Shown here: positions 1 to 64,000 of the stretch, one piece after another | How positions within the stretch are numbered: position 1 is the first letter of the stretch | Layout: each line of letters opens with the position of its first letter | NCBI RefSeq assembly: GCF_044704955.1 | Contig: NC_091989.1 | Location: 104,222,001 to 104,286,000 of the forward strand | Direction: 5' to 3' | Length of the DNA stretch: 64,000 nucleotides | DNA from: Pristiophorus japonicus | Taxonomy: Eukaryota | Program-made: the position numbers and the translations under genes | Notes under the pieces: generated by a model | Seen by the model: the letters and a program-made list of their open reading frames with translations, nothing else | What the model was told of the DNA's origin: nothing | Database searches by the model: none

Positions 1-1
1 C

Positions 2-781
2 ATAATAGACATGTTCACAAGGTGGGTAGAAGCATACGCCACTGGGAGAGACGATGCCCGAATAGTAGTACAAATTCTATTTAAAGAAATAGTACCAAGA
101 TATGGGATACCTATGGGAATCAACAGTGACAGGGGAACACACTTCACTGGAAAAATAGTGCAAAATCTTGCAGAAACGTCAGGTTTCCAGTGGAAGTTAC
201 ATCTACCATATCAGCCACAGTCCTCGGGAATGGTAGAAAGAGTAAATGGGATAATAAAATCTACCCTTACCAAGGTATGTCAGGAGACTGGACTAAAGTG
301 GCCAGATGCCTTACCATTGGTATTGTATACAATGAGAAACCAGAAAAACCGAAACACTGGTTTGACACCACATGAAGCCTTATTGGGAAGACCAATGCCT
401 ACTGGCGTAAAACCACCACTGGCAGCTGAAAAAATAGCATTAATTTGGAATGATGAAAAATCATTAAATTATGCTCAGGCCATGTGTGAAATAGCAAGGA
501 ATCTGCATGAACAAATAAAGCAGACACAGGTGCCCCCGTCGGAAGGAACTATGCACCCTTTCAGGTCTGGAGACCAAGTGTTGGTAAAAACATTAAACAA
601 AGAATCCTTTTCTCCTAGGTGGAAAGGAGCATATCAGATAATTCTCACAACACGAACCGTGCTGAAGTTGGAAAAGCATCCAAATTGGGTGCATGCAACC
701 CGTTGTAAATATTATTTTCCCGACGAAATACAGCCAAAAGAAAAGGCATCGAACCAGGACATACTACGATTGCCTGACTAA
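2..781 (+). CDS. pol: Endogenous retrovirus pol, C-terminal integrase region (continues from upstream of the window)
   Basis: Open frame with the DDE triad (IIDMFTRWVEA, INSDRGTHF, QSSGMVER) and a GPY/F-like motif (SPRWKGAYQI); stop at 779-781; followed by env and an LTR. Confidence 0.95.
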   Translation: MIDMFTRWVEAYATGRDDARIVVQILFKEIVPRYGIPMGINSDRGTHFTGKIVQNLAETSGFQWKLHLPYQPQSSGMVERVNGIIKSTLTKVCQETGLKWPDALPLVLYTMRNQKNRNTGLTPHEALLGRPMPTGVKPPLAAEKIALIWNDEKSLNYAQAMCEIARNLHEQIKQTQVPPSEGTMHPFRSGDQVLVKTLNKESFSPRWKGAYQIILTTRTVLKLEKHPNWVHATRCKYYFPDEIQPKEKASNQDILRLPD

Positions 782-875
782 GAAAAAGGCCATCTTCTCG
801 CTGAAGAACTGTACCTGCTCTTGTATTAAATTAAATATTTGGACTTGAAAGTACTGCCCAAAAGTTCAGCAACGG

Positions 876-1031
876 ATGTCAGAGCTCATTTGTGTGCCAG
901 TTTGGGCCTTTATTATTTGGGTCACTGTTACTATCGTGTGGACGTGTTGTTATTGTAACGACTTAATTCAAGAGTGGTATAGAAACAAACAAGAAAGGGA
1001 AGATGGGACGGGACTCTTGGAAAAATTATAA
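876..1031 (+). CDS. Putative 51-aa retroviral accessory membrane protein between pol and env
   Basis: ATG 876 to TAA 1031: MSELICVPVWAFIIWVTVTIVWTCCYCNDLIQEWYRNKQEREDGTGLLEKL. Hydrophobic N-terminal helix, charged tail, overlaps the env start by 29 nt. Below the ORF-track size cut-off. Confidence 0.6.
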   Translation: MSELICVPVWAFIIWVTVTIVWTCCYCNDLIQEWYRNKQEREDGTGLLEKL

Positions 1032-3152
1032 ATGGACATTAGGTATACTGATCATTTTAGTGACAGGGAACTCTCGGCAGGAGGAAGAAGTTCTAAAAGA
1101 AGGAAGAGTATGGAAGGGAAATATGGTATGGGAAAGAAGTAATAGTGCAAGGCAACAAGGCAATTTTATATGCCCAGTAGGCCAAAGTTGTAAAGTAGGG
1201 AACTTTACGGCACGATGTGAGGCATGTGGAATGAAAGAAGAAAGAGGGGAATTCCAGTTTATATTGGGGAAAGGGTATCAGTTGTTCATAGAATACCAGG
1301 CCGATGTGTGGATGAAGTGTACCCACAGCACGGGGAAAAACAAGAGATGGGGGTACATAGGAGGGCCGGACGAGAGAAAAGACTTCCTCCGTTGTTCATT
1401 TACAAGTATGGTAGAAGGGCAGCAGATGTTGTGCATGAATAACACCCCGGTGAATGGAGGAGACCCATTCGTGGTAAAATGGTCAGTAAAAGAATCCGGC
1501 CACCCAGAAAACTGGGACCCGGGACATCTAAAAAGGATATTGATCACTTGCATCCCAGTGGTAAGATCCCCAGGTGTATTAAATCTAACAATACGAATTA
1601 AATATCCCCCAAAGAAAGAAGATGGTTGCCACACAAGGTATCTTTTGAAAAAGAAAGACCCCAAAGAAAGAAACGGGATGTATTAGAGACAGTGTTAGGT
1701 GGAGTGGGAGCAGGAATAGGAGCATTGAACTCCATGGATATCGAGACCCTACAAAATAAAATCCAGGCTGTCGGAGGACTGGTAGGGGAAGATATAAAAA
1801 TCAGAAATGCCTGGGATGAAGGATTAGAGCAATTACAAATTGCATAAACGAAATGACCTGGAAACAGAATGAAAGGATAGAGAAGGAAATAGAGAACCTA
1901 ATGAAAGAACAACAGGGAGTAAACAATACACCCATTGCCTGTTTAAAGAAATGATCAGACAGCTATTAAGAACCGAGTTAGAAAGGAAAATATTATCCTT
2001 CCATGCTAACACATGGGAAAGGTTGCTGGAAATTAACAAAAGGGATAAGCTTCTTAATTTAACCATTAACCCTCAAAAAAGATATACCAGTTGTAATTCA
2101 AAAGGATGTAACATTACTGTGGAGATAGTAAGTAAGACACGAAAAGAAATTTGGTGTCAGTTCCAAGTAATGCCCCAGCTGTTTGGACAGAACTTCTGGT
2201 ACCCAGAATTTAAAGGAGATTGGGTCGATGAGAAGAATATGACACATCACCAGAGGGGATGTGCTAGGTGGCCATTCGGAATGGTATGTCCCTATCAGAC
2301 CGCCATATACGAACCATGCTCACTGCAGCACTCCATTGGAGTATGTAAATGGGAATTAAAGCCAACAAATGACATTGATATTACGGAAATAGGACAGAAT
2401 GAGGTCTGTGTGACAGGAAATAAACCTGTCTATCTAGATGGAATTTTGTATAAACCCCCCATTAATAAATGCGTGAGAAGAGTCTACACCCTGTATGACC
2501 CCGAAGTAAAAAGAACTTATACCTTTGGGCAATGGCAAAATGTAGAAAAATATCTGTCTATGCACAAGATTGAACCCTTACCCCCGTAATTAATCTGACC
2601 AGACTGCACATTTTGATACGGAATGACAAGAAAATTGAGGAAGCTCTGTCAAAGCAAGGCAGAGACATCCACCAATTTAGAGTCGAAATGAGTTACAAAA
2701 AGGGGCAACTAGTGAGAATCGCAGACGAAGTCACCTCTTTGACAGTACACCACTGGTGGGATATGTTTACCGGATGGTCCCCAAAAGCTACAGCAGTACT
2801 GAAGCTTGCTATACACCCCATAGTAATCATAGGTGTGGTTATGCTTGTATTATTAATAATCCTTTGCGGAATGTGGATAAAATTAAAAAATGTAATTGGT
2901 CAAGTAATAGGCCTGATCTCCGAAATAGAAAGGAAAAGTGTGTGCATGAAAGGAAGGTTAAGTCGCTTAGAGGAAAAGGTTGATGAAGACGAATATCTCA
3001 AAATGCGACCCTATCCTGAAGGGTATGAACCCCCTTTTGCGCAAGAAGAGAATATAGGAAATTGTGTTGATCTGAAAAAAAAGATCAACAAGGAGGGAAT
3101 TGTGGAAGAAAGAATCTATGAATCTATGGCTTATGGTAAAGGGAAGGGTTAA
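1003..3152 (+). pseudogene. env: Retroviral env (about 717 aa if repaired), broken by four -1 frameshifts in this sequence
   Basis: Signal peptide (KWTLGILIILVTG), furin site RKKR at 1665-1676, fusion peptide DVLETVLGGVGAGIGALNS, Cys-rich ectodomain, WWDMFTGWSP membrane-proximal motif, TM (IVIIGVVMLVLLIILCGMWI), about 90-aa tail. Reading frame runs 1>3>2>1>3. Confidence 0.9.
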
Positions 3153-3562
3153 ATTCTGTTTTTGCTATATTCGAAGAAATAATAGGACTAGAACAACACG
3201 CACACTTTTTAGTCTTGAAACTTAGAAATGTAATTAAATGACTATCCGGTATTAAAAGGGAGTCTCCTGATATTCTGCTTAACAGACTGTGAACAGGGGG
3301 AAACTATGCAAGGACAGATAGAGTGTGTGCCTCCCGAGACGACCTTTGTACTCACGGAACTAATGAATAAGATTCCTTTTCTATTTCTGTATTCTATTTC
3401 TGTATAAAGATAAGGACAATTTGCTTGTACAGGAGAGTTTTCTGCCTTGGTACGGTCCAAGCAGGCTCTCCGAGATATCTCGCTTTTTAAAATAAAATTG
3501 TCTCGAAGCACAACTCTGAAAGCCTCCGCCTGAGTTAATTTAACTTAGAAATTTCCTCGACA
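3101..3562 (+). mobile_element. 3' LTR of the endogenous retrovirus (462 bp)
   Basis: Preceded by a purine tract (aacaaggagggaat). Starts TGTGGAAGAAA and ends TTTCCTCGACA (imperfect inverted termini, TG...CA). TATAAA 3403-3408, AATAAA 3491-3496. CR1 sequence resumes at 3563. Confidence 0.85.
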
Positions 3563-5424
3563 GAGTATGAGAGGAAGCTTGCTGGGAACATTAAAAAACT
3601 GACTGCAAAAGCTTCTATAGATATGTGAAGAGAAAAAGTTTAGTGAAGACAAATGTAGGTCCATTGCAGTCAGAATCAGGTGAATATATAATTGGGAACA
3701 AAGAAATGGGACCAATTGAACAAATACTTTGGTTCTGCCTTCACGAAGGAAGACACAAATAAACTTCCGGAAATACTAGGTGACCAAGGGGCTAGTGAAA
3801 AGGAGGAATTGAAGGAAATCTTTATTAGTCAGGAAATTGTGTTAGGGAAATTGATGGGATTGAAGGCCGATAAATCCCCAGAGCCTTATAGTCTGCATCC
3901 CAGAGTACTTAAGGAGTGGCGCTAGAAATAGTGGATGCATTGATGATCCAGATCGACTCTGGATCAGTTCCTATAGACTAGAGGGTAGCTAATGTAACAC
4001 CACTTTTTAAGAAAGGAGGGAGAGAGAAAATGGGGAATTAGAGACCAGTTAGCCTGACATCAGTAGTGAGGAAAATGTTGGAGTCAATTATTAAAGATGA
4101 AATAGCAGTGCATTTGGAAAGCAGTGACAGGATTGGTCCAAGTCAGCATGGATGTATGAAAGGGAAATCATGCTTGACAAATCTTCGAGAATTTTTTAAC
4201 AATGTAACTAGTAGAGTGGACAAGGGAGAACCCGTGGGTGTGGTGTATTTGGACTTTCAAAAGGCTTTTGACAAGGTCCCACACAAGAGATTGGTGTGCA
4301 AAATTAAAACACATGGTATTGGGGAAAATGTATTGACGTGGATGTATTGGCAGACAGGAAGCAAAGAGTCGGGATAAATGGGTCCTTTTCAGAATGGCAG
4401 GTCGTGACTAGTGAGGTGCCACAGGGCTCAGTGCTGGGTCCCCAGCTATTTACAATATACATCAATGATTTAGATGAAGGAATTGAGCGTAATATCTCCA
4501 AGTTTGCAGATGACACTTAGCTGGGTGGCGGTGTGAGCTGTGAGGAGGACGCTAAGAGGCTGCAGGGTGACTTGGACAGGTTAGGTGAATGGCCAAATGC
4601 ATCGCAGATGCAGTATAATGTGGATAAATGTGACATTATCCACTTTGGTGGCAAAAACACAAAGGCAGAATATTATCTGAATGACGGCAGATTAGGAAAA
4701 GGGGAGGTGCAGCGAGACCTGGGTTTCATGGTACATCAGTCATTCAAAGTTGGCATGCAGGTACAGCAGGCACTGAAGAAGGCAAATGGCATGTTGACCT
4801 TCACATCTAGGGGATTTGAGTACAGGAGCAGGGAGGTCTTACTGCAGTTGTTCAGGGCCTTGTTGACGCCTCACCTGGAATATTTGGTTCAGTTTTGAGC
4901 TTCTAAACTGAGGAAGGACGTTCTTGCTATTGAGGGAGTGCAGCAAAAGTTCACCAGACTGACTCCCGGGATGGCAGGACTGACATATGAGGAGAGACTG
5001 GGCCTGTGGTCACTGAAGTTTAAAAGGATGAGAGGGGATCTAACAGAAACATATAACATTCTGACGGGACTGGACAGGTTAGATGCAGGAAGAATGTTCC
5101 CGATGTTGGGGAAGTCCAGAACCAGGGGACACAGTCTAAGGATAAGGGCTAAGCCATTTAGATCCGAGATGAGGAGAAACCTCTTCACTCAGAGAGTTGT
5201 TAACCTGTGGAATTCTCTACCGCAGAGAGTTGTTGATGCCAGTTCGTTGGATATATTCAAGAGGGAGTTAGATATGGCTCTTACGGTTAAAGGGATCAAA
5301 TGGTATGGAGAGAAAGCTGGAAAGGGGTATTGAGGTGAATGATCAGCCATGATCTTATTGAATGGTGGTGCAGGCTCGAAGGGCCGAATGGCCTACTCCT
5401 GCCCCTACTTTCTATGTTTTTATG
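3563..5424 (+). mobile_element. CR1 (HER1-like) LINE, 3' part of ORF2 (RT) and 3' tail, interrupted at its 5' side by the ERV
   Basis: RT motifs [26 protein letters not shown] with stops/frameshifts; TTTCTATG-type tail at about 5409-5424. Confidence 0.95.
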
Positions 5425-6188
5425 ATCTCTGATAGCGGAAGTTCAGAATTATTACAAGCATATAACTGAATGTAACCCATTACTATTAATACGCCTCTCC
5501 CAACATATACACGGCTCTGTCTGCCCCATTGCTGTCTTTGGGGATTAACAATCCTCAAATTTATTCTCACATAATGTTCGCGTCAGGGATTAGAAAGCCA
5601 GCCTGCAACTAACTATTGATCAACGGGTTTACTCCAAAAACTGGAGTTTGGAACAGCAAGTTTTCACTTCACTAATCTCCAATAAATAAAACAACACAGA
5701 GGAGCCGTGAGACAAAACCTCCTGAGGTTCAAGCGAACACAATTTATTTCAGAAAATGTCCTGCTTCGGCTGTGAGATCTGTCCAATACTAACCAAGCGT
5801 TCGTTTTATCATCCACAAAATGCAGATTACTCGTCACTGTCACTCTATGAGTAACAAACACAGAGCGACTCGGCGCACCACATCTCCCATGGTTTCATTA
5901 TTTACTACTTCGGACTATGAAGCGCAAACAACGATTAGCAATCGTTGCGATGTCTGAGTAACTCAAAGTCTTAGACTTAATGGCGCAGGTAAATTTGAAC
6001 AGATACCGGAGTCCATTAGAGATATTAATGGGGCGTGTGTAGGTGTTGCGCGTGGAATTAACATGACAAGAGGTTGTGCTTTGAAATGGTGCTATGAAAC
6101 TAAAATGGACCGAAGGCAAATCAGGATAATGTTTAATTTCTCCCAATGCTGCCCAGTAAATAGACTTTGTTCGTTCTATGTTCCGCAG

Positions 6189-6500
6189 CTGCCCCAATCC
6201 CACTGAAGATTGTTTCCGGGAGAACTGAAGGAATTTCATCTGCGTCTCTGACTCTTGTGTGTAAAAAGACTGCGTGCTATCCGAAGAATTTCACCCTCGC
6301 TTGGTATAAAAATGGCATCGAAACTGCATTAGCAATAGATACCAATAAAGTGCAGAACACGGAGGGACTGTATGAAGTTTCCTGCTCTTTGGCTGAGATG
6401 CAGCCTATCCCGAGCGACGCCAATTATACCTGTTTAGTATCTCATGTCTCCCTCCAGACTCCAGCTGTGGTCACATATACTGTTTCTAAATCTAACCAGG
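6189..6500 (+). CDS. Copy A: intact Ig C1-set exon of a VJ-C1 (SIRP-like) receptor
   Basis: Acceptor ttccgcag|, donor G|gtatgt, phase 1-1, 312 nt, open. APIPLKIV...LTLVCKKTACYPKNFTLAWYKNG...GLYEVSCSL...YTCLVSHVSLQTP has both Cys, the Trp and the C1 YxCxVxH motif. Paralogous to 17601 and 41415. Confidence 0.9.
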
Positions 6501-6725
6501 GTATGTGCACTACAGTCCAAAAAGGTGAAACAGCTACTGTTATATTCGTAAAGCGATATATCTTACAGTTTGTACATGCTGACAATCATATAGTCCACAG
6601 AAGTCCCATTGGAGATATCAATGAAAGCATTAAATTCACGTTTTAATATATAACTGATTCACACATATATTCACAGTCAAACCTAATTTGCTTTCCAATT
6701 CCTCTACTTGATGTATGACAAATAT

Positions 6726-6860
6726 AAGAACATAAGAACATGAGAACATAAGACATAGGAACAACAGTAGCCCATACGGCCCATCGAACCTGCTCCACCG
6801 TTCAATTTCATCATGGCTGATCTTCTACCGCAACTCCATATTCCCGTCCTAGTCTCATTC
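6726..6860 (-). mobile_element. CR1/SINE 3' tail fragment
   Basis: (aagaacat)n followed by the reverse complement of the CR1 3' UTR. Confidence 0.8.
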
Positions 6861-6937
6861 TGTTCAATGTATCAGTTGTGTGTAAACTGGTGAAGGCAAT
6901 GTAACAGGCACATAACAAAGTATTTTAGCCCATGTAG

Positions 6938-7285
6938 GAAGCAAAGGCTGAAAGCGCTAATATGCAGCAGTAGATCTGAGCAGAACTATATAAACTCCAA
7001 GACTTAAACTTAAACTGGAGAGGGCCGAGGGCTGAGAAGCGGATCAGACAGACGCAGTAGCACCAACATTCATGCGACAACGGAGAATACAACGTTGGCT
7101 GACTCTAGTCGTGTATTGTAGCTCAGGCAGTTTGTATGTTGTTCTGATGGCTACTTTGAGCAGCTGCCAGGAAACTGGTAAAACGACCAATTAACAATCT
7201 TTCTAAACACAGCTTTAGTGAGCAAACAAGGGACCATCGCGACTCTAGAAATGTCAGGGTCCAAAATTCAAATGAAAACAGCGTC
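6938..7285 (+). pseudogene. Copy A: decayed remnants of the two ITIM-bearing cytoplasmic exons
   Basis: Aligns by eye to 19302-19700. Acceptor cccatgtag is kept; YAAVDLSR motif has a frameshift and stop; the donor is lost; the VTY segment of the last exon is deleted. AATAAA at 7371-7376. Confidence 0.75.
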
Positions 7286-9937
7286 ATTATTCCTGTATTA
7301 TATCATATAATGTAGCTGTAATTTTATGTTATCACTTCAATATTTGAGGAATTTTCATTTCATTACTTGTAATAAAATGATCATTGCTTCTACATTTTTG
7401 ATCAATCTGTAGTACTTAATAGATGACAAATATCTGCAATAATACGCTATTTCCTTTTCTGCATCGAGCTACGATCATGCATAAATTCAATAAAAATAAT
7501 ACTAATAGATTTCTCTCCCTCAGCAATCAACCATTCGTGATTTTCTTTGCGCGTAAAACTACAAAACCCGCGATTTGATGTATCCTGACTTCCAGTGCAG
7601 GCGATTCTCCTGATTTCGACGATCCAGTCTATGAAGTATTCCATAAACTCTCTGAACACAGCTTGCAGATGATGGTGCATGAAAGGCCTTTCTCTAAATT
7701 CTGTATGACTACCCATTCCTATTTGAAACGATGCATCCTGACAACTTCAAGTTGCTATCAAAGGAATGGCCTCGATTATTCTCATTAGATTTTGTCTTCG
7801 AAAGGATTTCTAGAGTATTTCTAGTGAGACGAGCAACAATAATGAATCCGAGATATAGTACTGAAGTTGTGAGAGGTTCCCTACAGAACTGAATGCATTT
7901 TTATTGGAGAAATGTCAGAATTAACGGAGAAGCGGTATTGAAACAGTTCAAAGACGTGGATAATATAAATATTAGCAGCGTGTAAAGTTTGACATGCAAT
8001 CAGAATTAACAAGCCCCAATAAGAGAGTGTAACTACAACAATTTACGTATTTTAGCGGGGCTGCCTCGTCAGCTGAAATTTAACTAGCCGTTTCCACGAT
8101 TACACTGTGAGTTTTGAGGAAGATCATCACTTGACTTACGGTGTTCAAGTTACTGAAAGAAAGGCAGCCCAACAATTCCAGTGACAAGCTTTAGCTCCGA
8201 ATTTAAGGATAATACAAGACGAAGTGAATCCGTTATATCTTCGGCCGAATTGTTCTGGTTTGATGACTGTGTGCATTAACACGCATTTTATAATCCTGAA
8301 ATGTTAGAGCACAGAATCAGGTCAGGAGGCTCTAAAAGTCGGTACTTTTGTTTCTCCCCATATGCAAAACGTCGTTAGTTCCAATTTACTTTTATATTTC
8401 TATTATCTTCAATATACCTCTTTTTCAAGCAGCTAATTCACTTCTAAAATAATTGCTGGGCAGTGATTCAACAACATTCTGTGGCAGAGAACGTCCATAG
8501 TTCATATTCCAACCAGCCTCTGTGCAAAGAGTATTTTACCTCTTTATGTTTTGCGATTATGTTAAAGTTATGCTCACGCGTCACCGTCTACTTGTTGTTG
8601 GAAAAGTTTATCACCATTTGCTTATCATAAAGCCTCATAGTCTTGAAAACCTATATCAGGTCACTCCTCAATCTTTTCACCTTCAGTGAAAAATGCCCAC
8701 GCTTCTCAAAATAATAACCCTCCATACATGATCATTTAGACGCCAACTTTTAATTTGATTTTGTATTCTTCCATAGTTCTACACAAGCTATTACCTCATG
8801 TGAGCATTACCTTCTTGCTTGTGCATGCTATGTCACCAAATTCTAAAGCAAGAACTCCCTTTACACATTTACTGCATAATACATTTATGTTGTCTTCATG
8901 CATTGAGGTCCCTCTATTCCTGTGCACAATTTAAAAGCACAATCAAGATACATTCCTTGTTCCGACTTTTACCTCCACAACTTTGTCATTTCTCATTTAT
9001 CTGCATTCGTCATCAAACATGTATTTGCCCTTCGAGCGAACTATCAATGTCGCCTGCAGCAATTCAGGATCTGCTTCATAATTGTCTTCCCGACTCCCCT
9101 TTAGTTTTCATCTCCAAATTTTTATGTTGTTCCCTCAATTTCTCAACGAGATCATTGATGTATAAAGTAAAAATGTCAGTCTAACTCGGGGTGTCGTGCC
9201 AATCCTAGAAACGTCGTTTTATTCTTAAACTTTTTTGATATTGCCCAACCATCTCCCTGCCCTTTTGCCACGGAGCCCTCACTTCTGTGTGCCTTCTTCA
9301 CATGTGGTACTGCATCAAATGTTGTTTTTAAATCCACATGAACTGCATTTGCTGAATTTCATTTAACTATTTATTTCTTCAGTGAATTCTGTAATTGAAG
9401 CACGATCTGCCTTTTACAAAATTCGTGCTGACTCGGCTTCATTAGCTCAGCATTCTGCAAGAGATTAGCAGATTTATCCCGATTAATACAGGGTCTGCGA
9501 GCTGTAAGTAAATGTATAACTGTTTACCTATGATTATGCTACATTCTATATCACATGATATTTTCTCATCTAATAATAACTCATTGGCTAGGAGATGGAG
9601 ATTAAATCAGCGTGGAGTAGATTACTTAAATGAAAGTAACGTACAGCACACAAAAAAGATGACCATTTGAACGTTCTATCAGTCCTCTGTTCTAGTTGAA
9701 TGAAATATATCAACGGAGATGTTCACCAATCTTCTTTTTTTTAGCTGCACGAGATGTGTTGCTAAATATTGACACGAGCGTATCGTTTTCTCGAGCTAAG
9801 TAAACACCGTGGCTCAGTAGCTCGAAGCACCGACTGTTCAAAGTTTAAATTTAGCTCTGTTAATTGCAACATCATGAACACGCGTTGAGTGTTGAATAAT
9901 AATAAATAGAATTGCAACAACATATGATACTCAGATA

Positions 9938-11612
9938 CTCTAGTAAAGAGGAGGAACTGAGGGAAATCCTTATTAGCCGGGAAATTGTGTTGGGGAAATT
10001 GATGGGATTGAAGGCCGATAAATCCCCAGGGCCTGATGGACTGCATCCCAGAGTACTTAAGGAGGTGGCCTTGGAAATAGCGGATGCATTGACAGTCATT
10101 TTCCAACATTCCATTGACTCTGGATCAGTTCCTATGGAGTGGAGGGTAGCCAATGTAACCCCACTTTTTAAAAAAGGAGGGAGAGAGAAAACAGGGAATT
10201 ATAGACCGGTCAGCCTGACATCGGTAGTGGGTAAAATGATGGAATCAATTATTAAGGATGTCATAGCAGTGCATTTGGAAAGAGGTGACATGATAGGTCC
10301 AAGTCAGCATGGATTTGTGAAAGGGAAATCATGCTTGACAAATCTTCTGGAATTTTTTGAGGATGTTTCCAGTAGAGTGGATAAGGGAGAACCAGTTGAT
10401 GTGGTATATTTGGACTTTCAGAAGGCGTTCGACAAGGTCCCACACAAGAGATTGATGTGCAAAGTTAGAGCACATGGGATTGGGGGTAGTGTGCTGACAT
10501 GGATTGAGAACTGGTTGTCAGACAGGAAGCAAAGAGTAGGAGTAAATGGGTACTTTTCAGAATGGCAGGCAGTGACTAGTGGGGTACCGCAAGGTACTGT
10601 GCTGGGGCCCCAGCTGTTTACACTGTACATTAATGATTTAGATGAGGGGGTTAAATGTAGTATCTCCAAATTTGCGGATGACCACTAAGTTGGGTGGCAG
10701 TGTGAGCTGCGAGGAGGATGCTGTGAGGCTGCAGAGCGACTTGGATAGGTTAGGTGAGTGGGCAAATGCATGGCAGATGAAGTATAATGTGGATAAATGT
10801 GAGGTTATCCACTTTGGTGGTAAAAACAGAGAGACAGACTATTATCTGAATGGTGACAGATTAGGAAAAGGGGAGGTGCAAAGAGACCTGGGTGTCATGG
10901 TACATCAGTCATTGAAGGTTGGCATGCAGGTGCAGCAGGCGGTTAAGAAAGCAAATGGCATGTTGGCCTTCATAGCAAGGGGATTTGAGTACAGGGGCAG
11001 GGAGGTGTTACTACAGTTGTACAGGGCATTGGTGAGGCCACACCTGGAGTATTGTGAACAGTTTTGGTCTCCTAACCTGAGGAAGGACATTCTTGCTATT
11101 GAGGGAGTGCAGTGAAGGTTCACCAGACTGATTCCCGGGATGGCGGGACTGACCTATCAAGAAAGACTGGATCAACTGGGCTTGTATTCACTGGAGTTCA
11201 GAAGAATGAGAGGGGACCTCATAGAAACATTTAAAATTCTGACGGGGTTAGACAGGTTAGATGCAGGAAGAATGTTCCCAATGTTGGGGAAGTCCAGAAC
11301 CAGAGGTCACAGTCTAAGGATAAGGGGTAAGCCATTTAGGACCGAGATGCGGAGGAACTTCTTCACCCAGAGAGTGGTGAACCTGTGGAATTCTCTACCA
11401 CAGAAAGTTGTTGAGGCCAATTCACTAAATATATTCAAAAAGGAGTTAGATGAGGTCCTTACTACTAGGGGGATCAAGGGGTATGGCGAGAAAGCAGGAA
11501 TGGGGTACTGAAGTTGAATGTTCAGCCATGAACTCATTGAATGGCGGTGCAGGCTAGAAGGACCGAATGGACTACTCCTGCACCTATTTTCTATGTTTCT
11601 ATGTTTCTATGT
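9938..11612 (+). mobile_element. Young 5'-truncated CR1 LINE (RT and 3' UTR)
   Basis: Near-continuous ORF2 with one frameshift (about 10682) and one TGA (11113); tail (TTTCTATG)x3. Confidence 0.97.
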
Positions 11613-12697
11613 TAACAGCGATTCAATTTCAGATTTGTCTTTGTAAGATATCAACCTCACCAATGATGCAGTCTGCAATATTTATTCGATCCGCTTTAAG
11701 GCGTTAAGGTGTTAGTGCAAGGCAAGCCGCTGAAATGTTTCGAATACATTTTTGACGTTTTATTCATTGGTCCACACAGAAGTTCATTTCACGCAAATTG
11801 CTAAAATCGCTGCCATTTGATGCAATTTCTTTATGCATTGCAATACTGTAATATTGATCACATTGGCTCCCAAAATGCAGCTCTGTATATTGTCCAAAAT
11901 TTCACTCGAGTAATATAAAATGATGCGCATGTTATTAAATCGCCCCATAAATGTAAATATTTTTTTAGAGGAATGTTACTAATTCCGTTGCAAACAATTT
12001 TTAATGCGGCATCTGTGAGAATAACTCCTCCAGGTCCTGACATGGAGTCATGCTGCATGCTTCATTTATTCGCCAACCCACAGTTTGAATACTGTAACAT
12101 TAGTTAAATCCCTGACACACAGTGTAATTTCTTCATGTACTACAATATTGCAACATTGATTACATCGGCTCAGAAATTGTAGGTTCTGGACAAATGTCTA
12201 AAATCCAACAGATTTCGGCCAGTAAAGAAGCACTCCCCAATAATTGTAACTATTTGAGCTTTACTGACCTAACTGTTGGATTTTAGACATTTGTCCATAA
12301 CTTACAATTTTCTGAGTAATGTTACGAATTCAAGTTGTTCCTGTCACAGTGTTTTACACCTTAGAACTAAAAGTTGGAGGCGATCAAAGATTTACAAAAA
12401 AATTCTAAAGTGGTATCATACCGTCCGGCTTCAACCACGTCAGGACAGTGGGCAGATGCAAGACAACGTCATTCGGGATGTCACAGGTGAGGTACCTCCA
12501 GACAGAAATTCTGCTCCCAGGTTGCGTGCAACCAGCAGATCAACATCATAACAAGAGTGACTGTCAGACAGTAGTAAGTGCACAGGTATTTCCCGTTGTA
12601 ACATTGAAAGAATGAAAATAGCGAAAGTGCTGGAAAACAACCAGCAGGTCAGGCAGCTTTTGTGGAGAGAAAAACAGGGTTCGCGTTTCACGTCGAT

Positions 12698-13850
12698 AAG
12701 AACATAAGAACATAAGAATTAGGAACAGAAATAGGCCATCTAGCCCCTCGAGCCTGCTCCGCCATTCTACAAGATCATGGCTGATCTGGCCGTGGACTCA
12801 GCTCCACTTACCCGCCCGCTCCCCATAACCCTTAATAACCAATCATCAGTTCTGTTTCTCTCGTTATTCAAATGGAGAGAGATTACAAAATGTTACGGTA
12901 CAGAGGGGCCTGGGTTTTCTTGTGCATGAGCACAAAAAGTTAATGTACAGGTATAGCAAGTAATCAGGAAGGCAAATAGAATGTTGGCCTTTATTGTAAG
13001 AGGGGTGCAGTATAAAAGCAGGGCAGTTCTGCTACAACTATACAGGGCATTGGTGAGACCACACCTAGAGTACTGCGTACAGTTTTGATCTCCTTATTTA
13101 AGGAGGGATATATTTGCATTGGAGGCAGTTCAGAGAAGGTTGACTACGTTGGTTCCTGAGATGAAAGGGTTGACTTATGAAGAAAGGTTGAGCAGGTTAG
13201 GCCTACACTCAATGGAGATGAAAAGAATGAGAGATGATCTTATTGAAACATGTAAGATACTGAGGGGCTCCACAATGTAGATGCAGAGAGGATGTGTCCA
13301 CTCATGGGGGAATCTGGAACAAGGGGGCATAGAATCAGAATAAGGCTAAATCCATTTACAACCGAAATGAGCAGGAATTTCTTCTCTCTGAGGATTGTAA
13401 GTCTGTGGTACTCTCTGCCCCAGAGAGCTGTTGAGGCTGGGTCATTGAATATATTTAAGGTGGAGATGGATAGATTTTTGAACGACAAGGAAGTGAAGGG
13501 TTATGTGGTGCGGCAGGGAAGTGGAGCTGAGCAAAACATCAGTTCAGCCATTATCTTATTAAATGGCGGAGCAGGCTTGAGGGGACAACTTAATTTAAGG
13601 TGATTGGCAAAAGAACTAAAGGCGACGTAAGAAAAAACGTTTTTAACGCAGCGAGTGGTTAGGATCTGGAATGCACCACCTGAAAGGGTGAGGGAGGTGG
13701 ACTCAATGTAATCTTTCAAAAGGAGTTGGATAAGTATCTGAATGGAATAAAATTGCAGGGCTACGGAGAAAGAGCAGGGGAGTAGGACTAGCTGAGAGGC
13801 GACACGGGCTCGTCGGGCCGAATGGTCTTCTTCCCTGCTGTAACCATTGT
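12698..13850. mobile_element. Cluster of CR1 fragments (minus-strand tail 12698-12840; plus-strand 3' fragments about 12850-13590 and 13590-13850)
   Basis: Degenerate LVRPHLEYC and FFSLRIVSLW segments and 3' UTRs. Confidence 0.85.
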
Positions 13851-15916
13851 ACGACTTTATGTCCAAAAGCTTGGTCAAATTGATAGGTTATCTGTCTTAA
13901 AGGGGAGAGTGGTAGAGAGCCAGAGAGGTTTAGGAATAGAATTCCAGAGCTTGGGACTGCTGAATCTGCGGATGTACAAGAGGCCAGAATTGGAGGAACG
14001 CTGACTTCTCGGAGGGTTGTAGAGCCTGAAGACGTGACAGAGATCCTGATATCCTGCCGGTTAAGTCTGGAGATTTGGAGATTCCCTGCGGAAATTCCAG
14101 GACAAGCTTGTCTTTGTAGACAATATTCGCCGATATTCCACAACACGAGCAGATCACACTGGTGGGAAACGCTGTAATCCCCAGAGAATAGTTTTCCTGG
14201 AGCTGCCAGCGTTCTCTCGCCAGCGACCTGGGGCATCTCCCCGGAATTATAGGGCAATTAATTTGGATTCGGAGATATGAAGCTAATGGAATTTTGCCAG
14301 AGAGTGATGACTTATCCATCGACAACCAATGAAGAGTAAGTTAGGAACAATGTCGCCAATAGCTGATTTAGACGAAACAGAATAAGTCTAACATATTAAT
14401 GGGCAAGTGACCGGGATTTTACACTTCAGTCAGAAGTTGAGAATTTCTAAAAGAAATGAGGAGGGGAAAATCCCCGACAAAATTTAAGAAAATAAAATTT
14501 CAATGAGGGGTTAGCAAACCTATTCCTTCTAAACGGGTTCGGAAAATTGTTGTACAAATCACACAGCGAACAATTACATAAGAAAAGCAGAAAATCTTTC
14601 CACTCCTCAGCCCTCGCACCATTCACCGCGATTAATGCAAAATTCACCCTAACGGATTTTTAAAAGGGTGCGTTATAGTAAAATAAGAAATATTCAAAAT
14701 CAGATTAAACTTCGGTTGTGCATTTCATGTGTTCGGTGTAAGTAGATACAGAAACAAATGCTGCTATAATTTAGCGATGTGCAGATACTAATTGTGGCGT
14801 CATATGTTAAATAACACTGACTGAAGGTTGCGCAAGCACCGAATAATTTGACTGAGCAAAATATTCACTGTTAATTTTAGAATGATTGCTAACGAGGAAA
14901 CTGGGAGGACTGTTCTTCTTCAATAAAGCCATTGGATATTTTACTTCTTCCTGAACAGGTTAATGTTAAATACAATACTTCAAACAGTGCAGAATTCCCT
15001 CAGTACCATATATTATATCCGTGCACACTACCTGTCACCTTTACCATTAAACATTCCTATACCCGCATTTAAAATGGCATTTACTTCTTTAAGTTTGTCA
15101 AGCTGTAAATATGCCCTCTCACCGTTAGACTCATTGCAGCACCATCACTGGCAGGAAGACATAATTACAGCCTAACGGGTTTAGATGGGAAATGTAAATT
15201 ATAACATTAAATTCACCGGACAGAATGTATACGACTTTGAATGGGTATCGAGATATGTATGGATGGACTAGTCCAAATATCACACAGCCTCTAACCCTGC
15301 TTCACCTGATGACTAGTTTCCAGTTTGACTCGCCTTGTGCAGCGCTATGGGAGATTGACTGTATTTTATAAAATTTAACTAAACTTTAAAAAATGGTCGA
15401 TACGTACTTACATAATATAAGCAGAGCAATTCACGTATGATAAGATGCCCTACAACAAGATAATAGGCCTTCGAGAATAGGGTCATATCATTCTGTGGAA
15501 TATTTCAGCAGTTGCTGTTGCTGGACATTATTTATCCTACTTAAAAACAGGATGAGGACGGGAGTTCAAGTTACATTAAATTTAATTAAAAGGGACAATT
15601 TTCCTCTTCTTGTACTTGGAAAAGAGCGTTCGGACTTACAGCCCAGTGCTTCCCGACCATTTGAACCAAGCTTACCTTACCCCACTCCAAACTATACTGC
15701 GAAACCCTGAGAAACCATTCACGTACTTCAGACCCTGATCCATTTCCCAGTGCGTCCTGGTCCTATGACTGGTCCGAATTCTGACCTGATTCAGTGGGAT
15801 TATAAAGGGTTATATATTGAAAATGCGGACAATATTTTTCCAATTCTTTGTTGATCGCGATAGCAAAACCGTCATCAAATTTCACTTCACAGACGAAAGC
15901 TATTTTGCGAACCACC

Positions 15917-15944
15917 ACCACAGGATGTGAAATCTCATTGTGGT
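15917..15944 (+). promoter_or_regulatory. Candidate RUNX/ETS elements upstream of copy B
   Basis: ACCACA (15917-22) overlapping CAGGATGT (15921-28), plus TGTGGT (15939-44), about 85-110 bp before the ATG. Motif match only. Confidence 0.35.
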
Positions 15945-16027
15945 GCATTTCAGATTAAACAATCTGCAACCCCTTCTTACAAACGCACGGTCAATGCAGT
16001 CAGTGATCAGTTGAATCTTTGCTCGGG

Positions 16028-16088
16028 ATGTTGTGGACTGTGATCGTTTTGTTCCTGTTCCTGTCTCTCCCGGGGATCATTTACACAG
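16028..16088 (+). CDS. Copy B exon 1: leader / signal peptide
   Basis: MLWTVIVLFLFLSLPGIIYT plus a phase-1 donor (ACAG|gtgcct) matching the phase-1 V acceptor 182 nt downstream. Confidence 0.85.
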
Positions 16089-16270
16089 GTGCCTTTTTAT
16101 TCTCTACCTAACCATCTCAATAAAAATATCCGAAGTAGTTGAATTAAATTTAGTTGGTCCGTCTGTAATCTACTTTCACTTTTGCATTTCTATATATAAA
16201 TGTGCTCCGAAGTGCCTCGTTCCGCATGGAATACAATTGACTAAACTTTAATTATATTATCTAACGGCAG

Positions 16271-16588
16271 CTGCGAGTACTTCGATCAGCGTGTTTCAAA
16301 CTCCCGAACAAGTAATTCAATTAAGAGGAACAAACATCACCTTCCACTGTGTAATCCCCCTTTCTCATGACAATTCTGGGGTAGAAGTGCTTTGGTGGAA
16401 ACAGGGTGAGAATGAATATCTACAAACAGGAGCCGATAAAAGAAAACGAGTTGGTGTCAAAAATAAAGGAGGCGGTTTCTTTGAGTTGCTGAACCTGACG
16501 ATCCAGGACACTGGATTCTATCATTGCGCAGTGATCCGACTGGGAAGAATTATTGGAAATGGAACAGGATCACACCTAACTGTAGGCG
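16271..16588 (+). CDS. Copy B exon 2: Ig V-set domain with germline-joined J-like segment
   Basis: Phase 1-1, 318 nt, open. SVFQTPE...ITFHC...LWWKQ...ELLNLTIQDTGFYHCAV...IGNGTGSHLTVG; donor G|gtaagt. Confidence 0.93.
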
Positions 16589-17600
16589 GTAAGTGACCGG
16601 AGTGAGCGGGAAGGTCCACATGTATCAAATGTAACAAGGATGATGTTTTGTCATTGTTTCATTGTATCGTCTTTGATATAATAAAACAATTATATTAAGG
16701 TCTCTGATAAATGAAACTCTGCACACAATTGCTAATTATACGGCACAATATCACGTTTCATTTGCTGAGTTGTGTAAAATGCCATCAATTTTAACCAGAG
16801 TAATTAACACGCTACTAAAGCAATGTACTGAGTATGTTGGAAATCTGAAATTTAAATAAAAAATGTTGGAAATACTCAACAGTTCAAGCAGCATCTGTGG
16901 AGAAGGGAATAAAGTTAACGTTTCAAGTCTATGACCTGTCGCAAGTAGCATGTTACTGGATTCATCTCAAAATTTATTTTTTACATCAGAATTCTGATGA
17001 TGGAAGTTGCGGGACAAATTCCAAATATATTGATTACTGGCTGAAAATCTTTCTTATTAATGCCCCGCTCCCGTCTATTTACACGATTCTTGCTCCATTT
17101 CAGATACTCTGTTTGTCCCCGTCGCTGTAAGTGAGGTTTGACATTCTTCTGAAATTAATGCTAATGTACTGATAGAATGATTCCCGTGACGGACTTCAAA
17201 TCAGATTAACTGTAAATCAATGGATTCACTCAACAAACTAGACCTCGAACCATAATTTTGTCGCGTCTTTCGCCTCCAATAAATGAACCATTCCCAGAGT
17301 CTGTTGTTGCCGCCTTTTGACACTGAAGGGAATGTAATTTCGCAAAGCGGTTATCATGCTCCGGCTGTGTGAGCTGTCCGAAATTCACTTCGGCCCTGCT
17401 TTATTATCGGTAATCGACATATAATATTTATTTCTCTCCTGGGGAGACAGACAGACCTACAGTTAAGAACAAACAGGGAACGACCAGGAATAACATTCTT
17501 CTCCCATAACTTATATGTCATACATTCTCCCCACCATCCCCCCCCCCCCACCCCACCGCCCAACCCAGTAATCTGATTTCCCACATTTTCTGTTCCACAG

Positions 17601-17926
17601 TTGCCCCAACTCCATTGAAGATTGTCTCCAAGACATCCAAGAGCAATTCATCTGCGTCTCTGTCTCTTCTGTGTGAAACGGCGGAGTTTTACCCGGGCGA
17701 TTTAACCTTCGTTTGGTATAAAAATGACACAAAAGCCGCAACTGGGGTTATTTCCAATAAACGGCAGAACACTGAGGGACTGTATGAAATGTCCAGCTCT
17801 TTGGAAGAGACGCAGCCTGAGCCGAACGGGGCAGTTTACATCTGTTATTGACTCATAACACTCTCGGGACACCCGTCATTGCCATCCACACTGTTAGCAA
17901 TTGCGATACAGATACGCGGCCAACAG
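17601..17926 (+). pseudogene. Copy B exon 3: Ig C1-set domain with a 1-bp deletion near 17845
   Basis: Acceptor ttccacag|. LLCETAEFYPGDLTFVWYKND...GLYEMSSSL...VYIC then TGA 17849-51. Adding one T restores CLLTHNTLGTPVIAIHTV and a phase-1 donor CAG|gtgagg at 17926. Confidence 0.88.
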
Positions 17927-18334
17927 GTGAGGTCAGCTACTGTTAAATTCTGAAAAGGTTTTCCTTGATTTGCTGGTATTAATAATCATAAAGATAGTTA
18001 GGAAAACAGCGCCTGGGATATATAAAAGAATAGTCAAAATTGATGTTTCAATATAAAATATTATTGACCGGCACTTGTGTAAAACCAGAAATAATATTAT
18101 CGCCCTTCACCCAGAAACTGCGTGTAAAACTTCGACAGCTTCCAAATTATAAAAACAATATGAGCAGGTGGTGTAGCTCTTCCATCCAATTATTTTACAT
18201 GGCTTGCTTATTATTAAACATTCAAATGTGTCCTCTTGTTAAATTGATTTTATTCTTTCTCATTATCTGGTTTCCTTACATGAGCTGCAGGACTAGATAC
18301 GGCAGTTCTTTTTTCCGCCTTGCGTGTCTCCCAG

Positions 18335-18434
18335 TGCGGCTCCTGATTCCGGCCTCTTTTGGGCGATTCACTCTGAATTGGTCAGGAATTAGCCTTGCGG
18401 ACTGGCTTTAGCGCGAATGCTCCATGATACAAAG
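18335..18434 (+). pseudogene. Copy B: candidate degenerate transmembrane exon
   Basis: GC-rich block after a strong polypyrimidine acceptor (ttttttccgccttgcgtgtctcccag|), ending AAAG|gt like the TM exon of copy C. Only partly hydrophobic and needs frameshifts (VRLLIPASFG...GISL/GLALARMLH). Confidence 0.3.
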
Positions 18435-18674
18435 GTTCGGAGCGAGAACCCGTTTCATACATCTTATTACATAAAATACATGTGCAGTTTATTTTTTCTT
18501 CCTATCTGTAGCGCTCACCTCTTCTCTAAATTGAATTTCAACTGCCATTGCTCTGCCAACTTATATATCTAAAGTCATGTTAAGCTTTACTCTAAAATAG
18601 TTTTGAAAGTGCAAACGTGGAAACTGAATAAACATTTTAAGAATTGAATGTAATTACATTCCATTCATTTCCAG

Positions 18675-18718
18675 GTAAACAAGAAAGTGTAACAATACTA
18701 GGCCCTCGTGAAGAGCTG
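18675..18718 (+). CDS. Copy B: short cytoplasmic exon 1
   Basis: catttccag| ... |gtaggt, 44 nt, phase 1 to 0, (G)KQESVTILGPREEL. Phase fits the next exon and the equivalent exon of copy C. Confidence 0.65.
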
Positions 18719-19301
18719 GTAGGTTCATATCATTTACCTAGGAATAGGGTTCCAATATAAATAAATATTGTTATGATGGGGATTTTTTTCAAAACAAATC
18801 ACACAAGTATTTGTCCCTCTTTGATGTGTCATTGAAATCGTGTTTTCACACTTGTTGTGAAGTAGGTGTAAGTGATTAAAGAAAGAGAAACAACGAAATC
18901 GGTAGCTTCACTTAATATATAACTAGGTAATAATTATATGTGCATCTATCTAACCTTTGCTTTTGGAATTTGCTATTATATGTCTAAGATGCTGAAACTA
19001 CCTCTTGTTTAAACATATCTCTAACACTACTGTAGTGAAAATCGACAGCTTGAAATGTAAATTAAAATGAACACACTATTTACCGGCCTTAACATTCACA
19101 GAAATGTAAATATATTAGAAAGATAGAAAATAGGTGCAGGGGTAGGCCGTTCGGCCCTTCGAGCTTGCACTGCCAAAGCTGCGGTTTCTGCATTTTATTT
19201 GCAGCCCAGGTCATTCTGGTTACTGTTTGATCAGCAGTCTGTAAATTGGTGAAGGCAATGATGAAGCCACATAAAAAAATATTTTGTTTCTGCCCATGCA
19301 G

Positions 19302-19403
19302 GGAGCCAAGGACGACATCGTGGCTTATCCTGCAGTAAATTTGAGCAAAGCCAAGAAAACTCCAAGACGTAAACATGAAGAGGAGAGGACAACGTGCGCT
19401 CAG
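19302..19403 (+). CDS. Copy B: cytoplasmic exon 2 with ITIM
   Basis: cccatgcag| ... CAG|gtgggg, 102 nt, phase 0-0: GAKDDIVAYPAVNLSKAKKTPRRKHEEERTTCAQ; VxYxxV ITIM. Confidence 0.8.
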
Positions 19404-19499
19404 GTGGGGCTGAGAAGTAGATAAGAGAAACATAGGTCACCAGTGAAGCGCCAACATTAATGTAAGAGCGGAGCTTTTGGGGTTGTTCTGACTTTGACC

Positions 19500-19527
19500 G
19501 TGCGTGTGTGTGTGTGTGTGTGTGTGT
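19500..19527. repeat. (GT)n microsatellite in the last intron of copy B
   Basis: Direct read. Confidence 0.95.
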
Positions 19528-19599
19528 TATTCTGACGGCTGCCTTGAGCAAACTGATAAAACGACCAATCAGCAAGATTTCCAAACATTGGCTTTTCAG

Positions 19600-19713
19600 A
19601 TAAAACAAGGGACAGTCCGGGACAAGGTGACCTACTCGACTCTGGAATTGTCTGGCCCCGAAAAAGCGGGAAAATCTAAAAATAATAAAAGCACAGAATA
19701 TACCGAGATATAG
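19600..19713 (+). CDS. Copy B: last coding exon with ITIM and ITSM
   Basis: gcttttcag| IKQGTVRDKVTYSTLELSGPEKAGKSKNNKSTEYTEI*; VTYSTL (ITIM), TEYTEI (ITSM). AATAAA at 19842-47 and about 20054. Confidence 0.85.
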   Translation: MKQGTVRDKVTYSTLELSGPEKAGKSKNNKSTEYTEI

Positions 19714-21744
19714 ACGACAACCCCAAAAGAAGTCACTGATACAAAAATGAAGTAGCATAACAATCTTGAGCAAATGAATCACTTTGTTGGTGTATATTGA
19801 TTTATTCCGAAGCCATATCAACTCCACTGATTTCAATGGAAAATAAAATCTGGCGGTTCCTATAAAGGGCTGAAGATTCGTTGGGTTAGTTTAACGTTCA
19901 AGCAGTGAAAGTGTTAATTATCTCCATGTGCAGGTATATCCGTGTTATCCAATTACCAAGATGTAACACATTTTAGTGTCATAGTATATAATACAGCTAT
20001 GACAATTCTTTAATTATTTGGGGATTATTAGTTAGAAATATGTAGATGTTTGTAATAAAACAATTTTCAATTTAAATCTGCGTTATTTATTATATGACGA
20101 TCCTATACTATTTCAATTAGAATAATAGGCTAACTCACATGCTGTAATTATTTACCATCAGATATATATATATATATGGCTGTCTTACATCTCCCGGTTA
20201 AAATTCAGCGATAACACATAAGATACATATGTATGGGAAGGGAACGAAACGGCAAAAACTTGAGTGCTGACTTCACGAGTTGTGGCACTGTAAACAGCTT
20301 CTATTCCAGGCGATGCTAAAGGGGTGGAGGACATGAACTCGTCCATAAACTGTCTGAACTTAATTGGCGTTACAGGAGGCACACTTGCTGAACTCTGTGA
20401 TGTCTACCAATTTCTTTCCTTGTAGAAAAGATGGATTAAACCATGATCTAGGTTTTTTTTTAATCGCCAACCTTCCCAATTGAGATATAAGCAGGCTGTT
20501 TGATTTAAACCCTTAACATGCAAAAAAAGTTCGATTCTAACAAGCCTAAATGAAGAAGGGCATTGAACTTCAAATACACACTCATTTTAGAGTGGTTCCC
20601 GTGTCAGGAAAGAGACAACCCGTGGTTTAAAATGTTAAATTGAGATCTATTTGGGAAGTAGATCAATCAAATTACAGGGTTAGAAGATTGCGCAACTGAT
20701 ACCAGAAGAACACTAGTCCAGCAGTTCCAGTGACCAAGTGGATTGCGAATTTGATCCCCAATCGAAAGACCATCCAAGATGAAATTAATTAGTTGACTCT
20801 TGCTTCGTGCAACTGTGATGTTTGGTTGACTGTGTGCATTATCAAGCAGGAGGATCGGCACAGTACCAAGTGTTTTAGAATCCTGGAATGTTAGAGATTA
20901 GAAACCGGCCATTCACGAACAGAGACTGAAACATTGTCTTTCTCCACATGACCCATGTAGTTTAATTCTATATTCCTCTTCGCTCTTCACAATCTTAAAT
21001 GTTCCACTTATTCATGCAATTCCTTCCCAATGAAAAAGATGATCTGCTTCAACAACGGAATGTGGCAGACTACTCCAAATTCACACACTCTAACCATGGT
21101 CTCTGTAAAGAGTATGTTGCATCCCCATTTTGAGATTATGTAAAATGTACGGCTTCTTGTTACCGTCCACCGGCGAATGGTAATAATTCAATAATCCTTC
21201 ACAAACTTAAATGCGCGTCATTAATCTTCTCAACTGCGTTGATGAAAGCCCTAGCTTCTCGCGTCTCTCCATAACATTAACCACACTTTCCTGGTAATAC
21301 AGTAGCTAACCTATGCTGCACGCTTTCCATGTTTTTCTATCCTTCTTGTGATGGGATGATCATATCAAATCACACCAATTACAATTTAAATAAACTCAAA
21401 TACAACATTACCTCTATGGTTTTCCATTTTATTCTCCTAGACAGAAACTCAAAGGACTGTGTTCGGCCATTTATGATTTGTATGTCTGCACACCAAGTTG
21501 AAGGAGTGTTTAATTTCTCCGCTTTTAACTCAAAAAATGTATTACTGTAAATTTATCTGACTTTTACATCTATTATCCAGCGATGCCTATCAGTGTTCCA
21601 CTGCAGAATTTCACAAGCTCCATCGAAATCTACATCCTGCTTTTCCCATTAGGCGTTATCTTCAAATTTCGGTGTTAATCCCTCAATTCCCGCCGACCGA
21701 TAATTTATGTGTGCAGTAAATAAAAACAGCCCAAATCAGGTAGC

Positions 21745-22830
21745 TGTGAAAAAGCATTCGATAAGGTGCCACACAAGAGGATAGTACACAAAGTTAGAGT
21801 TCATGGGATTGGGGGTAATATAGTAGCATGGACTAAGGAATGGTTAACGGACAGAAAACAGTGAATTGGAATAATTAGATCATTTTCGGGTTGGCTGGGT
21901 GCAACTTTATTAGGGCTTGGGCCTGAAATATTTAAAATCTATATCAACGACTGAGGGTTATGCATCTAAGTTTTCTGACGACACACAGTTAGCTGGGAAA
22001 GTATACTGTGAGGAGGAGGCTAAGAGGCTGCAAATGTATATTGACAGATTATTTGAATGGTCACGCACATGGCAAATGATCTATAATGTGGGACATGTGA
22101 AGTTATCCATTTTTGTAGGAAAAATCGAAAAGCAGAATATTGTTTAATATTGAGAGACTAGGAACCGTTGCTATTCAGAAAAACCTGGATGAACTTGTAC
22201 ACGAATCACAGAAATTTAACATGCAGGCAAGCAACTAGGAAGACAAGTGGTATGTTAGCCTTGATTACAAAGGGTTTGGTGTATGAGTAAATAAACTTAC
22301 TACAATTAAATAGGGCCTTGGTGAGACCATACCTGGGGTACTGCGTACAGTTGTGATATCTGTACCCAAGGTAGGTTATGCCTGCCTTGGAGGGAGTGCA
22401 ATGAAGTATCACTAGATTGATTCCTGGGATGAGGGGACTTTGATATGGGGACAGATTTAGTAGTATAGGCCAATATTACCTAGAATTTCGAAGAATCACA
22501 GGTGATCTCATTGAAACATACAACATTATTAAAGGGATTGACAGGTTGGATGCTCAGAAAATATTCCCCCTGGCTGGGGAATCTAACTAGGGGTCACAGT
22601 CTTATTTAGGGCTAACATGAGGAAACGTTTCTTCCTCAAAGGATTCCCTTCACCAGAATGCTGTGAAAGCTCAGTCGTTGAGTACATTCACGACAGAGAT
22701 CGTTATATTTCTGGATACTAAAGGAGCAAAGAGATATAGGGATAATGCGGGAAAGTGGAATTCCGGTAGAAGGACTTATTGGATAGCAGAACAGGCTCGA
22801 AGGGCCGAAGGGCGTACTCCTGATCTGGAA
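21745..22830 (+). mobile_element. Older degenerate CR1 fragment
   Basis: [15 protein letters not shown] and LVRPYLGYC remnants with a 3' UTR. Confidence 0.88.
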
Positions 22831-23592
22831 AAATATCATGAATCTAATAAGTTCTGGAAAATCAAAACCAATGGATGCACTATCCTTTTAAAACACTGGA
22901 ATTTTTGCTATACTAACAGGTGTTGCTAAATACTGATACCATCGCGTGCGTTTCTAAAGCTAAATAAAGAACATGGCTCTGTAGCTCCCCTCCACTGCTG
23001 TAGTTCAAGTTTTAAATTTAGCTCTTAATAAGCAACACTCTGAAGACATACCGCGTGTTGCATAGCAAAAGTTATTACGCCTCATAGTTCGGTGTAATTT
23101 CAGAGACAGCCAATGCTCATATTAAACGGAGATTCTGTTTCATATATCCCCTGTAACCTTTTCTAACCCCACTTTCAACTGGAATCTGGAATTGCGTCAC
23201 CTTAAGGCGGCTGAATCATTTAAGTGTATAAGTGTATCCCTAAATAGATTTTCGAGCATTTCGTTTATTTATCTACACATAAGTTTCAGTACAGTAATGG
23301 TATCCATACACCTGACATTTCACATAAATGAATGTACTGCATACTGTAATATTGATCACATGGGCTTCCAATATGTAAGTTGTGGACAACTGTCTAAAAT
23401 GTCACAAGTATTTGGTTAAAATTATGCATATTTTATTCAATCGCCTTTTAATTGTGACAATTTTAAGAGGTGTGTTGCTAAATTAAAATTGTCCCTTGTT
23501 ATACACCTTATACAGGTTGTACGCGCCCAAGGACTGTATTTCGAAAAGAATTGTTGTTGCGACATCTTGCTGTTCAACTTCATTCGGACAAT

Positions 23593-24424
23593 GGGTTCAA
23601 TTTTTGGAGGGAGTCAACAACATTTTAAATATCCATAATAAATTAGAATTTTTTTTAACTGAGTACATGAAAGTTTCTTGGATTTCTGAAGATTTCATTT
23701 TTTTTACTCACAGGCCACCACTGAACATCCTCAAGCAGTAGCGTCAGTTATCAGAATCGGCCCTGTGCCCGGACACAGGTCTCGGGGTTCAGAGCTCGGG
23801 GGCCGAGATGGCGATCAGAAGGCTGCTGCACTAGGCACAAGACTGCAATGAGTTTGGGGGGAAGAGGAGAAGAGGAGAAGTCACAAGACTGCAATGACTT
23901 AGGGGGATGGAGAAGGGGAGAAGTCACAAGACTGCCATGCGTTGGTGGGGGGAGGAGAAGTCACAGGATCTGGGTGCGGTCCATCCATACAGGCCTTGGG
24001 GAAAGAGAACAAAGAACCTGTCCTGCCTGCCTTCCTCCCGTTTTGTGCTTCATGCAAAGGCAAAATGCTCTCACGCAGCAGTCAACGCTGTCACACACAC
24101 AACTGGCTCCTTAAAAATGGCCGATTGCCAACCCGGAGCTATACTGCGCATGCACGTCCATTGAAATAATGTCCAAAACTTCACTTTTTTCCGTGCATGC
24201 CCACCGTTTTTTCAGTGCAGGCAGCAAGCTCCACCCCACCCCATCCTCACACACACCTCCCCACACCCCCAACCGCCAAGCGACTGGTCAAGCTTTGCAG
24301 CACCAAATTTGAATTGTACAACCAGGAAACCTTGGCAAAATATTTCTGGTGCATTTCTGACCTAGAAAAACGGGCATAACTCTGGCAATATGCCAGAACA
24401 TGGGCTTGAGCAAAATTGAGCCCC
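23593..24424. mobile_element. Candidate non-autonomous DNA transposon (MITE) containing an about 40-bp minisatellite
   Basis: Termini GGGTTCAATTTT ... AAAATTGAGCCCC are inverted; three aagactgc...ggagaagtcac units at about 23839-23964. Confidence 0.5.
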
Positions 24425-26714
24425 ATGAGCTGGACACAGGGTAGAGGATAATTATGATGTCACAGTTGGGGAACTCTCAAGTAGAATTCCTACTTCCAGG
24501 TTACCTTCAAGCAGCAGTTTAAGAGTATACAGTGTCTGAAGAGAGCAATCAGTCCCTCGGTAATCCCTTTATAACACAGAAGGCATAATGGATAGTTGGG
24601 AAGAATGTATTTTCCCTTTAAGAATAGGCTGCCTTTGATTATGTTCAAGACGATTGAAATGCTAAAGAACACTAATAGAAAGAACTAAACAGACCAACAT
24701 GCATGCGTGAGTACGTTAGCGTCCACGCACACACACACACACATGCTAAATGTATAGTCTCTGTGCATACCCAATGGAAAAAGTAAACAACCCAGTGTAT
24801 TAGCATAGGAGTGTAATAAAAATGAAAGTGAATATATCAATGATAAAGGTAATCGTCTTGACCGACTCAATAGGGGTAAAATTAATGTTTTTTCGCGATC
24901 TCTATCTTAACCCACTATCAACTCGTTGTAATTTTTCAGTAATCCCATGCAGAAATGTATTTATTTCACCATTCTATAGTCATGGCGCTAGCTGAATTTT
25001 ACACCGTCATTGCAAATCTGAGTGAGAGCAAGCTGGGCTTTCAGTTATATGCAGTAAATTACGTCGAGAGCTGAGAATCAGGACTCTGGTTCCACACAAG
25101 CAATCGGCTATTCCACTGATTGCGTTATCCGAACTGATCGATGTGAACTAAATTTTAGCGATTGCATTGAATGTTTCAGTGTATATAGATAACACATCAT
25201 TCAATCACTGTACAATTAAGAGCAATGACAATATGGTTGTACTAAGACTGCACGCTGCCCAGCTGTATGGATATTACACATGCATCCGAGATCCATTTGC
25301 ATTCAATGGGAAACAAAAGGGCAGATACACAGATTCAGCCAGTACAAACTATAAACATAATGAGCACCACGAAAGATCCCTTGGCAAATTTATTTTTTAA
25401 TGTACTTTCACCCAACAGTTTAATCACACTCCGTGCAGTGTCGGACGCAAGCCCTGTCAGATTATTCCGCCAGGTTGGGAAATAACTTGGAGTCAAGTTG
25501 GCAAGTTAGCCTGGCTGCCAAGCGGAAACAGTTTGATAGGGATGCTAAAGTTAGTAACAATGGTTTATAGCCCATAATCCATGTTAGAGCTGAATGTCCA
25601 GTTTGAAAATTCCAGTAAGAAACGAATATATATTTTCCAAGATTCAGTGATTGCCGCTGATCAATACTTTATAAAATTTCCAATATTTGAATAAAGAATT
25701 CCACTCTAAGAGGAGCAACCACTCTCTGTTAGGGAACGGGCTGTTAGGATATTTTTTCATTGATAAAGTATTTTTGGCAGGAATGTATCCACTTTGTTGT
25801 GGGTCTTGTGGGTGACACTGCCCATGGCCCAGTGTAGTAATAAATGATTTGGGTTGCACTGCTCCTTATAATTCAGGTTAGTAAGAGACAATTTGCTTCA
25901 TAGGACCAAAACTTCCTGAATACAAACAACTGGACGCTTCTTGCACTATCTGATTAAATAAAAGTAAAACGCTCCTTAAACATCCTGTCTCCCAATTGGA
26001 TAGGGCGATAGAGAGATGCTTATTGCAGCAGGACTTTTTGAATCCTCTGTCAACTAATGCAGCAAAGCGAAGCTGCACATATATTTAGCTTGTAACCATA
26101 GACAGTTAGATACGTGCAGCTTTACATGTCCATTCACCTGCAGTACAGCAAACCGGCAGCGGCTATAACTTTTGCAAAGAAAAGTCAAATTAAGTCTGCG
26201 TTCACAAATATTTACGAACACGCACTTTTGATAATCTGAGGAAGTCCTTTCTCTATGACCTTTAGACTGCTTTACCTTTGAAGTGTTACCGCCAAGTATG
26301 AAGTCCTGCACCTGTTTATATTATGATCAGATTGGGGATTTTTTTTCAGCTTTAGAGAAACACAGGTCTTTCAAACAATATCTGTAACTCGCTAGAGCTC
26401 AGTGGGCAAATGATCCCCGAGGTGCAGTATTCAGTCATGCAGGAATGTCACTTTTTCTAAGCCCTGTTGCCTGTTGAAATAGAATTTAGGGAGTGGGGTT
26501 CTACCGCCTATCTCAGCTGCCGTGACCTTTGCTTCAAGTTGGAGATGTAATCAGTCCTACAATCTGATTATCCACGAATGGACTAGAGAGAGAAAAATGT
26601 AATCTGTGCAGTTAAATTATTGCTTTTAAGGACCGTTAGTGCTATCCCTAAAATTAAATAAATCACTGGGAGTTCATCTGTCTGCACTGAAAGCAATAGT
26701 GTTGATACAAAGCA

Positions 26715-26955
26715 ATTCAAGAAAGGAGGAAGAGAGATAACAGGGAACTACAGATCCATTAGCCTGACATCAGTTGTAGGGAAAATGTTGGAATCCATTA
26801 TTCAGGAAATGGTCACAGGGTACTTAGAAAATCATAATACGATTAGGCAGAGTCAGCATGGTGTTATGAATGGGAAATCGTGTTTGACAAATTTATTAGA
26901 GTTTTTTGAGGATGTAACTAGCAGTGTAGATAAAGAGGAATCAGTGGATGTAGTG
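26715..26955 (+). mobile_element. CR1 RT fragment
   Basis: [14 protein letters not shown]...[17 protein letters not shown]. Confidence 0.88.
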
Positions 26956-27140
26956 CAGTGGAAGACCTTCGCTTTGTCAAGCTTCTTGAACATTCCAATG
27001 GTTTAGTGATTGCAAGAGCGCTCTACCGAACACAGTATCCCCGCCGCAGCCAGATCTCACGTGGACCTGACTGTTACCTGACGACGGCCAAGTAATATAA
27101 GATTCGGTCTGGCAGACAATAAGTAGAACTATTGCTCTAA
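26956..27140 (-). repeat. Left arm of an about 185-bp diverged inverted repeat (partner 33985-34165)
   Basis: Reverse complement aligns to 33985-34165; both translate AIVLLIxCQTxSYITWPSSGNSQV. Confidence 0.9.
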
Positions 27141-27673
27141 GATCGGTTGTTGCTTTGTAAATGCACGCTATCAAACATTTCAATTAAGTAAAATCAATCT
27201 TACATTTAATTGTTATTTATTGTTTCAGTTGTTCAGCAAAACCTACATTTCCCCTACAACAGCATTTAATTGCCTCTTAAATGATTTCAGAGCCCCCCCC
27301 CCCCCCACCCCGCATGAGTACCCCAAGTCCTCTTCCATTGTCGATCAGTCTCTGTGTGAAAAAAAGCTTTTCAAGTTCTGTTCTCGGAATGGGTGTCACA
27401 TCTGCAAGGCTGAATTTGTCATGTATCCTACATGGTCACTGCTCGTACTATTACAGGGTGTGCCACTAGAGGGCACTGCAGTGGTAGACTTGCAGGTTTG
27501 CTGTACAGGTATGGCTGGACTAGTATAAAAGGCAGGCCACCATGTGTGATCCTCACTCTGGAGTTATCAATGAAGGATTAAGGTCACTACAGTTCAAGTA
27601 CAACACATTGCCTCGTGGATTCATTATAGGAGCATTTAAAGACATAACAATTGGCGATGAGATTCACGTGAAA

Positions 27674-28900
27674 ATGGCTACCCTTGGTACATTGCAGCAG
27701 TTCGCCGACGGTGATGATTGGGATACCTTTGTGGAGTGGCTCAACCATTTCTTCACAACAAATGACCTAGCAGGCATCAATCCAGCCAAAGTGGCTGATA
27801 AGCGCAGAGCTGTCCTGCTAGCCAGTTGTGGGACCACTGTCTATGGCCTCGTCAGGGACTTGCTGGTACCAGCGAAGACAATGACCAAGACATATGAGGA
27901 GCTTGTAATGCTGATCCAAGAGCAACTCAAGCCGAAAGAGAGCATCCTCACAGTCAGACACCGGTTTTCCACCCATCGATTGCCCAAAGGCCTGGAAATC
28001 ACGAAATATGCTGCAGAACTCAAAAGGCTGGTGGCACCATGTGATTTGGGCAACCACCTCACCGAAGCACTGCAGGACATCTTTGTCATTGGAATCGGCC
28101 ATGATGGCCTGCTTCATAAGCTGTCTGCGGATACCGCAGTGACATCGCAGAAGGCCATTTCCGTGAGCCAGGCATTCATGACCTCGACCTGCGGCTTTAG
28201 GCAGATGAATCATCCTCAAGACTCAAACCCGATAAGTATTGTGCTAGAGTGGTGCCTTTTAGATGTTGGATTATAGAACGTGAACCTTCTCAGGGAAGAG
28301 AGAACAGGCTCCCGAGCCCCTTAACACAGAGTCCGCCGAGGGGGGCTAATCAAGTAGCTCCAGGCTGGCGTTGCAGAAGGAATCACAAGGCTCACCAGTG
28401 CCATTATGTGTGTAAAGGCTGCAGCACAAAGGGCCACCTCCAGCAAATGTGTAAATTAAATATGACTCAATGTATTGATGAAGAGTCTGCAGATGGCCAT
28501 GAATCCAGTGTGGATTATGAAACAATAGGCAGAGAGGCAGCTCAGCCCCACGATGAGGTATATAGCATGGTTTCCTGCATCACCAAGTGTTCCCCATTGA
28601 GGAAGGAAGTCAAGATCAATGGCGTTCCAGTCTTCATGGAAGTGGACGGGGGGCGCGCCAGTCAGTAATGAATCAAGAAGCCTTTGAGAGGCTATGGGAC
28701 AATGAAGCTGAATGATCCAAGTTGGTCCTGGTTCAGGCAAAACTGCGCATCTACACTGATGAACATATCCCAATCATTGGTAGTGCAGATGTAAAGGTAC
28801 TCCATGATGGCATGGTGCAAAAGTTACTTCTGTGGATTGTTGCAGGTGATGGATCAACGCTACTCGGAAGAAGGTGGATGGAGAAGATCCATTGCAGTTG
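27674..28900 (+). pseudogene. gag-pro: Gypsy gag-protease, frameshifted
   Basis: MATLGTLQQFADGDDWDTFVE gag start, zinc knuckle CKGCSTKGHLQQMC, protease region VFMEVD... and TLLGRRWM; no RT, RNase H or integrase found downstream. Confidence 0.85.
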
Positions 28901-29945
28901 GGAAGCCTTCATCCCTCCAGCGTTCAACGTCCTCCAAGCAAAGAGGCAAAGCAAGCCCTCACCTGACGTTGGATCCAGAACCACAGAGCAGACAAGCACA
29001 GAACCTGAGGCACAGATCACTCAGCATGACTGCGTGGAGATGATCCAGCTGAGACGACCTGAATGCACCTTCCAGGCTCTAGTGGCAGGACTCCGAAAGA
29101 AGAAAATCAGATCCAAAGGCAAGTTCCCAGCTTCAGTAGCAGAAACTGGGGAGAAGAGGATCACCGCAGTCGACATCGTGGAGGGAGGAAAGATGGCACC
29201 AAAACCACGAGGTGATGTGCTGAAGAAAAAGATGGCGCCGGCCAAACCACAAGGTGCAGTGCTGATGGAGCAACACGTGGCACCAAACGGAGAAGAGGAT
29301 TGAGGTAAAGGAGGCCTGCAAACTACCACAGTTAAAGGGACAGTTCCACATTTTCAATCAATGTAGGAGCAACTGTGAGTTAGATATAAAATGTGCAATT
29401 GATGAACAGAATTGGTCATGCAATAAGCAAAGAAAAGTCTCAATGTAATAGCAACTGTGTTAGATGTAAGATGTGTAATTGATGATCAGAGCTATGCCCA
29501 TGCAATAAGCAAAGAAAAGGCGCGCAATCGCGATCGGAGTTACATGTTATTTACAATGAGTAATGAAACATTGTGCCATGTAGGATTCCAACAGCATACA
29601 GTCAATTCAGCGGGCAGACACCCATTGGGAGCACACAGGTCCAGCGAGCTATCCAATATAGTAGACTGCATCTCTGGGACCAGAGTTATGCACCATGGAG
29701 TGTGGTCACAAGCAGCCAATACATACAAGCTGCAGAGCAAGCGATTTCAGGAGCGCAATGGCAATGGTATCGATACCCTGCCCCTGATCAGCTCCATCTC
29801 TCAGACACCCAATGGCATCAACCACCATGAGCCTGAAAGAGCAAACTGAGCTAAGGCGCAGCCCCCAGACCCTATCACCACCAAGGCCATACCCGGCAAT
29901 GAATGGTCTCCCGCAACGGGTCTCCCAAATGGGACCAGGAGCAGC

Positions 29946-32660
29946 CAGGATAGATAGATTCAGGAAGGATAGAATAAAAGGAAAAGGAGGTGGGGTAGCA
30001 TTGCTGGTTAAAGAGGAGATTAATGCAATAGTTAGGAAGGACATTAGCTTGGATGATGTGGAATCTATATGGGTAGAGCTGCAGAACACCAAAGGGCAAA
30101 AAACGTTGGTGGGAGTTGTGTACAGACCTCCAAACAGTAGTAGTGATGTTGGAGAGGGCATCAAATAGGAAATTAGGGGTGCATGCAATAAAGGTGCAGC
30201 AGTTATCATGGGTGACTTTAATATGCATATAGATTGGGCTAACCAAACTGGAATAAATACGGTGGAAAAGGATTTCCTGGAGTGCATAAGGGATGGTTTT
30301 CTAGACCAGTTTGTCGAGGAATGAACAAGGGGGGAGGCCATCTTAGACTGGGTGTTGTGTAATGAGAGAGGATTAATTAGCAATCTCGTTGTGCGAGTTC
30401 ACTTGGGGAAGAGTGACCATAATATGGTGGAATTCTATATGAAACAGTTAATTCAGAGACCATGGTCCAGAACATAAAGAATGGTAACTTTGAAGGTATG
30501 AGGCGTGAATTGGCTAGGATAGATTGGTGAATGCTGTCATAAGGGATTGACAGTGGATGGGCAATGGCAGACATTTAGAGACCGCATGGATGAACTACAA
30601 CAATTGTACATCCCTGTCTGGCATAAAAATAAAAAAGGGAAGGTGGCTCAACCGTGGCTATCAAGGGAAATCAGGAATAGTATTAAGGCCAAGGAAGTGG
30701 CATACAAATTGGCCGGAAATAGCAGCGAACCCGGGGACTGGGAGAAAATAGAACTCAGCAAAGGAGGACAAAGGGTTTGATTAGGGCAGGGAAAAGAGAG
30801 TACGAAAGGAAGCTTGCAGGGAACATTAAGATGGACTGCGAAAGCTTCTATAGATATGTAAAAAGAAAAAGGTTAGTAAAGACAAACGTAGGTCCCCTGC
30901 AGTCATAACGGGGAACAAAAAAATGTCAGACCAATTGAACAAGTACTTTGGTTAGGTATTCACTAAGGAGGACACAAACAACCTTCCGGATATAAAAGAG
31001 GTCAGAGGGTCTAGTAAGAAGGAGGAACTGAGGGAAATCCTTATTAGTCGGGAAATTGTGTTGGGGAAATTGATGGGATTGAAGGCCGATAAATCCCCAG
31101 GGCCTGATGGACTGCATCCCAGATTACTTAAGGAGATGGTCTTGGAAATAGCGGATGCATTGACAGTCATTTTCCAACATTCCATAGACTCAGTATCAGT
31201 TCATATGGAGTAGAGGATAGCCAATGTAACCCCACTTTTTAAAAAAGGAGGGAGAGAGAAAACAGGGAATTATAGACCGGTCAGCCTGACATGGGTAGTG
31301 GGTAAAATGATGGAATCAATTATTAAGGATGTCATAGCAGCACATTTGGAAAGAGGTGACATGATAGGTCCAAGTCAGCATGCTTGAAAGGGAAATCATG
31401 CTTGACAAATCTTCTCAAAATATTCCAGGATGTTTCCAGTAGAGTGGACAAGGGAGAACTAGTTGATGTGGTGTATTTGGACTTTCAGAAGGCTTTCAAC
31501 AAGGTCCCACATAAGAGATTAATGTACAAAGTTAAAGCTAATGAGATTCGGGGTAGTGTGCTGACGTGGATTGAGAACTGGTTGTCAGACAGGAAGCAAA
31601 GAGTAGAGATAAATGGGTACTTTTCAGAATGGCAGGCAGTGACTAGTGGGGTACCGCAAGGTTCTGTGCTGGGGCCCCAGCTGTTTACATTATACATTAA
31701 TGATTTAGATGAGGGGATTAAATGTAATATCTCCAAATTTGCAGATGACACTAAGTTGGGTGGCAGTGTGAGCTGTGAGGAGGATGCTTTGAGGCTGCAG
31801 AGTGACTTGGATACATTAGGTGAGTGGGCAAATGCATGGCAGATGAAGTATAATGTGGATAAATGTGAGGTTATCCACTTTGGTGGTAAAACCAGAGAGA
31901 CAGACCATTATCTGAATGGTGACAGGTTAAGAAAAGGGGAGGTGCAATGAGACCTGGGTGTTATCGAAGTAATTGAAGGTTGGCATTCAGGCACAGCAGG
32001 CGGTTAAGAAAGCAAATGGCATGTTTGCCCTCATAGCGAGGGGATTTGAGACAGGGGCAGGGAGGTGTTACTACAGTTTTACAGGGCTTTGGTGAGGCCA
32101 CACCTGGAGTATTGTGTACAGTTTTGGTCTCCTAACTTGAGGAAGGACATTCTTGCTGTTGAGGGAGTGCAGCGAAGGTTCACCAGACTGATTCCCGGGA
32201 TAGCAAGACTGACATATCAAGAAAGACTGGATCAACTGGGCTTGTAGTCACTGGAGTTCAGAAGAATGAGAGGGGATCTCATAGAAATGTTTAAAATTCT
32301 GACAGGTTTAGACAGGTTAGATGCAGGAAGAATGTTCCCAATGTTGGGGAAGTCCAGAACCAGGGGTCACAGTCTAAGGATAAGGGGTAAGCCATTTAGG
32401 ACCGAGATGAGGAGAAGCTTCTTCACCCAGAGAGTGGTGAAACTGTGGAATTCTCTACCACAGAAAGTTGTTGAGGCCAATTCACTAAATATATTCAAAA
32501 AGGAGTTAGATGTAGTCCTTACTACTAGGGGGATCAAGGGGTATGGCGAGAAAGCAGGAATGGGATACTGAAGTTGCATGTTCAACCATGAACTCATTGA
32601 ATGGCGGTGCAGGCTCGAAGGGCTGAATGGACTACTCCTGCACCTATTTTCTATGTTTCT
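29946..32660 (+). mobile_element. CR1 LINE (endonuclease part, RT, tail) inserted inside the Gypsy element
   Basis: RKDRIKGKGGGVALLV, VYRPP, GDFN endonuclease motifs; RT motifs; TTTCTATG tail at about 32648-32663. Confidence 0.96.
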
Positions 32661-33984
32661 ATGGATCCCAAACCAAACAACGCTGAGGCAAGCAAGTCAG
32701 CAGTTCCCCGTGCACTGCTAGGCGACAGCTCCTCAGGGCGCAGCAGGACAGGGACAGGGAGGTCACAGGCATCTGTGAACCTGCCCAATACTAGGGGCAA
32801 TGGCGAAAGCCTCGAGAGCAGGCAACTTGAGCCAGCCGGGTTTCCACTGCCAGCACGGGGCACCGCGCCACCACCAGACTACCTGGACACCATCCAGCAG
32901 TTCTGGAACTTGCTTGTCCCTACGCACCAGTGCTGACACCTGTACTGATTCCGAGTATGTTTCAAGAATGTATCTCACCAGTCGAATGTACTTGCCTCAC
33001 AACTGCACCACAACTGTAATGATGTTAATGCAATTTTTTTCTGGACTTGAATTTATATGAATGTAATGAGCCTCTGGCAAAATCTATATGTGGAGAGGGG
33101 GGAGAGAATGGATTGGTCATGGACACACAAACAGAAACCACTGATATCCTACTGCCAATGAAACACCAACCACTCACCTTTGATAGAAACGGCCCGCCAA
33201 GGGTCAACCAGATAGAGCTAAGCCCAGGGTACAGTCAATGCAGAGGCGATTTGAATTAAAGGCTTGCGGGAGACTGATGTCATGTATCCTACATGATCAC
33301 TGCTTGTACTATTACAAGGTGTGCCACCAGAGGGCACCGCAGTGGGAGACTTGCAGATTACCTGTACAGGTGTGCCTGGCCTAGTATAAAAGACAGGCCA
33401 CCATGTGTGATCCTCATTCTGGAGTTATCAATAAAGGGCTAAGGTCACTACAGTTCAAGTACAACACATTGCCTCGTGGAGTCATTATCAGAGCATCTAA
33501 AGACGTAACAGAATTAATTACCCATTCCTAATTGCATTATACAAAGTAGCGGTGGCTTTTTCTTGAACTGCTACAATCTTTATGCGGATGGTTTGGTAGG
33601 AGATTCTAGCATATAGATGCAAAGTTGATAAAGGGATGGCAATGTATAGCCAAGTCAGGATGGTTTGTGACTTGGAGAAGAATTTGGAGATGATTACATT
33701 CCCATGATGTTGCTGCTCTCATCCTGCTCGTTGGTAGAGATATAAGAGCTGGGATCTGTTGCTCAAGAAGAACTTCCTTACATCAGTCCTTATTTGGCTT
33801 GCCTCCCGGTAGCCAGGTAATAGATTTACTTTACACAGCGTTTGGTAACGATAGTCAGCAGCCTGACTTTTAAACAGTCCGCCTGAAATTTCACTCACCA
33901 TTGTATTTTCGTTTATTTGAAATAAACATTTGAAGCTGAGAATTGTAAGATATATGAGTCCTGCGTGGGTACAATTGTTTTAAT

Positions 33985-34165
33985 AAATGCAATAGTTCTA
34001 CTTATTCTCTGCCAGACTGTATCATATATTACTTGGCCCTCCTCAGGTAACAGTCAGGTCCAGGTGAGAGCTGGGTGCAGTGGGGACACGGTGTTGGGTA
34101 GAGCGTTCTTGCAACCACTAGACCATTCAAATGTTGAAGAAGTTTGACAAAGAGAAGTCTACAGC
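33985..34165 (+). repeat. Right arm of the inverted repeat; contains a leader-like pseudo-exon 33992-34046
   Basis: IVLLILCQTVSYITWPSS followed by phase-1 donor G|gtaaca; first codon is ATA, not ATG. Confidence 0.85.
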
Positions 34166-34204
34166 AGGTCATGTCTTGCAACGGGAATGTAATGATGCTA
34201 TCTT

Positions 34205-36860
34205 ATAGAATCACAGCATGGTTACAGGACAGAAGGAGGCCATTCGGCACGTCAAGCCTGTGCCGGCTCTCTTCAAGAGCACTTCAGCTCGTCCCACTCC
34301 CCAGCTTTTTTCCCGTAGCCCTGCATTTTATTTCCTTCAGGTACTTATCCAATTCCCCTTTGAAAGCCTCAGCTGAATCTGCCTCAACCAACCTTTCAGG
34401 CAGTGAATTCCAGATCCTAATCATTCACTGCATAAACAGTTTTTCCTTATCATGCCTTTGGTTCTTCTGCCAATCACATTAAATCTGTGTCCTCTAGTTT
34501 CCGATCCTTCCGTAACTCGGAACAGTTTCTCTCTATCTACTCTGTCTAGACCCATCATGATTTTGAACATCATTATCAAATTTCCTCCCAAACTTCTCTG
34601 CTCTAAGGAGAACAGCCCCAACTTCTCTAGTCTATCCTTCATCATCATAGGCGGTCGCTCAACCTTGCTTCTACAAGAGTTCACAGATGTTTCAATGAAG
34701 GACCCGATGTTCCAATCCTGAACTCCAATTGAGGGGGTGGAAGATGCCTGTGCATGGATTTTTTTTAACATGTGGTGACCAGTGCACATCAGCCACCACA
34801 CGGGCTTGACAGAGCTCAGTTTCGGTCCAGTGGCAAGGATTAACCAAGACGACTGGAGACCAGGTCTGCAGCATGAACCTAGTGTGTGCACACTGGTCTA
34901 TCCACATAACTGAATTCACTCATCCCTGGAACCATTCCTGTACATCTTTTCTGCACCCTCTCTAAGGCCTTCACATCCTTCCTAAAGTGTGGTGCCCAGA
35001 TTTGGAAACAATACTCCAGTTGAAGCCGAACCAATCTTTTATAAAGGTTCATTATAACTTCCTTGCTTTTGTACTCCATGCCTCTATTTATGAAGCCCAT
35101 AATCTCGTAAACTTTTTGAACCGCTTTCACAAGCTACCCTGCCAACTTCAATGATTTGTGCATATATACCTCCAAGTCTTGATGCTCATCCACCATCTTT
35201 AGAATTGTACACTTTAGTTTATATTGCCTCTCCTCGTTCTTCCTACCAAAATATTTTGCTTTGCACTTTTCTGAGTTAATTTCCAACTGCCACATGTCCA
35301 CCCATTCTACCAGCCTGTCTATGTCTTCTTGAAGTCTATCATAATCCTCCTCACTGTTCACTATACTTACAAGTTTTGTGCCAGCCAGCTGCAAATTTTG
35401 AAATTTTGTTCTGTCACCCAAATCTAAGCCATTAATATATATCAAGAAAACCAGTGTTCCTCATACCGATCCCTGGGAAACATCAATGTGTACCTTCCTC
35501 CAGTCTGGAAAACATCCGTTCATCACTACTTTCTGTTTCCTGTCACTTAGCCAAGTTCGTCTCCATGCTGCCATTGTCCCTTTTATTCCATGGACTTCAA
35601 CTTTGCTGGAAAGCCTATTACGTGACACTTTATCAAAAACCTTTTGGAAATCCATGTTCAGCTCATCAACCCCAATGCCCTCATCAAACCTTTCTGTTAC
35701 CCCATCAAAAAACTCAATCAAGATAGTTAAACACGATTTGCCTTTAACAAATCCATGCTGGCTTTCCTTAATTAATACATACTTGTCCAAGTGACAGTTA
35801 ATGTCCTGGATTATAGTTTCTCAAAGCTTCCCCACTACCGAGGTTAAATTGACTGGCCTGTAGTTGCTGGCTTTACCCTTGCACCCTTTCTTAAACAAGA
35901 GTGCAATACTTGCAAGTCTTCTGGCACCGGCCCTGTATCCAAGGAGGACTGGAATATTATGGCCATTACCTCCACAATTTCCACCTTCACTTCGCTCGTC
36001 ATCCTAGAATGCATCGCCTCTGGTCCTTGTGACTTATCAACTTTAAGTATAGCCAGCCTTTCTAGTACCTCCTCCTTATCATTTTTTATCCGATCCACTA
36101 TCTCAACTACCTCCTCTTTCATTATGACTTTGGAAACTTCTTCTTTGATGAAGACAGATGCAAAGTATTAATTTAGTAACACAGCCATGGCCTCTGCCCC
36201 ATGTGTATGTTTCCATTTCTGTCCCTAATCGGCACCACCACTCCTCTTCCTACCCCTTTACTATTTATATATCTACAGAAGACTTTTGGATTCTCTGTTA
36301 TGTTAGTTGCCAATCTATTCTCATATTCTCTTTGCCAATTTTATTTAATTCCATTTTGAACTTTGGATTCAGCCTGGTGCTCGCTTGTATTCTCAAACTG
36401 ACATCTGACCTACGTCCCGTTTTTCTGCTTCATCGTCCTCTCTATCTCATTCGTGATCGAGAGAGCTTTGGCTTTGGTTGCCCTACCTTTCCCCCTCATG
36501 TGACTGTACCTGAGTCATCTCCTCTTTAAAAGCAGTCTGTTGTTTGATTACAATTTTGCCTGCCAATCTTTGATTCCAATTTACCGGGCTCAGATCCATT
36601 CTCAACCCACTGAAACTGGCTTCCCTCCATTTAAGTATTTTTACCCTAGGGAGCAACACTACCTCTAATTTTCCATTGCTAGTCTAAGCCTTATGATACT
36701 GTGACCGCTGTTCTCTAAATGCTCCCCTACTGACACTTGCTCTACTTGATCCACCTCATTACCCAAAACCACATCCAGCAATGCCTCCTTCCTCATTTGG
36801 TCGGAAACGTGCTGATCAAGAAAATTCTCATGAACACACCAGAAATTCATACCCCTCTCA
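34205..36860 (-). mobile_element. Older CR1 LINE, interrupted by a short retroposon
   Basis: Minus-strand ORF fragments [30 protein letters not shown]. Confidence 0.92.
34638..34895 (-). mobile_element. Short retroposon with (ATG)n tail (RTE-type 3' end) nested in the CR1
   Basis: catcatcataggc tail as in the RTE copies; 8-bp TSD GTCTATCC at 34630-37 and 34896-903. Confidence 0.75.
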
Positions 36861-38132
36861 GGCCTTTACATAGCAAGAAACAATGCAAGACTAGGGCTTC
36901 CGTTAATTGTACAGATAAGAATGTTATGAAACAACTGATTACTCCGTGTACACATTATGACAACTGTACGCTAACTTTTTATACAATAATTTCTCGAAAG
37001 GAAATTGATTGCAAGGCTTTTCGTAGGTGACAGATGTTACTATAATTAACAGTGTTCATATGCTCTTGGCTCAATTTCGTGGCAAACTGTTATTTTGCCC
37101 TCAACAGCTCTGGACTGTCTGTAGACTCCAAGGTCGTCAAGAATTGAAGATGCCCCATAGCGAGAGAGATTCTGATATCACCGACATTCTTGAACAAAAC
37201 AACAGAGAACCCTTTTCATCCAACAGTTGTTCTCCTTCTCATCTCCACCCTCTATTCCGCTCCCACATATGTTTCCCTATGCTACCATATTACTGTCAGC
37301 GCTGATTCAAATGTTTATCGCTTTCCCTCCTAAACTGCAATTATGTCTTCCAGCAGGCTCTTTCTCATTTCTGCTCCCTCAAACAGTTGAATTCAAGACA
37401 TATTCCTTGAAGACCTCCAAACTTTCCTCAATCTTTGCTTCCTCGACTATCGACAGGATTTCAAAACCTCTGTTGCTATTATTAATCACTGCCTCCTGAT
37501 TTACCTTTTGCTCTATCTTACGTTTTACAATCTCAAAGGGGACCATGTCCATACAACTTGGTTTCTGAATTTGGAAAAGTTTAAATAAGGAAGTATGTGG
37601 CATTGTGTTTGGAATATTACAGCTCTTTCTTTCACCATTGCGGACGCCCGTCAAACAGATTAAATTGCATTGGTCAGCTCAGTTCACTTAATCAATTATG
37701 TTCTCAAGTTCAACTTACTTTGAAACTTAAATCTATTTTTCAACAGGTACGTGGGTCTGAGGTTGCCTTGAAATAACATTGGGTGCTGCGATGGGGCTCT
37801 AATCTACATGAAGCATACACCTCCATTTCATTCTTTAAATTTGGCCCTTGGCACCACCGTCACAGGCTTGTTGTCTCACACGTCATTGTCTCACAATTCA
37901 TAGCAGGTTATGCACAGCGTTATTTCCCCTAATCTATTAGAGTTTTGTGTTTGTTGCCTTCAAACAGCCAGTTCCATCACTGAAATGTCTATGACACCTG
38001 TACTTCGGAGTATACAGTTCATTAGGATTATTTTCACATGTATTTCCTTTAGTTCGTTCTTTGCCTTTATGTCTCTCTTTCTCTCGGAAACTCATTCCGT
38101 TTGTTTTAAAACTATAAAATTCTTAATATTTG

Positions 38133-38421
38133 CTGCGGTTACTCTGTTTCAAGTAACCCAAGCCCTGAAAATACCATTTCGATCGCTGGTACAAACATTG
38201 TCTTCAATTGCACATTTACTACCTTGCAGCACGATTCTGATATGAATATTTATTGGTGGAAACTTGGCAAAAAAGAATTGATACAACCAGACATCAGAAA
38301 ACGACTGCTTACTTCGAACTCGAGAATATCAGCGTCCGGAACTCTGAAGTTTATCACTGCGGAATGACACGTCAGAGAAACAGGTTCGTAAATGAAAGCG
38401 GATCAAACCTTGTCGTCAAAG
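38133..38421 (+). pseudogene. Copy C: VJ exon, pseudogene
   Basis: Across frameshifts: FQVTQ/SPENTISIAGTNIVFNC...IYWWKLG...DIRKR/AYFELENISVRNSEVYHCG...VNESGSNLVVK, donor G|gtaaga. Internal deletion, acceptor lost. Clearly paralogous to 16271-16588. Confidence 0.88.
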
Positions 38422-38819
38422 GTAAGAACATTGTAAAGAGCATATCGGCATTACAGGGTCACAGTTATTCAAAATAAATAATGAAGTATCGCATTTCCCA
38501 CTCTCTCTCGTGCTGTTTTAACATTTACATTACAAATCAAATGGTTCAATGGTTCAATTTTAGATTCTAGTTATAAAACACAATACTTGTAGATCTGTGT
38601 GCTGGTTTTTAAACCATCCTAATCGTTTTATTAATCATTAGTTCTGTAATGTCATGCATGTAAGCGTACGCAGGAAGAATTGTCATGCCATTTAGGTGCA
38701 AATACAAATTGTGATAACTTGAAAGGTTTTCAGTATAAATTACATTTTGATTGGGCTGATTTGAATATATCCCGAACAGTTTAAAACAGCAGTTTCATGA
38801 CCATCTAAACTATCAGGCT

Positions 38820-39805
38820 AAGAACAGAAGAACATAAGCAATAGGAGCAGGGGTAGGCCATTTGGTCCCTGGAGCCTGCTTCACCATTCAATAAGATCAT
38901 GGCTGACCTGATCATGGACTCAGTTCCCCTTCCCTGCTCTCTCACCATAACCCTTTACTCCCTTAAACCATTTACTAAGCCCCCTAGTTCTAAATTCCCC
39001 CATGAGTGGAAACATCCTCTCTGTATCTACTTTGTTGAGCCCCACCATATCTTATATGTCTCAATAAGCTCACCTCTCATTCTTCTGAACTCCAATAAGT
39101 ACAAGCCCAACCTGCTCAACCTTTCTACATAAGTCAACCTCTTCATCTCAGTAATCAAACAGTGAACCTTCCCTGAACTGCCTTCAAAGCAAGTATATCC
39201 TTCCTTAAATAAGGAGACCAAAACTGTACACAGTACTCTAGGTGTGGCCTCACCAATACCCTGTACAGTTTAAGCAGGACTTATACTTCACCTGCTTGCA
39301 ATAAAAGCCAGCATTCCATTTGCCTTCCTGATTACTTGCTGTACCTGTATACTAACGTTTTGTGTCTCATGCATAAGGACCCTCACATCCCTCTGTGCAG
39401 CATTCTGTAATTTTACTCCATTTAAATTATATATTTTTTTCTCCCAAAATGGATCATCTCACACTTTCCCGCATTGTACTCCATCTGCCAAATGTTTGTC
39501 CACTCACTTAGCTTGTCTATATCCCTTTGCAGATTGTTTGTGTCCTCCTCACAACTTGCTTTCTCACAATCTTTGTATCGTCAGAAAACTTGGCGACATT
39601 ATACTTGGTCCCTTTATCCAAATCATTAATATAGAATGTAAATAGATGAGGCCCCAGCATGGATCCCTATGGTCCCCACTAATTACTGTTTGCCAATCGG
39701 AAAATGATCCATTCATCCCGAATCTCTGGTTTCTTTTAGTTAAATAATCCTCTATCCATGCTAATACATTACCCCCAACCTCGTGAACTTTCATCTTGTG
39801 CAGTT
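38820..39805 (-). mobile_element. CR1 3' fragment
   Basis: YLLEFRRMRGELIETYK and NVLAWIEDYL on the minus strand, with tail. Confidence 0.9.
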
Positions 39806-39909
39806 ATGCAGTATGAAGTCTAATTTCAATGACAACATGTATACAAAATTTAATCCACGGGATCATTTTAGAATGCTGTGCCCCTGCTCTTGCTGCGATA
39901 AATAAGAAG

Positions 39910-40325
39910 GAACTTGTACTTATAGAAGTTGTCCCAAAGCGTTTTATATCCAATTAAGTGTTTTTGTAATCTAGTCACTGTTTTAATGTAATGAAGCGTG
40001 GCAGCGAATATACAAACAGCAATGTCCGACAAGGGATAACCGCTAGATCTTTCATGATGGTGCCTGAGGGATAAATATTGGCCAGGACATCGGGACCATT
40101 TCTATGCATTTCTTCGAGTAGTGCGGTGGAAGAGTTTATGCTCATCTGAGAGGGCAGAGGGACTGAGGTTTAACATCGCATCCGAATAACACTTAGACAG
40201 TGCAATAATCCCTCCTGCACTGAAGGGTCTTGATGATTTGTGCTGAAGTCTCTGGAATAGGGCTTAGAACTCAGAAAGTTCTTTCTCGGAGGCAGGAGTG
40301 CTACTACGAAGCAATGACTGACACT
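39910..40325 (-). mobile_element. DeuSINE-type SINE remnant (SacSINE1/AmnSINE1-like central domain)
   Basis: Reverse complement contains TCGGATGCGATGTTAAACC...CTGCCCTCTCAG...GTCCTGGCCAATATTTATCCCTCA, matching my recollection of the Deu domain. A more decayed copy lies at about 52660-53030. Confidence 0.7.
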
Positions 40326-41414
40326 ATATTCTCTAGGGCTGAGAGATCAGAGGGTCGGAAGCCTGGCTCTATTTCCTGTTCTTCAGTCTGTAGTTTCTCT
40401 CAGCCTCTGGTCGACGAACCAAATAATTTGCATCTCCTCAAATCCCTTCAAAAACGAATATATTATCGATAAAGAATGTTGTGAATGTGTCCCTGAATTG
40501 TGCAAACTCCATTCGCCGCAGTTGTTACTTTCTCTCACACGCCGAAGTGAAAGTTTCGCCTTTAGGTAATATCACTGATTGTGATGTTATGCGTTTACTG
40601 GGACCATGCAAATAATACGAATAAAAAAAACCTCATGGCTGGAAATAGAATTCCTTTCGTGGTCGCCGCTAATTGTGAGAAAAGTGTCCATCTAAGATGC
40701 TATGCCACCACAGTTTATTCCTCGGGTTACTTTAGTAACAAGACGGGCGATGGTATGGGGTTGCGCTTCCTCTCTCAACCGTAGGTAGTGACAATATGTA
40801 AGCGCAATTTGAATGTTTCATCCGGTCCGGAATAGTGGGCATAGAAGGTCTTCATAAACGCATCTTCTATTCGCTACACAGACCAGAGGAATTCTTCACT
40901 CACGCTTTCAAATTGTTCTCAATAACGAGGTAACGCTGGAAAATGGGGTTTCGATGTTGTACAGAGGGAGCTGCATAAATCGTGAACATAATGGGCAAAA
41001 GAACCAGAAGCAACACGAGGGGAAAATACACAGCAACGGGGTGACCGAAATAGATTCAATAGCAATCTTCAAACGGAAATTGGTTAACTACTTGAAGGGA
41101 AACATTTGCGGGGCTCTGGGGAAAAGAGCAGGGATGTGGAACTAATTTGATTGCTCTTCCAAATAACCGACATAGACACGATGGGCTGAGTGGCGTCTTT
41201 CTGTGCTGTACAATCTATGATTCTATAATCTACAGTAATTACAACTGAATGTTTTCACTTCTCCATAAACAAACAGATGTATAGCTTTCTCACACTGTTG
41301 TATCCGATCTGAAGATGTATCTTTCCATTGGAAATGTTCCGTCACAACAAGAAATTAAGTCAAAAATTCCAGAATAGATCAGTAATGTAACTTTCTTCTT
41401 CGACCTGTCACCAG

Positions 41415-41725
41415 CTCCCCCAACTCCCCTGAGGATTGTTTCCAAAGCATCGGAAATTAATGTATTCGGTTCTTTGACTCTCGTGTGAGTAATGGCTTGA
41501 TTTTACCCGGATGAACTGGCTATCACTTGGTACAAAAATAATGGCAGTATTGAGACCAAAATACATACTACTAAGCAGCTCAGCAGAGCTGGGATGTATG
41601 AAGCTCCAGCTATTTTGCAGAGGCACAGCCTGTCCAAGGAGGAACTGTTTATGTTTATCTGGTTTCTCACGTGACCCTCCAGTTTCCAGCCATGGCAATT
41701 TACTTGGTCCCAAATTCTAACTCAG
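41415..41725 (+). pseudogene. Copy C: C1 exon, pseudogene
   Basis: PPTPLRIVSK...LTLV*VMA*FYPDELAITWYKNN...GMYE/...VYVYLVSHVTLQFPA. Both Cys lost (TGA, TAT), two stops, a frameshift, donor GT>GG. Confidence 0.9.
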
Positions 41726-42692
41726 GGAGGATGTCACTTTGCTTACAAAAACAAACGTCTGCCAGTAATCTGTGAGGCAATTATTCCCAGACATGTGAAG
41801 AGTTCCTCTTTAATTATTGAAAGGGAAACGTGTAAGAAATTTAGCGACAAATTGCGAACAGTGAAAATTATCCAACACACGATATTTTTGTAAAATCCCA
41901 TCAATATTAAAAATATTATTGTTCAATGTTTATTTCCAGAGCACATAGATTTCCAGTTTCTGATCTACCACCTCCTCCGGAATGGTTACAGTTTAATTCT
42001 ATATTTCTGGAAGGCTGACAGCCCATTAGTTTCTGTATCTGTTTTTCATTCTGTGGGATAAGAGCATTTTCTATTGATAAGATTAAAACTGAATTTTTAG
42101 TTTAACTAGTTAATTAATACAATTAACAATTGCCCTCGTCACTATGTGGGGTTGCGTCGTAACTTCTTTTTGGACCGTTTCCTCTGTTAGGTATTTCTGG
42201 AAATGTTGCTTTTTTCCTCAGTATTATGTTTGTAACATTTCTCGCGCCGCCCATTTGTTTCATCAATGCTCCATTCATTCCAAATGATGTAACAGCCACT
42301 ATTTGAAGAAAATAAGAAATATGCAGTGAGTTCTCGGTACCTAACATAACTGGTTTGTATGTTACCCATTTTACTAGCAATAGCGATCACAGCAAATGTC
42401 CACATATATATTTGCATTGGAGCAATCAGCGCAATCCTTCTTAATTTAACATTTCAGATTAAAGAATTTCCACATTCAAGCCACATACGTGTTCGAGGAC
42501 AAAGTAAGCTACTTAGCGTTTCGACCATGTCGCACTAAATCAGCGGTTATTTGATTTGAAAGGAGGTGATAATGAGGGCATATTGAACGAAAAATGAATA
42601 TTGATGAATAAACTTGGCCCGATGTGAAAAAAATAATTTTGTACAGAACTGTTTTCTGGGTTGCAATATTTACTGAACTTACGGGGTGCACT

Positions 42693-42813
42693 GGGCAAAC
42701 TTTCAGCTTCGGCAGGCGTATAAAATATAATGGAAAGGAAAATCTGCCGGTGTGTATAACGCAACTGATCCTATACCGCCAGTTTTGCACCCCACCGAAG
42801 TTGAAAGTTCCAC
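42693..42813. mobile_element. Small palindromic MITE
   Basis: AACTTTCAGCTTCGG ... CCGAAGTTGAAAGTT inverted termini. Confidence 0.55.
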
Positions 42814-43133
42814 CATAATAAACTAGGGGATGAAATTGGTCTTCAGCGGTCACTGAAAATGGCGGATAGCGATTCAGCAGCCGGTTTTACACTCCTCGCG
42901 AGTTTCTGTTCCATTGCCCTATTTTCCACCGGGCGATGAGGCTAATGTCTCTCACCCTTTTCGTTTAGTTTTAAATAGCGATAAATCAATTTCCATCAGT
43001 TAGCAATTTGATTACCCATGCTCAACTGATGTAAACATTTGTTCAGGTATCAGCTTCCATTTAGGACTCTGACTGCCGACGGCATCCTCAACAAAGCACA
43101 GCCCTACATATGGAAGTTATATTAATCGCGCAG

Positions 43134-43254
43134 GCAGTGACTGTACCTCGCCCTCGCGTTATTTACGGATCATGGGATGTGCAGGCTTTGCGGTGACGTT
43201 ACTGGTGCTGCTGATTATCATCTGGAATGTCGTTCACATTCAGTAACTGTAAAG
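43134..43254 (+). pseudogene. Copy C: transmembrane exon (frameshifted at its 3' end)
   Basis: cgcgcag| (G)SDCTSPSRYLRIMGCAGFAVTLLVLLIIIW..., donor AAAG|gtaagt; 121 nt, so off by one for phase 1-1. Confidence 0.75.
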
Positions 43255-43639
43255 GTAAGTTACCATCAGATTGTATAATTTAAATACAAATGACAACGAA
43301 CAGAAAGGGCTAGTCAGCATGGAGAGAGGTTTGATCCAAGCTATAATTTACTGGTCAGAAGATTTGTTGGCACTGAACTAGAGCTCTGGTGGGTGTTGAA
43401 TTTTGAAATCGGTCTGTGGTCCGGAAATGCAGTTTTTAAAGTTGAATGGTATGAACATAAAGATGGATTGTATTTCCGCTGCGCTGTCTCCCACCTCACG
43501 CCGACCCGGAAATTGTCTCACTAATATTCCACATGTTAAAATATACTAGAGGATGAATATAACTGAAATTCTGTTCATCTTTTTTTAGGCTGAGGTGTCA
43601 AACTGTTTTTGCTTTTATAGAGAGCAATGTCGCATTCGT

Positions 43640-44315
43640 ATTAGTTCCAAGCTTATGGTCTACAAGGCAGTAGTAATATTCGCCCTCCTACATATCTCAG
43701 AGATGTGAGCCATATACAGTAGACACCTCAAAGCGCTGGAGAAGTACCACCCGCGCTGCCTCCGCAAGATCCTGCAAATCCACTGGGATGAAAAAACGCA
43801 TCAACTTCAGCATTCTCGATCAGGCTAATATCTCCAGCATCAAAGCATTGACCACACTCGACCAGTAGCATTGAGTGGGCCACATCATCCGCATGCCCGA
43901 CAGGAGACTCCCAAAGCAAGTGCTCTACTCGGAACTCCTAGAGGGCAAGTGAGCCCCAGTGGGCAGAGGAAACCTTTCAAGGACACCCTTAAAGCCTCCT
44001 TGATAAAGTGCAACATCCCCACTGGCACCTGGGACTCCCTGGTCCAAGACTGTTCTAAGTGCAGGAAGAGCATCCGGGAGGGCGCTAAGTACCTCAAGTC
44101 TCATTGCTGAGAGCATGAAGAAAACAAACGCAGACAGCGGAAGAAGTGTGCAGAAAACCAGACTACCCACCCACCTTTTCCTTCAACCACTATCTGTCCC
44201 ACCTTTGACAGAGATGTAATTCCCACACTGGACTGTACAGTCACCTGAGAATTCACTTATAGAGTGGAAGCAAGTCTTCCTCGATTTCGAGGGACTGCCT
44301 ATGATGATAATGATT
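43640..44315 (+). mobile_element. RTE-clade LINE 3' fragment
   Basis: GQRKPFKDTLKASLIKCNI, C2H2-like end, (ATG)n tail. Confidence 0.9.
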
Positions 44316-44469
44316 AGTGTTGGTCAACTAATATCCCACAAAATCCAGGTTGCAGAATATTATGATTTTTTTTTCGACTTTGCCTTCACTGTAATTTGTC
44401 ATTGGCCGTACTTGCTGAATCATATCGTGCAACATTCACAATGACGTTTTGTATTGTGTGTTTTGCCAG

Positions 44470-44510
44470 GCAGACACAGAAAAGGTGAAGCAAACAATTG
44501 TGATGAGTAT
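44470..44510 (+). pseudogene. Copy C: short cytoplasmic exon
   Basis: ttttgccag| (G)RHRKGEANNCDEY |gtaagt; 41 nt, phase 1 to 0, same position and phase as 18675-18718. Confidence 0.6.
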
Positions 44511-45861
44511 GTAAGTTTATAACATTCATCCGATTGGCGTTTTAAGTGTTATGTGATGATTTATTTCAGAGTCCAGCATCCGCAGTGTTTTGCTTTTCTA
44601 TTAGTGACAATTTTCTTTTAAGCTCAGAACATTTCAAATCTATTTCAGACTAGGTTAACACTTCTGTGTGCTTTTCCAGTTGATTACTTCAGAATGGGAC
44701 ATCGAAACCTGTCAGCATGTAGCACTCGCAAGAAGGTTAGCGCAGAATGCGCACCGAAATCCATTGTCCAGGCACTAAGTGCACTCAGTCTGCCCAGGTC
44801 CAGGAGCAGTGCACTTTTTTGTCAATGCTAATACCATAGTCTGGGGAGACTCCCCGTGTATGCCGATGCCATGGCAGGGTCCCGTGCATGGCTAGAAAGG
44901 CAGGACATTTAAGTGAGGCCGCTGGCTGCAGGCTTATGAGAGCAGCAGCTATCAGGCTCCCAAACCCGGATAATGGTTTGGTAACTTGGGAAAAAGTATC
45001 CAACTTAACTTTTAGTGTTCTATTTGTTTGGTTGCAAGGCCCTTTGTGGCCATCTAGTCGGTAGAGAGCAGGCAGTCACGGCACAAATCTAATATCTTCT
45101 TCATGTAGCATCCCTGCATCTAGATACTTAAAATTCTTCGCAGAGGAAATGGGCAGGAGACCAAGAGTTCCCTCTCCCTTCTAATTGTGATGAGTAGGTC
45201 GGGCTGTGACTACTGCTATCCCTAGATCCCAACACAATGTAACGGGGATTAGGCCCGATGTATTGGTCATTGTCCCTATTTTTCTGACCGATGAACCCAA
45301 GAACCTGTCATTTCATTTGGGCAAAAATATGGAAAATGAACCTTAAACGAAAATCCCATCTTTGGGTGTGTTATTTTGAAACATCAATATCCATTCTCCT
45401 AAGATTAGCAGTTTAGTTTCAATTAGCCACAGTTCCGCACCAGCAATTATTTTCCGTCCACTCCTCCAGGGCGAGCTCCCCATTGCCCTTGGAAACACAG
45501 CTTGGAGCCCTACAACGATATTTTAAGAGGTTGGCCACGGAAGATTGGCTAGGGCCAATGGCATAACAGTGAGTGGCCACAAAGAGCGTTGTTCCAAATT
45601 AAGTTGTTTATGCTGTTCTTATGCACCATGTAAATCTTGCTAGAGGCACACAGAATGGTAATTTTAAATTTATACCCCACGCTTTGGGTACTCACAGTGG
45701 GTTGAGACGGCGTTTTTGAGGTGGATGTAGCATTTCAGATATTTTGTCTGCCACAAATACAGAGTAAAGAAGGAAGATCAATATATTTGGGGCTCCTCAA
45801 TCTGAAACACATTTATGTAAAACACTTCAGGCATTAGTTACTAGCATATAACACAGCTGGA

Positions 45862-47221
45862 TAAGAACATAAGAACATAAGAATTAGGAACAGGAGTAGG
45901 CCATCTAGCCCCTCGAGCCTGCTCCGCCATTCAATAAGATCATGGCTGATCTGGCCGTGGACTTAGCTCCACTTACCCGCCCGCTCCCCGTAACCCTTAA
46001 TTCCCTTATTGGTTAAAAATCTATCTATCTGTGACTTGAATACATTCAATGAGCTAGCCTCAACTGCTTCCTTGGGCAGAGAATTCCACAGATTCACAAC
46101 CCTCTGGGAGAATAAATTCCTTCTCAACTCGGTTTTAAATTGGTTCCCCCGTATTTTGAGACTGTGCCTCCTAGGTCTAGTCTTCCATACCAGTAGAAAC
46201 AACCTCTCTGCCTCTATCTTGTCTATCCCTTTCATTATTTTAAATGTTTCTATAAGATCACCCCTCATCCTTCTGAACTCCAACGAGTAAAGTCCCAGTC
46301 TACTCAATCTATCATCATAAGGTAACCCCCTCATCTCCGGAATCAGCCTAGTGAATCGTCTCTGTACCCCCTCCAAAGCTAGTATATCCTTCCTTAAGTA
46401 AGGTGACCAAAACTGCACTCGGTACTCCAGGTGCGGCCTTACCCTATACAGTTGCAGCAGGACCTCCCTGCTTTTGTACTCCATCCCTCTCGCAATGAAG
46501 GCCAACATTCCATTCGCCTTCCTGATTACGTGCTGCACCTGCAAACTAACTTTTTGGGATTCATGCACAAGGACCCCCAGGTCCTTCTGCACCTCAGCAT
46601 GTTGTAATTTCTCCCCATTCAAATATTATTCCCTTTTACTGTTTTTTTTCCATCTGCCAAACCTTCGCCCATTCGCTTAACCTATCCAAATCTCTTTGCA
46701 GCCTCTCTGTGTCCTCTACACAACTCGCTTTCCCACTAATCTTCGTGTCATCTGCAAATTTTGTTACACTACACTCTGTCCCCTCTTCCAGGTCATCTAT
46801 GTATATTGTAAACAGTTGTGGTCCCAGCACTGATCCCTGTGGCACACCACTAACCACTGATTTCCAACCCGAAAAGGACCCATTTATCCCGACTCTCTGC
46901 TTTCTGTTCGCCAGCCAATTCTCGATCCATGCTAATACACTTCCTCTGACTCCGCATACCTCTATCTTCTGCAGTAACCTTTTGTATGGCACCTTATCGA
47001 ATGCCTTTTGGAAATCTAAATACTCCACATCCATCGGTACACCTCTATCCACCATGCTCGTTATATCCTCAAAGAATTCCAGTAAATTAGTTAAACATGA
47101 TTTCCCCTTCATGAATCCATGCTGCGTCTGCTTGATTGCACTATTCCTATCTAGATGTCCCGCTATTTCTTCCTTAATGATAGTTTCAAGCATTTTCCCC
47201 ACTACAGATGTTAAACTAACC
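45862..47221 (-). mobile_element. Young CR1 (TTCTTATG-tail family), 5'-truncated
   Basis: Two long minus-strand RT ORFs (46636-47232, 45963-46622); (aagaacat)n tail. Confidence 0.96.
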
Positions 47222-48719
47222 ATAGTACACAACTCGTTTTACCCTATCCCTGTGCGAACAGTATTTCTTCTCCCAAACTCCAGATGTGCACTTCCAAGTA
47301 CATAGAATTATATAGGCCCGGAATTTGCAGTCGGAGCCGTATGTCTGGAGTATGCCTCCGACTGACTAAGCATATCCGCACTTACCGTCAGGGTCCCAGG
47401 CTGCTGAGACGTCTGGTCCTGGGCCTGCAGGGGTACACCTGCGTAAAGACCCACGGATCCCAGGGAGGTGGGCGGTTCCGAACTGTCCCTGGAATCATGT
47501 GGGCCAGATCTCTTTTCCAATCAGAAAAGAGGATTACTATAATGCTTATGGCGACTTCATTTAGGTACAGAATAACATAACCATATTAGGAATACCCAAA
47601 CAGTTAAATAATTTAGACAACTGCAATAAGAATAAATGCTATCATTTTAAAATTAAATGGAAAGTCCCTTCAATAAACAAAATACAATAAAATGTAGTTT
47701 TGTTGAAAAATTATTTTACACATTTTAATCCGGCCAAAATTTGCATAAACTAATTGTATGTGTTTGTGCATAATTTTTTAATTTTAAAATATTTAATTTA
47801 AGATTTATATTAACTCTTACGCTGGGGAAAGCAGGCCCGACACCTGCTTTTACCAGGCGTAAATATTTCAGAAAGCAAATGTTACACACCATCCTGACCT
47901 GGGAATACTTTGTTGTTCCTTCATCGTCGCTGGGTCAAAATCCTGAAACACCGTCACTAACAGCACTGTGGGAGTACCTTCACCACAAGGACTGCAGAGG
48001 TTGAAGACAGTGGCGCGGGGAGAATGGGATGTTAAGTTGAGCAGACTTGCAAAGTCTACACTGAGAGCAAAGGTGGAGGAACGATGGCGTGTAGCGATAT
48101 TATGGAGGAATTTGTAGATAAGGATGAAGAATTTTAAGTTTACCCCTCGAGGCACAGGGGCTCATTATTGTTGTCTTAAAGAGTGTTCTGTTGTTTGTTT
48201 GGTAGTAACGAATTCAGTCTTTTTGTTATAATCATGTTATTCTTTAACTTCAGCATAACAAGCATTTTACAAGCGGTGTATAGTCACAGGTAGATCACGC
48301 AAATGTAGCCTTTGGTCGTTTCTCGTGCTGCTTGAACAACGGAAAAATATATATTTATACACTGTTTTCTTATCAAAATGGAAACAGCATTGGCGAATAT
48401 GGTAGTCTCTGGCTACTGCATAGTCCAAAGAAACAAGTCTACATTTTCTTCAACATACGTTAACAACGTTAGGTGCACGTAAAGTCACGGTGGCCTTGCT
48501 GTGGTAAGCATAACCATTCTAGTCTCTAGACATTCTTATCATAAGATTTCTAATCTCAACATTCTATTATAAACATATCCAAGGTCGGTTGGCTGGTAAA
48601 CAGCAACTGGCTGGTGCTAAGTGAAATCTGTATGTCTCTCGCTCCAATGATGCCATCCACATTTTTCCCTATATTGCATGAACTAAACAGAAGCACCTGT
48701 CAGAAGTTGAATTAACTGA

Positions 48720-49140
48720 TTTCCATAGTGTTTTCTCTCTCGCTCTCTTCTTCAACAGCATTACATTTGTTACCTTCCAATATACAGGGACCATTCTAGA
48801 ATCTAGTGAATTCTTGAAGATCAAAGCAAATCCATCCACTGTCAGTGCAGCCACCTCTTTTAAAACCATAGTATGTAGGCCGTTAAGTCCAGGGGATTTG
48901 TTGGATTTTAGTCACATTAATTTCTCCAATACTTTATCTTTACTAATATGATTTACCTTAAGTCTTTTACTTTGCATCTTCCACTGTGAAGTTAGACACC
49001 AAATATGTGTTTAATGTCTCTGCCATTTCCTTATTCCTATTATAATTTCTCCATTCTCTGCCTCTCAGGAGCACATGTTTACTTTCACTAATCTCTTCTG
49101 CCTTACATATTAGTGAAAACTATTAAAAGCAATTTTTATA
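48720..49140 (-). mobile_element. Degenerate CR1 fragment
   Basis: VLKEVAA...IFKNSLDSRMVP..WK. Confidence 0.8.
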
Positions 49141-49957
49141 CTTGCAATTTTTCCTTCAGCTTGGACGCCCAACTCTGAACTGCTTTGTAACATTTGCTAC
49201 AATAAATGCGCTGTATAAATTCAACTTGTTGTCTGTAAATAGGGACGATACATAACTTAACATGCTATAGAAGAATATAGTAGTCATTTATATACCAAGA
49301 TAGCAGCCCTCCATATTGTCACTTCATAGAAATGACACTGCCATGAGATAATTTTATTCATAACGTGAAAGCCATAAGCAACTGTAGCGTAGATACAAAA
49401 TAGTAAATCCAGCCAATTCTTACACTGGGCTAGCGCAAGTGAAAAAGTTAAATCAGAAACTTATTGAAATGTTCAGGTGTAGCATGCATATTTTTTCATA
49501 CTATGGATAATGGAAATCTAGAAATCTCTCTCAAAAGGCTGTGGCTGCTGGGTCAATTGAAATGTTCAAGATTTTAGATCGATAATTATGTGTTGGGTAA
49601 AGTGCTTCAAGGGATATGGGGCAATAGCGAGTAAATGAAATTGAGTTACAGTTTAGGTATTAAATCAATGAACAGAATTGAAGGGTTGAATGGTCTACTC
49701 CTATTCCTATGCTTCATTAAATATAATATGTGATGTGATACTATGCCAAACATCACAACTGTGCAATTTTTCATGCCTTGAAAGTACAAAAACGCCCCAA
49801 GCTTCTTCACAGCGACATAATTGCACAAAAGTTTATAGGTCATGAAGGATTGGTTGGAATATCTTGTCTGTGCTGAGGTAGCTAATTTCAATCAGTCAAT
49901 AGTAGAGCGCTATGACTGGTCTCCTCTGGGCCAAGAAGACGGAGAATTACATGGAGT

Positions 49958-50292
49958 TGGATTAGATGCAGGAAGAATGTTCCCAATGGCGGGGAAGTCC
50001 AGAACCAGGGGACAGAGTCTAAGGATAAGGGGTAAGCCATTTAGGACCGAGATGAGGAGAAACTTCTTCACTCAGAGAATAGTTAACCTGTGAGGCCAGT
50101 TCGTTAGATATAGTCAAAAGGGAGTTAGATGTGGCCCTTACGGCTAAAAGGATTAAAGTGTATGGAGAGTAAGCAGGAATGGGGTACTAAAGTAGCATGA
50201 TCAGCCATGATCATATTGTATGGTGGTGCAGGCTCGAAGGGCTGAATGGCCTACTCCTGCACCTATTTTCTATGTTTCTATGTTTCTATGTT
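49958..50292 (+). mobile_element. CR1 3' end
   Basis: LDAGRMFPMAGKSRTRG, (TTTCTATG)x3 tail. Confidence 0.93.
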
Positions 50293-50373
50293 TCCATTCC
50301 TGATCGTTCGACAGTGACTTCCACCTGTAGGACTCAGCTGAAGATTACTTTGGTTCAGATCAATGACCTTCAC

Positions 50374-50420
50374 AACACACACACACTCACATATATAATA
50401 TATATATATATATATATACA
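50374..50420. repeat. Compound (CA)n/(TA)n microsatellite
   Basis: Direct read. Confidence 0.9.
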
Positions 50421-50635
50421 TAAATGCACGCGCGTGTATACACGCTCACAGGAGCCAGTTGACATTGATGGTCTGTCTCACATTTGTTGACACCACAGAG
50501 GTCAGAAGCCAGCGTTGTGGAAATCGTACAATGTTCTCCATCAGGAATCATCACTTTGAGGAGGTGGAAGAATTGGCTGGACAATGGGAGGTTTAAGCTG
50601 CTTTTTCGTGGTGTTAATTACAGTAATGATATTTA

Positions 50636-50760
50636 GGCCCGAACGTCACCGGACGGATGGAGGCCCGAAAGTCGCCAGCGGGTTGAAGGCCCGAACATCG
50701 CCGGAGGGTCGAAGGCCCGAAGTCACTGGAAGGTTGAAGGCCAGGATGTCACTGGAGGGA
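50636..50760 (+). repeat. About 26-bp diverged tandem repeat, 5 units
   Basis: aggcccgaa-gtc(a/g)c(c/t)ggagggttga units. Confidence 0.8.
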
Positions 50761-51009
50761 AGACTCATGCAATAGGGCGAGGAGAAAAGGTAAGGTCCAA
50801 ACCTGTGGTTGGAACTGTTCGGAGGCTCGCCAGGGGTCAGTTGGAGCAGCTGAGTCCGCCATTGGGGAGCTTGAGTCCAGTTGGGGGCCTCTTAATAGTA
50901 GTGGGGTCGACCTGGAAAGTAAGTCAGCGATGGGCAGTTGGTCCTTGCAGCAAAGGATTTAGGGGTAGGGGGGGCTTAGACTGTGAGGGGGGAAGGTTGA
51001 GGTAGAGAG

Positions 51010-52290
51010 AGATGAAGAATGGCAGATGGTCAAAGGAAGATTTATTCGGGGAAAGCTCCCTCGAGAGCTGTTATTCCATCTTCCATCTCAGCGAGTCACG
51101 CAGGGCTGCGTCATCGCGCCAACTCTCTTCTCGATCTTCCTCACTGCAATGCTCCACCTCACGCTCAACAAGCTCCTTGCTGGAGTGGAACTAACCTATA
51201 GAACCAGTGGGAACCTGTTCAACCTTCATCGCCTCCAGGCAAGATCCAAGACCGTTCCATCCTGTGTCATCGAGCTACAGTATGTGGATGATGCCTGCGC
51301 TTGCGCACATTCAGAGGCTGAACTCCATGTCATCGTCAACATCTTCACCGAGATTTATGAAAGCATGGGCCTTAGGCTAAACATTCGTAAGACAAAGGGC
51401 CTCCACCAACCCGACCCCGTCAAACATCATTGCCCCCCAGTCATCAAGATCCACGGTGCGGCCCTGGACAACATAGACCACTTTCCATACCTCGGGAGCC
51501 TATTATCAGCAAGGGCAGACATCGATGACGAGGTTCAATACCACCTCCAGTGCACCAGCGAAGCCTTCGGCTGCCTAAGGAAGAGAGTATTCAAAGATCA
51601 GGCCCTCAAATCTGGCACGAAGCTCATGGCTTACAAGGCTGTAGTAATACTCGCCCTCCTCTATGGCTCAGAGACGTGGACCGTATGCAGTAGACAACTC
51701 AAATTGCTGGAGAAATACCACCAACGACGTCTGTGCAAGATCCTGCAAATTCCCTGGGAGGATAGACGACCAACCCGAGTGTTCTTGATCAAGTAAACAT
51801 CCCCAGCATGGAAGTACTGACCACACTCACCAGCTCAGTTGGGCAGGCCACGTTGTTCGCATGCATGACTCACGACTCCCAAACCAAACGCTCTACTCGG
51901 AACTCCTACACGGCAAGTGAGTCCCAGGTGGGCAGTGCAAACATTTCAAGGACTCCCTCAAAGCCTCCTTGAGAAAGTGCAACATCCCCACCGACATATG
52001 GGAGTCCCTGGCCAAAGATCGCCCTAAGTGGAAGAAGAGCATCAGGGAGGGCACTGAGTACATCGAGGCTCGTCGCCGAGAGCATGCAGAAAAAAAGCGT
52101 AGGCAGTGGAAGGAGCGTGCGGCAAACCAGACTCCCAACCCACCCTTTCCTCCAACAACTGTCTGTCCCACCTATGACAGAGATTGTAATTCCCGTATTG
52201 GACTGTTCAGCCACCTCAGAACTCACTTTCGGAGTGGAAGCAAGTCTTCCTCGATTTCGAAGGACTGCCTATGATATGATGATGATGATA
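51010..52290 (+). mobile_element. RTE-clade LINE, 5'-truncated (RT C-half and 3' end)
   Basis: QGCVIAPTLFSIF, LQYVDD, FPYLGS, LLYGSETW, IGLFSHLRTH; (ATG)n tail. Confidence 0.94.
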
Positions 52291-53944
52291 TTTAGGTCTG
52301 ACTATACTTTACCATGAACATTTAGTGCAAGCTCATTAAATGGCTGTAGTTTCAGCGCGAGAGACAGCGGGTTTGACGACTCGATGGTATCTCATTGCGA
52401 CGTGATGAGATCACTCCCTGGTTGTTTCCTGCTTCAATTAGCACCAAGCCTCTCACTCCTTGCTTTAGGCCACATATTGGTTAACTTCATTTTTACATTG
52501 AAAATTAACTGAAATATTTAATATTCAGACTTAATTAATATTTAAAACTTTTAAACTTACTATCAGGTAGTTACGTAATTGTATAAATGCAGATAACTGA
52601 GTCAATTTTCAAACATTAATGGATGCCCGTCCATAAGCTCAGTACTTTAAAGCAAAGTAAAGAACTTTCATTGATATGGCATCTTAATCACCTACTCAAG
52701 ACATTCCAAAGAACATCACACTCAATTAGTTATTTTTGAAGTGCAGTCATTGCTCTTATTTTGACAATTGTGCAGCTAATTTGTGCAAAAGGCTCCACAG
52801 GCAGCAACTTAGGTGTCTTAATGAGTTAATTTATTTTAAAGGCTCAGTGTTGAATGTAGAATGTTGGCTGGCACATCACAATATCTCCCTGTTCTTGTTC
52901 CAAATAATAGTGGGGCATGTTACATTCAGCAAAATGGCAACAGGGAAAGTGGGTCTAAGTTTGAGGCCTTGTCCAAAAATTGAGAAATGGGACAATGCGG
53001 CGTTCCTTCAGTATTCACAAACTGACTGTAGATAAAGACAGAAATAAAACCAGTGTGGATTGTTAATATATTTCAAGTATTGATGACTTCTTATTCACTA
53101 TGAAAGGGTGACAGTAGATAAACTACTGTGTATGGAACGCTAGATAAACTACTGTGTATGAGAATCACATCACTCATGCCATATCAATAGATATGTAACA
53201 TGTGTAATGAAACATTTGCTTTCTGATAACATATTTCAAATAATATAGTTTACATATTCACCGGCCCTGACCCTGTGATGAAACTGGATGTATATAGAAA
53301 ATATTGAAATTTTAATTCTCTTTCAATAAAGGGCAGTTTTTGAAATACGTTCTCTGGGTGTCGGCATCGCTGGCAAGGCAAGAATTCATTGCCAATCAGT
53401 ATTTGTCCTTGAGATGTTGGTGATAGACCTTCTTCTTGAACCGTTGCAGTCTGTCAGATGCAGCTACTCCTACAGTGCAGTTAGGCATGGAGTTCCAGGA
53501 TTCTGACCATGCAGTGAAGCAGAAAGCAAGATAAATGTTCACGTATGGATGGTGTGTGACTTGGGGAGAATTTTGGAGTTGATGCTGTTGCCATAAGAAC
53601 ATAAAAATGGAGCAGGAGTAGACCTTTCAGCACTTCAAGCATGCTCTGCCATTCAATAAGATCATGGCTGATCGTCTACCTCAAACGCACATCCCACATT
53701 ATCCCCACATTCCATGATTCAATTATTATCCAAAAACTTATCGATATCTGTGTTGAACATATTCAAAGACTAAGCATCCACAGCTCTCGGTGCAGAGAAT
53801 TCACAACCCTTTGAGTGAAGAATCTTCTCCACATCTCAGTCCTAAATAGCCAACCCCTTATTCTGAGACTGCGAACCCTGCTCAATCATATTATCATATT
53901 GTCATTCTCTAAGTGCCCTCTTACCATGTCTGTAATAAAAGATT

Positions 53945-56009
53945 AGAAATATAGAAACATAGAAAAGAGGCGCATGAGTAGGCCATTCGGCCCTTCGAGC
54001 CTGCACCACCATTCAATAAATCATGGCTGATCATTTACCTCAGTACCCCTTTCCTGCTTTCTCTCCATACCCTTTGATCACTTTAACCATAAGGGCCATA
54101 TCTTGAATATAACCAATGAACTGGCATCAACAGCTCTCTGCGGTAGGAAATTCCACAGGTTAAAAATTGTCTCAGTGAAGAAGTTTCTCCTCATCTCAGT
54201 CCTAAATGGCTTACCCCTTATCCTTAGACTGTGTCCCCTGGTTCTGGACTTTCCCAACATCGGGAACATTCTTCCTGCATCTAACCTGTCCAGTCCCGTC
54301 AGAATTTTACATGTTTCTATGAGATCTCCTCTCATCCTTCTAAACTCCAGTGAATACATGCCCAGTTGATCCAGTCTCTCCTCATATGTCAGTCCTGCCA
54401 TCCCGGGAATCAGTCTGGTGAACCTTCGCTGCACTCCCTCAATAGCAAGAATGCCCTTCCTCAGATTAGGAGGCCAAAACCGGACACAATATTCCAGGTG
54501 AGGCCTCACCAACTGAGGCCTATACAACTGCAGGATCCTGATCCTATACTCAAATCCCCTAGCTATGAAGGCCAACATGCCATTTGCCTTCTTCACCGCC
54601 TGCTGTACCTGCATGCCAACATTCAATGACTGATGTACCATGACAGCCAAGTCTGGTTGCACCTCCCCTTTTCCTAATCTGCCATCATTCAGATAATATT
54701 CTGCCTTCGTGTTTTTGCCACCAAAGTGGATAACCTCACATTTATCCACATTATACTGAATTTGCCATGCATTTGCCTACTCACCAAACCTATCCAAATC
54801 ACCCTGCAGCCTCTTAGCGTCCTCCTCACAGCTCACACCGCCACCCAGCTAAGTGTCATCTGCAAACCTGGAGATTTTACATTCAATTCCTTCAACTAAA
54901 TCATTAATGTGTATTGTAAATAGCTGGGGTCCCAGCACTGAGCCCTGCGGCAGCCCACTAGTCACTGCCTGTCATTCTGAAAAGGACCCGTTTAACCCGA
55001 CTCTCTGTTTCCTGTCTGCCAACCAGTTCTCTATCGTCAGTACATTACCCCCAATACGATGTGCTTTAATTTTGCACACCAATCTCTTATGTGGGACCTT
55101 GTCAAAAGTCTTTTGAAAGTCCAAATATACCACATCCATTGGTTCTTCCTTGTCCACTCTACTAGTTACATCCTCATAAAATTCCAGAGGATTTGTCAAG
55201 CATGATTTCCCTTTCATAAATCCATGCAGACTTGGACAGATCCTGTCACTGCTTTCCAAATGCGCTGCTATTTCATCTTTAATAATTAATTCCAACATTT
55301 TCCCAACTACTGATGTCAGACTAACCAGTCTATAATTACTCGTTTTCTCTGTCCCTCCTTTTTTTAAAAAGTGGTGTTACATTAGCTACCCTCCAGTCCA
55401 TAGGAACTGATCAAGAGTTGATAGAATGTTGGAAAATGATTACCAATGCATCCACTATTTCTAGAGCCATTTCCTTAAGTACTCTAGGATATAGACTATC
55501 AGGCCCTGGGGATTTACCGGTTTTCAATCCCATCAATTTACCCAACACAGTTTCACGGCTAATAAGGATTTCCTTCAGTTCCTCCTTCTCACTAGACCCT
55601 CAGTCCCCTAGTATTTCAGGAAGGTTATTTGTTCAATTGGTCTACCATTTCTTTGTTACCCATTATAAATTCACATGAGTCTGACTGCAAGGGTCCTACG
55701 TTTGTCTTCACTAATCTTTTTCATGTCACATATATATAGAAGCTTTTGCAGTCAGTTTTTATGTTCCGAGCAAGCTTCCTCTCATATTCTATTTTCCCCC
55801 TCCTAATTAAAGCCTTTTGTCCTCCTAGGCTGAATTCTAAATTTCTCCCAGTCCTCAGGTTTGCTGCTTTTTCTGGCCAATTTATATGCCTCTTCCTTGG
55901 ATATAATGCTATCCTTAATTTCCCTTGTTAGCCACGGTTGAGCCACCTTCCCCGTTTTATTTTTTACTCCAGACAGGGATGTACAATTGTTGAAGTTCCT
56001 CCATGTGAT
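53945..56009 (-). mobile_element. CR1 LINE, 3' half (collinear with 60490-62850)
   Basis: Tail at 53945, minus-strand RT ORFs, ends in the EN-RT tether at ...ccatgtgat. Confidence 0.95.
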
Positions 56010-57100
56010 TCTAGCATTTTCCCTATTACTGATGTCAGGCTAACTGGTCTATAATTCCCTGTTTTCCTTAGCACTCCATTCTTGAATAGCAGGCTTACAT
56101 TTGCTACCTTCCAATCTTTGGGAAACCATTCTAGAATCTAGAGTTTTCAGAAAGACTAAAACCAATGTATCCATTATCTCTCTAGCAACCTCTTTTAAAT
56201 CTCTAGGATGTAATCCATCAGGTCCAGAGGATTTGTCAGCTTTTAGTCCCATTAATTTCGACAGTACTATTTCTTCAATAATACTAATTCTGTAAGTTCT
56301 GCATTCTCACTAGACCCTTGGCTCCCCACTATTTCCAGAATGGTTTTTGTGGGTTTTTTCTGTAAGGCAGATACAAAGCATTTGTTTAATGTCCCTGGCA
56401 TTTCCTTATTCCCCATTATAATTTATCTTGCCTCCACCTGTGAGGGACCCACGTTTACTTTTGATAATCTCTTCCGTTTTACATACCTATAGAAGTTTTT
56501 AATACAAGGTTATTAATTTGACCCATTTCATTTCACAATACTAGTTCAAAATAATCTGTTTCCGAGTTGGTTCCTCGACGTACTGATTCCTGTTGTTCTT
56601 AGCTCCACCCAAAAGTGATTCTACATCTTCATTTTCTGAGCTAAAATCCTTTCTCTTCACTGTCTATATCCCAATCTTTATTATCAGTGCTATCACCCTA
56701 CCCTATTTTTCCATTCTGCCTATCTCTTCGAAAAGTCCAATATTTTAGAATATTTATTTCCCAGCCTTGGCCATTCTGCAATCATGTCTATGTGATGGCT
56801 TATAAATCAAGCCCATTTATTTCTATCTTTGCAATTAATGCATTTATTTTGTTGCAAATGCTTTGCACATTCAGATATAGTGCCTTTAGCATTAAAAAAA
56901 TTGTATGTTTATCTGATAACACCCCAGTCCTATTAATATAATATCCTATTACCATTGTTAAGCTCTGTCTCTTCCTGACCATTCTGATAGATTTTACCCA
57001 AATCATTTCCCTGCTCTACAGCCGTGGTATTTCTCTTACTACTTTGGAATGTGCCTTTTCCTGAATCCTCCCACCCCTCTCCACTAGATGAAATCCCTAT
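56010..57100 (-). mobile_element. Older degenerate CR1 fragment
   Basis: [14 protein letters not shown] and LKALYLNVQSICNK remnants. Confidence 0.85.
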
Positions 57101-57419
57101 CTACCACCCTGGAGCTTCACTTTGACTGCAATTTCCACAATCAAAATGTCATGCTTGTTAAAGTGTGCCATTAAATTCAGTGGGTGTTCTCCTCATCTGC
57201 CATAACTTTGGTATAGACTGGCAACATCTTTAGAGAAACAGAGCAAATGTCTGTAAAACTGCAAACATCGCTGTGGAATTTCATGGCTTGTAAGCTGGCA
57301 TATAAAGTAAAGATCAAACTTTTCATGCTTGTGCTTCCAGCATAGTCAGAGATAATATTGTAAAAATGTTGCACCTCTAGATGATAATTGTAAGAAGCAA
57401 AAAAGTTATATTTAGATGC

Positions 57420-59760
57420 TTCATACTCCTGTATCACCATCCCTGGGTATGTCCTGTCCCAACGACAGGACAGACTGTGGCAGCACAGACGTATGCAGTC
57501 AGGAGAGAGTAGCCATGGAATTTCTCAACATTGACTCCATAAAGTCTCATGGCATCAGATCAAACATGGGCAAGAATCCTGCTGATTAGCGCCCACCCTC
57601 AGCTAATTAATTGGAATTCCTCCACATTTAACACCATTTCGAAGCAGCACTGAGGGCAGCAAGGGAACAAATTTACTCTCGGTAGGAGACTTCAATGTCC
57701 ATCAGCTCAAATTCTGGGCATCTATGAGGCGCTATGCACAATCAGCAGCAGCTGAATTGTATTCTACCTCAATCTGTAGCCTTATGGCTCAGCATATCCA
57801 TCACTCTACCAATAGCATCAAGCCAGGGGACCACTACTGGTTCAAAGAAGCACGTAGAAGAACATGCCGAAAGCAGCACCAGGCATACCAAAAAATGAGA
57901 TTCCAACCTGTCGAAACTACAACAGAAGAAACAGCATGCTATAGTTAGAGCTAAGAAATCCCACAAAAAACTGATCTGATCAAAGCACTGCAGCCTGCCA
58001 CATCTAGTCGTGATTGGTGTTGGATGTTTAAACAACTAACAGGAGGAGGGGGCTCCATGAACATCCTCATCCTCAATCATGGTGGAGCCCAGCTTGTGTA
58101 TGCAAAAGACAAAGCTGCGGCATTTGCAACAATCTTCAGCCAGAAGTGCCAAGTCAATGATCAATCTCACCTTCTCCTGAGATTGCGAACATCACAGAAA
58201 CCAGTCTTCAGCCAATTCGATTCATTCCAAGTGATATAAGGAAACGTATGATCACATGAATACTGAAAATGCTATGGGCCCCCACAATATCCCGGCTGTA
58301 ATGCTGAAGACTTGTGCACCAGAATTTCCTCTAGCTATGCTGCACCAGTACAGCGACAGCACTGGCGTCTACCCAACAAAGTGGAAAATTATACAGTTAT
58401 GTCATGTCCATAAAAGTAGGACAAATCCATTCCAGTTTACTACCACCCCACCATACATTCTCAATCACCAGCAAAGTGGTCATCGTAAGTGCTATCAATT
58501 GGCAATTACTCACCAATAATCTGCTCACCAATGCTCAGTTTGGTTTCCGCCAGGACCACTCGGCTCAAGACTTAGTTACAGCCTTTGTTCAAACATCGAC
58601 AAAAGCAATGAATTCAGTGGTGATGTGAGAGGAACTGCCCTTGCCATCAAGAGAGAATTTGACTGAATATGGCTTCTAGGAGCCATAGTAAAATTGAAGA
58701 CAATGAGAATAAGGGGAAAATACTCTCCACTGACTGGAATGATACCTAGTACAAAGGAAGATGTTTGTCGTCGTTGGACCCAGCCAGCTCAACCCCAGGA
58801 CATCACTGCAGGAGTACATCAATTTATTGGCCTAAGGCCAATGGTCTTCAGTTACTTAATTGATGAGGGTCCTTCCATCATATGGTCATAAGTGGGGATG
58901 TTTGCTGAAGATTTTACAGTGTTCAGTTCCATTCACAAACCTTCAGATAATGAAATAGTCTTTTCCCGCATGCAGCTAGATCTAGAAAACATTCATGCTT
59001 GGGCTGATAGTGGCATGTAACATTTGCACCACAAATGTTGCAGGCATTGACCATTTCCTACAATCTAACCACCTCTCCTTCGCATTCAATGCATTATCAT
59101 CAAATCCCTTACATTGAACATCGTGAGGTTCACCAATGAACAGTAATGTAACTGGACCAGCCACATAAATAATGTGCCTACAAGAATAGGTCAGACACTG
59201 AGTATTCTGTGATGAGTGCCTCACCTAATGACGTGCCAAACAATTTCCGCCCGCCAAGTCAGGAGTCTGATGGAATATTCTTCACTTGGCTGGATAAGGG
59301 CAGCTCCAACAATGCTCAAGAAGTTCAGCATCATCCAGGACAAAGCATCCCCTTTGATAGGCATCACATCCACCACCTTAAACATTCACTCCATCGACAA
59401 TGCACCATGGCTGCAGTGTGTACCATCTACAAGATGCACTGCTGCAACTCACCAAGGATTCTTCAACAGCACCTCCCAAACATATGACCCCTACCACCTA
59501 GAAGGACAAGGGCAACAAGAAAAACCCTCTCCAAGTTTCCCTTCAAGTGACATACAATTCTGACTTGAAAATATATCTTCAAGCCTTCATAGTCGCTGAG
59601 TCAATATCCTGGAACTCCATACCAAACAGCACTATGGGAGTGCCTCCACCAGATGGCCTGTTCCAGTTCTAAATGGCGGCTCACTCCACTTTCTCAAGGG
59701 AAATGAGGGATGATCAATAAATGCTTGCCTTGCCCGAAACACCCACACCCTGTGATTAAT
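57420..59760 (+). mobile_element. Old LINE of a different CR1/L2-group family
   Basis: GPHNIPAVMLKTCAPE, QFGFRQDHSA, QVRSLMEYS remnants; its 3' end recurs at about 47900-48010 and, inverted, at 53360-53590. Confidence 0.8.
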
Positions 59761-60489
59761 CACTACAATTAAAATGCAGCCGGAAACTGGAGTCAGGGCT
59801 AATGGGTATAAATTCTTCATCTCCGGTAGTGGATAAACGGGCAACAGCACAACGTCAGCGCATTTTGCACCCTGCCTGATTTTTCTTTGCATTTATTTCA
59901 ATGGAAAAATAATCGGGTGGAGTGCAAAGCAGACTGTCGATTCACTATCGCTCATTTTTCCCAGCTGCACAAGACGAATGTATAACCAAATATGACACTG
60001 GGGTCGACTGAGTTTCTGTGATATGAAAAATCGGACAGGGTGCATATTCGGTGGCCGACGTTCCACCGCCCATTCTGCGCTCCCATGAAGATTGAATTTC
60101 ACTCCCTCAGTTGCTGTCAGATCAAAGTGATTGCTGCAGCAGATTGCAGCCCAGAGAGTAAATCCAGTCTTCAGTGGTTCTCGTTGCAAAGGCAAATTGA
60201 GCAAGGATTCGGGAAGAAAAATATAATTAGATCTAAAATTGTGCCCCAATTGGCTGCTGTACTTGGGATTAGATTGAAGGTATTTTAGCCACTTCAGATT
60301 TGCCAAAACTATTTTATGTGTATGTTTGATGGTACCATGATACTAATAAACAAAATAATTTGAATATGATTTTGAATGGATAAGTGTGCCCTCTAGACCT
60401 AAATTGAACTCGGAATTGATTGCCTCGTATTCCCATTGGTAACGTTTGAAAGCGTAGTTTACCACAAGTAATCCGGAAAGCAAATAGAA

Positions 60490-62850
60490 TGTTGAAGTTC
60501 ATCCATGTGATCTTTAAATTTCAGCCATTGCCTATCCACTGTCAACCCTTTAAGCATCATTCGCCAGTCTATCCTAGCCAATTCATGTCTCATACCATCA
60601 AAGTTACCTTTTTTTAAGTTCAGGACCCTAGTCTCTGAATTAACTGTGCCACTCTCCATCTTAATGAAGAATTCTACCATATTATGGTCACTCTTCCCCA
60701 AGGGGCCTCACAAAACAAGATTGCTAATTCATCTTCTCGCATTCCATAACACCCAGTCGAGGATGGCCAACTTTCCAGTTGGTTCCTCGACATATTGATC
60801 CAGAAAACCGACCCTTATACATGCCAGGCAATCCTCCTCCAACGTCTTGCTACCAGTTTGGTTCGCCCAATCTATATGTAGATTAAAGTCACCCATGATA
60901 ACTGCTGTACCTTTATTGCACGCATCCCTAATTTCCTGTTTGATGCCATCCCCAATGTCACTACTACTGTTGGTTGTCTGTACACAACACCCACTAGCAT
61001 TTTCTGCCCTTTGGTGTTTCACAGCTCTATCCATACAGATTCCACATCATCCAAGCTAATGCCCTTCCTTACTATTGCATGAGTCTCCTCTTTAACCAGC
61101 AATGCTACCCCACCTCCTTTTCCTTTCTGTCTATCCTGCCTGAATATTGAATACCCCTGGATGTTGAGTTGCCAGCCTTGGTCACCCTGGAGCCATGTCT
61201 CCGTAATCCCAACTGCATCATATCTATTAACAGCTAGCTGCGCAGTTAATTCATCCACCTTATTATGAATAATCCTCGCATTGAGACACAGAGCCTTCAG
61301 GCTTGTCTTTTTAACACTCTTTGTCCTTTTAGAATTATGTTGTAATGTGGGCCTTTTTGATTTTTGCCTTTGATTTCCCTGTCCTCTACTTTTCCTTATC
61401 TCCTTTCTACCTTTTGCTTCTGCCCCCATTTTACTTCCTTCTGTCGCCCTGCATAAATTCCCATCCCCATGCCATATTAGTTTAAGCCCTCCCCAACAGC
61501 ACGAGCAAACACTCCCCCCTAGGACATCAGTTCCGGTCCTGCCCAGGTGCAGACCATCTGGTTTGTACTGGTCCAACCTCCCCCAGAACCGGTTTCAATG
61601 TCCCAGGAATTTGAATCCCTCCCTCTTGCACCATCCTCAAGCCACGTATTCATCTGAACTATCCTGCTAGTTCTACTCTGACCAGCACGTGGCAATGCTA
61701 GCAATCCTGAGATTACTACCTTTGAGGTCCTACTTTTTAATTTATCTCCTAGCTCCTTAAATTCAGCTTATAAGAACGAATCCTTTTTTTTTTACTTATA
61801 TCGTTGGTACCTATATGCATCATGACAACTGCCTGTTCAGCCCCCACCCCCTCCAAAATGCCCTGCAGCTGTTCCGAGACATCCTTGACCATTGCACCAG
61901 GGAGGCAATATACCATCCTGGAGTTTCATTGCGGCCACAGAAACGCCTAACTATTCCCCTTACAATAGAATCCCTTACCACTACAGTTCTCCCACTCTTT
62001 TTCCTGTCCTGCTGTGCAGCAGAGCCACCCATGGTGCCATGAACTTGGATGCTGCTGCATTCCCCAGATGAGCCATCTCCCTCAACAGTACCCTAAACGG
62101 TATATCTGTTTTGGAGGGAGCTGACCACAAAGGACAGCTGCACTATCTTCCTTCCACTGCTCTTCTTGCTGGTCACCCATTCCTATCTGCCTGTGTAACC
62201 TTTGCCTGTGGTGTGACCAACTCATTAAATGTGCTATTCACGACATCCTTAGCATCGCAGATACTCCAGAGTGAATCCATTGCCACAATGAGATCTGTCA
62301 GGAGCTGTAGCTAGACACACTTCCTGCAAACATAGTAGTCAGGGACACTGGAAGCGTCCCTGATTTCCCACATAGCAAAGGCAGAGCATGACACTGGTCT
62401 GGGCTCTCCTGCTATGACGTAATCCTTAAATTAACTTAATTTGGCAACAATGCCAAAGGTTACCTACTGATAAGAAAAAAAGAAAAAGAAAAAGATTAAA
62501 TACTCACCAATCCACCAGCCAATCACTTACCCGCTTGGCTGTGACGTCACACTTCGATTTCTTTTTACTTTTTTGTGTACCTTCTGCCCCTGCACCAGCT
62601 AGTCTCCTCCCAATGGCCGCATCCATTTATTGGTCTCCCGGACTGCCGCTCCTGCTCCTGTGGCCTCCTCCTGAAGGCTGCGCCCTTTTATGGGTCTCCC
62701 AAACTGCCACTCCCACTCCTGTGGCCTCCTCCCGACTGCCGCGCCCTTTTATGGGTCTCCCGAACTGCAGCTCCTGCTCCTGTGGCCTCCTCCCAATTGC
62801 CGCGCCCTTTTATGGGTCTCCCAAACTGCCACTCCCGCTCCCGCTCCAGA
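60490..62850 (-). mobile_element. CR1 LINE, 5' half: 5' UTR, ORF1 (SGNH esterase-like) and ORF2 endonuclease
   Basis: VVVRDSIVRG and PDGLHL esterase motifs; LCLNAR, GITETWL, GDFN, SDHN endonuclease motifs. Confidence 0.93.
62600..62845. repeat. About 54-bp GC-rich tandem repeat at the CR1 5' end
   Basis: Four units of gcgcccttttatgggtctcc...actgcc.ctcc..ctcctgtggcctcctcc. Confidence 0.85.
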
Positions 62851-63821
62851 TATTTACAATATACATTAATGATTTAGATAAAGGAATTGAATGTAATACC
62901 TCCAAGTTTGCAGATGACACTAAGTTGGCTGGCAGTGTGAGCTGTGAGGAGGATGCTAATACGCTGCAGGGTGACATGGACAGGTTAGGTGAGTGGGCAA
63001 ATGCATGGCAGATGCAGTATAATGTGGATAAAAGTGAGTTTATCCACTTTGGTGGCAAAAACGGGAAAGCATAATATTATCTGAATGGTGACAGGTTAGG
63101 AAAAAGAGAGGTACAACGAGACCTGGGAGTCATGGTACATCAGTCACTGAAAGTTGGCATGCAGGTACAGCAGTTGGTAAAGAAGGCAAGCGAAAGGATT
63201 AGAGTATAGGAGCAGGGAGATTTTACTGCAGTTGTAGAGAGCCTTGGTGAGGCAACATCTTGAATATTGTGTACAGTTTTGGTGTCCTAATCTGAGGAAG
63301 GACATTGTTGCTATTGAGGAAGTGCAGCGAAGGTTCACCAGACTGATTCCCAGGATGGCAGGACTGACATATGAAGAAAGACTGGATTGACTAGGCTTAT
63401 ATTCACTGGAATTTAGAAGAATGAGAGGGGATCTTATAGAAACATATAAAATTCTGACGGGATTAGATCAGATTAGATGCAGTAGGAAGTTTCCAGATGT
63501 TGGGGAAGTCCAGAACCAGGGTTCACAGTCTAAGGATAAGGGGTAAGCCATTTAGGACCGAGATGAGGAGAAACTTCTTCACTCAGAGAATTGTGAACCT
63601 GTGAAATTCTCTGCCACAGAAAGTTGTTGAGACAAGTTCGTTAGATATATTCAAAAGGGAGTTAGATGTGGCCCTTACGGCTAAAGGGATCAAAGAGGTA
63701 TAGAGAGAAGACAGGAATGGGGTAATAAGTTGCATGATCAGCCATGATCATATTGAATGGTGGTGCAGTCTCGAAGGGCCGAATGGCCTATTCCTGCACC
63801 TATTTTCTATGTTTCTATGTT
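62846..63821 (+). mobile_element. 5'-truncated CR1, head-to-head with the preceding copy
   Basis: [17 protein letters not shown] through to the TTTCTATG tail. Confidence 0.94.
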
Positions 63822-63828
63822 TATACTT

Positions 63829-64000
63829 TAATGTTAGCCTTTATTGCAAGGGGGATAAATTATAAAAGAAGAGATGTCCTACTACAACTGTACATGATAT
63901 TGGTGAGGCCACACCTAGAGTACAGCATACAGTTTTAGTCTCTGTATTTAAGGAAGGATATACTGGCATTGGAGGTTGTTCAGAGAAGCTTCACTAGGTT
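63829..64000 (+). mobile_element. CR1 fragment running off the window end
   Basis: MLAFIARG...LVRPHLEYS. Confidence 0.88.

Follow-up and report, generated by a model that had tools for sequence, protein, structure and literature searches.

The stretch of DNA analysed here, referred to as the window, comprises 64,000 nt of the Pristiophorus japonicus genome (NC_091989.1 of assembly GCF_044704955.1, positions 104,222,001–104,286,000, forward strand). Profile HMMs for V, C1, transmembrane (TM) and tail segments were made from sequences of the receptor family described below, and a six-frame search of the whole window with these profiles found two V and three C1 exons, all on the + strand, with no further V or C1 match on either strand. 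The V profile matches at 16252–16593 (E 3e-43) and, split over two frames, at 38110–38474; the C1 profile matches at 6164–6643 (E 6e-39), at 17510–17848 (E 5e-32) and, in three pieces, at 41378–41772; and the Pfam V-set and C1-set matches exceed the gathering score. A Y.C.V.H-like motif at 43480, which has no Pfam support, was rejected as a chance match. As shown in Table 1, the exons fall into three paralogous sets on the same strand, copies A, B and C, which are interspersed with LINEs and retroelements and whose flanks within the window consist of repeats only. The original prediction had described three same-strand paralogs among LINEs, each with a full exon series; the three same-strand sets are present, but a complete open gene with leader, V, C1, TM and tail is found in none of the three copies in the window.

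Table 1. Exons and exon remnants of the three receptor gene copies in the window.
Copy	Feature	Position	Strand	State and support
A	C1-set exon	6189..6500	+	intact; phase 1-1; cag acceptor; donor CAGG/GTATGT
A	remnant of two cytoplasmic tail exons	6947..7234 (approximate)	+	dead; several in-frame stops
B	leader exon, MLWTVIVLFLFLSLPGIIYT	16028..16088	+	ends in phase 1; donor ACAG/GTGCC
B	V exon with germline-joined J	16271..16588	+	intact; phase 1-1
B	C1 exon	17601..17926	+	1-bp deletion leading to TGA
B	possible juxtamembrane remnant, GKQESVTILGPREEL	18675..18718	+	phase 1-0, inferred from splice-site context
B	cytoplasmic exon, GAKDDIVAYPAVNLSKAKKTPRRKHEEERTTCAQ	19302..19403	+	phase 0-0; one ITIM-like motif
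B	last exon, IKQGTVRDKVTYSTLELSGPEKAGKSKNNKSTEYTEI then stop	19600..19713	+	tail profile E 3e-9
C	V pseudo-exon	38140..38430	+	frameshifting deletion mid-domain
C	C1 pseudo-exon	41415..41727	+	two in-frame stops, one frameshift
C	connecting-peptide and TM exon, SDCTSPSRYLRIMGCAGFAVTLLVLLIII...	43134..43254	+	TM profile E 3e-7; tblastn

The C1 exon of copy A, whose first base is exactly the position at which the predicted cluster had been taken to begin, scores 31.5 bits against Pfam C1-set (cutoff 21) and matches the C1 profile at E 6e-39; it is open over 103 codons, keeps all conserved residues, and is 65–69% identical to the C1 of a SIRP-like protein from Mustelus asterias. In the C1 tree, it nests in the family clade (98/96), beside Mustelus and Scyliorhinus members (99/92). 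The remnant of two tail exons is dead: positions 6855–7234 show 66% DNA similarity to 19211–19613 of copy B over 416 bases, stops occur where copy B encodes GAKDDIVAYPAVNL..., and the tail profile finds no match in it. Neither a V nor a TM exon of copy A is found within the window, and its V exon could sit upstream of the window.

The leader of copy B is 72% identical to that of P0014 from Heterodontus francisci and its V exon 77% identical to the V of the same protein; the V exon scores 34.9 bits against Pfam V-set (cutoff 26), has the family motifs VYWWKxGE, DSGVYYC and NGTGSxLxV, and keeps all nearly invariant residues. It terminates with ...GNGTGSHLTVG at a G/GTAAGT donor, which agrees with the predicted V exon carrying a built-in J segment (GNGTGSHLTV) and no RSS, and RSSs are likewise absent from the window as a whole, where the 12- and 23-spacer consensus with at most three mismatches gave 1 and 0 matches against ~0.9 expected by chance. 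The lone consensus match sits inside a LINE. The C1 exon of copy B is broken; alignment of the DNA of all three C1 exons places a 1-bp deletion at 17845 (TGT-TA), directly after the second Cys codon, leading to a TGA at 17849–17851, and the C1 profile match ends at position 81 of 96. In addition, the ancestral donor position at 17911 has changed from GT to AT, and a good phase-1 donor, CAG/GTGAGG, is found at 17926, 15 bases 3' of it. An exon joining the membrane span to the cytoplasmic region had been predicted at 18675–18718; this was not borne out, as the segment has no hydrophobic span and no TM-profile match, and its encoded peptide is similar to the ...IIIGKQCQL... end of family TM exons. 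The TM profile detects no TM exon anywhere in the ~1.4 kb between the C1 and tail exons (17927–19301). The first tail exon matches the tail profile (E 1.6e-7) and, in tblastn, Callorhinchus P0031 (E 1e-7), and the last exon carries an ITIM (VTYSTL) and an ITSM (TEYTEI); three of the four family tyrosines are kept in this tail, and the second is Cys.

Copy C consists of pseudo-exons and one TM exon. The V profile matches its V region twice, each time in another frame (E 7e-14 and 2e-10), with tblastn support, and its J motif is degraded to VNESGSNLVV; in its C1 region, the canonical second Cys is replaced by Tyr (YVYLVSH). The TM exon, the sole TM-profile match in the window, encodes an Arg within the membrane span and soon reaches a stop, like the short-tailed activating-type members of the family, and the tail profile finds no tail exons for this copy. 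It can be seen from the C1 profile matches that each copy has one C1 exon, as had been proposed.

A search with the copy A C1 exon against 1.8 billion representatives returned 101 proteins at E<=1e-10, and among the 150 best representatives, 87 C1 domains score at family level; no family members were seen outside the sharks, rays and chimaeras. Every one of the 17 named representatives at 39% identity or above is chondrichthyan (Mustelus, Scyliorhinus, Heterodontus, Heptranchias, Callorhinchus, Amblyraja, Hypanus, Hemiscyllium and Mobula), and Hemitrygon and two Chiloscyllium species occur as cluster members of named chondrichthyan representatives. Many of the family proteins are ~250–400 aa long, with the J at residue ~110, PPTPL at ~122, YxCxVxH at ~200 and the TM at ~230; the C1 exon opens with (V)PPTPLKI and carries LTLVCxTAxFYP and VYTCxVSH. 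Nearly all of them have a single C1, the exception being the skate protein P0007, which is V-C1-C1 with two near-identical C1 domains, and the family alignment contains short-tailed members with an Arg in the TM (P0024, P0036 and P0071). Automatic RefSeq names for the family are contradictory (SIRP-like, tapasin-like, Ig-lambda-like and NCR3LG1-like), and 'tyrosine-protein phosphatase non-receptor type substrate 1-like' is used as well. The family had been thought possibly uncharacterised; this holds in the sense of unstudied, since no published description was found in a literature search, but dozens of RefSeq models from at least 10 chondrichthyan species already exist.

Within the family, copies A, B and C are mutually only ~50% identical, and each has a different nearest relative, in another shark species each time, Mustelus for copy A (69%) and Heterodontus for copy B (69%), while copy C is closest to another representative (53%). 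The proposal of a non-rearranging VJ-C1 family with SIRP-like features that evolves by birth and death is supported, and the family is large.

The intact member P0074 can be aligned collinearly with the lungfish SIRP-alpha-like protein P0119 over C1, the TM and the complete set of four tyrosine motifs (E 5e-16). Full-length P0074 has human SIRP-alpha (2wng) as its best PDB match, and the closest named matches outside the chondrichthyans include lungfish, frog and pig SIRPs. The window V is 28% identical to the V of pig SIRP-beta (E 2e-4) and has no similarity to the V of the UrIg2-like protein P0013; by sequence, the V is weakly SIRP-like rather than UrIg2-like. The C1 tree places the family in a single clade apart from UrIg2-like C domains and groups it with only some tetrapod SIRP domains, weakly (83/80). 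Meanwhile, Ig lambda, UrIg2 and SIRP-alpha score about equally against the family ectodomain profile, with Ig lambda V-C giving 72 bits in one stretch. Because the ectodomain matches are near-equal and the C1 tree gives weak support, the SIRP relationship rests mainly on the tail.

The family shares with the SIRPs of bony vertebrates (SIRP-alpha is also called SHPS-1 or PTPNS1) a V-set domain with a J-like G strand in one exon, followed by a C1-set domain and a single TM; the four tyrosines of its tail, in two ITIM plus ITSM-like pairs, correspond to those of SIRP-alpha, and its short-tailed members with a charged TM correspond to SIRP-beta. It differs from SIRPs in having one C1 instead of two (V-C1-C1), except in the one skate model, and in being strongly expanded and diverse, with an ectodomain identity to SIRPs of ~27–30%. 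UrIg and UrIg2 are also non-rearranging receptors of cartilaginous fish in which V and J are joined in one germline exon, the leader is split and the constant domains are of the C1 set (PMC12227049, PMC10751288); however, UrIg2 has 9–11 C domains, and its description includes no inhibitory motifs in the tail (PMC12227049), whereas each copy here has one C1, and the C1 clades are separate. Ig lambda and TCR chains have the same V-J-C1 order and comparable sequence similarity, but the family lacks RSSs and rearrangement and has its own TM and ITIM/ITSM tail. NKp30 (NCR3) and the chicken PRARP genes (PMC10751288) are likewise non-rearranging genes of the VJ type. In contrast to the family, NKp30 is not known to have a C1 domain.

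What is left in the region from 6.2 to 43.3 kb is very probably the decayed remainder of three genes that diverged long ago within a multigene family of chondrichthyan type I membrane receptors. Since no copy is complete in the window, the region is a graveyard stretch of a large family and not the cluster of working genes that had been proposed; all three loci are defective in the assembly. As read from the sequence, the loci would be pseudogenes left over from a family of paired, SIRP-type V-C1 receptors. Intact genes of this family begin with a split leader, which is followed by a single V exon that includes a J strand (NGTGSxLxV), a C1-set exon, a TM exon and then two or three cytoplasmic exons. 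In inhibitory members, the tail is of the SIRP-alpha type, with ITIM and ITSM-like motifs arranged in two pairs; by analogy with SIRP-alpha, this tail would undergo phosphorylation and serve to recruit SHP-1/SHP-2. A short tail combined with an Arg in the TM segment usually indicates that a receptor pairs with a DAP12-type adaptor, and the activating members would pair with such an adaptor. With both inhibitory and short-tailed Arg-TM members, the family looks like a paired inhibitory/activating system with birth-and-death turnover. Copies A and B are probably inhibitory-type relics and copy C an activating-type relic, all three being pseudogenes or gene fragments disrupted by retroelement insertions. 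The openness of the copy A C1 and of the copy B leader, V and tail exceeds the expectation for old pseudogenes; these open exons may reflect recent death, a role as gene-conversion donors, or unseen splicing.

Other explanations of the single copies have to be weighed against this reading. Copy B could be a working inhibitory receptor gene if the deletion were due to a sequencing error or to a null allele in a single individual, and if the profile had missed a diverged TM. Its leader, V and two tail exons are intact together with their splice sites, it keeps the good donor at 17926, and the individual is heterozygous around the copy, with two SNPs in the V exon (16284 and 16374). However, record 2 of the independent short-read contig X1 spans 17766–18271 without differences or gaps relative to the assembly and therefore has the same deletion; no TM match is found in the 1.4 kb before the tail, though the same profile detects the TM of copy C at E 3e-7; and the second tail tyrosine is lost to Cys. 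A working gene is very unlikely here. It is likewise improbable that copy A is a soluble V-C1 decoy, with a V exon upstream of the window joined to the intact C1 and ending in read-through beyond the donor or in an unseen exon. The perfect preservation of its C1 and both splice sites, whereas the tail exons are dead and no TM was found, would fit such a product; but the 6.2 kb 5' of the C1 contain no V or leader and are filled by a LINE and an endogenous retrovirus, and 103 open codons can persist by chance in a young pseudogene.

At the level of the family, an independent antigen-receptor-like lineage, kin to UrIg or IgL, with an ITIM/ITSM tail that is convergent with or shuffled from a SIRP-type tail, is an unlikely alternative. 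Against the family profile, Ig lambda and UrIg2 reach scores as high as that of SIRP-alpha, UrIg2 is the top PDB match for the copy A C1 exon, family members have one C1 where SIRPs have two, and some carry the Ig-lambda-like name; against this stand the collinearity of P0074 with the lungfish protein P0119, the match of the window V to a SIRP V and not to a UrIg2-like V, the C1 clade apart from UrIg2-like domains, and the V-C1-C1 order of the skate model. The chance that the exons are part of a rearranging IgL/TCR locus is negligible: the V and C1 domains do resemble light-chain V and C, but the J is germline-fused to the V with a splice donor immediately after it, TM and ITIM tail exons are present, and the absence of RSSs above chance level together with the joined VJ exon refutes such a locus. 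That the domains might fall within rearranging loci had been considered from the outset; no RSS lies in the window. The preferred reading is that of relics of a non-rearranging receptor family.

Apart from antigen receptors, MHC molecules and a small number of associated proteins, hardly any proteins are known to contain C1-set domains. A kinship between SIRPs and the precursor of the antigen receptors has been proposed (PMC2785349), and the case for a link of the present family to a pre-RAG ancestor does not go beyond that for SIRPs generally. The window itself adds little to the picture of the family, as it shows only the death side of the turnover, with three anciently diverged copies, inhibitory and activating, broken by indels and spread apart by retroelements; for annotation, its exons should be marked as pseudogenes and excluded from receptor counts. 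A proper description of the family is warranted, given that its members go by four contradictory kinds of name in the databases. As a large family of sharks, rays and chimaeras that combines a germline VJ and one C1 with a tail of the SIRP-alpha type, it would place this receptor type back at the base of the jawed vertebrates. Tentatively, the chondrichthyan V-C1 family might be a true SIRP co-orthologue and its single-C1 germline-VJ architecture the older state, although this is rather doubtful at present. If so, a paired inhibitory/activating VJ-C1 system with a SIRP-alpha-type tail would already have been present in the jawed-vertebrate ancestor; the window would show its turnover, with inhibitory and activating lineages that predate the shark orders decaying side by side; and the family would offer a tractable non-rearranging model for the type of receptor that presumably gave rise to antigen receptors.

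The complement of Ig exons in the window was determined with profile HMMs made from an alignment of 21 full-length relatives and run against all six frames. In the sequence searches the exons served singly as queries, and copy C was bridged by X at its breaks in the comparison tree only. Exactly two V and three C1 exons were found, on the + strand only, and both V-set and C1-set exceed the gathering score of Pfam, so the three same-strand paralogues of the original prediction, copies A, B and C of a SIRP-like V-C1 receptor family, are real, and its start at 6189 is the first base of the C1 exon of copy A. A full exon series had also been predicted for each copy; this part does not hold, since lesions or missing exons in each copy leave a complete open gene in 0/3. 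The background of the window is repeat-rich: it includes LINE ORFs for reverse transcriptase, an LTR element lies at ~27.5–30.4 kb, and the left end belongs to an endogenous retrovirus. A match to the motif FRCAVSH at 43480 was rejected as an Ig exon, Pfam giving it no support.

Exons of copies A, B and C and the matching segments of the family profiles
Copy	Feature	Position	Strand	Remark
A	C1, profile match	6164-6643	+	family profile E 6e-39
A	C1 exon	6189-6500	+	perfect
B	leader exon	16028-16088	+	MLWTVIVLFLFLSLPGIIYT; phase 1, intact, good splice site
B	V, profile match	16252-16593	+	family profile E 3e-43
B	V exon	16271-16588	+	intact, good splice sites
B	C1, profile match	17510-17848	+	profile E 5e-32; match stops at position 81/96
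B	C1 exon	17601-17926	+	broken by 1-base deletion
B	small exon	18675-18718	+	GKQESVTILGPREEL; without hydrophobic span
B	tail exon	19302-19403	+	GAKDDIVAYPAVNLSKAKKTPRRKHEEERTTCAQ; open, family tail profile E 1.6e-7
B	last tail exon	19600-19713	+	…VTYSTLEL…STEYTEI, then stop; open, tail profile E 3e-9
C	V, profile match	38110-38474	+	family profile; match divided over two frames
C	C1, profile match	41378-41772	+	profile; three pieces
C	TM exon	43134-43254	+	Arg inside membrane span, stop shortly after

The C1 exon of copy B is one base short compared with those of copies A and C, right behind the second Cys codon (TGT-TA), and the deletion leads to a TGA at 17849–17851. In a public run, which may come from the assembly's own animal, a contig of short reads matches positions 17766–18271 with no difference or gap; therefore, the frameshift does not stem from a homopolymer error of long reads. 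The ancestral donor of this exon has changed from GT to AT; the possibility that copy B has no C1 donor at all was rejected because a good phase-1 donor, CAG/GTGAGG, is present 15 bases downstream. A TM exon between C1 and tail of copy B was found neither by tblastn nor by local alignment nor by the TM profile (best E 6, at 17970–17990), and the same profile recovered the TM exon of copy C at E 3e-7. The segment VFLDLLVLIIIKIVRK at 17958–18030 was considered as a TM segment left by loss of the C1-TM intron and was dropped, as these searches gave it no support. In the tail of copy B, the family tyrosine 2/4 is replaced by Cys.

For copy A, no V, leader or TM exon was found within the window by V/C1 profiles and tblastn, nor, for TM, by local alignment and the TM profile; DNA homologous to the tail exons of copy B lies at ~6947–7234 and contains several stops. 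The expected site of the V exon is occupied by an endogenous retrovirus, present with its right-hand part (1–3150), whose integrase-like ORF (2–778) runs off the window start and is followed by ORFs at 967–1683, 1873–2586 and 2574–3149, the last with a hydrophobic span like that of an env TM subunit. In copy C, a deletion shifts the frame of the V exon, whose J motif is degraded, and the C1 exon has a frameshift, two stops and a canonical Cys changed to Tyr; the TM exon of this copy resembles those of short-tailed members of the family, among them P0024, P0036 and P0071. The LTR-retrotransposon-like block at 27524–30400 carries a gag-like ORF (~28201–28665) that encodes a CCHC zinc knuckle, then protease/RT-like ORFs, and is also covered by long antisense ORFs.

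The cluster had been described as non-rearranging, without RSS. The V of copy B ends in GNGTGSHLTVG, abutting the donor G/GTAAGT, and its J is thus germline-joined. A consensus RSS scan with 12- or 23-base spacers and ≤3 mismatches gave 1 (12-spacer) and 0 (23-spacer) matches in the window vs ~0.9 expected, the single match lying inside a LINE ORF, and this chance-level result bears the description out.

Public read runs were also compared with the window: four DNA runs from one sample and three small runs whose type is not given, which contain repeats only; no transcript evidence came from this set. Run X1 holds a second haplotype with two SNPs within the V exon of copy B (16284, 16374) and several SNPs (16700, 17451–17588) plus a CCC insertion after 17537 in the V-C1 intron, which makes the sequenced animal a heterozygote at the copy B pseudogene. 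Very high-copy short repeats lie at 18935–19332, adjoining the acceptor of the copy B tail exon, and at 21721–21900, where summed contig depth is 6,000–65,000 vs ~10–20 in the flanks; the small runs X5 and X6 contain these two repeats and no other part of the window. LINE-tail sequence related to them occurs at >10 places in the window.

The C1 exon of copy A, searched with HMMER against 1.84 billion representative proteins, gave 353 matches at E ≤ 0.001, of which 101 reach E ≤ 1e-10, and 87 C1 domains in the best 150 representatives reached the family-level score. Many relatives are 250–400 aa long, with the J motif at ~residue 110, PPTPL at ~122, YxCxVxH at ~200 and TM at ~230, and their tails either carry several tyrosine motifs or are short. 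All named representatives with ≥39% identity (17/17) are from sharks, rays, a skate or elephant shark. In RefSeq, members are named [quoted passage not shown], "signal-regulatory protein beta-1-like", "tapasin-related protein-like", "immunoglobulin lambda-1 light chain-like", "NCR3 ligand 1-like" or "uncharacterized". The family had been called possibly uncharacterised: among the papers searched, none describes shark SIRP-like genes, but predictions of the proteins already exist in many RefSeq annotations.

In a single species, one chromosome-scale contig carries several members, and a Callorhinchus model merges C1-V-C1 from adjacent genes, which points to an arrangement of the family genes in tandem arrays. 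The nearest relatives of the copies differ (copy A, Mustelus, 69%; copy B, Heterodontus, 69%; copy C, another representative, 53%), and the identity between A and B is only 50%; therefore, these are old lineages side by side rather than recent local duplicates. The closest relative of copy B, P0014 (Heterodontus francisci XP_067904999.1; V 77% identical), also has no recognisable TM, its model continuing into unrelated sequence past C1, and the membrane anchor of this lineage may have been lost before the two sharks diverged.

As for the relation to known receptors, the chimaera protein P0074 is collinear with a lungfish "SIRP-alpha-like" protein from C1 through TM to four tyrosine motifs (E 5e-16; VYATLDL/ITYATLQL, TVYAQ/TEYAE, VTYAALDL/VTYADVSI and TEYAEI/TEYATV), and its top PDB match is human SIRP-alpha (2wng), with a narrow lead over UrIg2 and light chains. 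The window V shares 28% identity with the V of pig SIRP-beta (E 2e-4), and no similarity was found between it and the V of a UrIg2-like protein; UrIg/UrIg2 differ from the family in V, and they have many C domains (PMC12227049). The named non-chondrichthyan matches of the C1 query include lungfish, frog and pig SIRPs, as well as teleost Ig kappa and MHC-I-like proteins. A C1 tree of 96 columns compared the family with SIRP, UrIg2-like and MHC-I-like domains only; the one named Ig-kappa match, P0109, gave no usable C1 domain. The family, including copy A, forms a single clade (98/96) and UrIg2-like domains a separate one (91/81); the family joins some tetrapod SIRP domains weakly (83/80), the remaining SIRP domains lie elsewhere, and the tree does not resolve the deep branching. 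Ig lambda V-C, UrIg2 and SIRP-alpha score about equally against the family profile. The ectodomain is generically antigen-receptor-like, and the main support for the SIRP assignment therefore comes from the tail, the TM-proximal region and V. Unlike mammalian SIRPs, the family has one C1 domain, except for the skate model P0007 (Amblyraja radiata XP_032892405.1). Its layout is V-C1-C1-TM, and the two C1 domains hardly differ in sequence; this is either a very recent exon duplication recreating a SIRP-like V-C1-C1 or a gene-model artefact.

The receptor signalling proposed for the family cannot operate in the window because copies A, B and C are all broken. In intact long-tailed members, by analogy with SIRP-alpha (PMC2785349), the V domain would bind ligand, and phosphorylated ITIM/ITSM motifs would recruit SHP phosphatases, leading to inhibition, while short-tailed members with an Arg in the TM would, likewise by analogy, signal via a DAP12-type adaptor.

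What the first reader, a model, noticed from the sequence alone, without database searches (positions are those of the whole stretch)
18675..19713. SIRP-alpha-like four-motif inhibitory tail built from a duplicated ITIM-ITSM module
Seen: the spliced tail reads ...DDIVAYPAVNLSKAKKTPRRKHEEERTTCAQ|IKQGTVRDKVTYSTLELSGPEKAGKSKNNKSTEYTEI*. The two halves look like copies of one VxYxx(V/L)xLS-basic-TxYxxI module, with motif spacing 23/14/22 aa. Known (recalled): human SIRP-alpha has ITYADLNLPKGKKP...TEYASI...LTYADL...SEYASV with similar spacing and recruits SHP-1/2. Inference: a SHP-recruiting inhibitory receptor, raising the question of a CD47-like self ligand in this lineage.
Basis: partly seen in the sequence, partly recalled or inferred. 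Interest (0 to 1): 0.8.

Follow-up and report, generated by a model that had tools for sequence, protein, structure and literature searches.

The report
Broken shark SIRP-like receptor gene tail
The tail exons are real and belong to a shark, ray and chimaera family of antibody-like "off-switch" receptors that databases already predict, but this copy is broken: it has a frameshift, no membrane anchor, and has lost one of its four signalling tyrosines.

Summary
They match the cytoplasmic tails of a large cartilaginous-fish family built as leader, V(J), C1, TM and tail. The closest relative is a Heterodontus francisci protein (78% identity in the V exon).

In that family the tail carries four or more tyrosines at a fixed 23/14/23 spacing, and its two halves are clearly copies of one module.

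Three corrections apply:
- The window copy has only three tyrosines.
- The gene is broken. The C1 exon is one base short at its conserved Cys codon, and no transmembrane exon is recognisable.
- "SIRP-alpha-like" is a resemblance, not shown membership. There is one C1 domain instead of two, only cartilaginous-fish relatives were found, and database names for the family are inconsistent.

No RNA evidence was obtained. Two further decayed copies lie in the window.

This scan had already noted the same family on other DNA of this genome, one intact gene and one dead copy. Verdict: an ordinary gene relic of a family already predicted in databases. The tail architecture is of some interest only at family level.

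The parts
16028..16088 (+). Leader exon of copy B (MLWTVIVLFLFLSLPGIIYT, ends in phase 1)
   Evidence: Sequence read; aligns at 72% with the leader of the H. francisci relative P0001.
16271..16588 (+). V(J) exon of copy B, intact (318 nt, phase 1/1), with both Cys, WWK and the J-like motif GNGTGSHLTV
   Evidence: Pfam V-set 1.4e-8. 78% identity to P0001, E 2.4e-47, with 173 relatives at E<=1e-3.
17601..17926 (+). C1 exon of copy B, frameshifted: 326 nt, one short of a multiple of 3. The frame breaks at the conserved Cys codon (17843-17845), giving YIC-Y-stop. The remainder, LLTHNTLGTPVIAIHTV, is in the next frame.
   Evidence: Pfam C1-set 1.7e-8 for the first 81 codons. Family proteins align across the break in two frames. 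A contig of DNA run X1 shows the reference letters here.
18291..18436 (+). Only candidate exon between the C1 exon and exon A (AG acceptor, GT donor, 3' end reads ..YK|G like the family's K-G junction). It has stop codons in all three frames. Possibly a relic of the TM exon, but this is unproven.
   Evidence: No significant alignment to family TM segments. The family TM profile scores 0 bits or less across 17927-19301 but 13-63 bits for seven of eight held-out relatives.
18675..18718 (+). Cytoplasmic exon A (xKQESVTILGPREEL, phase 1 to 0)
   Evidence: Too short for a homology test; its phase fits exon B.
19302..19403 (+). Cytoplasmic exon B = tail module 1: ITIM VAYPAV, then RTTCAQ where the family has RTVYAQ (Tyr to Cys)
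   Evidence: Module-1 profile 36.4 bits. tblastn E 1e-7 against the window. Tyr at this position in 13 of 13 family tails.
19600..19713 (+). Cytoplasmic exon C = tail module 2: ITIM VTYSTL, 22 residues, ITSM TEYTEI, then stop (TAG 19711-19713)
   Evidence: Module-2 profile 44.8 bits. 61% identity to the Pristis relative P0009 over its best 28 residues; 47% over 57 residues when the alignment is extended.
19842..19847 (+). AATAAA about 130 nt after the stop codon, a possible polyadenylation signal
   Evidence: Read; not tested.
6189..6500 (+). Copy A: intact C1 exon (312 nt), 53% identical to copy B and 65% to a Mustelus relative
6928..7259 (+). Copy A: decayed remnants of tail exons B and C. 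The exon B remnant reads ..YAAVDLSRTI*TPRL.. with stops and a lost donor. The exon C remnant (7224-7259) has a deletion that removes the VTY tyrosine.
   Evidence: blastn 19211-19613 against 6855-7234, 66% identity; tblastn; sequence read.
38143..38417 (+). Copy C: V exon split over two frames (frameshift)
41420..41724 (+). Copy C: C1 exon with two in-frame stops (..LTLV*VMA*FYPDEL..) and a frame change

Best explanation
Positions 16.0-19.7 kb hold a decaying copy (a pseudogene or null allele) of a multigene family found in sharks, rays and chimaeras. Intact members encode a leader, a germline-joined V(J) domain, one C1 domain, a transmembrane segment and a cytoplasmic tail. The tail is built from repeats of a roughly 37-residue module: an ITIM (L/V-x-Y-A-x-L), then 23 residues to a second tyrosine (RTVYAQ in module 1, TEYAE-I/L/V in module 2), then 14 residues to the next ITIM. 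By analogy with SIRP-alpha, PD-1, BTLA and CD33-type Siglecs, intact members would be phosphorylated by Src-family kinases and bind the tandem SH2 domains of SHP-1/2. This step is inferred, not shown. In the window copy the leader, V exon and three tail exons are still open and correctly spliceable. The C1 exon has lost one base at its conserved Cys codon, no TM exon is recognisable, and the second tail tyrosine has become Cys.
For: The exon structure and phases are typical of Ig-superfamily genes, with canonical splice sites. The V exon has 78% identity to H. francisci XP_067904999.1, and 68 relatives score E<=1e-10; every named relative scoring better than about E 1e-8 is from cartilaginous fish. 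Relatives show V-C1-TM-tail with tyrosine spacing 23/14/23 in Callorhinchus, Pristis (22/14/23), Heptranchias, Mobula and Heterodontus. Exons B and C match the family module profiles at 36.4 and 44.8 bits, and the modules cross-hit at up to 68 bits. The C1 exon is 326 nt and its frame breaks at the Cys codon. A contig of DNA run X1 agrees with the reference there. The TM profile scores 13-63 bits in seven of eight held-out relatives and 0 or less in 17927-19301. No hydrophobic open stretch in that interval is compatible with splicing. The motif-2 position is Tyr in 13 of 13 family tails and Cys here. Two neighbouring copies are also decayed. Another agent reported an intact gene and a dead copy of this family elsewhere in this genome (not checked by me).
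Against: The leader, V exon and all three tail exons (85 codons) are still open with intact splice sites, so any decay is recent or partial. The DNA runs come from one sample, probably the one that was assembled, so they give no independent check of the one-base loss. Run X4 shows a variant at least 90% alike with an extra G at 17848 that restores the frame (C-L-V-I-H). An intact allele or close paralogue therefore exists, and the window may represent one haplotype. TM exons are short and poorly conserved; one held-out relative (P0020) scored only 1.3 bits with the TM profile, so a very divergent anchor could be missed. No RNA data were available.
Confidence: 0.8

Rival explanations
1. The gene is a working inhibitory receptor. 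On this view the C1 frameshift is an assembly or haplotype artefact, or is avoided by skipping the C1 exon as in the V-TM-tail isoforms of Callorhinchus, and a divergent TM exon was overlooked.
For: Open leader, V and tail exons with good splice sites. A read variant with a restored frame exists at 17848. V-TM-tail relatives without C1 carry the same tail (P0157, P0007). Skipping a phase 1/1 C1 exon would keep the frame.
Against: The X1 contig confirms the reference at the break. Nothing in 17927-19301 resembles a TM segment by profile or by hydrophobicity in a frame compatible with splicing. Joining V directly to exon A would give a secreted protein carrying a useless tail. The otherwise invariant second tyrosine is lost. 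The neighbouring copies are dead.
Confidence: 0.1
2. The family, and so this copy, is the true cartilaginous-fish orthologue of tetrapod SIRP-alpha. It shares tail ancestry and binds a CD47-like self ligand.
For: Both have a V(J)-C1 ectodomain. SIRP-alpha (2wng, E 4.7e-29, V plus first C1 aligned as one stretch) and SIRP-gamma (1.3e-25) appear with UrIg2 as the non-antibody hits in the top 60 of a family profile search of solved structures. The tail tyrosine spacing of 23/14/23 compares with 24/17/26 in human SIRP-alpha. Many members carry the NCBI name 'SHPS-1-like'.
Against: One C1 domain instead of two. Ig heavy chains and UrIg2 score higher than SIRP-alpha. The V exon alone does not list SIRP among its best 60 solved structures. 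Tail-only and profile searches found no tetrapod or teleost SIRP, though the word index is insensitive. Database names are inconsistent. ITIM-to-ITSM pairs about 20-25 residues apart also occur in PD-1, BTLA and CD33-type Siglecs (from my own knowledge), so convergence on tandem-SH2 binding is plausible. No synteny could be tested.
Confidence: 0.2
3. The motifs are chance matches in non-coding DNA.
For: ITIM-like strings are short and common.
Against: Profile scores of 36 and 45 bits to family tails from distant species, correct order, spacing and phases, and a position downstream of homologous V and C1 exons.
Confidence: 0.01

Closest known systems
Predicted cartilaginous-fish V-C1 receptors, e.g. 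H. francisci XP_067904999.1, Pristis pectinata XP_051884095.1 and Callorhinchus milii XP_007902825/XP_007902824. NCBI names them SHPS-1-like, SIRP-beta-1-like, tapasin-related-like, CD276 homolog and others.
   Same: Homologous leader, V(J), C1 and tail exons. Same tail modules, order and spacing.
   Different: The window copy has a frameshifted C1 exon, no recognisable TM exon, and Cys in place of the second tail tyrosine.
Mammalian SIRP-alpha (SHPS-1, PTPNS1)
   Same: V(J) domain followed by C1-set domain(s), and a tail with tyrosines in two ITIM-type pairs at similar spacing. Human Y429/453/470/496 are 24/17/26 apart, against 23/14/23 in the family.
   Different: SIRP-alpha has two C1 domains. 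No orthology, synteny, SHP binding or CD47 binding was shown. The V domain is not specifically SIRP-like by sequence. This copy has three tyrosines.
UrIg / UrIg2 (non-rearranging shark VJ-C1 genes; PMC12227049)
   Same: A germline-joined VJ exon followed by C1-type domains in elasmobranchs. UrIg2 is the best solved-structure match of the copy A C1 exon (4.8e-11) and second for the family profile (6e-36).
   Different: [quoted passage not shown] Here there is one C1 domain and an ITIM/ITSM tail.
PRARP (chicken non-rearranging VJ-C1 genes; Fu et al. 2019, J Immunol 202:1992, cited in PMC10751288)
   Same: From my memory of the abstract only: VJ, C1, TM and a tail with an ITIM. That is the same domain order with a single C1.
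   Different: Not testable here. The paper and its sequences are not held, and no bird PRARP was identified among the hits.
Other receptors with ITIM-ITSM pairs (PD-1, BTLA, CD33-type Siglecs, CEACAM1)
   Same: An ITIM followed about 20-25 residues later by T-x-Y-x-x-V/I near the C-terminus. This comes from my own knowledge; PD-1 and BTLA motifs are mentioned in PMC11599192 and PMC12765318.
   Different: Different ectodomains (no C1-set domain) and a single pair rather than repeated modules.

Membership tests
Cartilaginous-fish V-C1 ITIM/ITSM receptor family (database-predicted) | V-set exon with a J-like motif, homologous to family members | tested here: met
   Pfam V-set 1.4e-8. 78% identity, E 2.4e-47 to P0001, with 68 relatives at E<=1e-10.
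Cartilaginous-fish V-C1 ITIM/ITSM receptor family (database-predicted) | One intact C1-set exon | tested here: not met
   The exon is homologous (C1-set 1.7e-8; 55-62% identity to relatives) but is 326 nt long with a frame break and stop at the Cys codon.
Cartilaginous-fish V-C1 ITIM/ITSM receptor family (database-predicted) | Transmembrane segment between C1 and the tail | tested here: not met
   The family TM profile scores 0 bits or less in 17927-19301 against 13-63 bits in seven of eight held-out relatives. No usable hydrophobic ORF was found.
Cartilaginous-fish V-C1 ITIM/ITSM receptor family (database-predicted) | Tail of repeated modules with tyrosines spaced 23/14/23 | tested here: met
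   Exon B scores 36.4 bits and exon C 44.8 bits against the module profiles. Spacing is 23/14/22. The second position is Cys instead of Tyr, which is Tyr in 13 of 13 relatives.
SIRP family (SIRP-alpha type) | Ectodomain of one V-set and two C1-set domains | tested here: not met
   There is only one C1 exon between the V and tail exons. Most relatives also have one C1.
SIRP family (SIRP-alpha type) | Sequence relationship to SIRP ectodomains closer than to other VJ-C1 proteins | tested here: inconclusive
   The family profile hits SIRP-alpha 2wng at 4.7e-29 and SIRP-gamma at 1.3e-25, but Ig heavy chains and UrIg2 score higher. The V exon alone lists no SIRP in its best 60. No phylogeny was made.
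SIRP family (SIRP-alpha type) | Four cytoplasmic tyrosines forming two SHP-binding pairs | tested here: not met
   This copy has three tyrosines, with Cys at the second position. Intact relatives have four or more. Human positions are taken from PMC12765318.
SIRP family (SIRP-alpha type) | Binding of SHP-1/SHP-2 after phosphorylation | not testable with these tools
   Needs biochemistry. Only the consensus fit was checked: VAYPAV and VTYSTL fit ITIM, TEYTEI fits ITSM.
SIRP family (SIRP-alpha type) | CD47 as ligand | not testable with these tools
   No ligand data are available, and no CD47 search was possible in this genome.
SIRP family (SIRP-alpha type) | Orthology by synteny and intron positions | not tested
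UrIg / UrIg2 | VJ followed by many C1-type domains (nine in nurse shark UrIg2) | tested here: not met
   One C1 exon here, compared with the description in PMC12227049.

The most novel reading that the evidence does not exclude
At family level, the four-tyrosine tail is conserved from chimaeras to sharks and rays, with fixed 23/14/23 spacing and module duplication up to eight motifs. It could be homologous to the tetrapod SIRP-alpha tail (24/17/26). That would place a SIRP-type receptor, a VJ-C1 ectodomain with a double SHP-binding tail, in the ancestor of jawed vertebrates. Papers held here call the origin of SIRPs unknown (PMC9652883) or assign the family to Tetrapoda (PMC13262535). The window copy would then be a dead member of the oldest known SIRP lineage.
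Probability: 0.25. Interest if true: 0.55.

Novelty: new member of a known kind. Interest (0 to 1): 0.25.

Why it matters
For this locus it matters little. It is one more decayed copy in a repeat-rich cluster of a receptor family that annotation pipelines already predict in many cartilaginous fishes, and that this scan has already met twice in the same genome.

The family is worth a proper study. It joins an antigen-receptor-like VJ-C1 ectodomain to a tandemly duplicated inhibitory tail whose tyrosine spacing has been held for over 400 million years. It carries contradictory database names, and I found no paper in the held library that describes it. Settling whether it is sister to SIRPs, to UrIg or PRARP, or an independent lineage would bear on the origin of SIRP/CD47-type self-recognition and of non-rearranging antigen-receptor relatives.

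The natural Tyr-to-Cys change here has no functional weight unless the copy is expressed.

Tried and rejected
I stopped typing sequences and repeated the work from window coordinates.

2. The spliced tail was never joined.

3. The word search with the V exon found nothing because of its length limits. The full scan then found the family.

4. A tail-only word search with the Callorhinchus protein P0010 and a profile word search found only cartilaginous-fish proteins. They gave no real SIRP-alpha sequence for a residue-by-residue tail comparison. Only tyrosine positions from a paper could be compared.

5. My by-eye alignment of the candidate exon 18291-18436 with family TM segments was not supported by Smith-Waterman scores or by the TM profile. 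It is kept only as a possible relic.

No orthologous DNA, intron positions or synteny could be compared.

7. Sequencing runs: four DNA runs came from one sample. Three small runs of the same species label held only repeats, so there is no expression evidence either way.

8. The bacterial promoter and terminator scan downstream of the stop was irrelevant to a vertebrate gene.

9. The papers on PRARP (Fu 2019), UrIg (Flajnik 2023) and Dornburg & Yoder 2022 are not held.

10. UrIg membership was rejected on domain number.

Full report
**What is in the sequence**

A 44-nt exon at 18675-18718 reads xKQESVTILGPREEL in phase 1. All three have AG acceptors and GT donors. An AATAAA lies about 130 nt after the stop.

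Upstream on the same strand I found the rest of an Ig-superfamily gene, which I call copy B:
- A leader exon at 16028-16088.
- An intact V exon at 16271-16588. It has both cysteines, WWK and a J-like GNGTGSHLTV motif (Pfam V-set 1.4e-8).
- A C1 exon at 17601-17926 (Pfam C1-set 1.7e-8).

All junctions are phase 1, as is usual for such genes.

**Correction to the observation**

The tail has three tyrosines, not four. VAYPAV and VTYSTL fit the ITIM consensus and TEYTEI fits the ITSM consensus. TTCAQI has no tyrosine and cannot be phosphorylated on tyrosine.

**What it belongs to**

A word search with the V exon was blank. A full HMMER scan of 1.84 billion representative proteins gave 173 hits at E<=1e-3 and 68 at E<=1e-10.

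The best hit is Heterodontus francisci XP_067904999.1 (78% identity, E 2.4e-47). Other strong hits come from Pristis, Callorhinchus, Heptranchias, Mustelus, Amblyraja, Chiloscyllium, Scyliorhinus, Mobula, Narcine and Hypanus. Every named hit scoring better than about E 1e-8 is from cartilaginous fish. Beyond that come assorted bird, turtle and teleost Ig receptors.

The full-length relatives are leader, V(J), one C1, TM and tail. Their tails carry tyrosines at a fixed spacing:
- 23/14/23 in Callorhinchus P0010 and P0007.
- 22/14/23 in Pristis P0009.
- 23/14/23/16/22 in P0008.
- Eight motifs running 23/14/23/14 and so on in the Heterodontus protein P0094.

Some members have short tails with no motifs, as in paired receptor families.

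**The tail and its duplication**

I built profiles from 13 family tails. Exon B scores 36.4 bits against module 1, and exon C scores 44.8 bits against module 2. The cross-scores are about 16 bits each. Across the family the two module profiles hit each other's sequences at up to 68 bits.

Within the window copy alone, exon B against exon C gives a local score of 33, which 124 of 20000 shuffles reach.

The second motif is RTVYAQ-like with Tyr in 13 of 13 family tails. The window has RTTCAQ, so the Tyr-to-Cys change is peculiar to this copy.

**Why I think this copy is dead**

- *Frameshift in C1.* The C1 exon is 326 nt, one short of a multiple of three. The frame reads ...NGAVYIC, then Y, then a stop. 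The rest of the domain (LLTHNTLGTPVIAIHTV...) continues in the next frame, overlapping by one T at 17845. Family proteins align across the break in two frames.
- *No membrane anchor.* Between the C1 exon and exon B there is no usable transmembrane exon. The only stretch with an acceptor and a donor (18291-18436) has stops in all frames. A profile of the family TM and juxtamembrane region scores 13-63 bits in seven of eight relatives left out of the model, but 0 bits or less anywhere in 17927-19301. The hydrophobic open stretches there lie in a polypyrimidine tract, in AT-rich intron sequence out of phase, or in a repeat. The 3' end of 18291-18436 reads ..YK|G, like the family's K-G exon junction, so it may be the relic of the TM exon. 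Alignment scores do not support this.
- *Lost tyrosine.* The otherwise invariant second tyrosine has been replaced by Cys.
- *Decayed neighbours.* Copy A keeps an intact C1 exon (6189-6500), but its tail remnants carry stops, a lost donor and a deletion of the VTY tyrosine (6928-7259). No V exon for copy A lies in the window. Copy C has a frameshifted V exon (38143-38417) and a C1 exon with two stops (41420-41724). The rest of the window is LINE reverse-transcriptase fragments, a retrovirus-like element and a gag-like element.

**Reads**

Four DNA runs from one sample hold the stretch. A contig of run X1 shows the reference letters at the frameshift. A contig of run X4 is at least 90% alike but has A>T, T>G and an inserted G at 17847-17848, which would restore the frame as C-L-V-I-H. 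A variant of exon C reads ..TAQDKVTYAILEL and keeps its tyrosine.

An intact allele or close paralogue therefore exists in the same animal. I could not tell which of the two it is. The runs are probably from the assembled individual, so they are not independent support. Three small runs with the same species label cover only repeats, so there is no evidence about expression.

**Comparison with known families**

NCBI names many relatives [quoted passage not shown] (SIRP-alpha) or "SIRP-beta-1-like". Others in the same family are named tapasin-related-like, CD276 homolog, Ig lambda-1 light chain-like, NCR3-like, NCR3LG1-like, or class II beta. The names reflect the nearest resemblance, not established orthology.

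A family profile searched against solved structures ranks Ig heavy chains and shark UrIg2 (6e-36) first. SIRP-alpha follows (2wng, 4.7e-29, with V and the first C1 aligned as one stretch), then SIRP-gamma at 1.3e-25. The V exon alone is closest to Robo/DCC Ig domains, shark NAR V domains and an amphioxus VJ-C2 protein, and lists no SIRP in its best 60. The copy A C1 exon is closest to UrIg2 and MHC class II beta.

Human SIRP-alpha tyrosines 429/453/470/496 are 24/17/26 apart (PMC12765318), close to the family's 23/14/23. I could not obtain a real SIRP-alpha tail from any tool for a residue-level test, and sequence from memory is not admissible. ITIM-ITSM pairs at similar spacing occur in unrelated receptors, so convergence on tandem-SH2 binding remains possible.

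SIRP-alpha has two C1 domains and this family has one. UrIg2 has nine C1-type domains, and its paper describes no ITIM. The chicken PRARP genes have, as I recall, the same VJ-C1-TM-ITIM order, but neither the paper nor its sequences were available.

Papers held here say the origin of SIRPs is unknown (PMC9652883) or place the SIRP family at Tetrapoda (PMC13262535). I found no held paper describing this cartilaginous-fish family.

**How it most likely works**

In intact relatives the V(J)-C1 ectodomain would bind an unknown ligand. Src-family kinases would phosphorylate the tail tyrosines. Each ITIM and the tyrosine 23 residues after it would then engage the two SH2 domains of SHP-1 or SHP-2, with extra modules adding valency. 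This is inference from the consensus motifs and from SIRP-alpha, PD-1 and BTLA. Nothing here tests it.

In the window copy the C-terminal pair (VTYSTL, 22 residues, TEYTEI) is complete and the first pair is crippled. Without an anchor and with a broken C1 exon, the locus most likely makes no receptor. Skipping the C1 exon would keep the frame, and V-TM-tail proteins without C1 exist in Callorhinchus. Without a TM exon, though, that route yields only a secreted V domain fused to a tail.

**Limits**

- The joined spliced model was not searched; exons were handled apart.
- Earlier notes of this scan report an intact gene and another dead copy of the same family elsewhere in this genome. They agree with my reading, but I did not check them.

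**Verdict**

The duplication idea is right. "SIRP-like" is a fair description of how the family probably works but is not shown membership. This locus is a gene relic. Interest is low for the locus and moderate for the family.

Noticed in passing
window 17847-17862 and 19616-19644 (reads): The same animal carries a variant at least 90% alike. It has an extra G at 17848 that restores the C1 reading frame (C-L-V-I-H), and exon C changes (V>A, R>Q, S>A, T>I) that keep the VxYxxL tyrosine. It is either an intact allele or a close paralogue; this is unresolved.
   Followed up: partly
window 6189-7259: Copy A has a perfect 312-nt C1 exon, but its tail remnants carry stops, a lost donor and a deletion of the ITIM tyrosine. 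There is no V exon upstream within the window. It looks like a relic rather than the 'soluble decoy' suggested in note s1-877278.
   Followed up: partly
window 38143-38417 and 41420-41724: Copy C is a third family member, with a frameshifted V exon and a C1 exon with two in-frame stops. About 3 kb separate the two exons. No tail or TM exon was detected after it.
   Followed up: partly
window 19116-19175 and 16817-16947: Two short stretches in introns of copy B are extremely high-copy in the DNA runs (summed contig depth above 1,000,000 and about 60,000). The first also matches at least eight other places in the window and is probably the end of a SINE or LINE.
   Followed up: no
window 19505-19530: A (GT)n microsatellite lies in the intron between tail exons B and C. 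The reads tool skipped repeats at 19489-19536.
   Followed up: no
window 19558-19599: The last 14 codons of the intron before exon C, read in exon C's frame, give ..KTTNQQDFQTLAFQ. tblastn lines this up with the family's ..KHQEERTVYAQ, which precedes KQG. It may be a faint relic of the previous module's end from the duplication, or chance.
   Followed up: no
window 1-3150 (+): A retrovirus-like element, with an integrase/pol end (2-778) and env-like ORFs with a membrane-spanning stretch (about 970-3150). Another first-reader note (s1-877279) concerns a small ORF at 876-1031.
   Followed up: no
window 3600-5330, 9900-11500, 29800-32570 (+); 54080-56300, 60460-62100 (-): Many LINE (CR1/L2-type) reverse-transcriptase fragments, most with stops. 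One predicted family protein in the database (P0013) has such a fragment fused to its N-terminus, which is a gene-model artefact.
   Followed up: no
window 27524-29850 (+): Long ORFs with a gag-like zinc knuckle and protease-like sequence from an LTR retrotransposon or retrovirus. A partial second copy lies at about 33385-33530.
   Followed up: no
proteins P0008, P0094, P0056, P0089: Family tails vary in module number, from 2 to 4 or more modules. P0094 contains a perfect 74-residue tandem repeat, so module duplication in these tails is still going on.
   Followed up: partly
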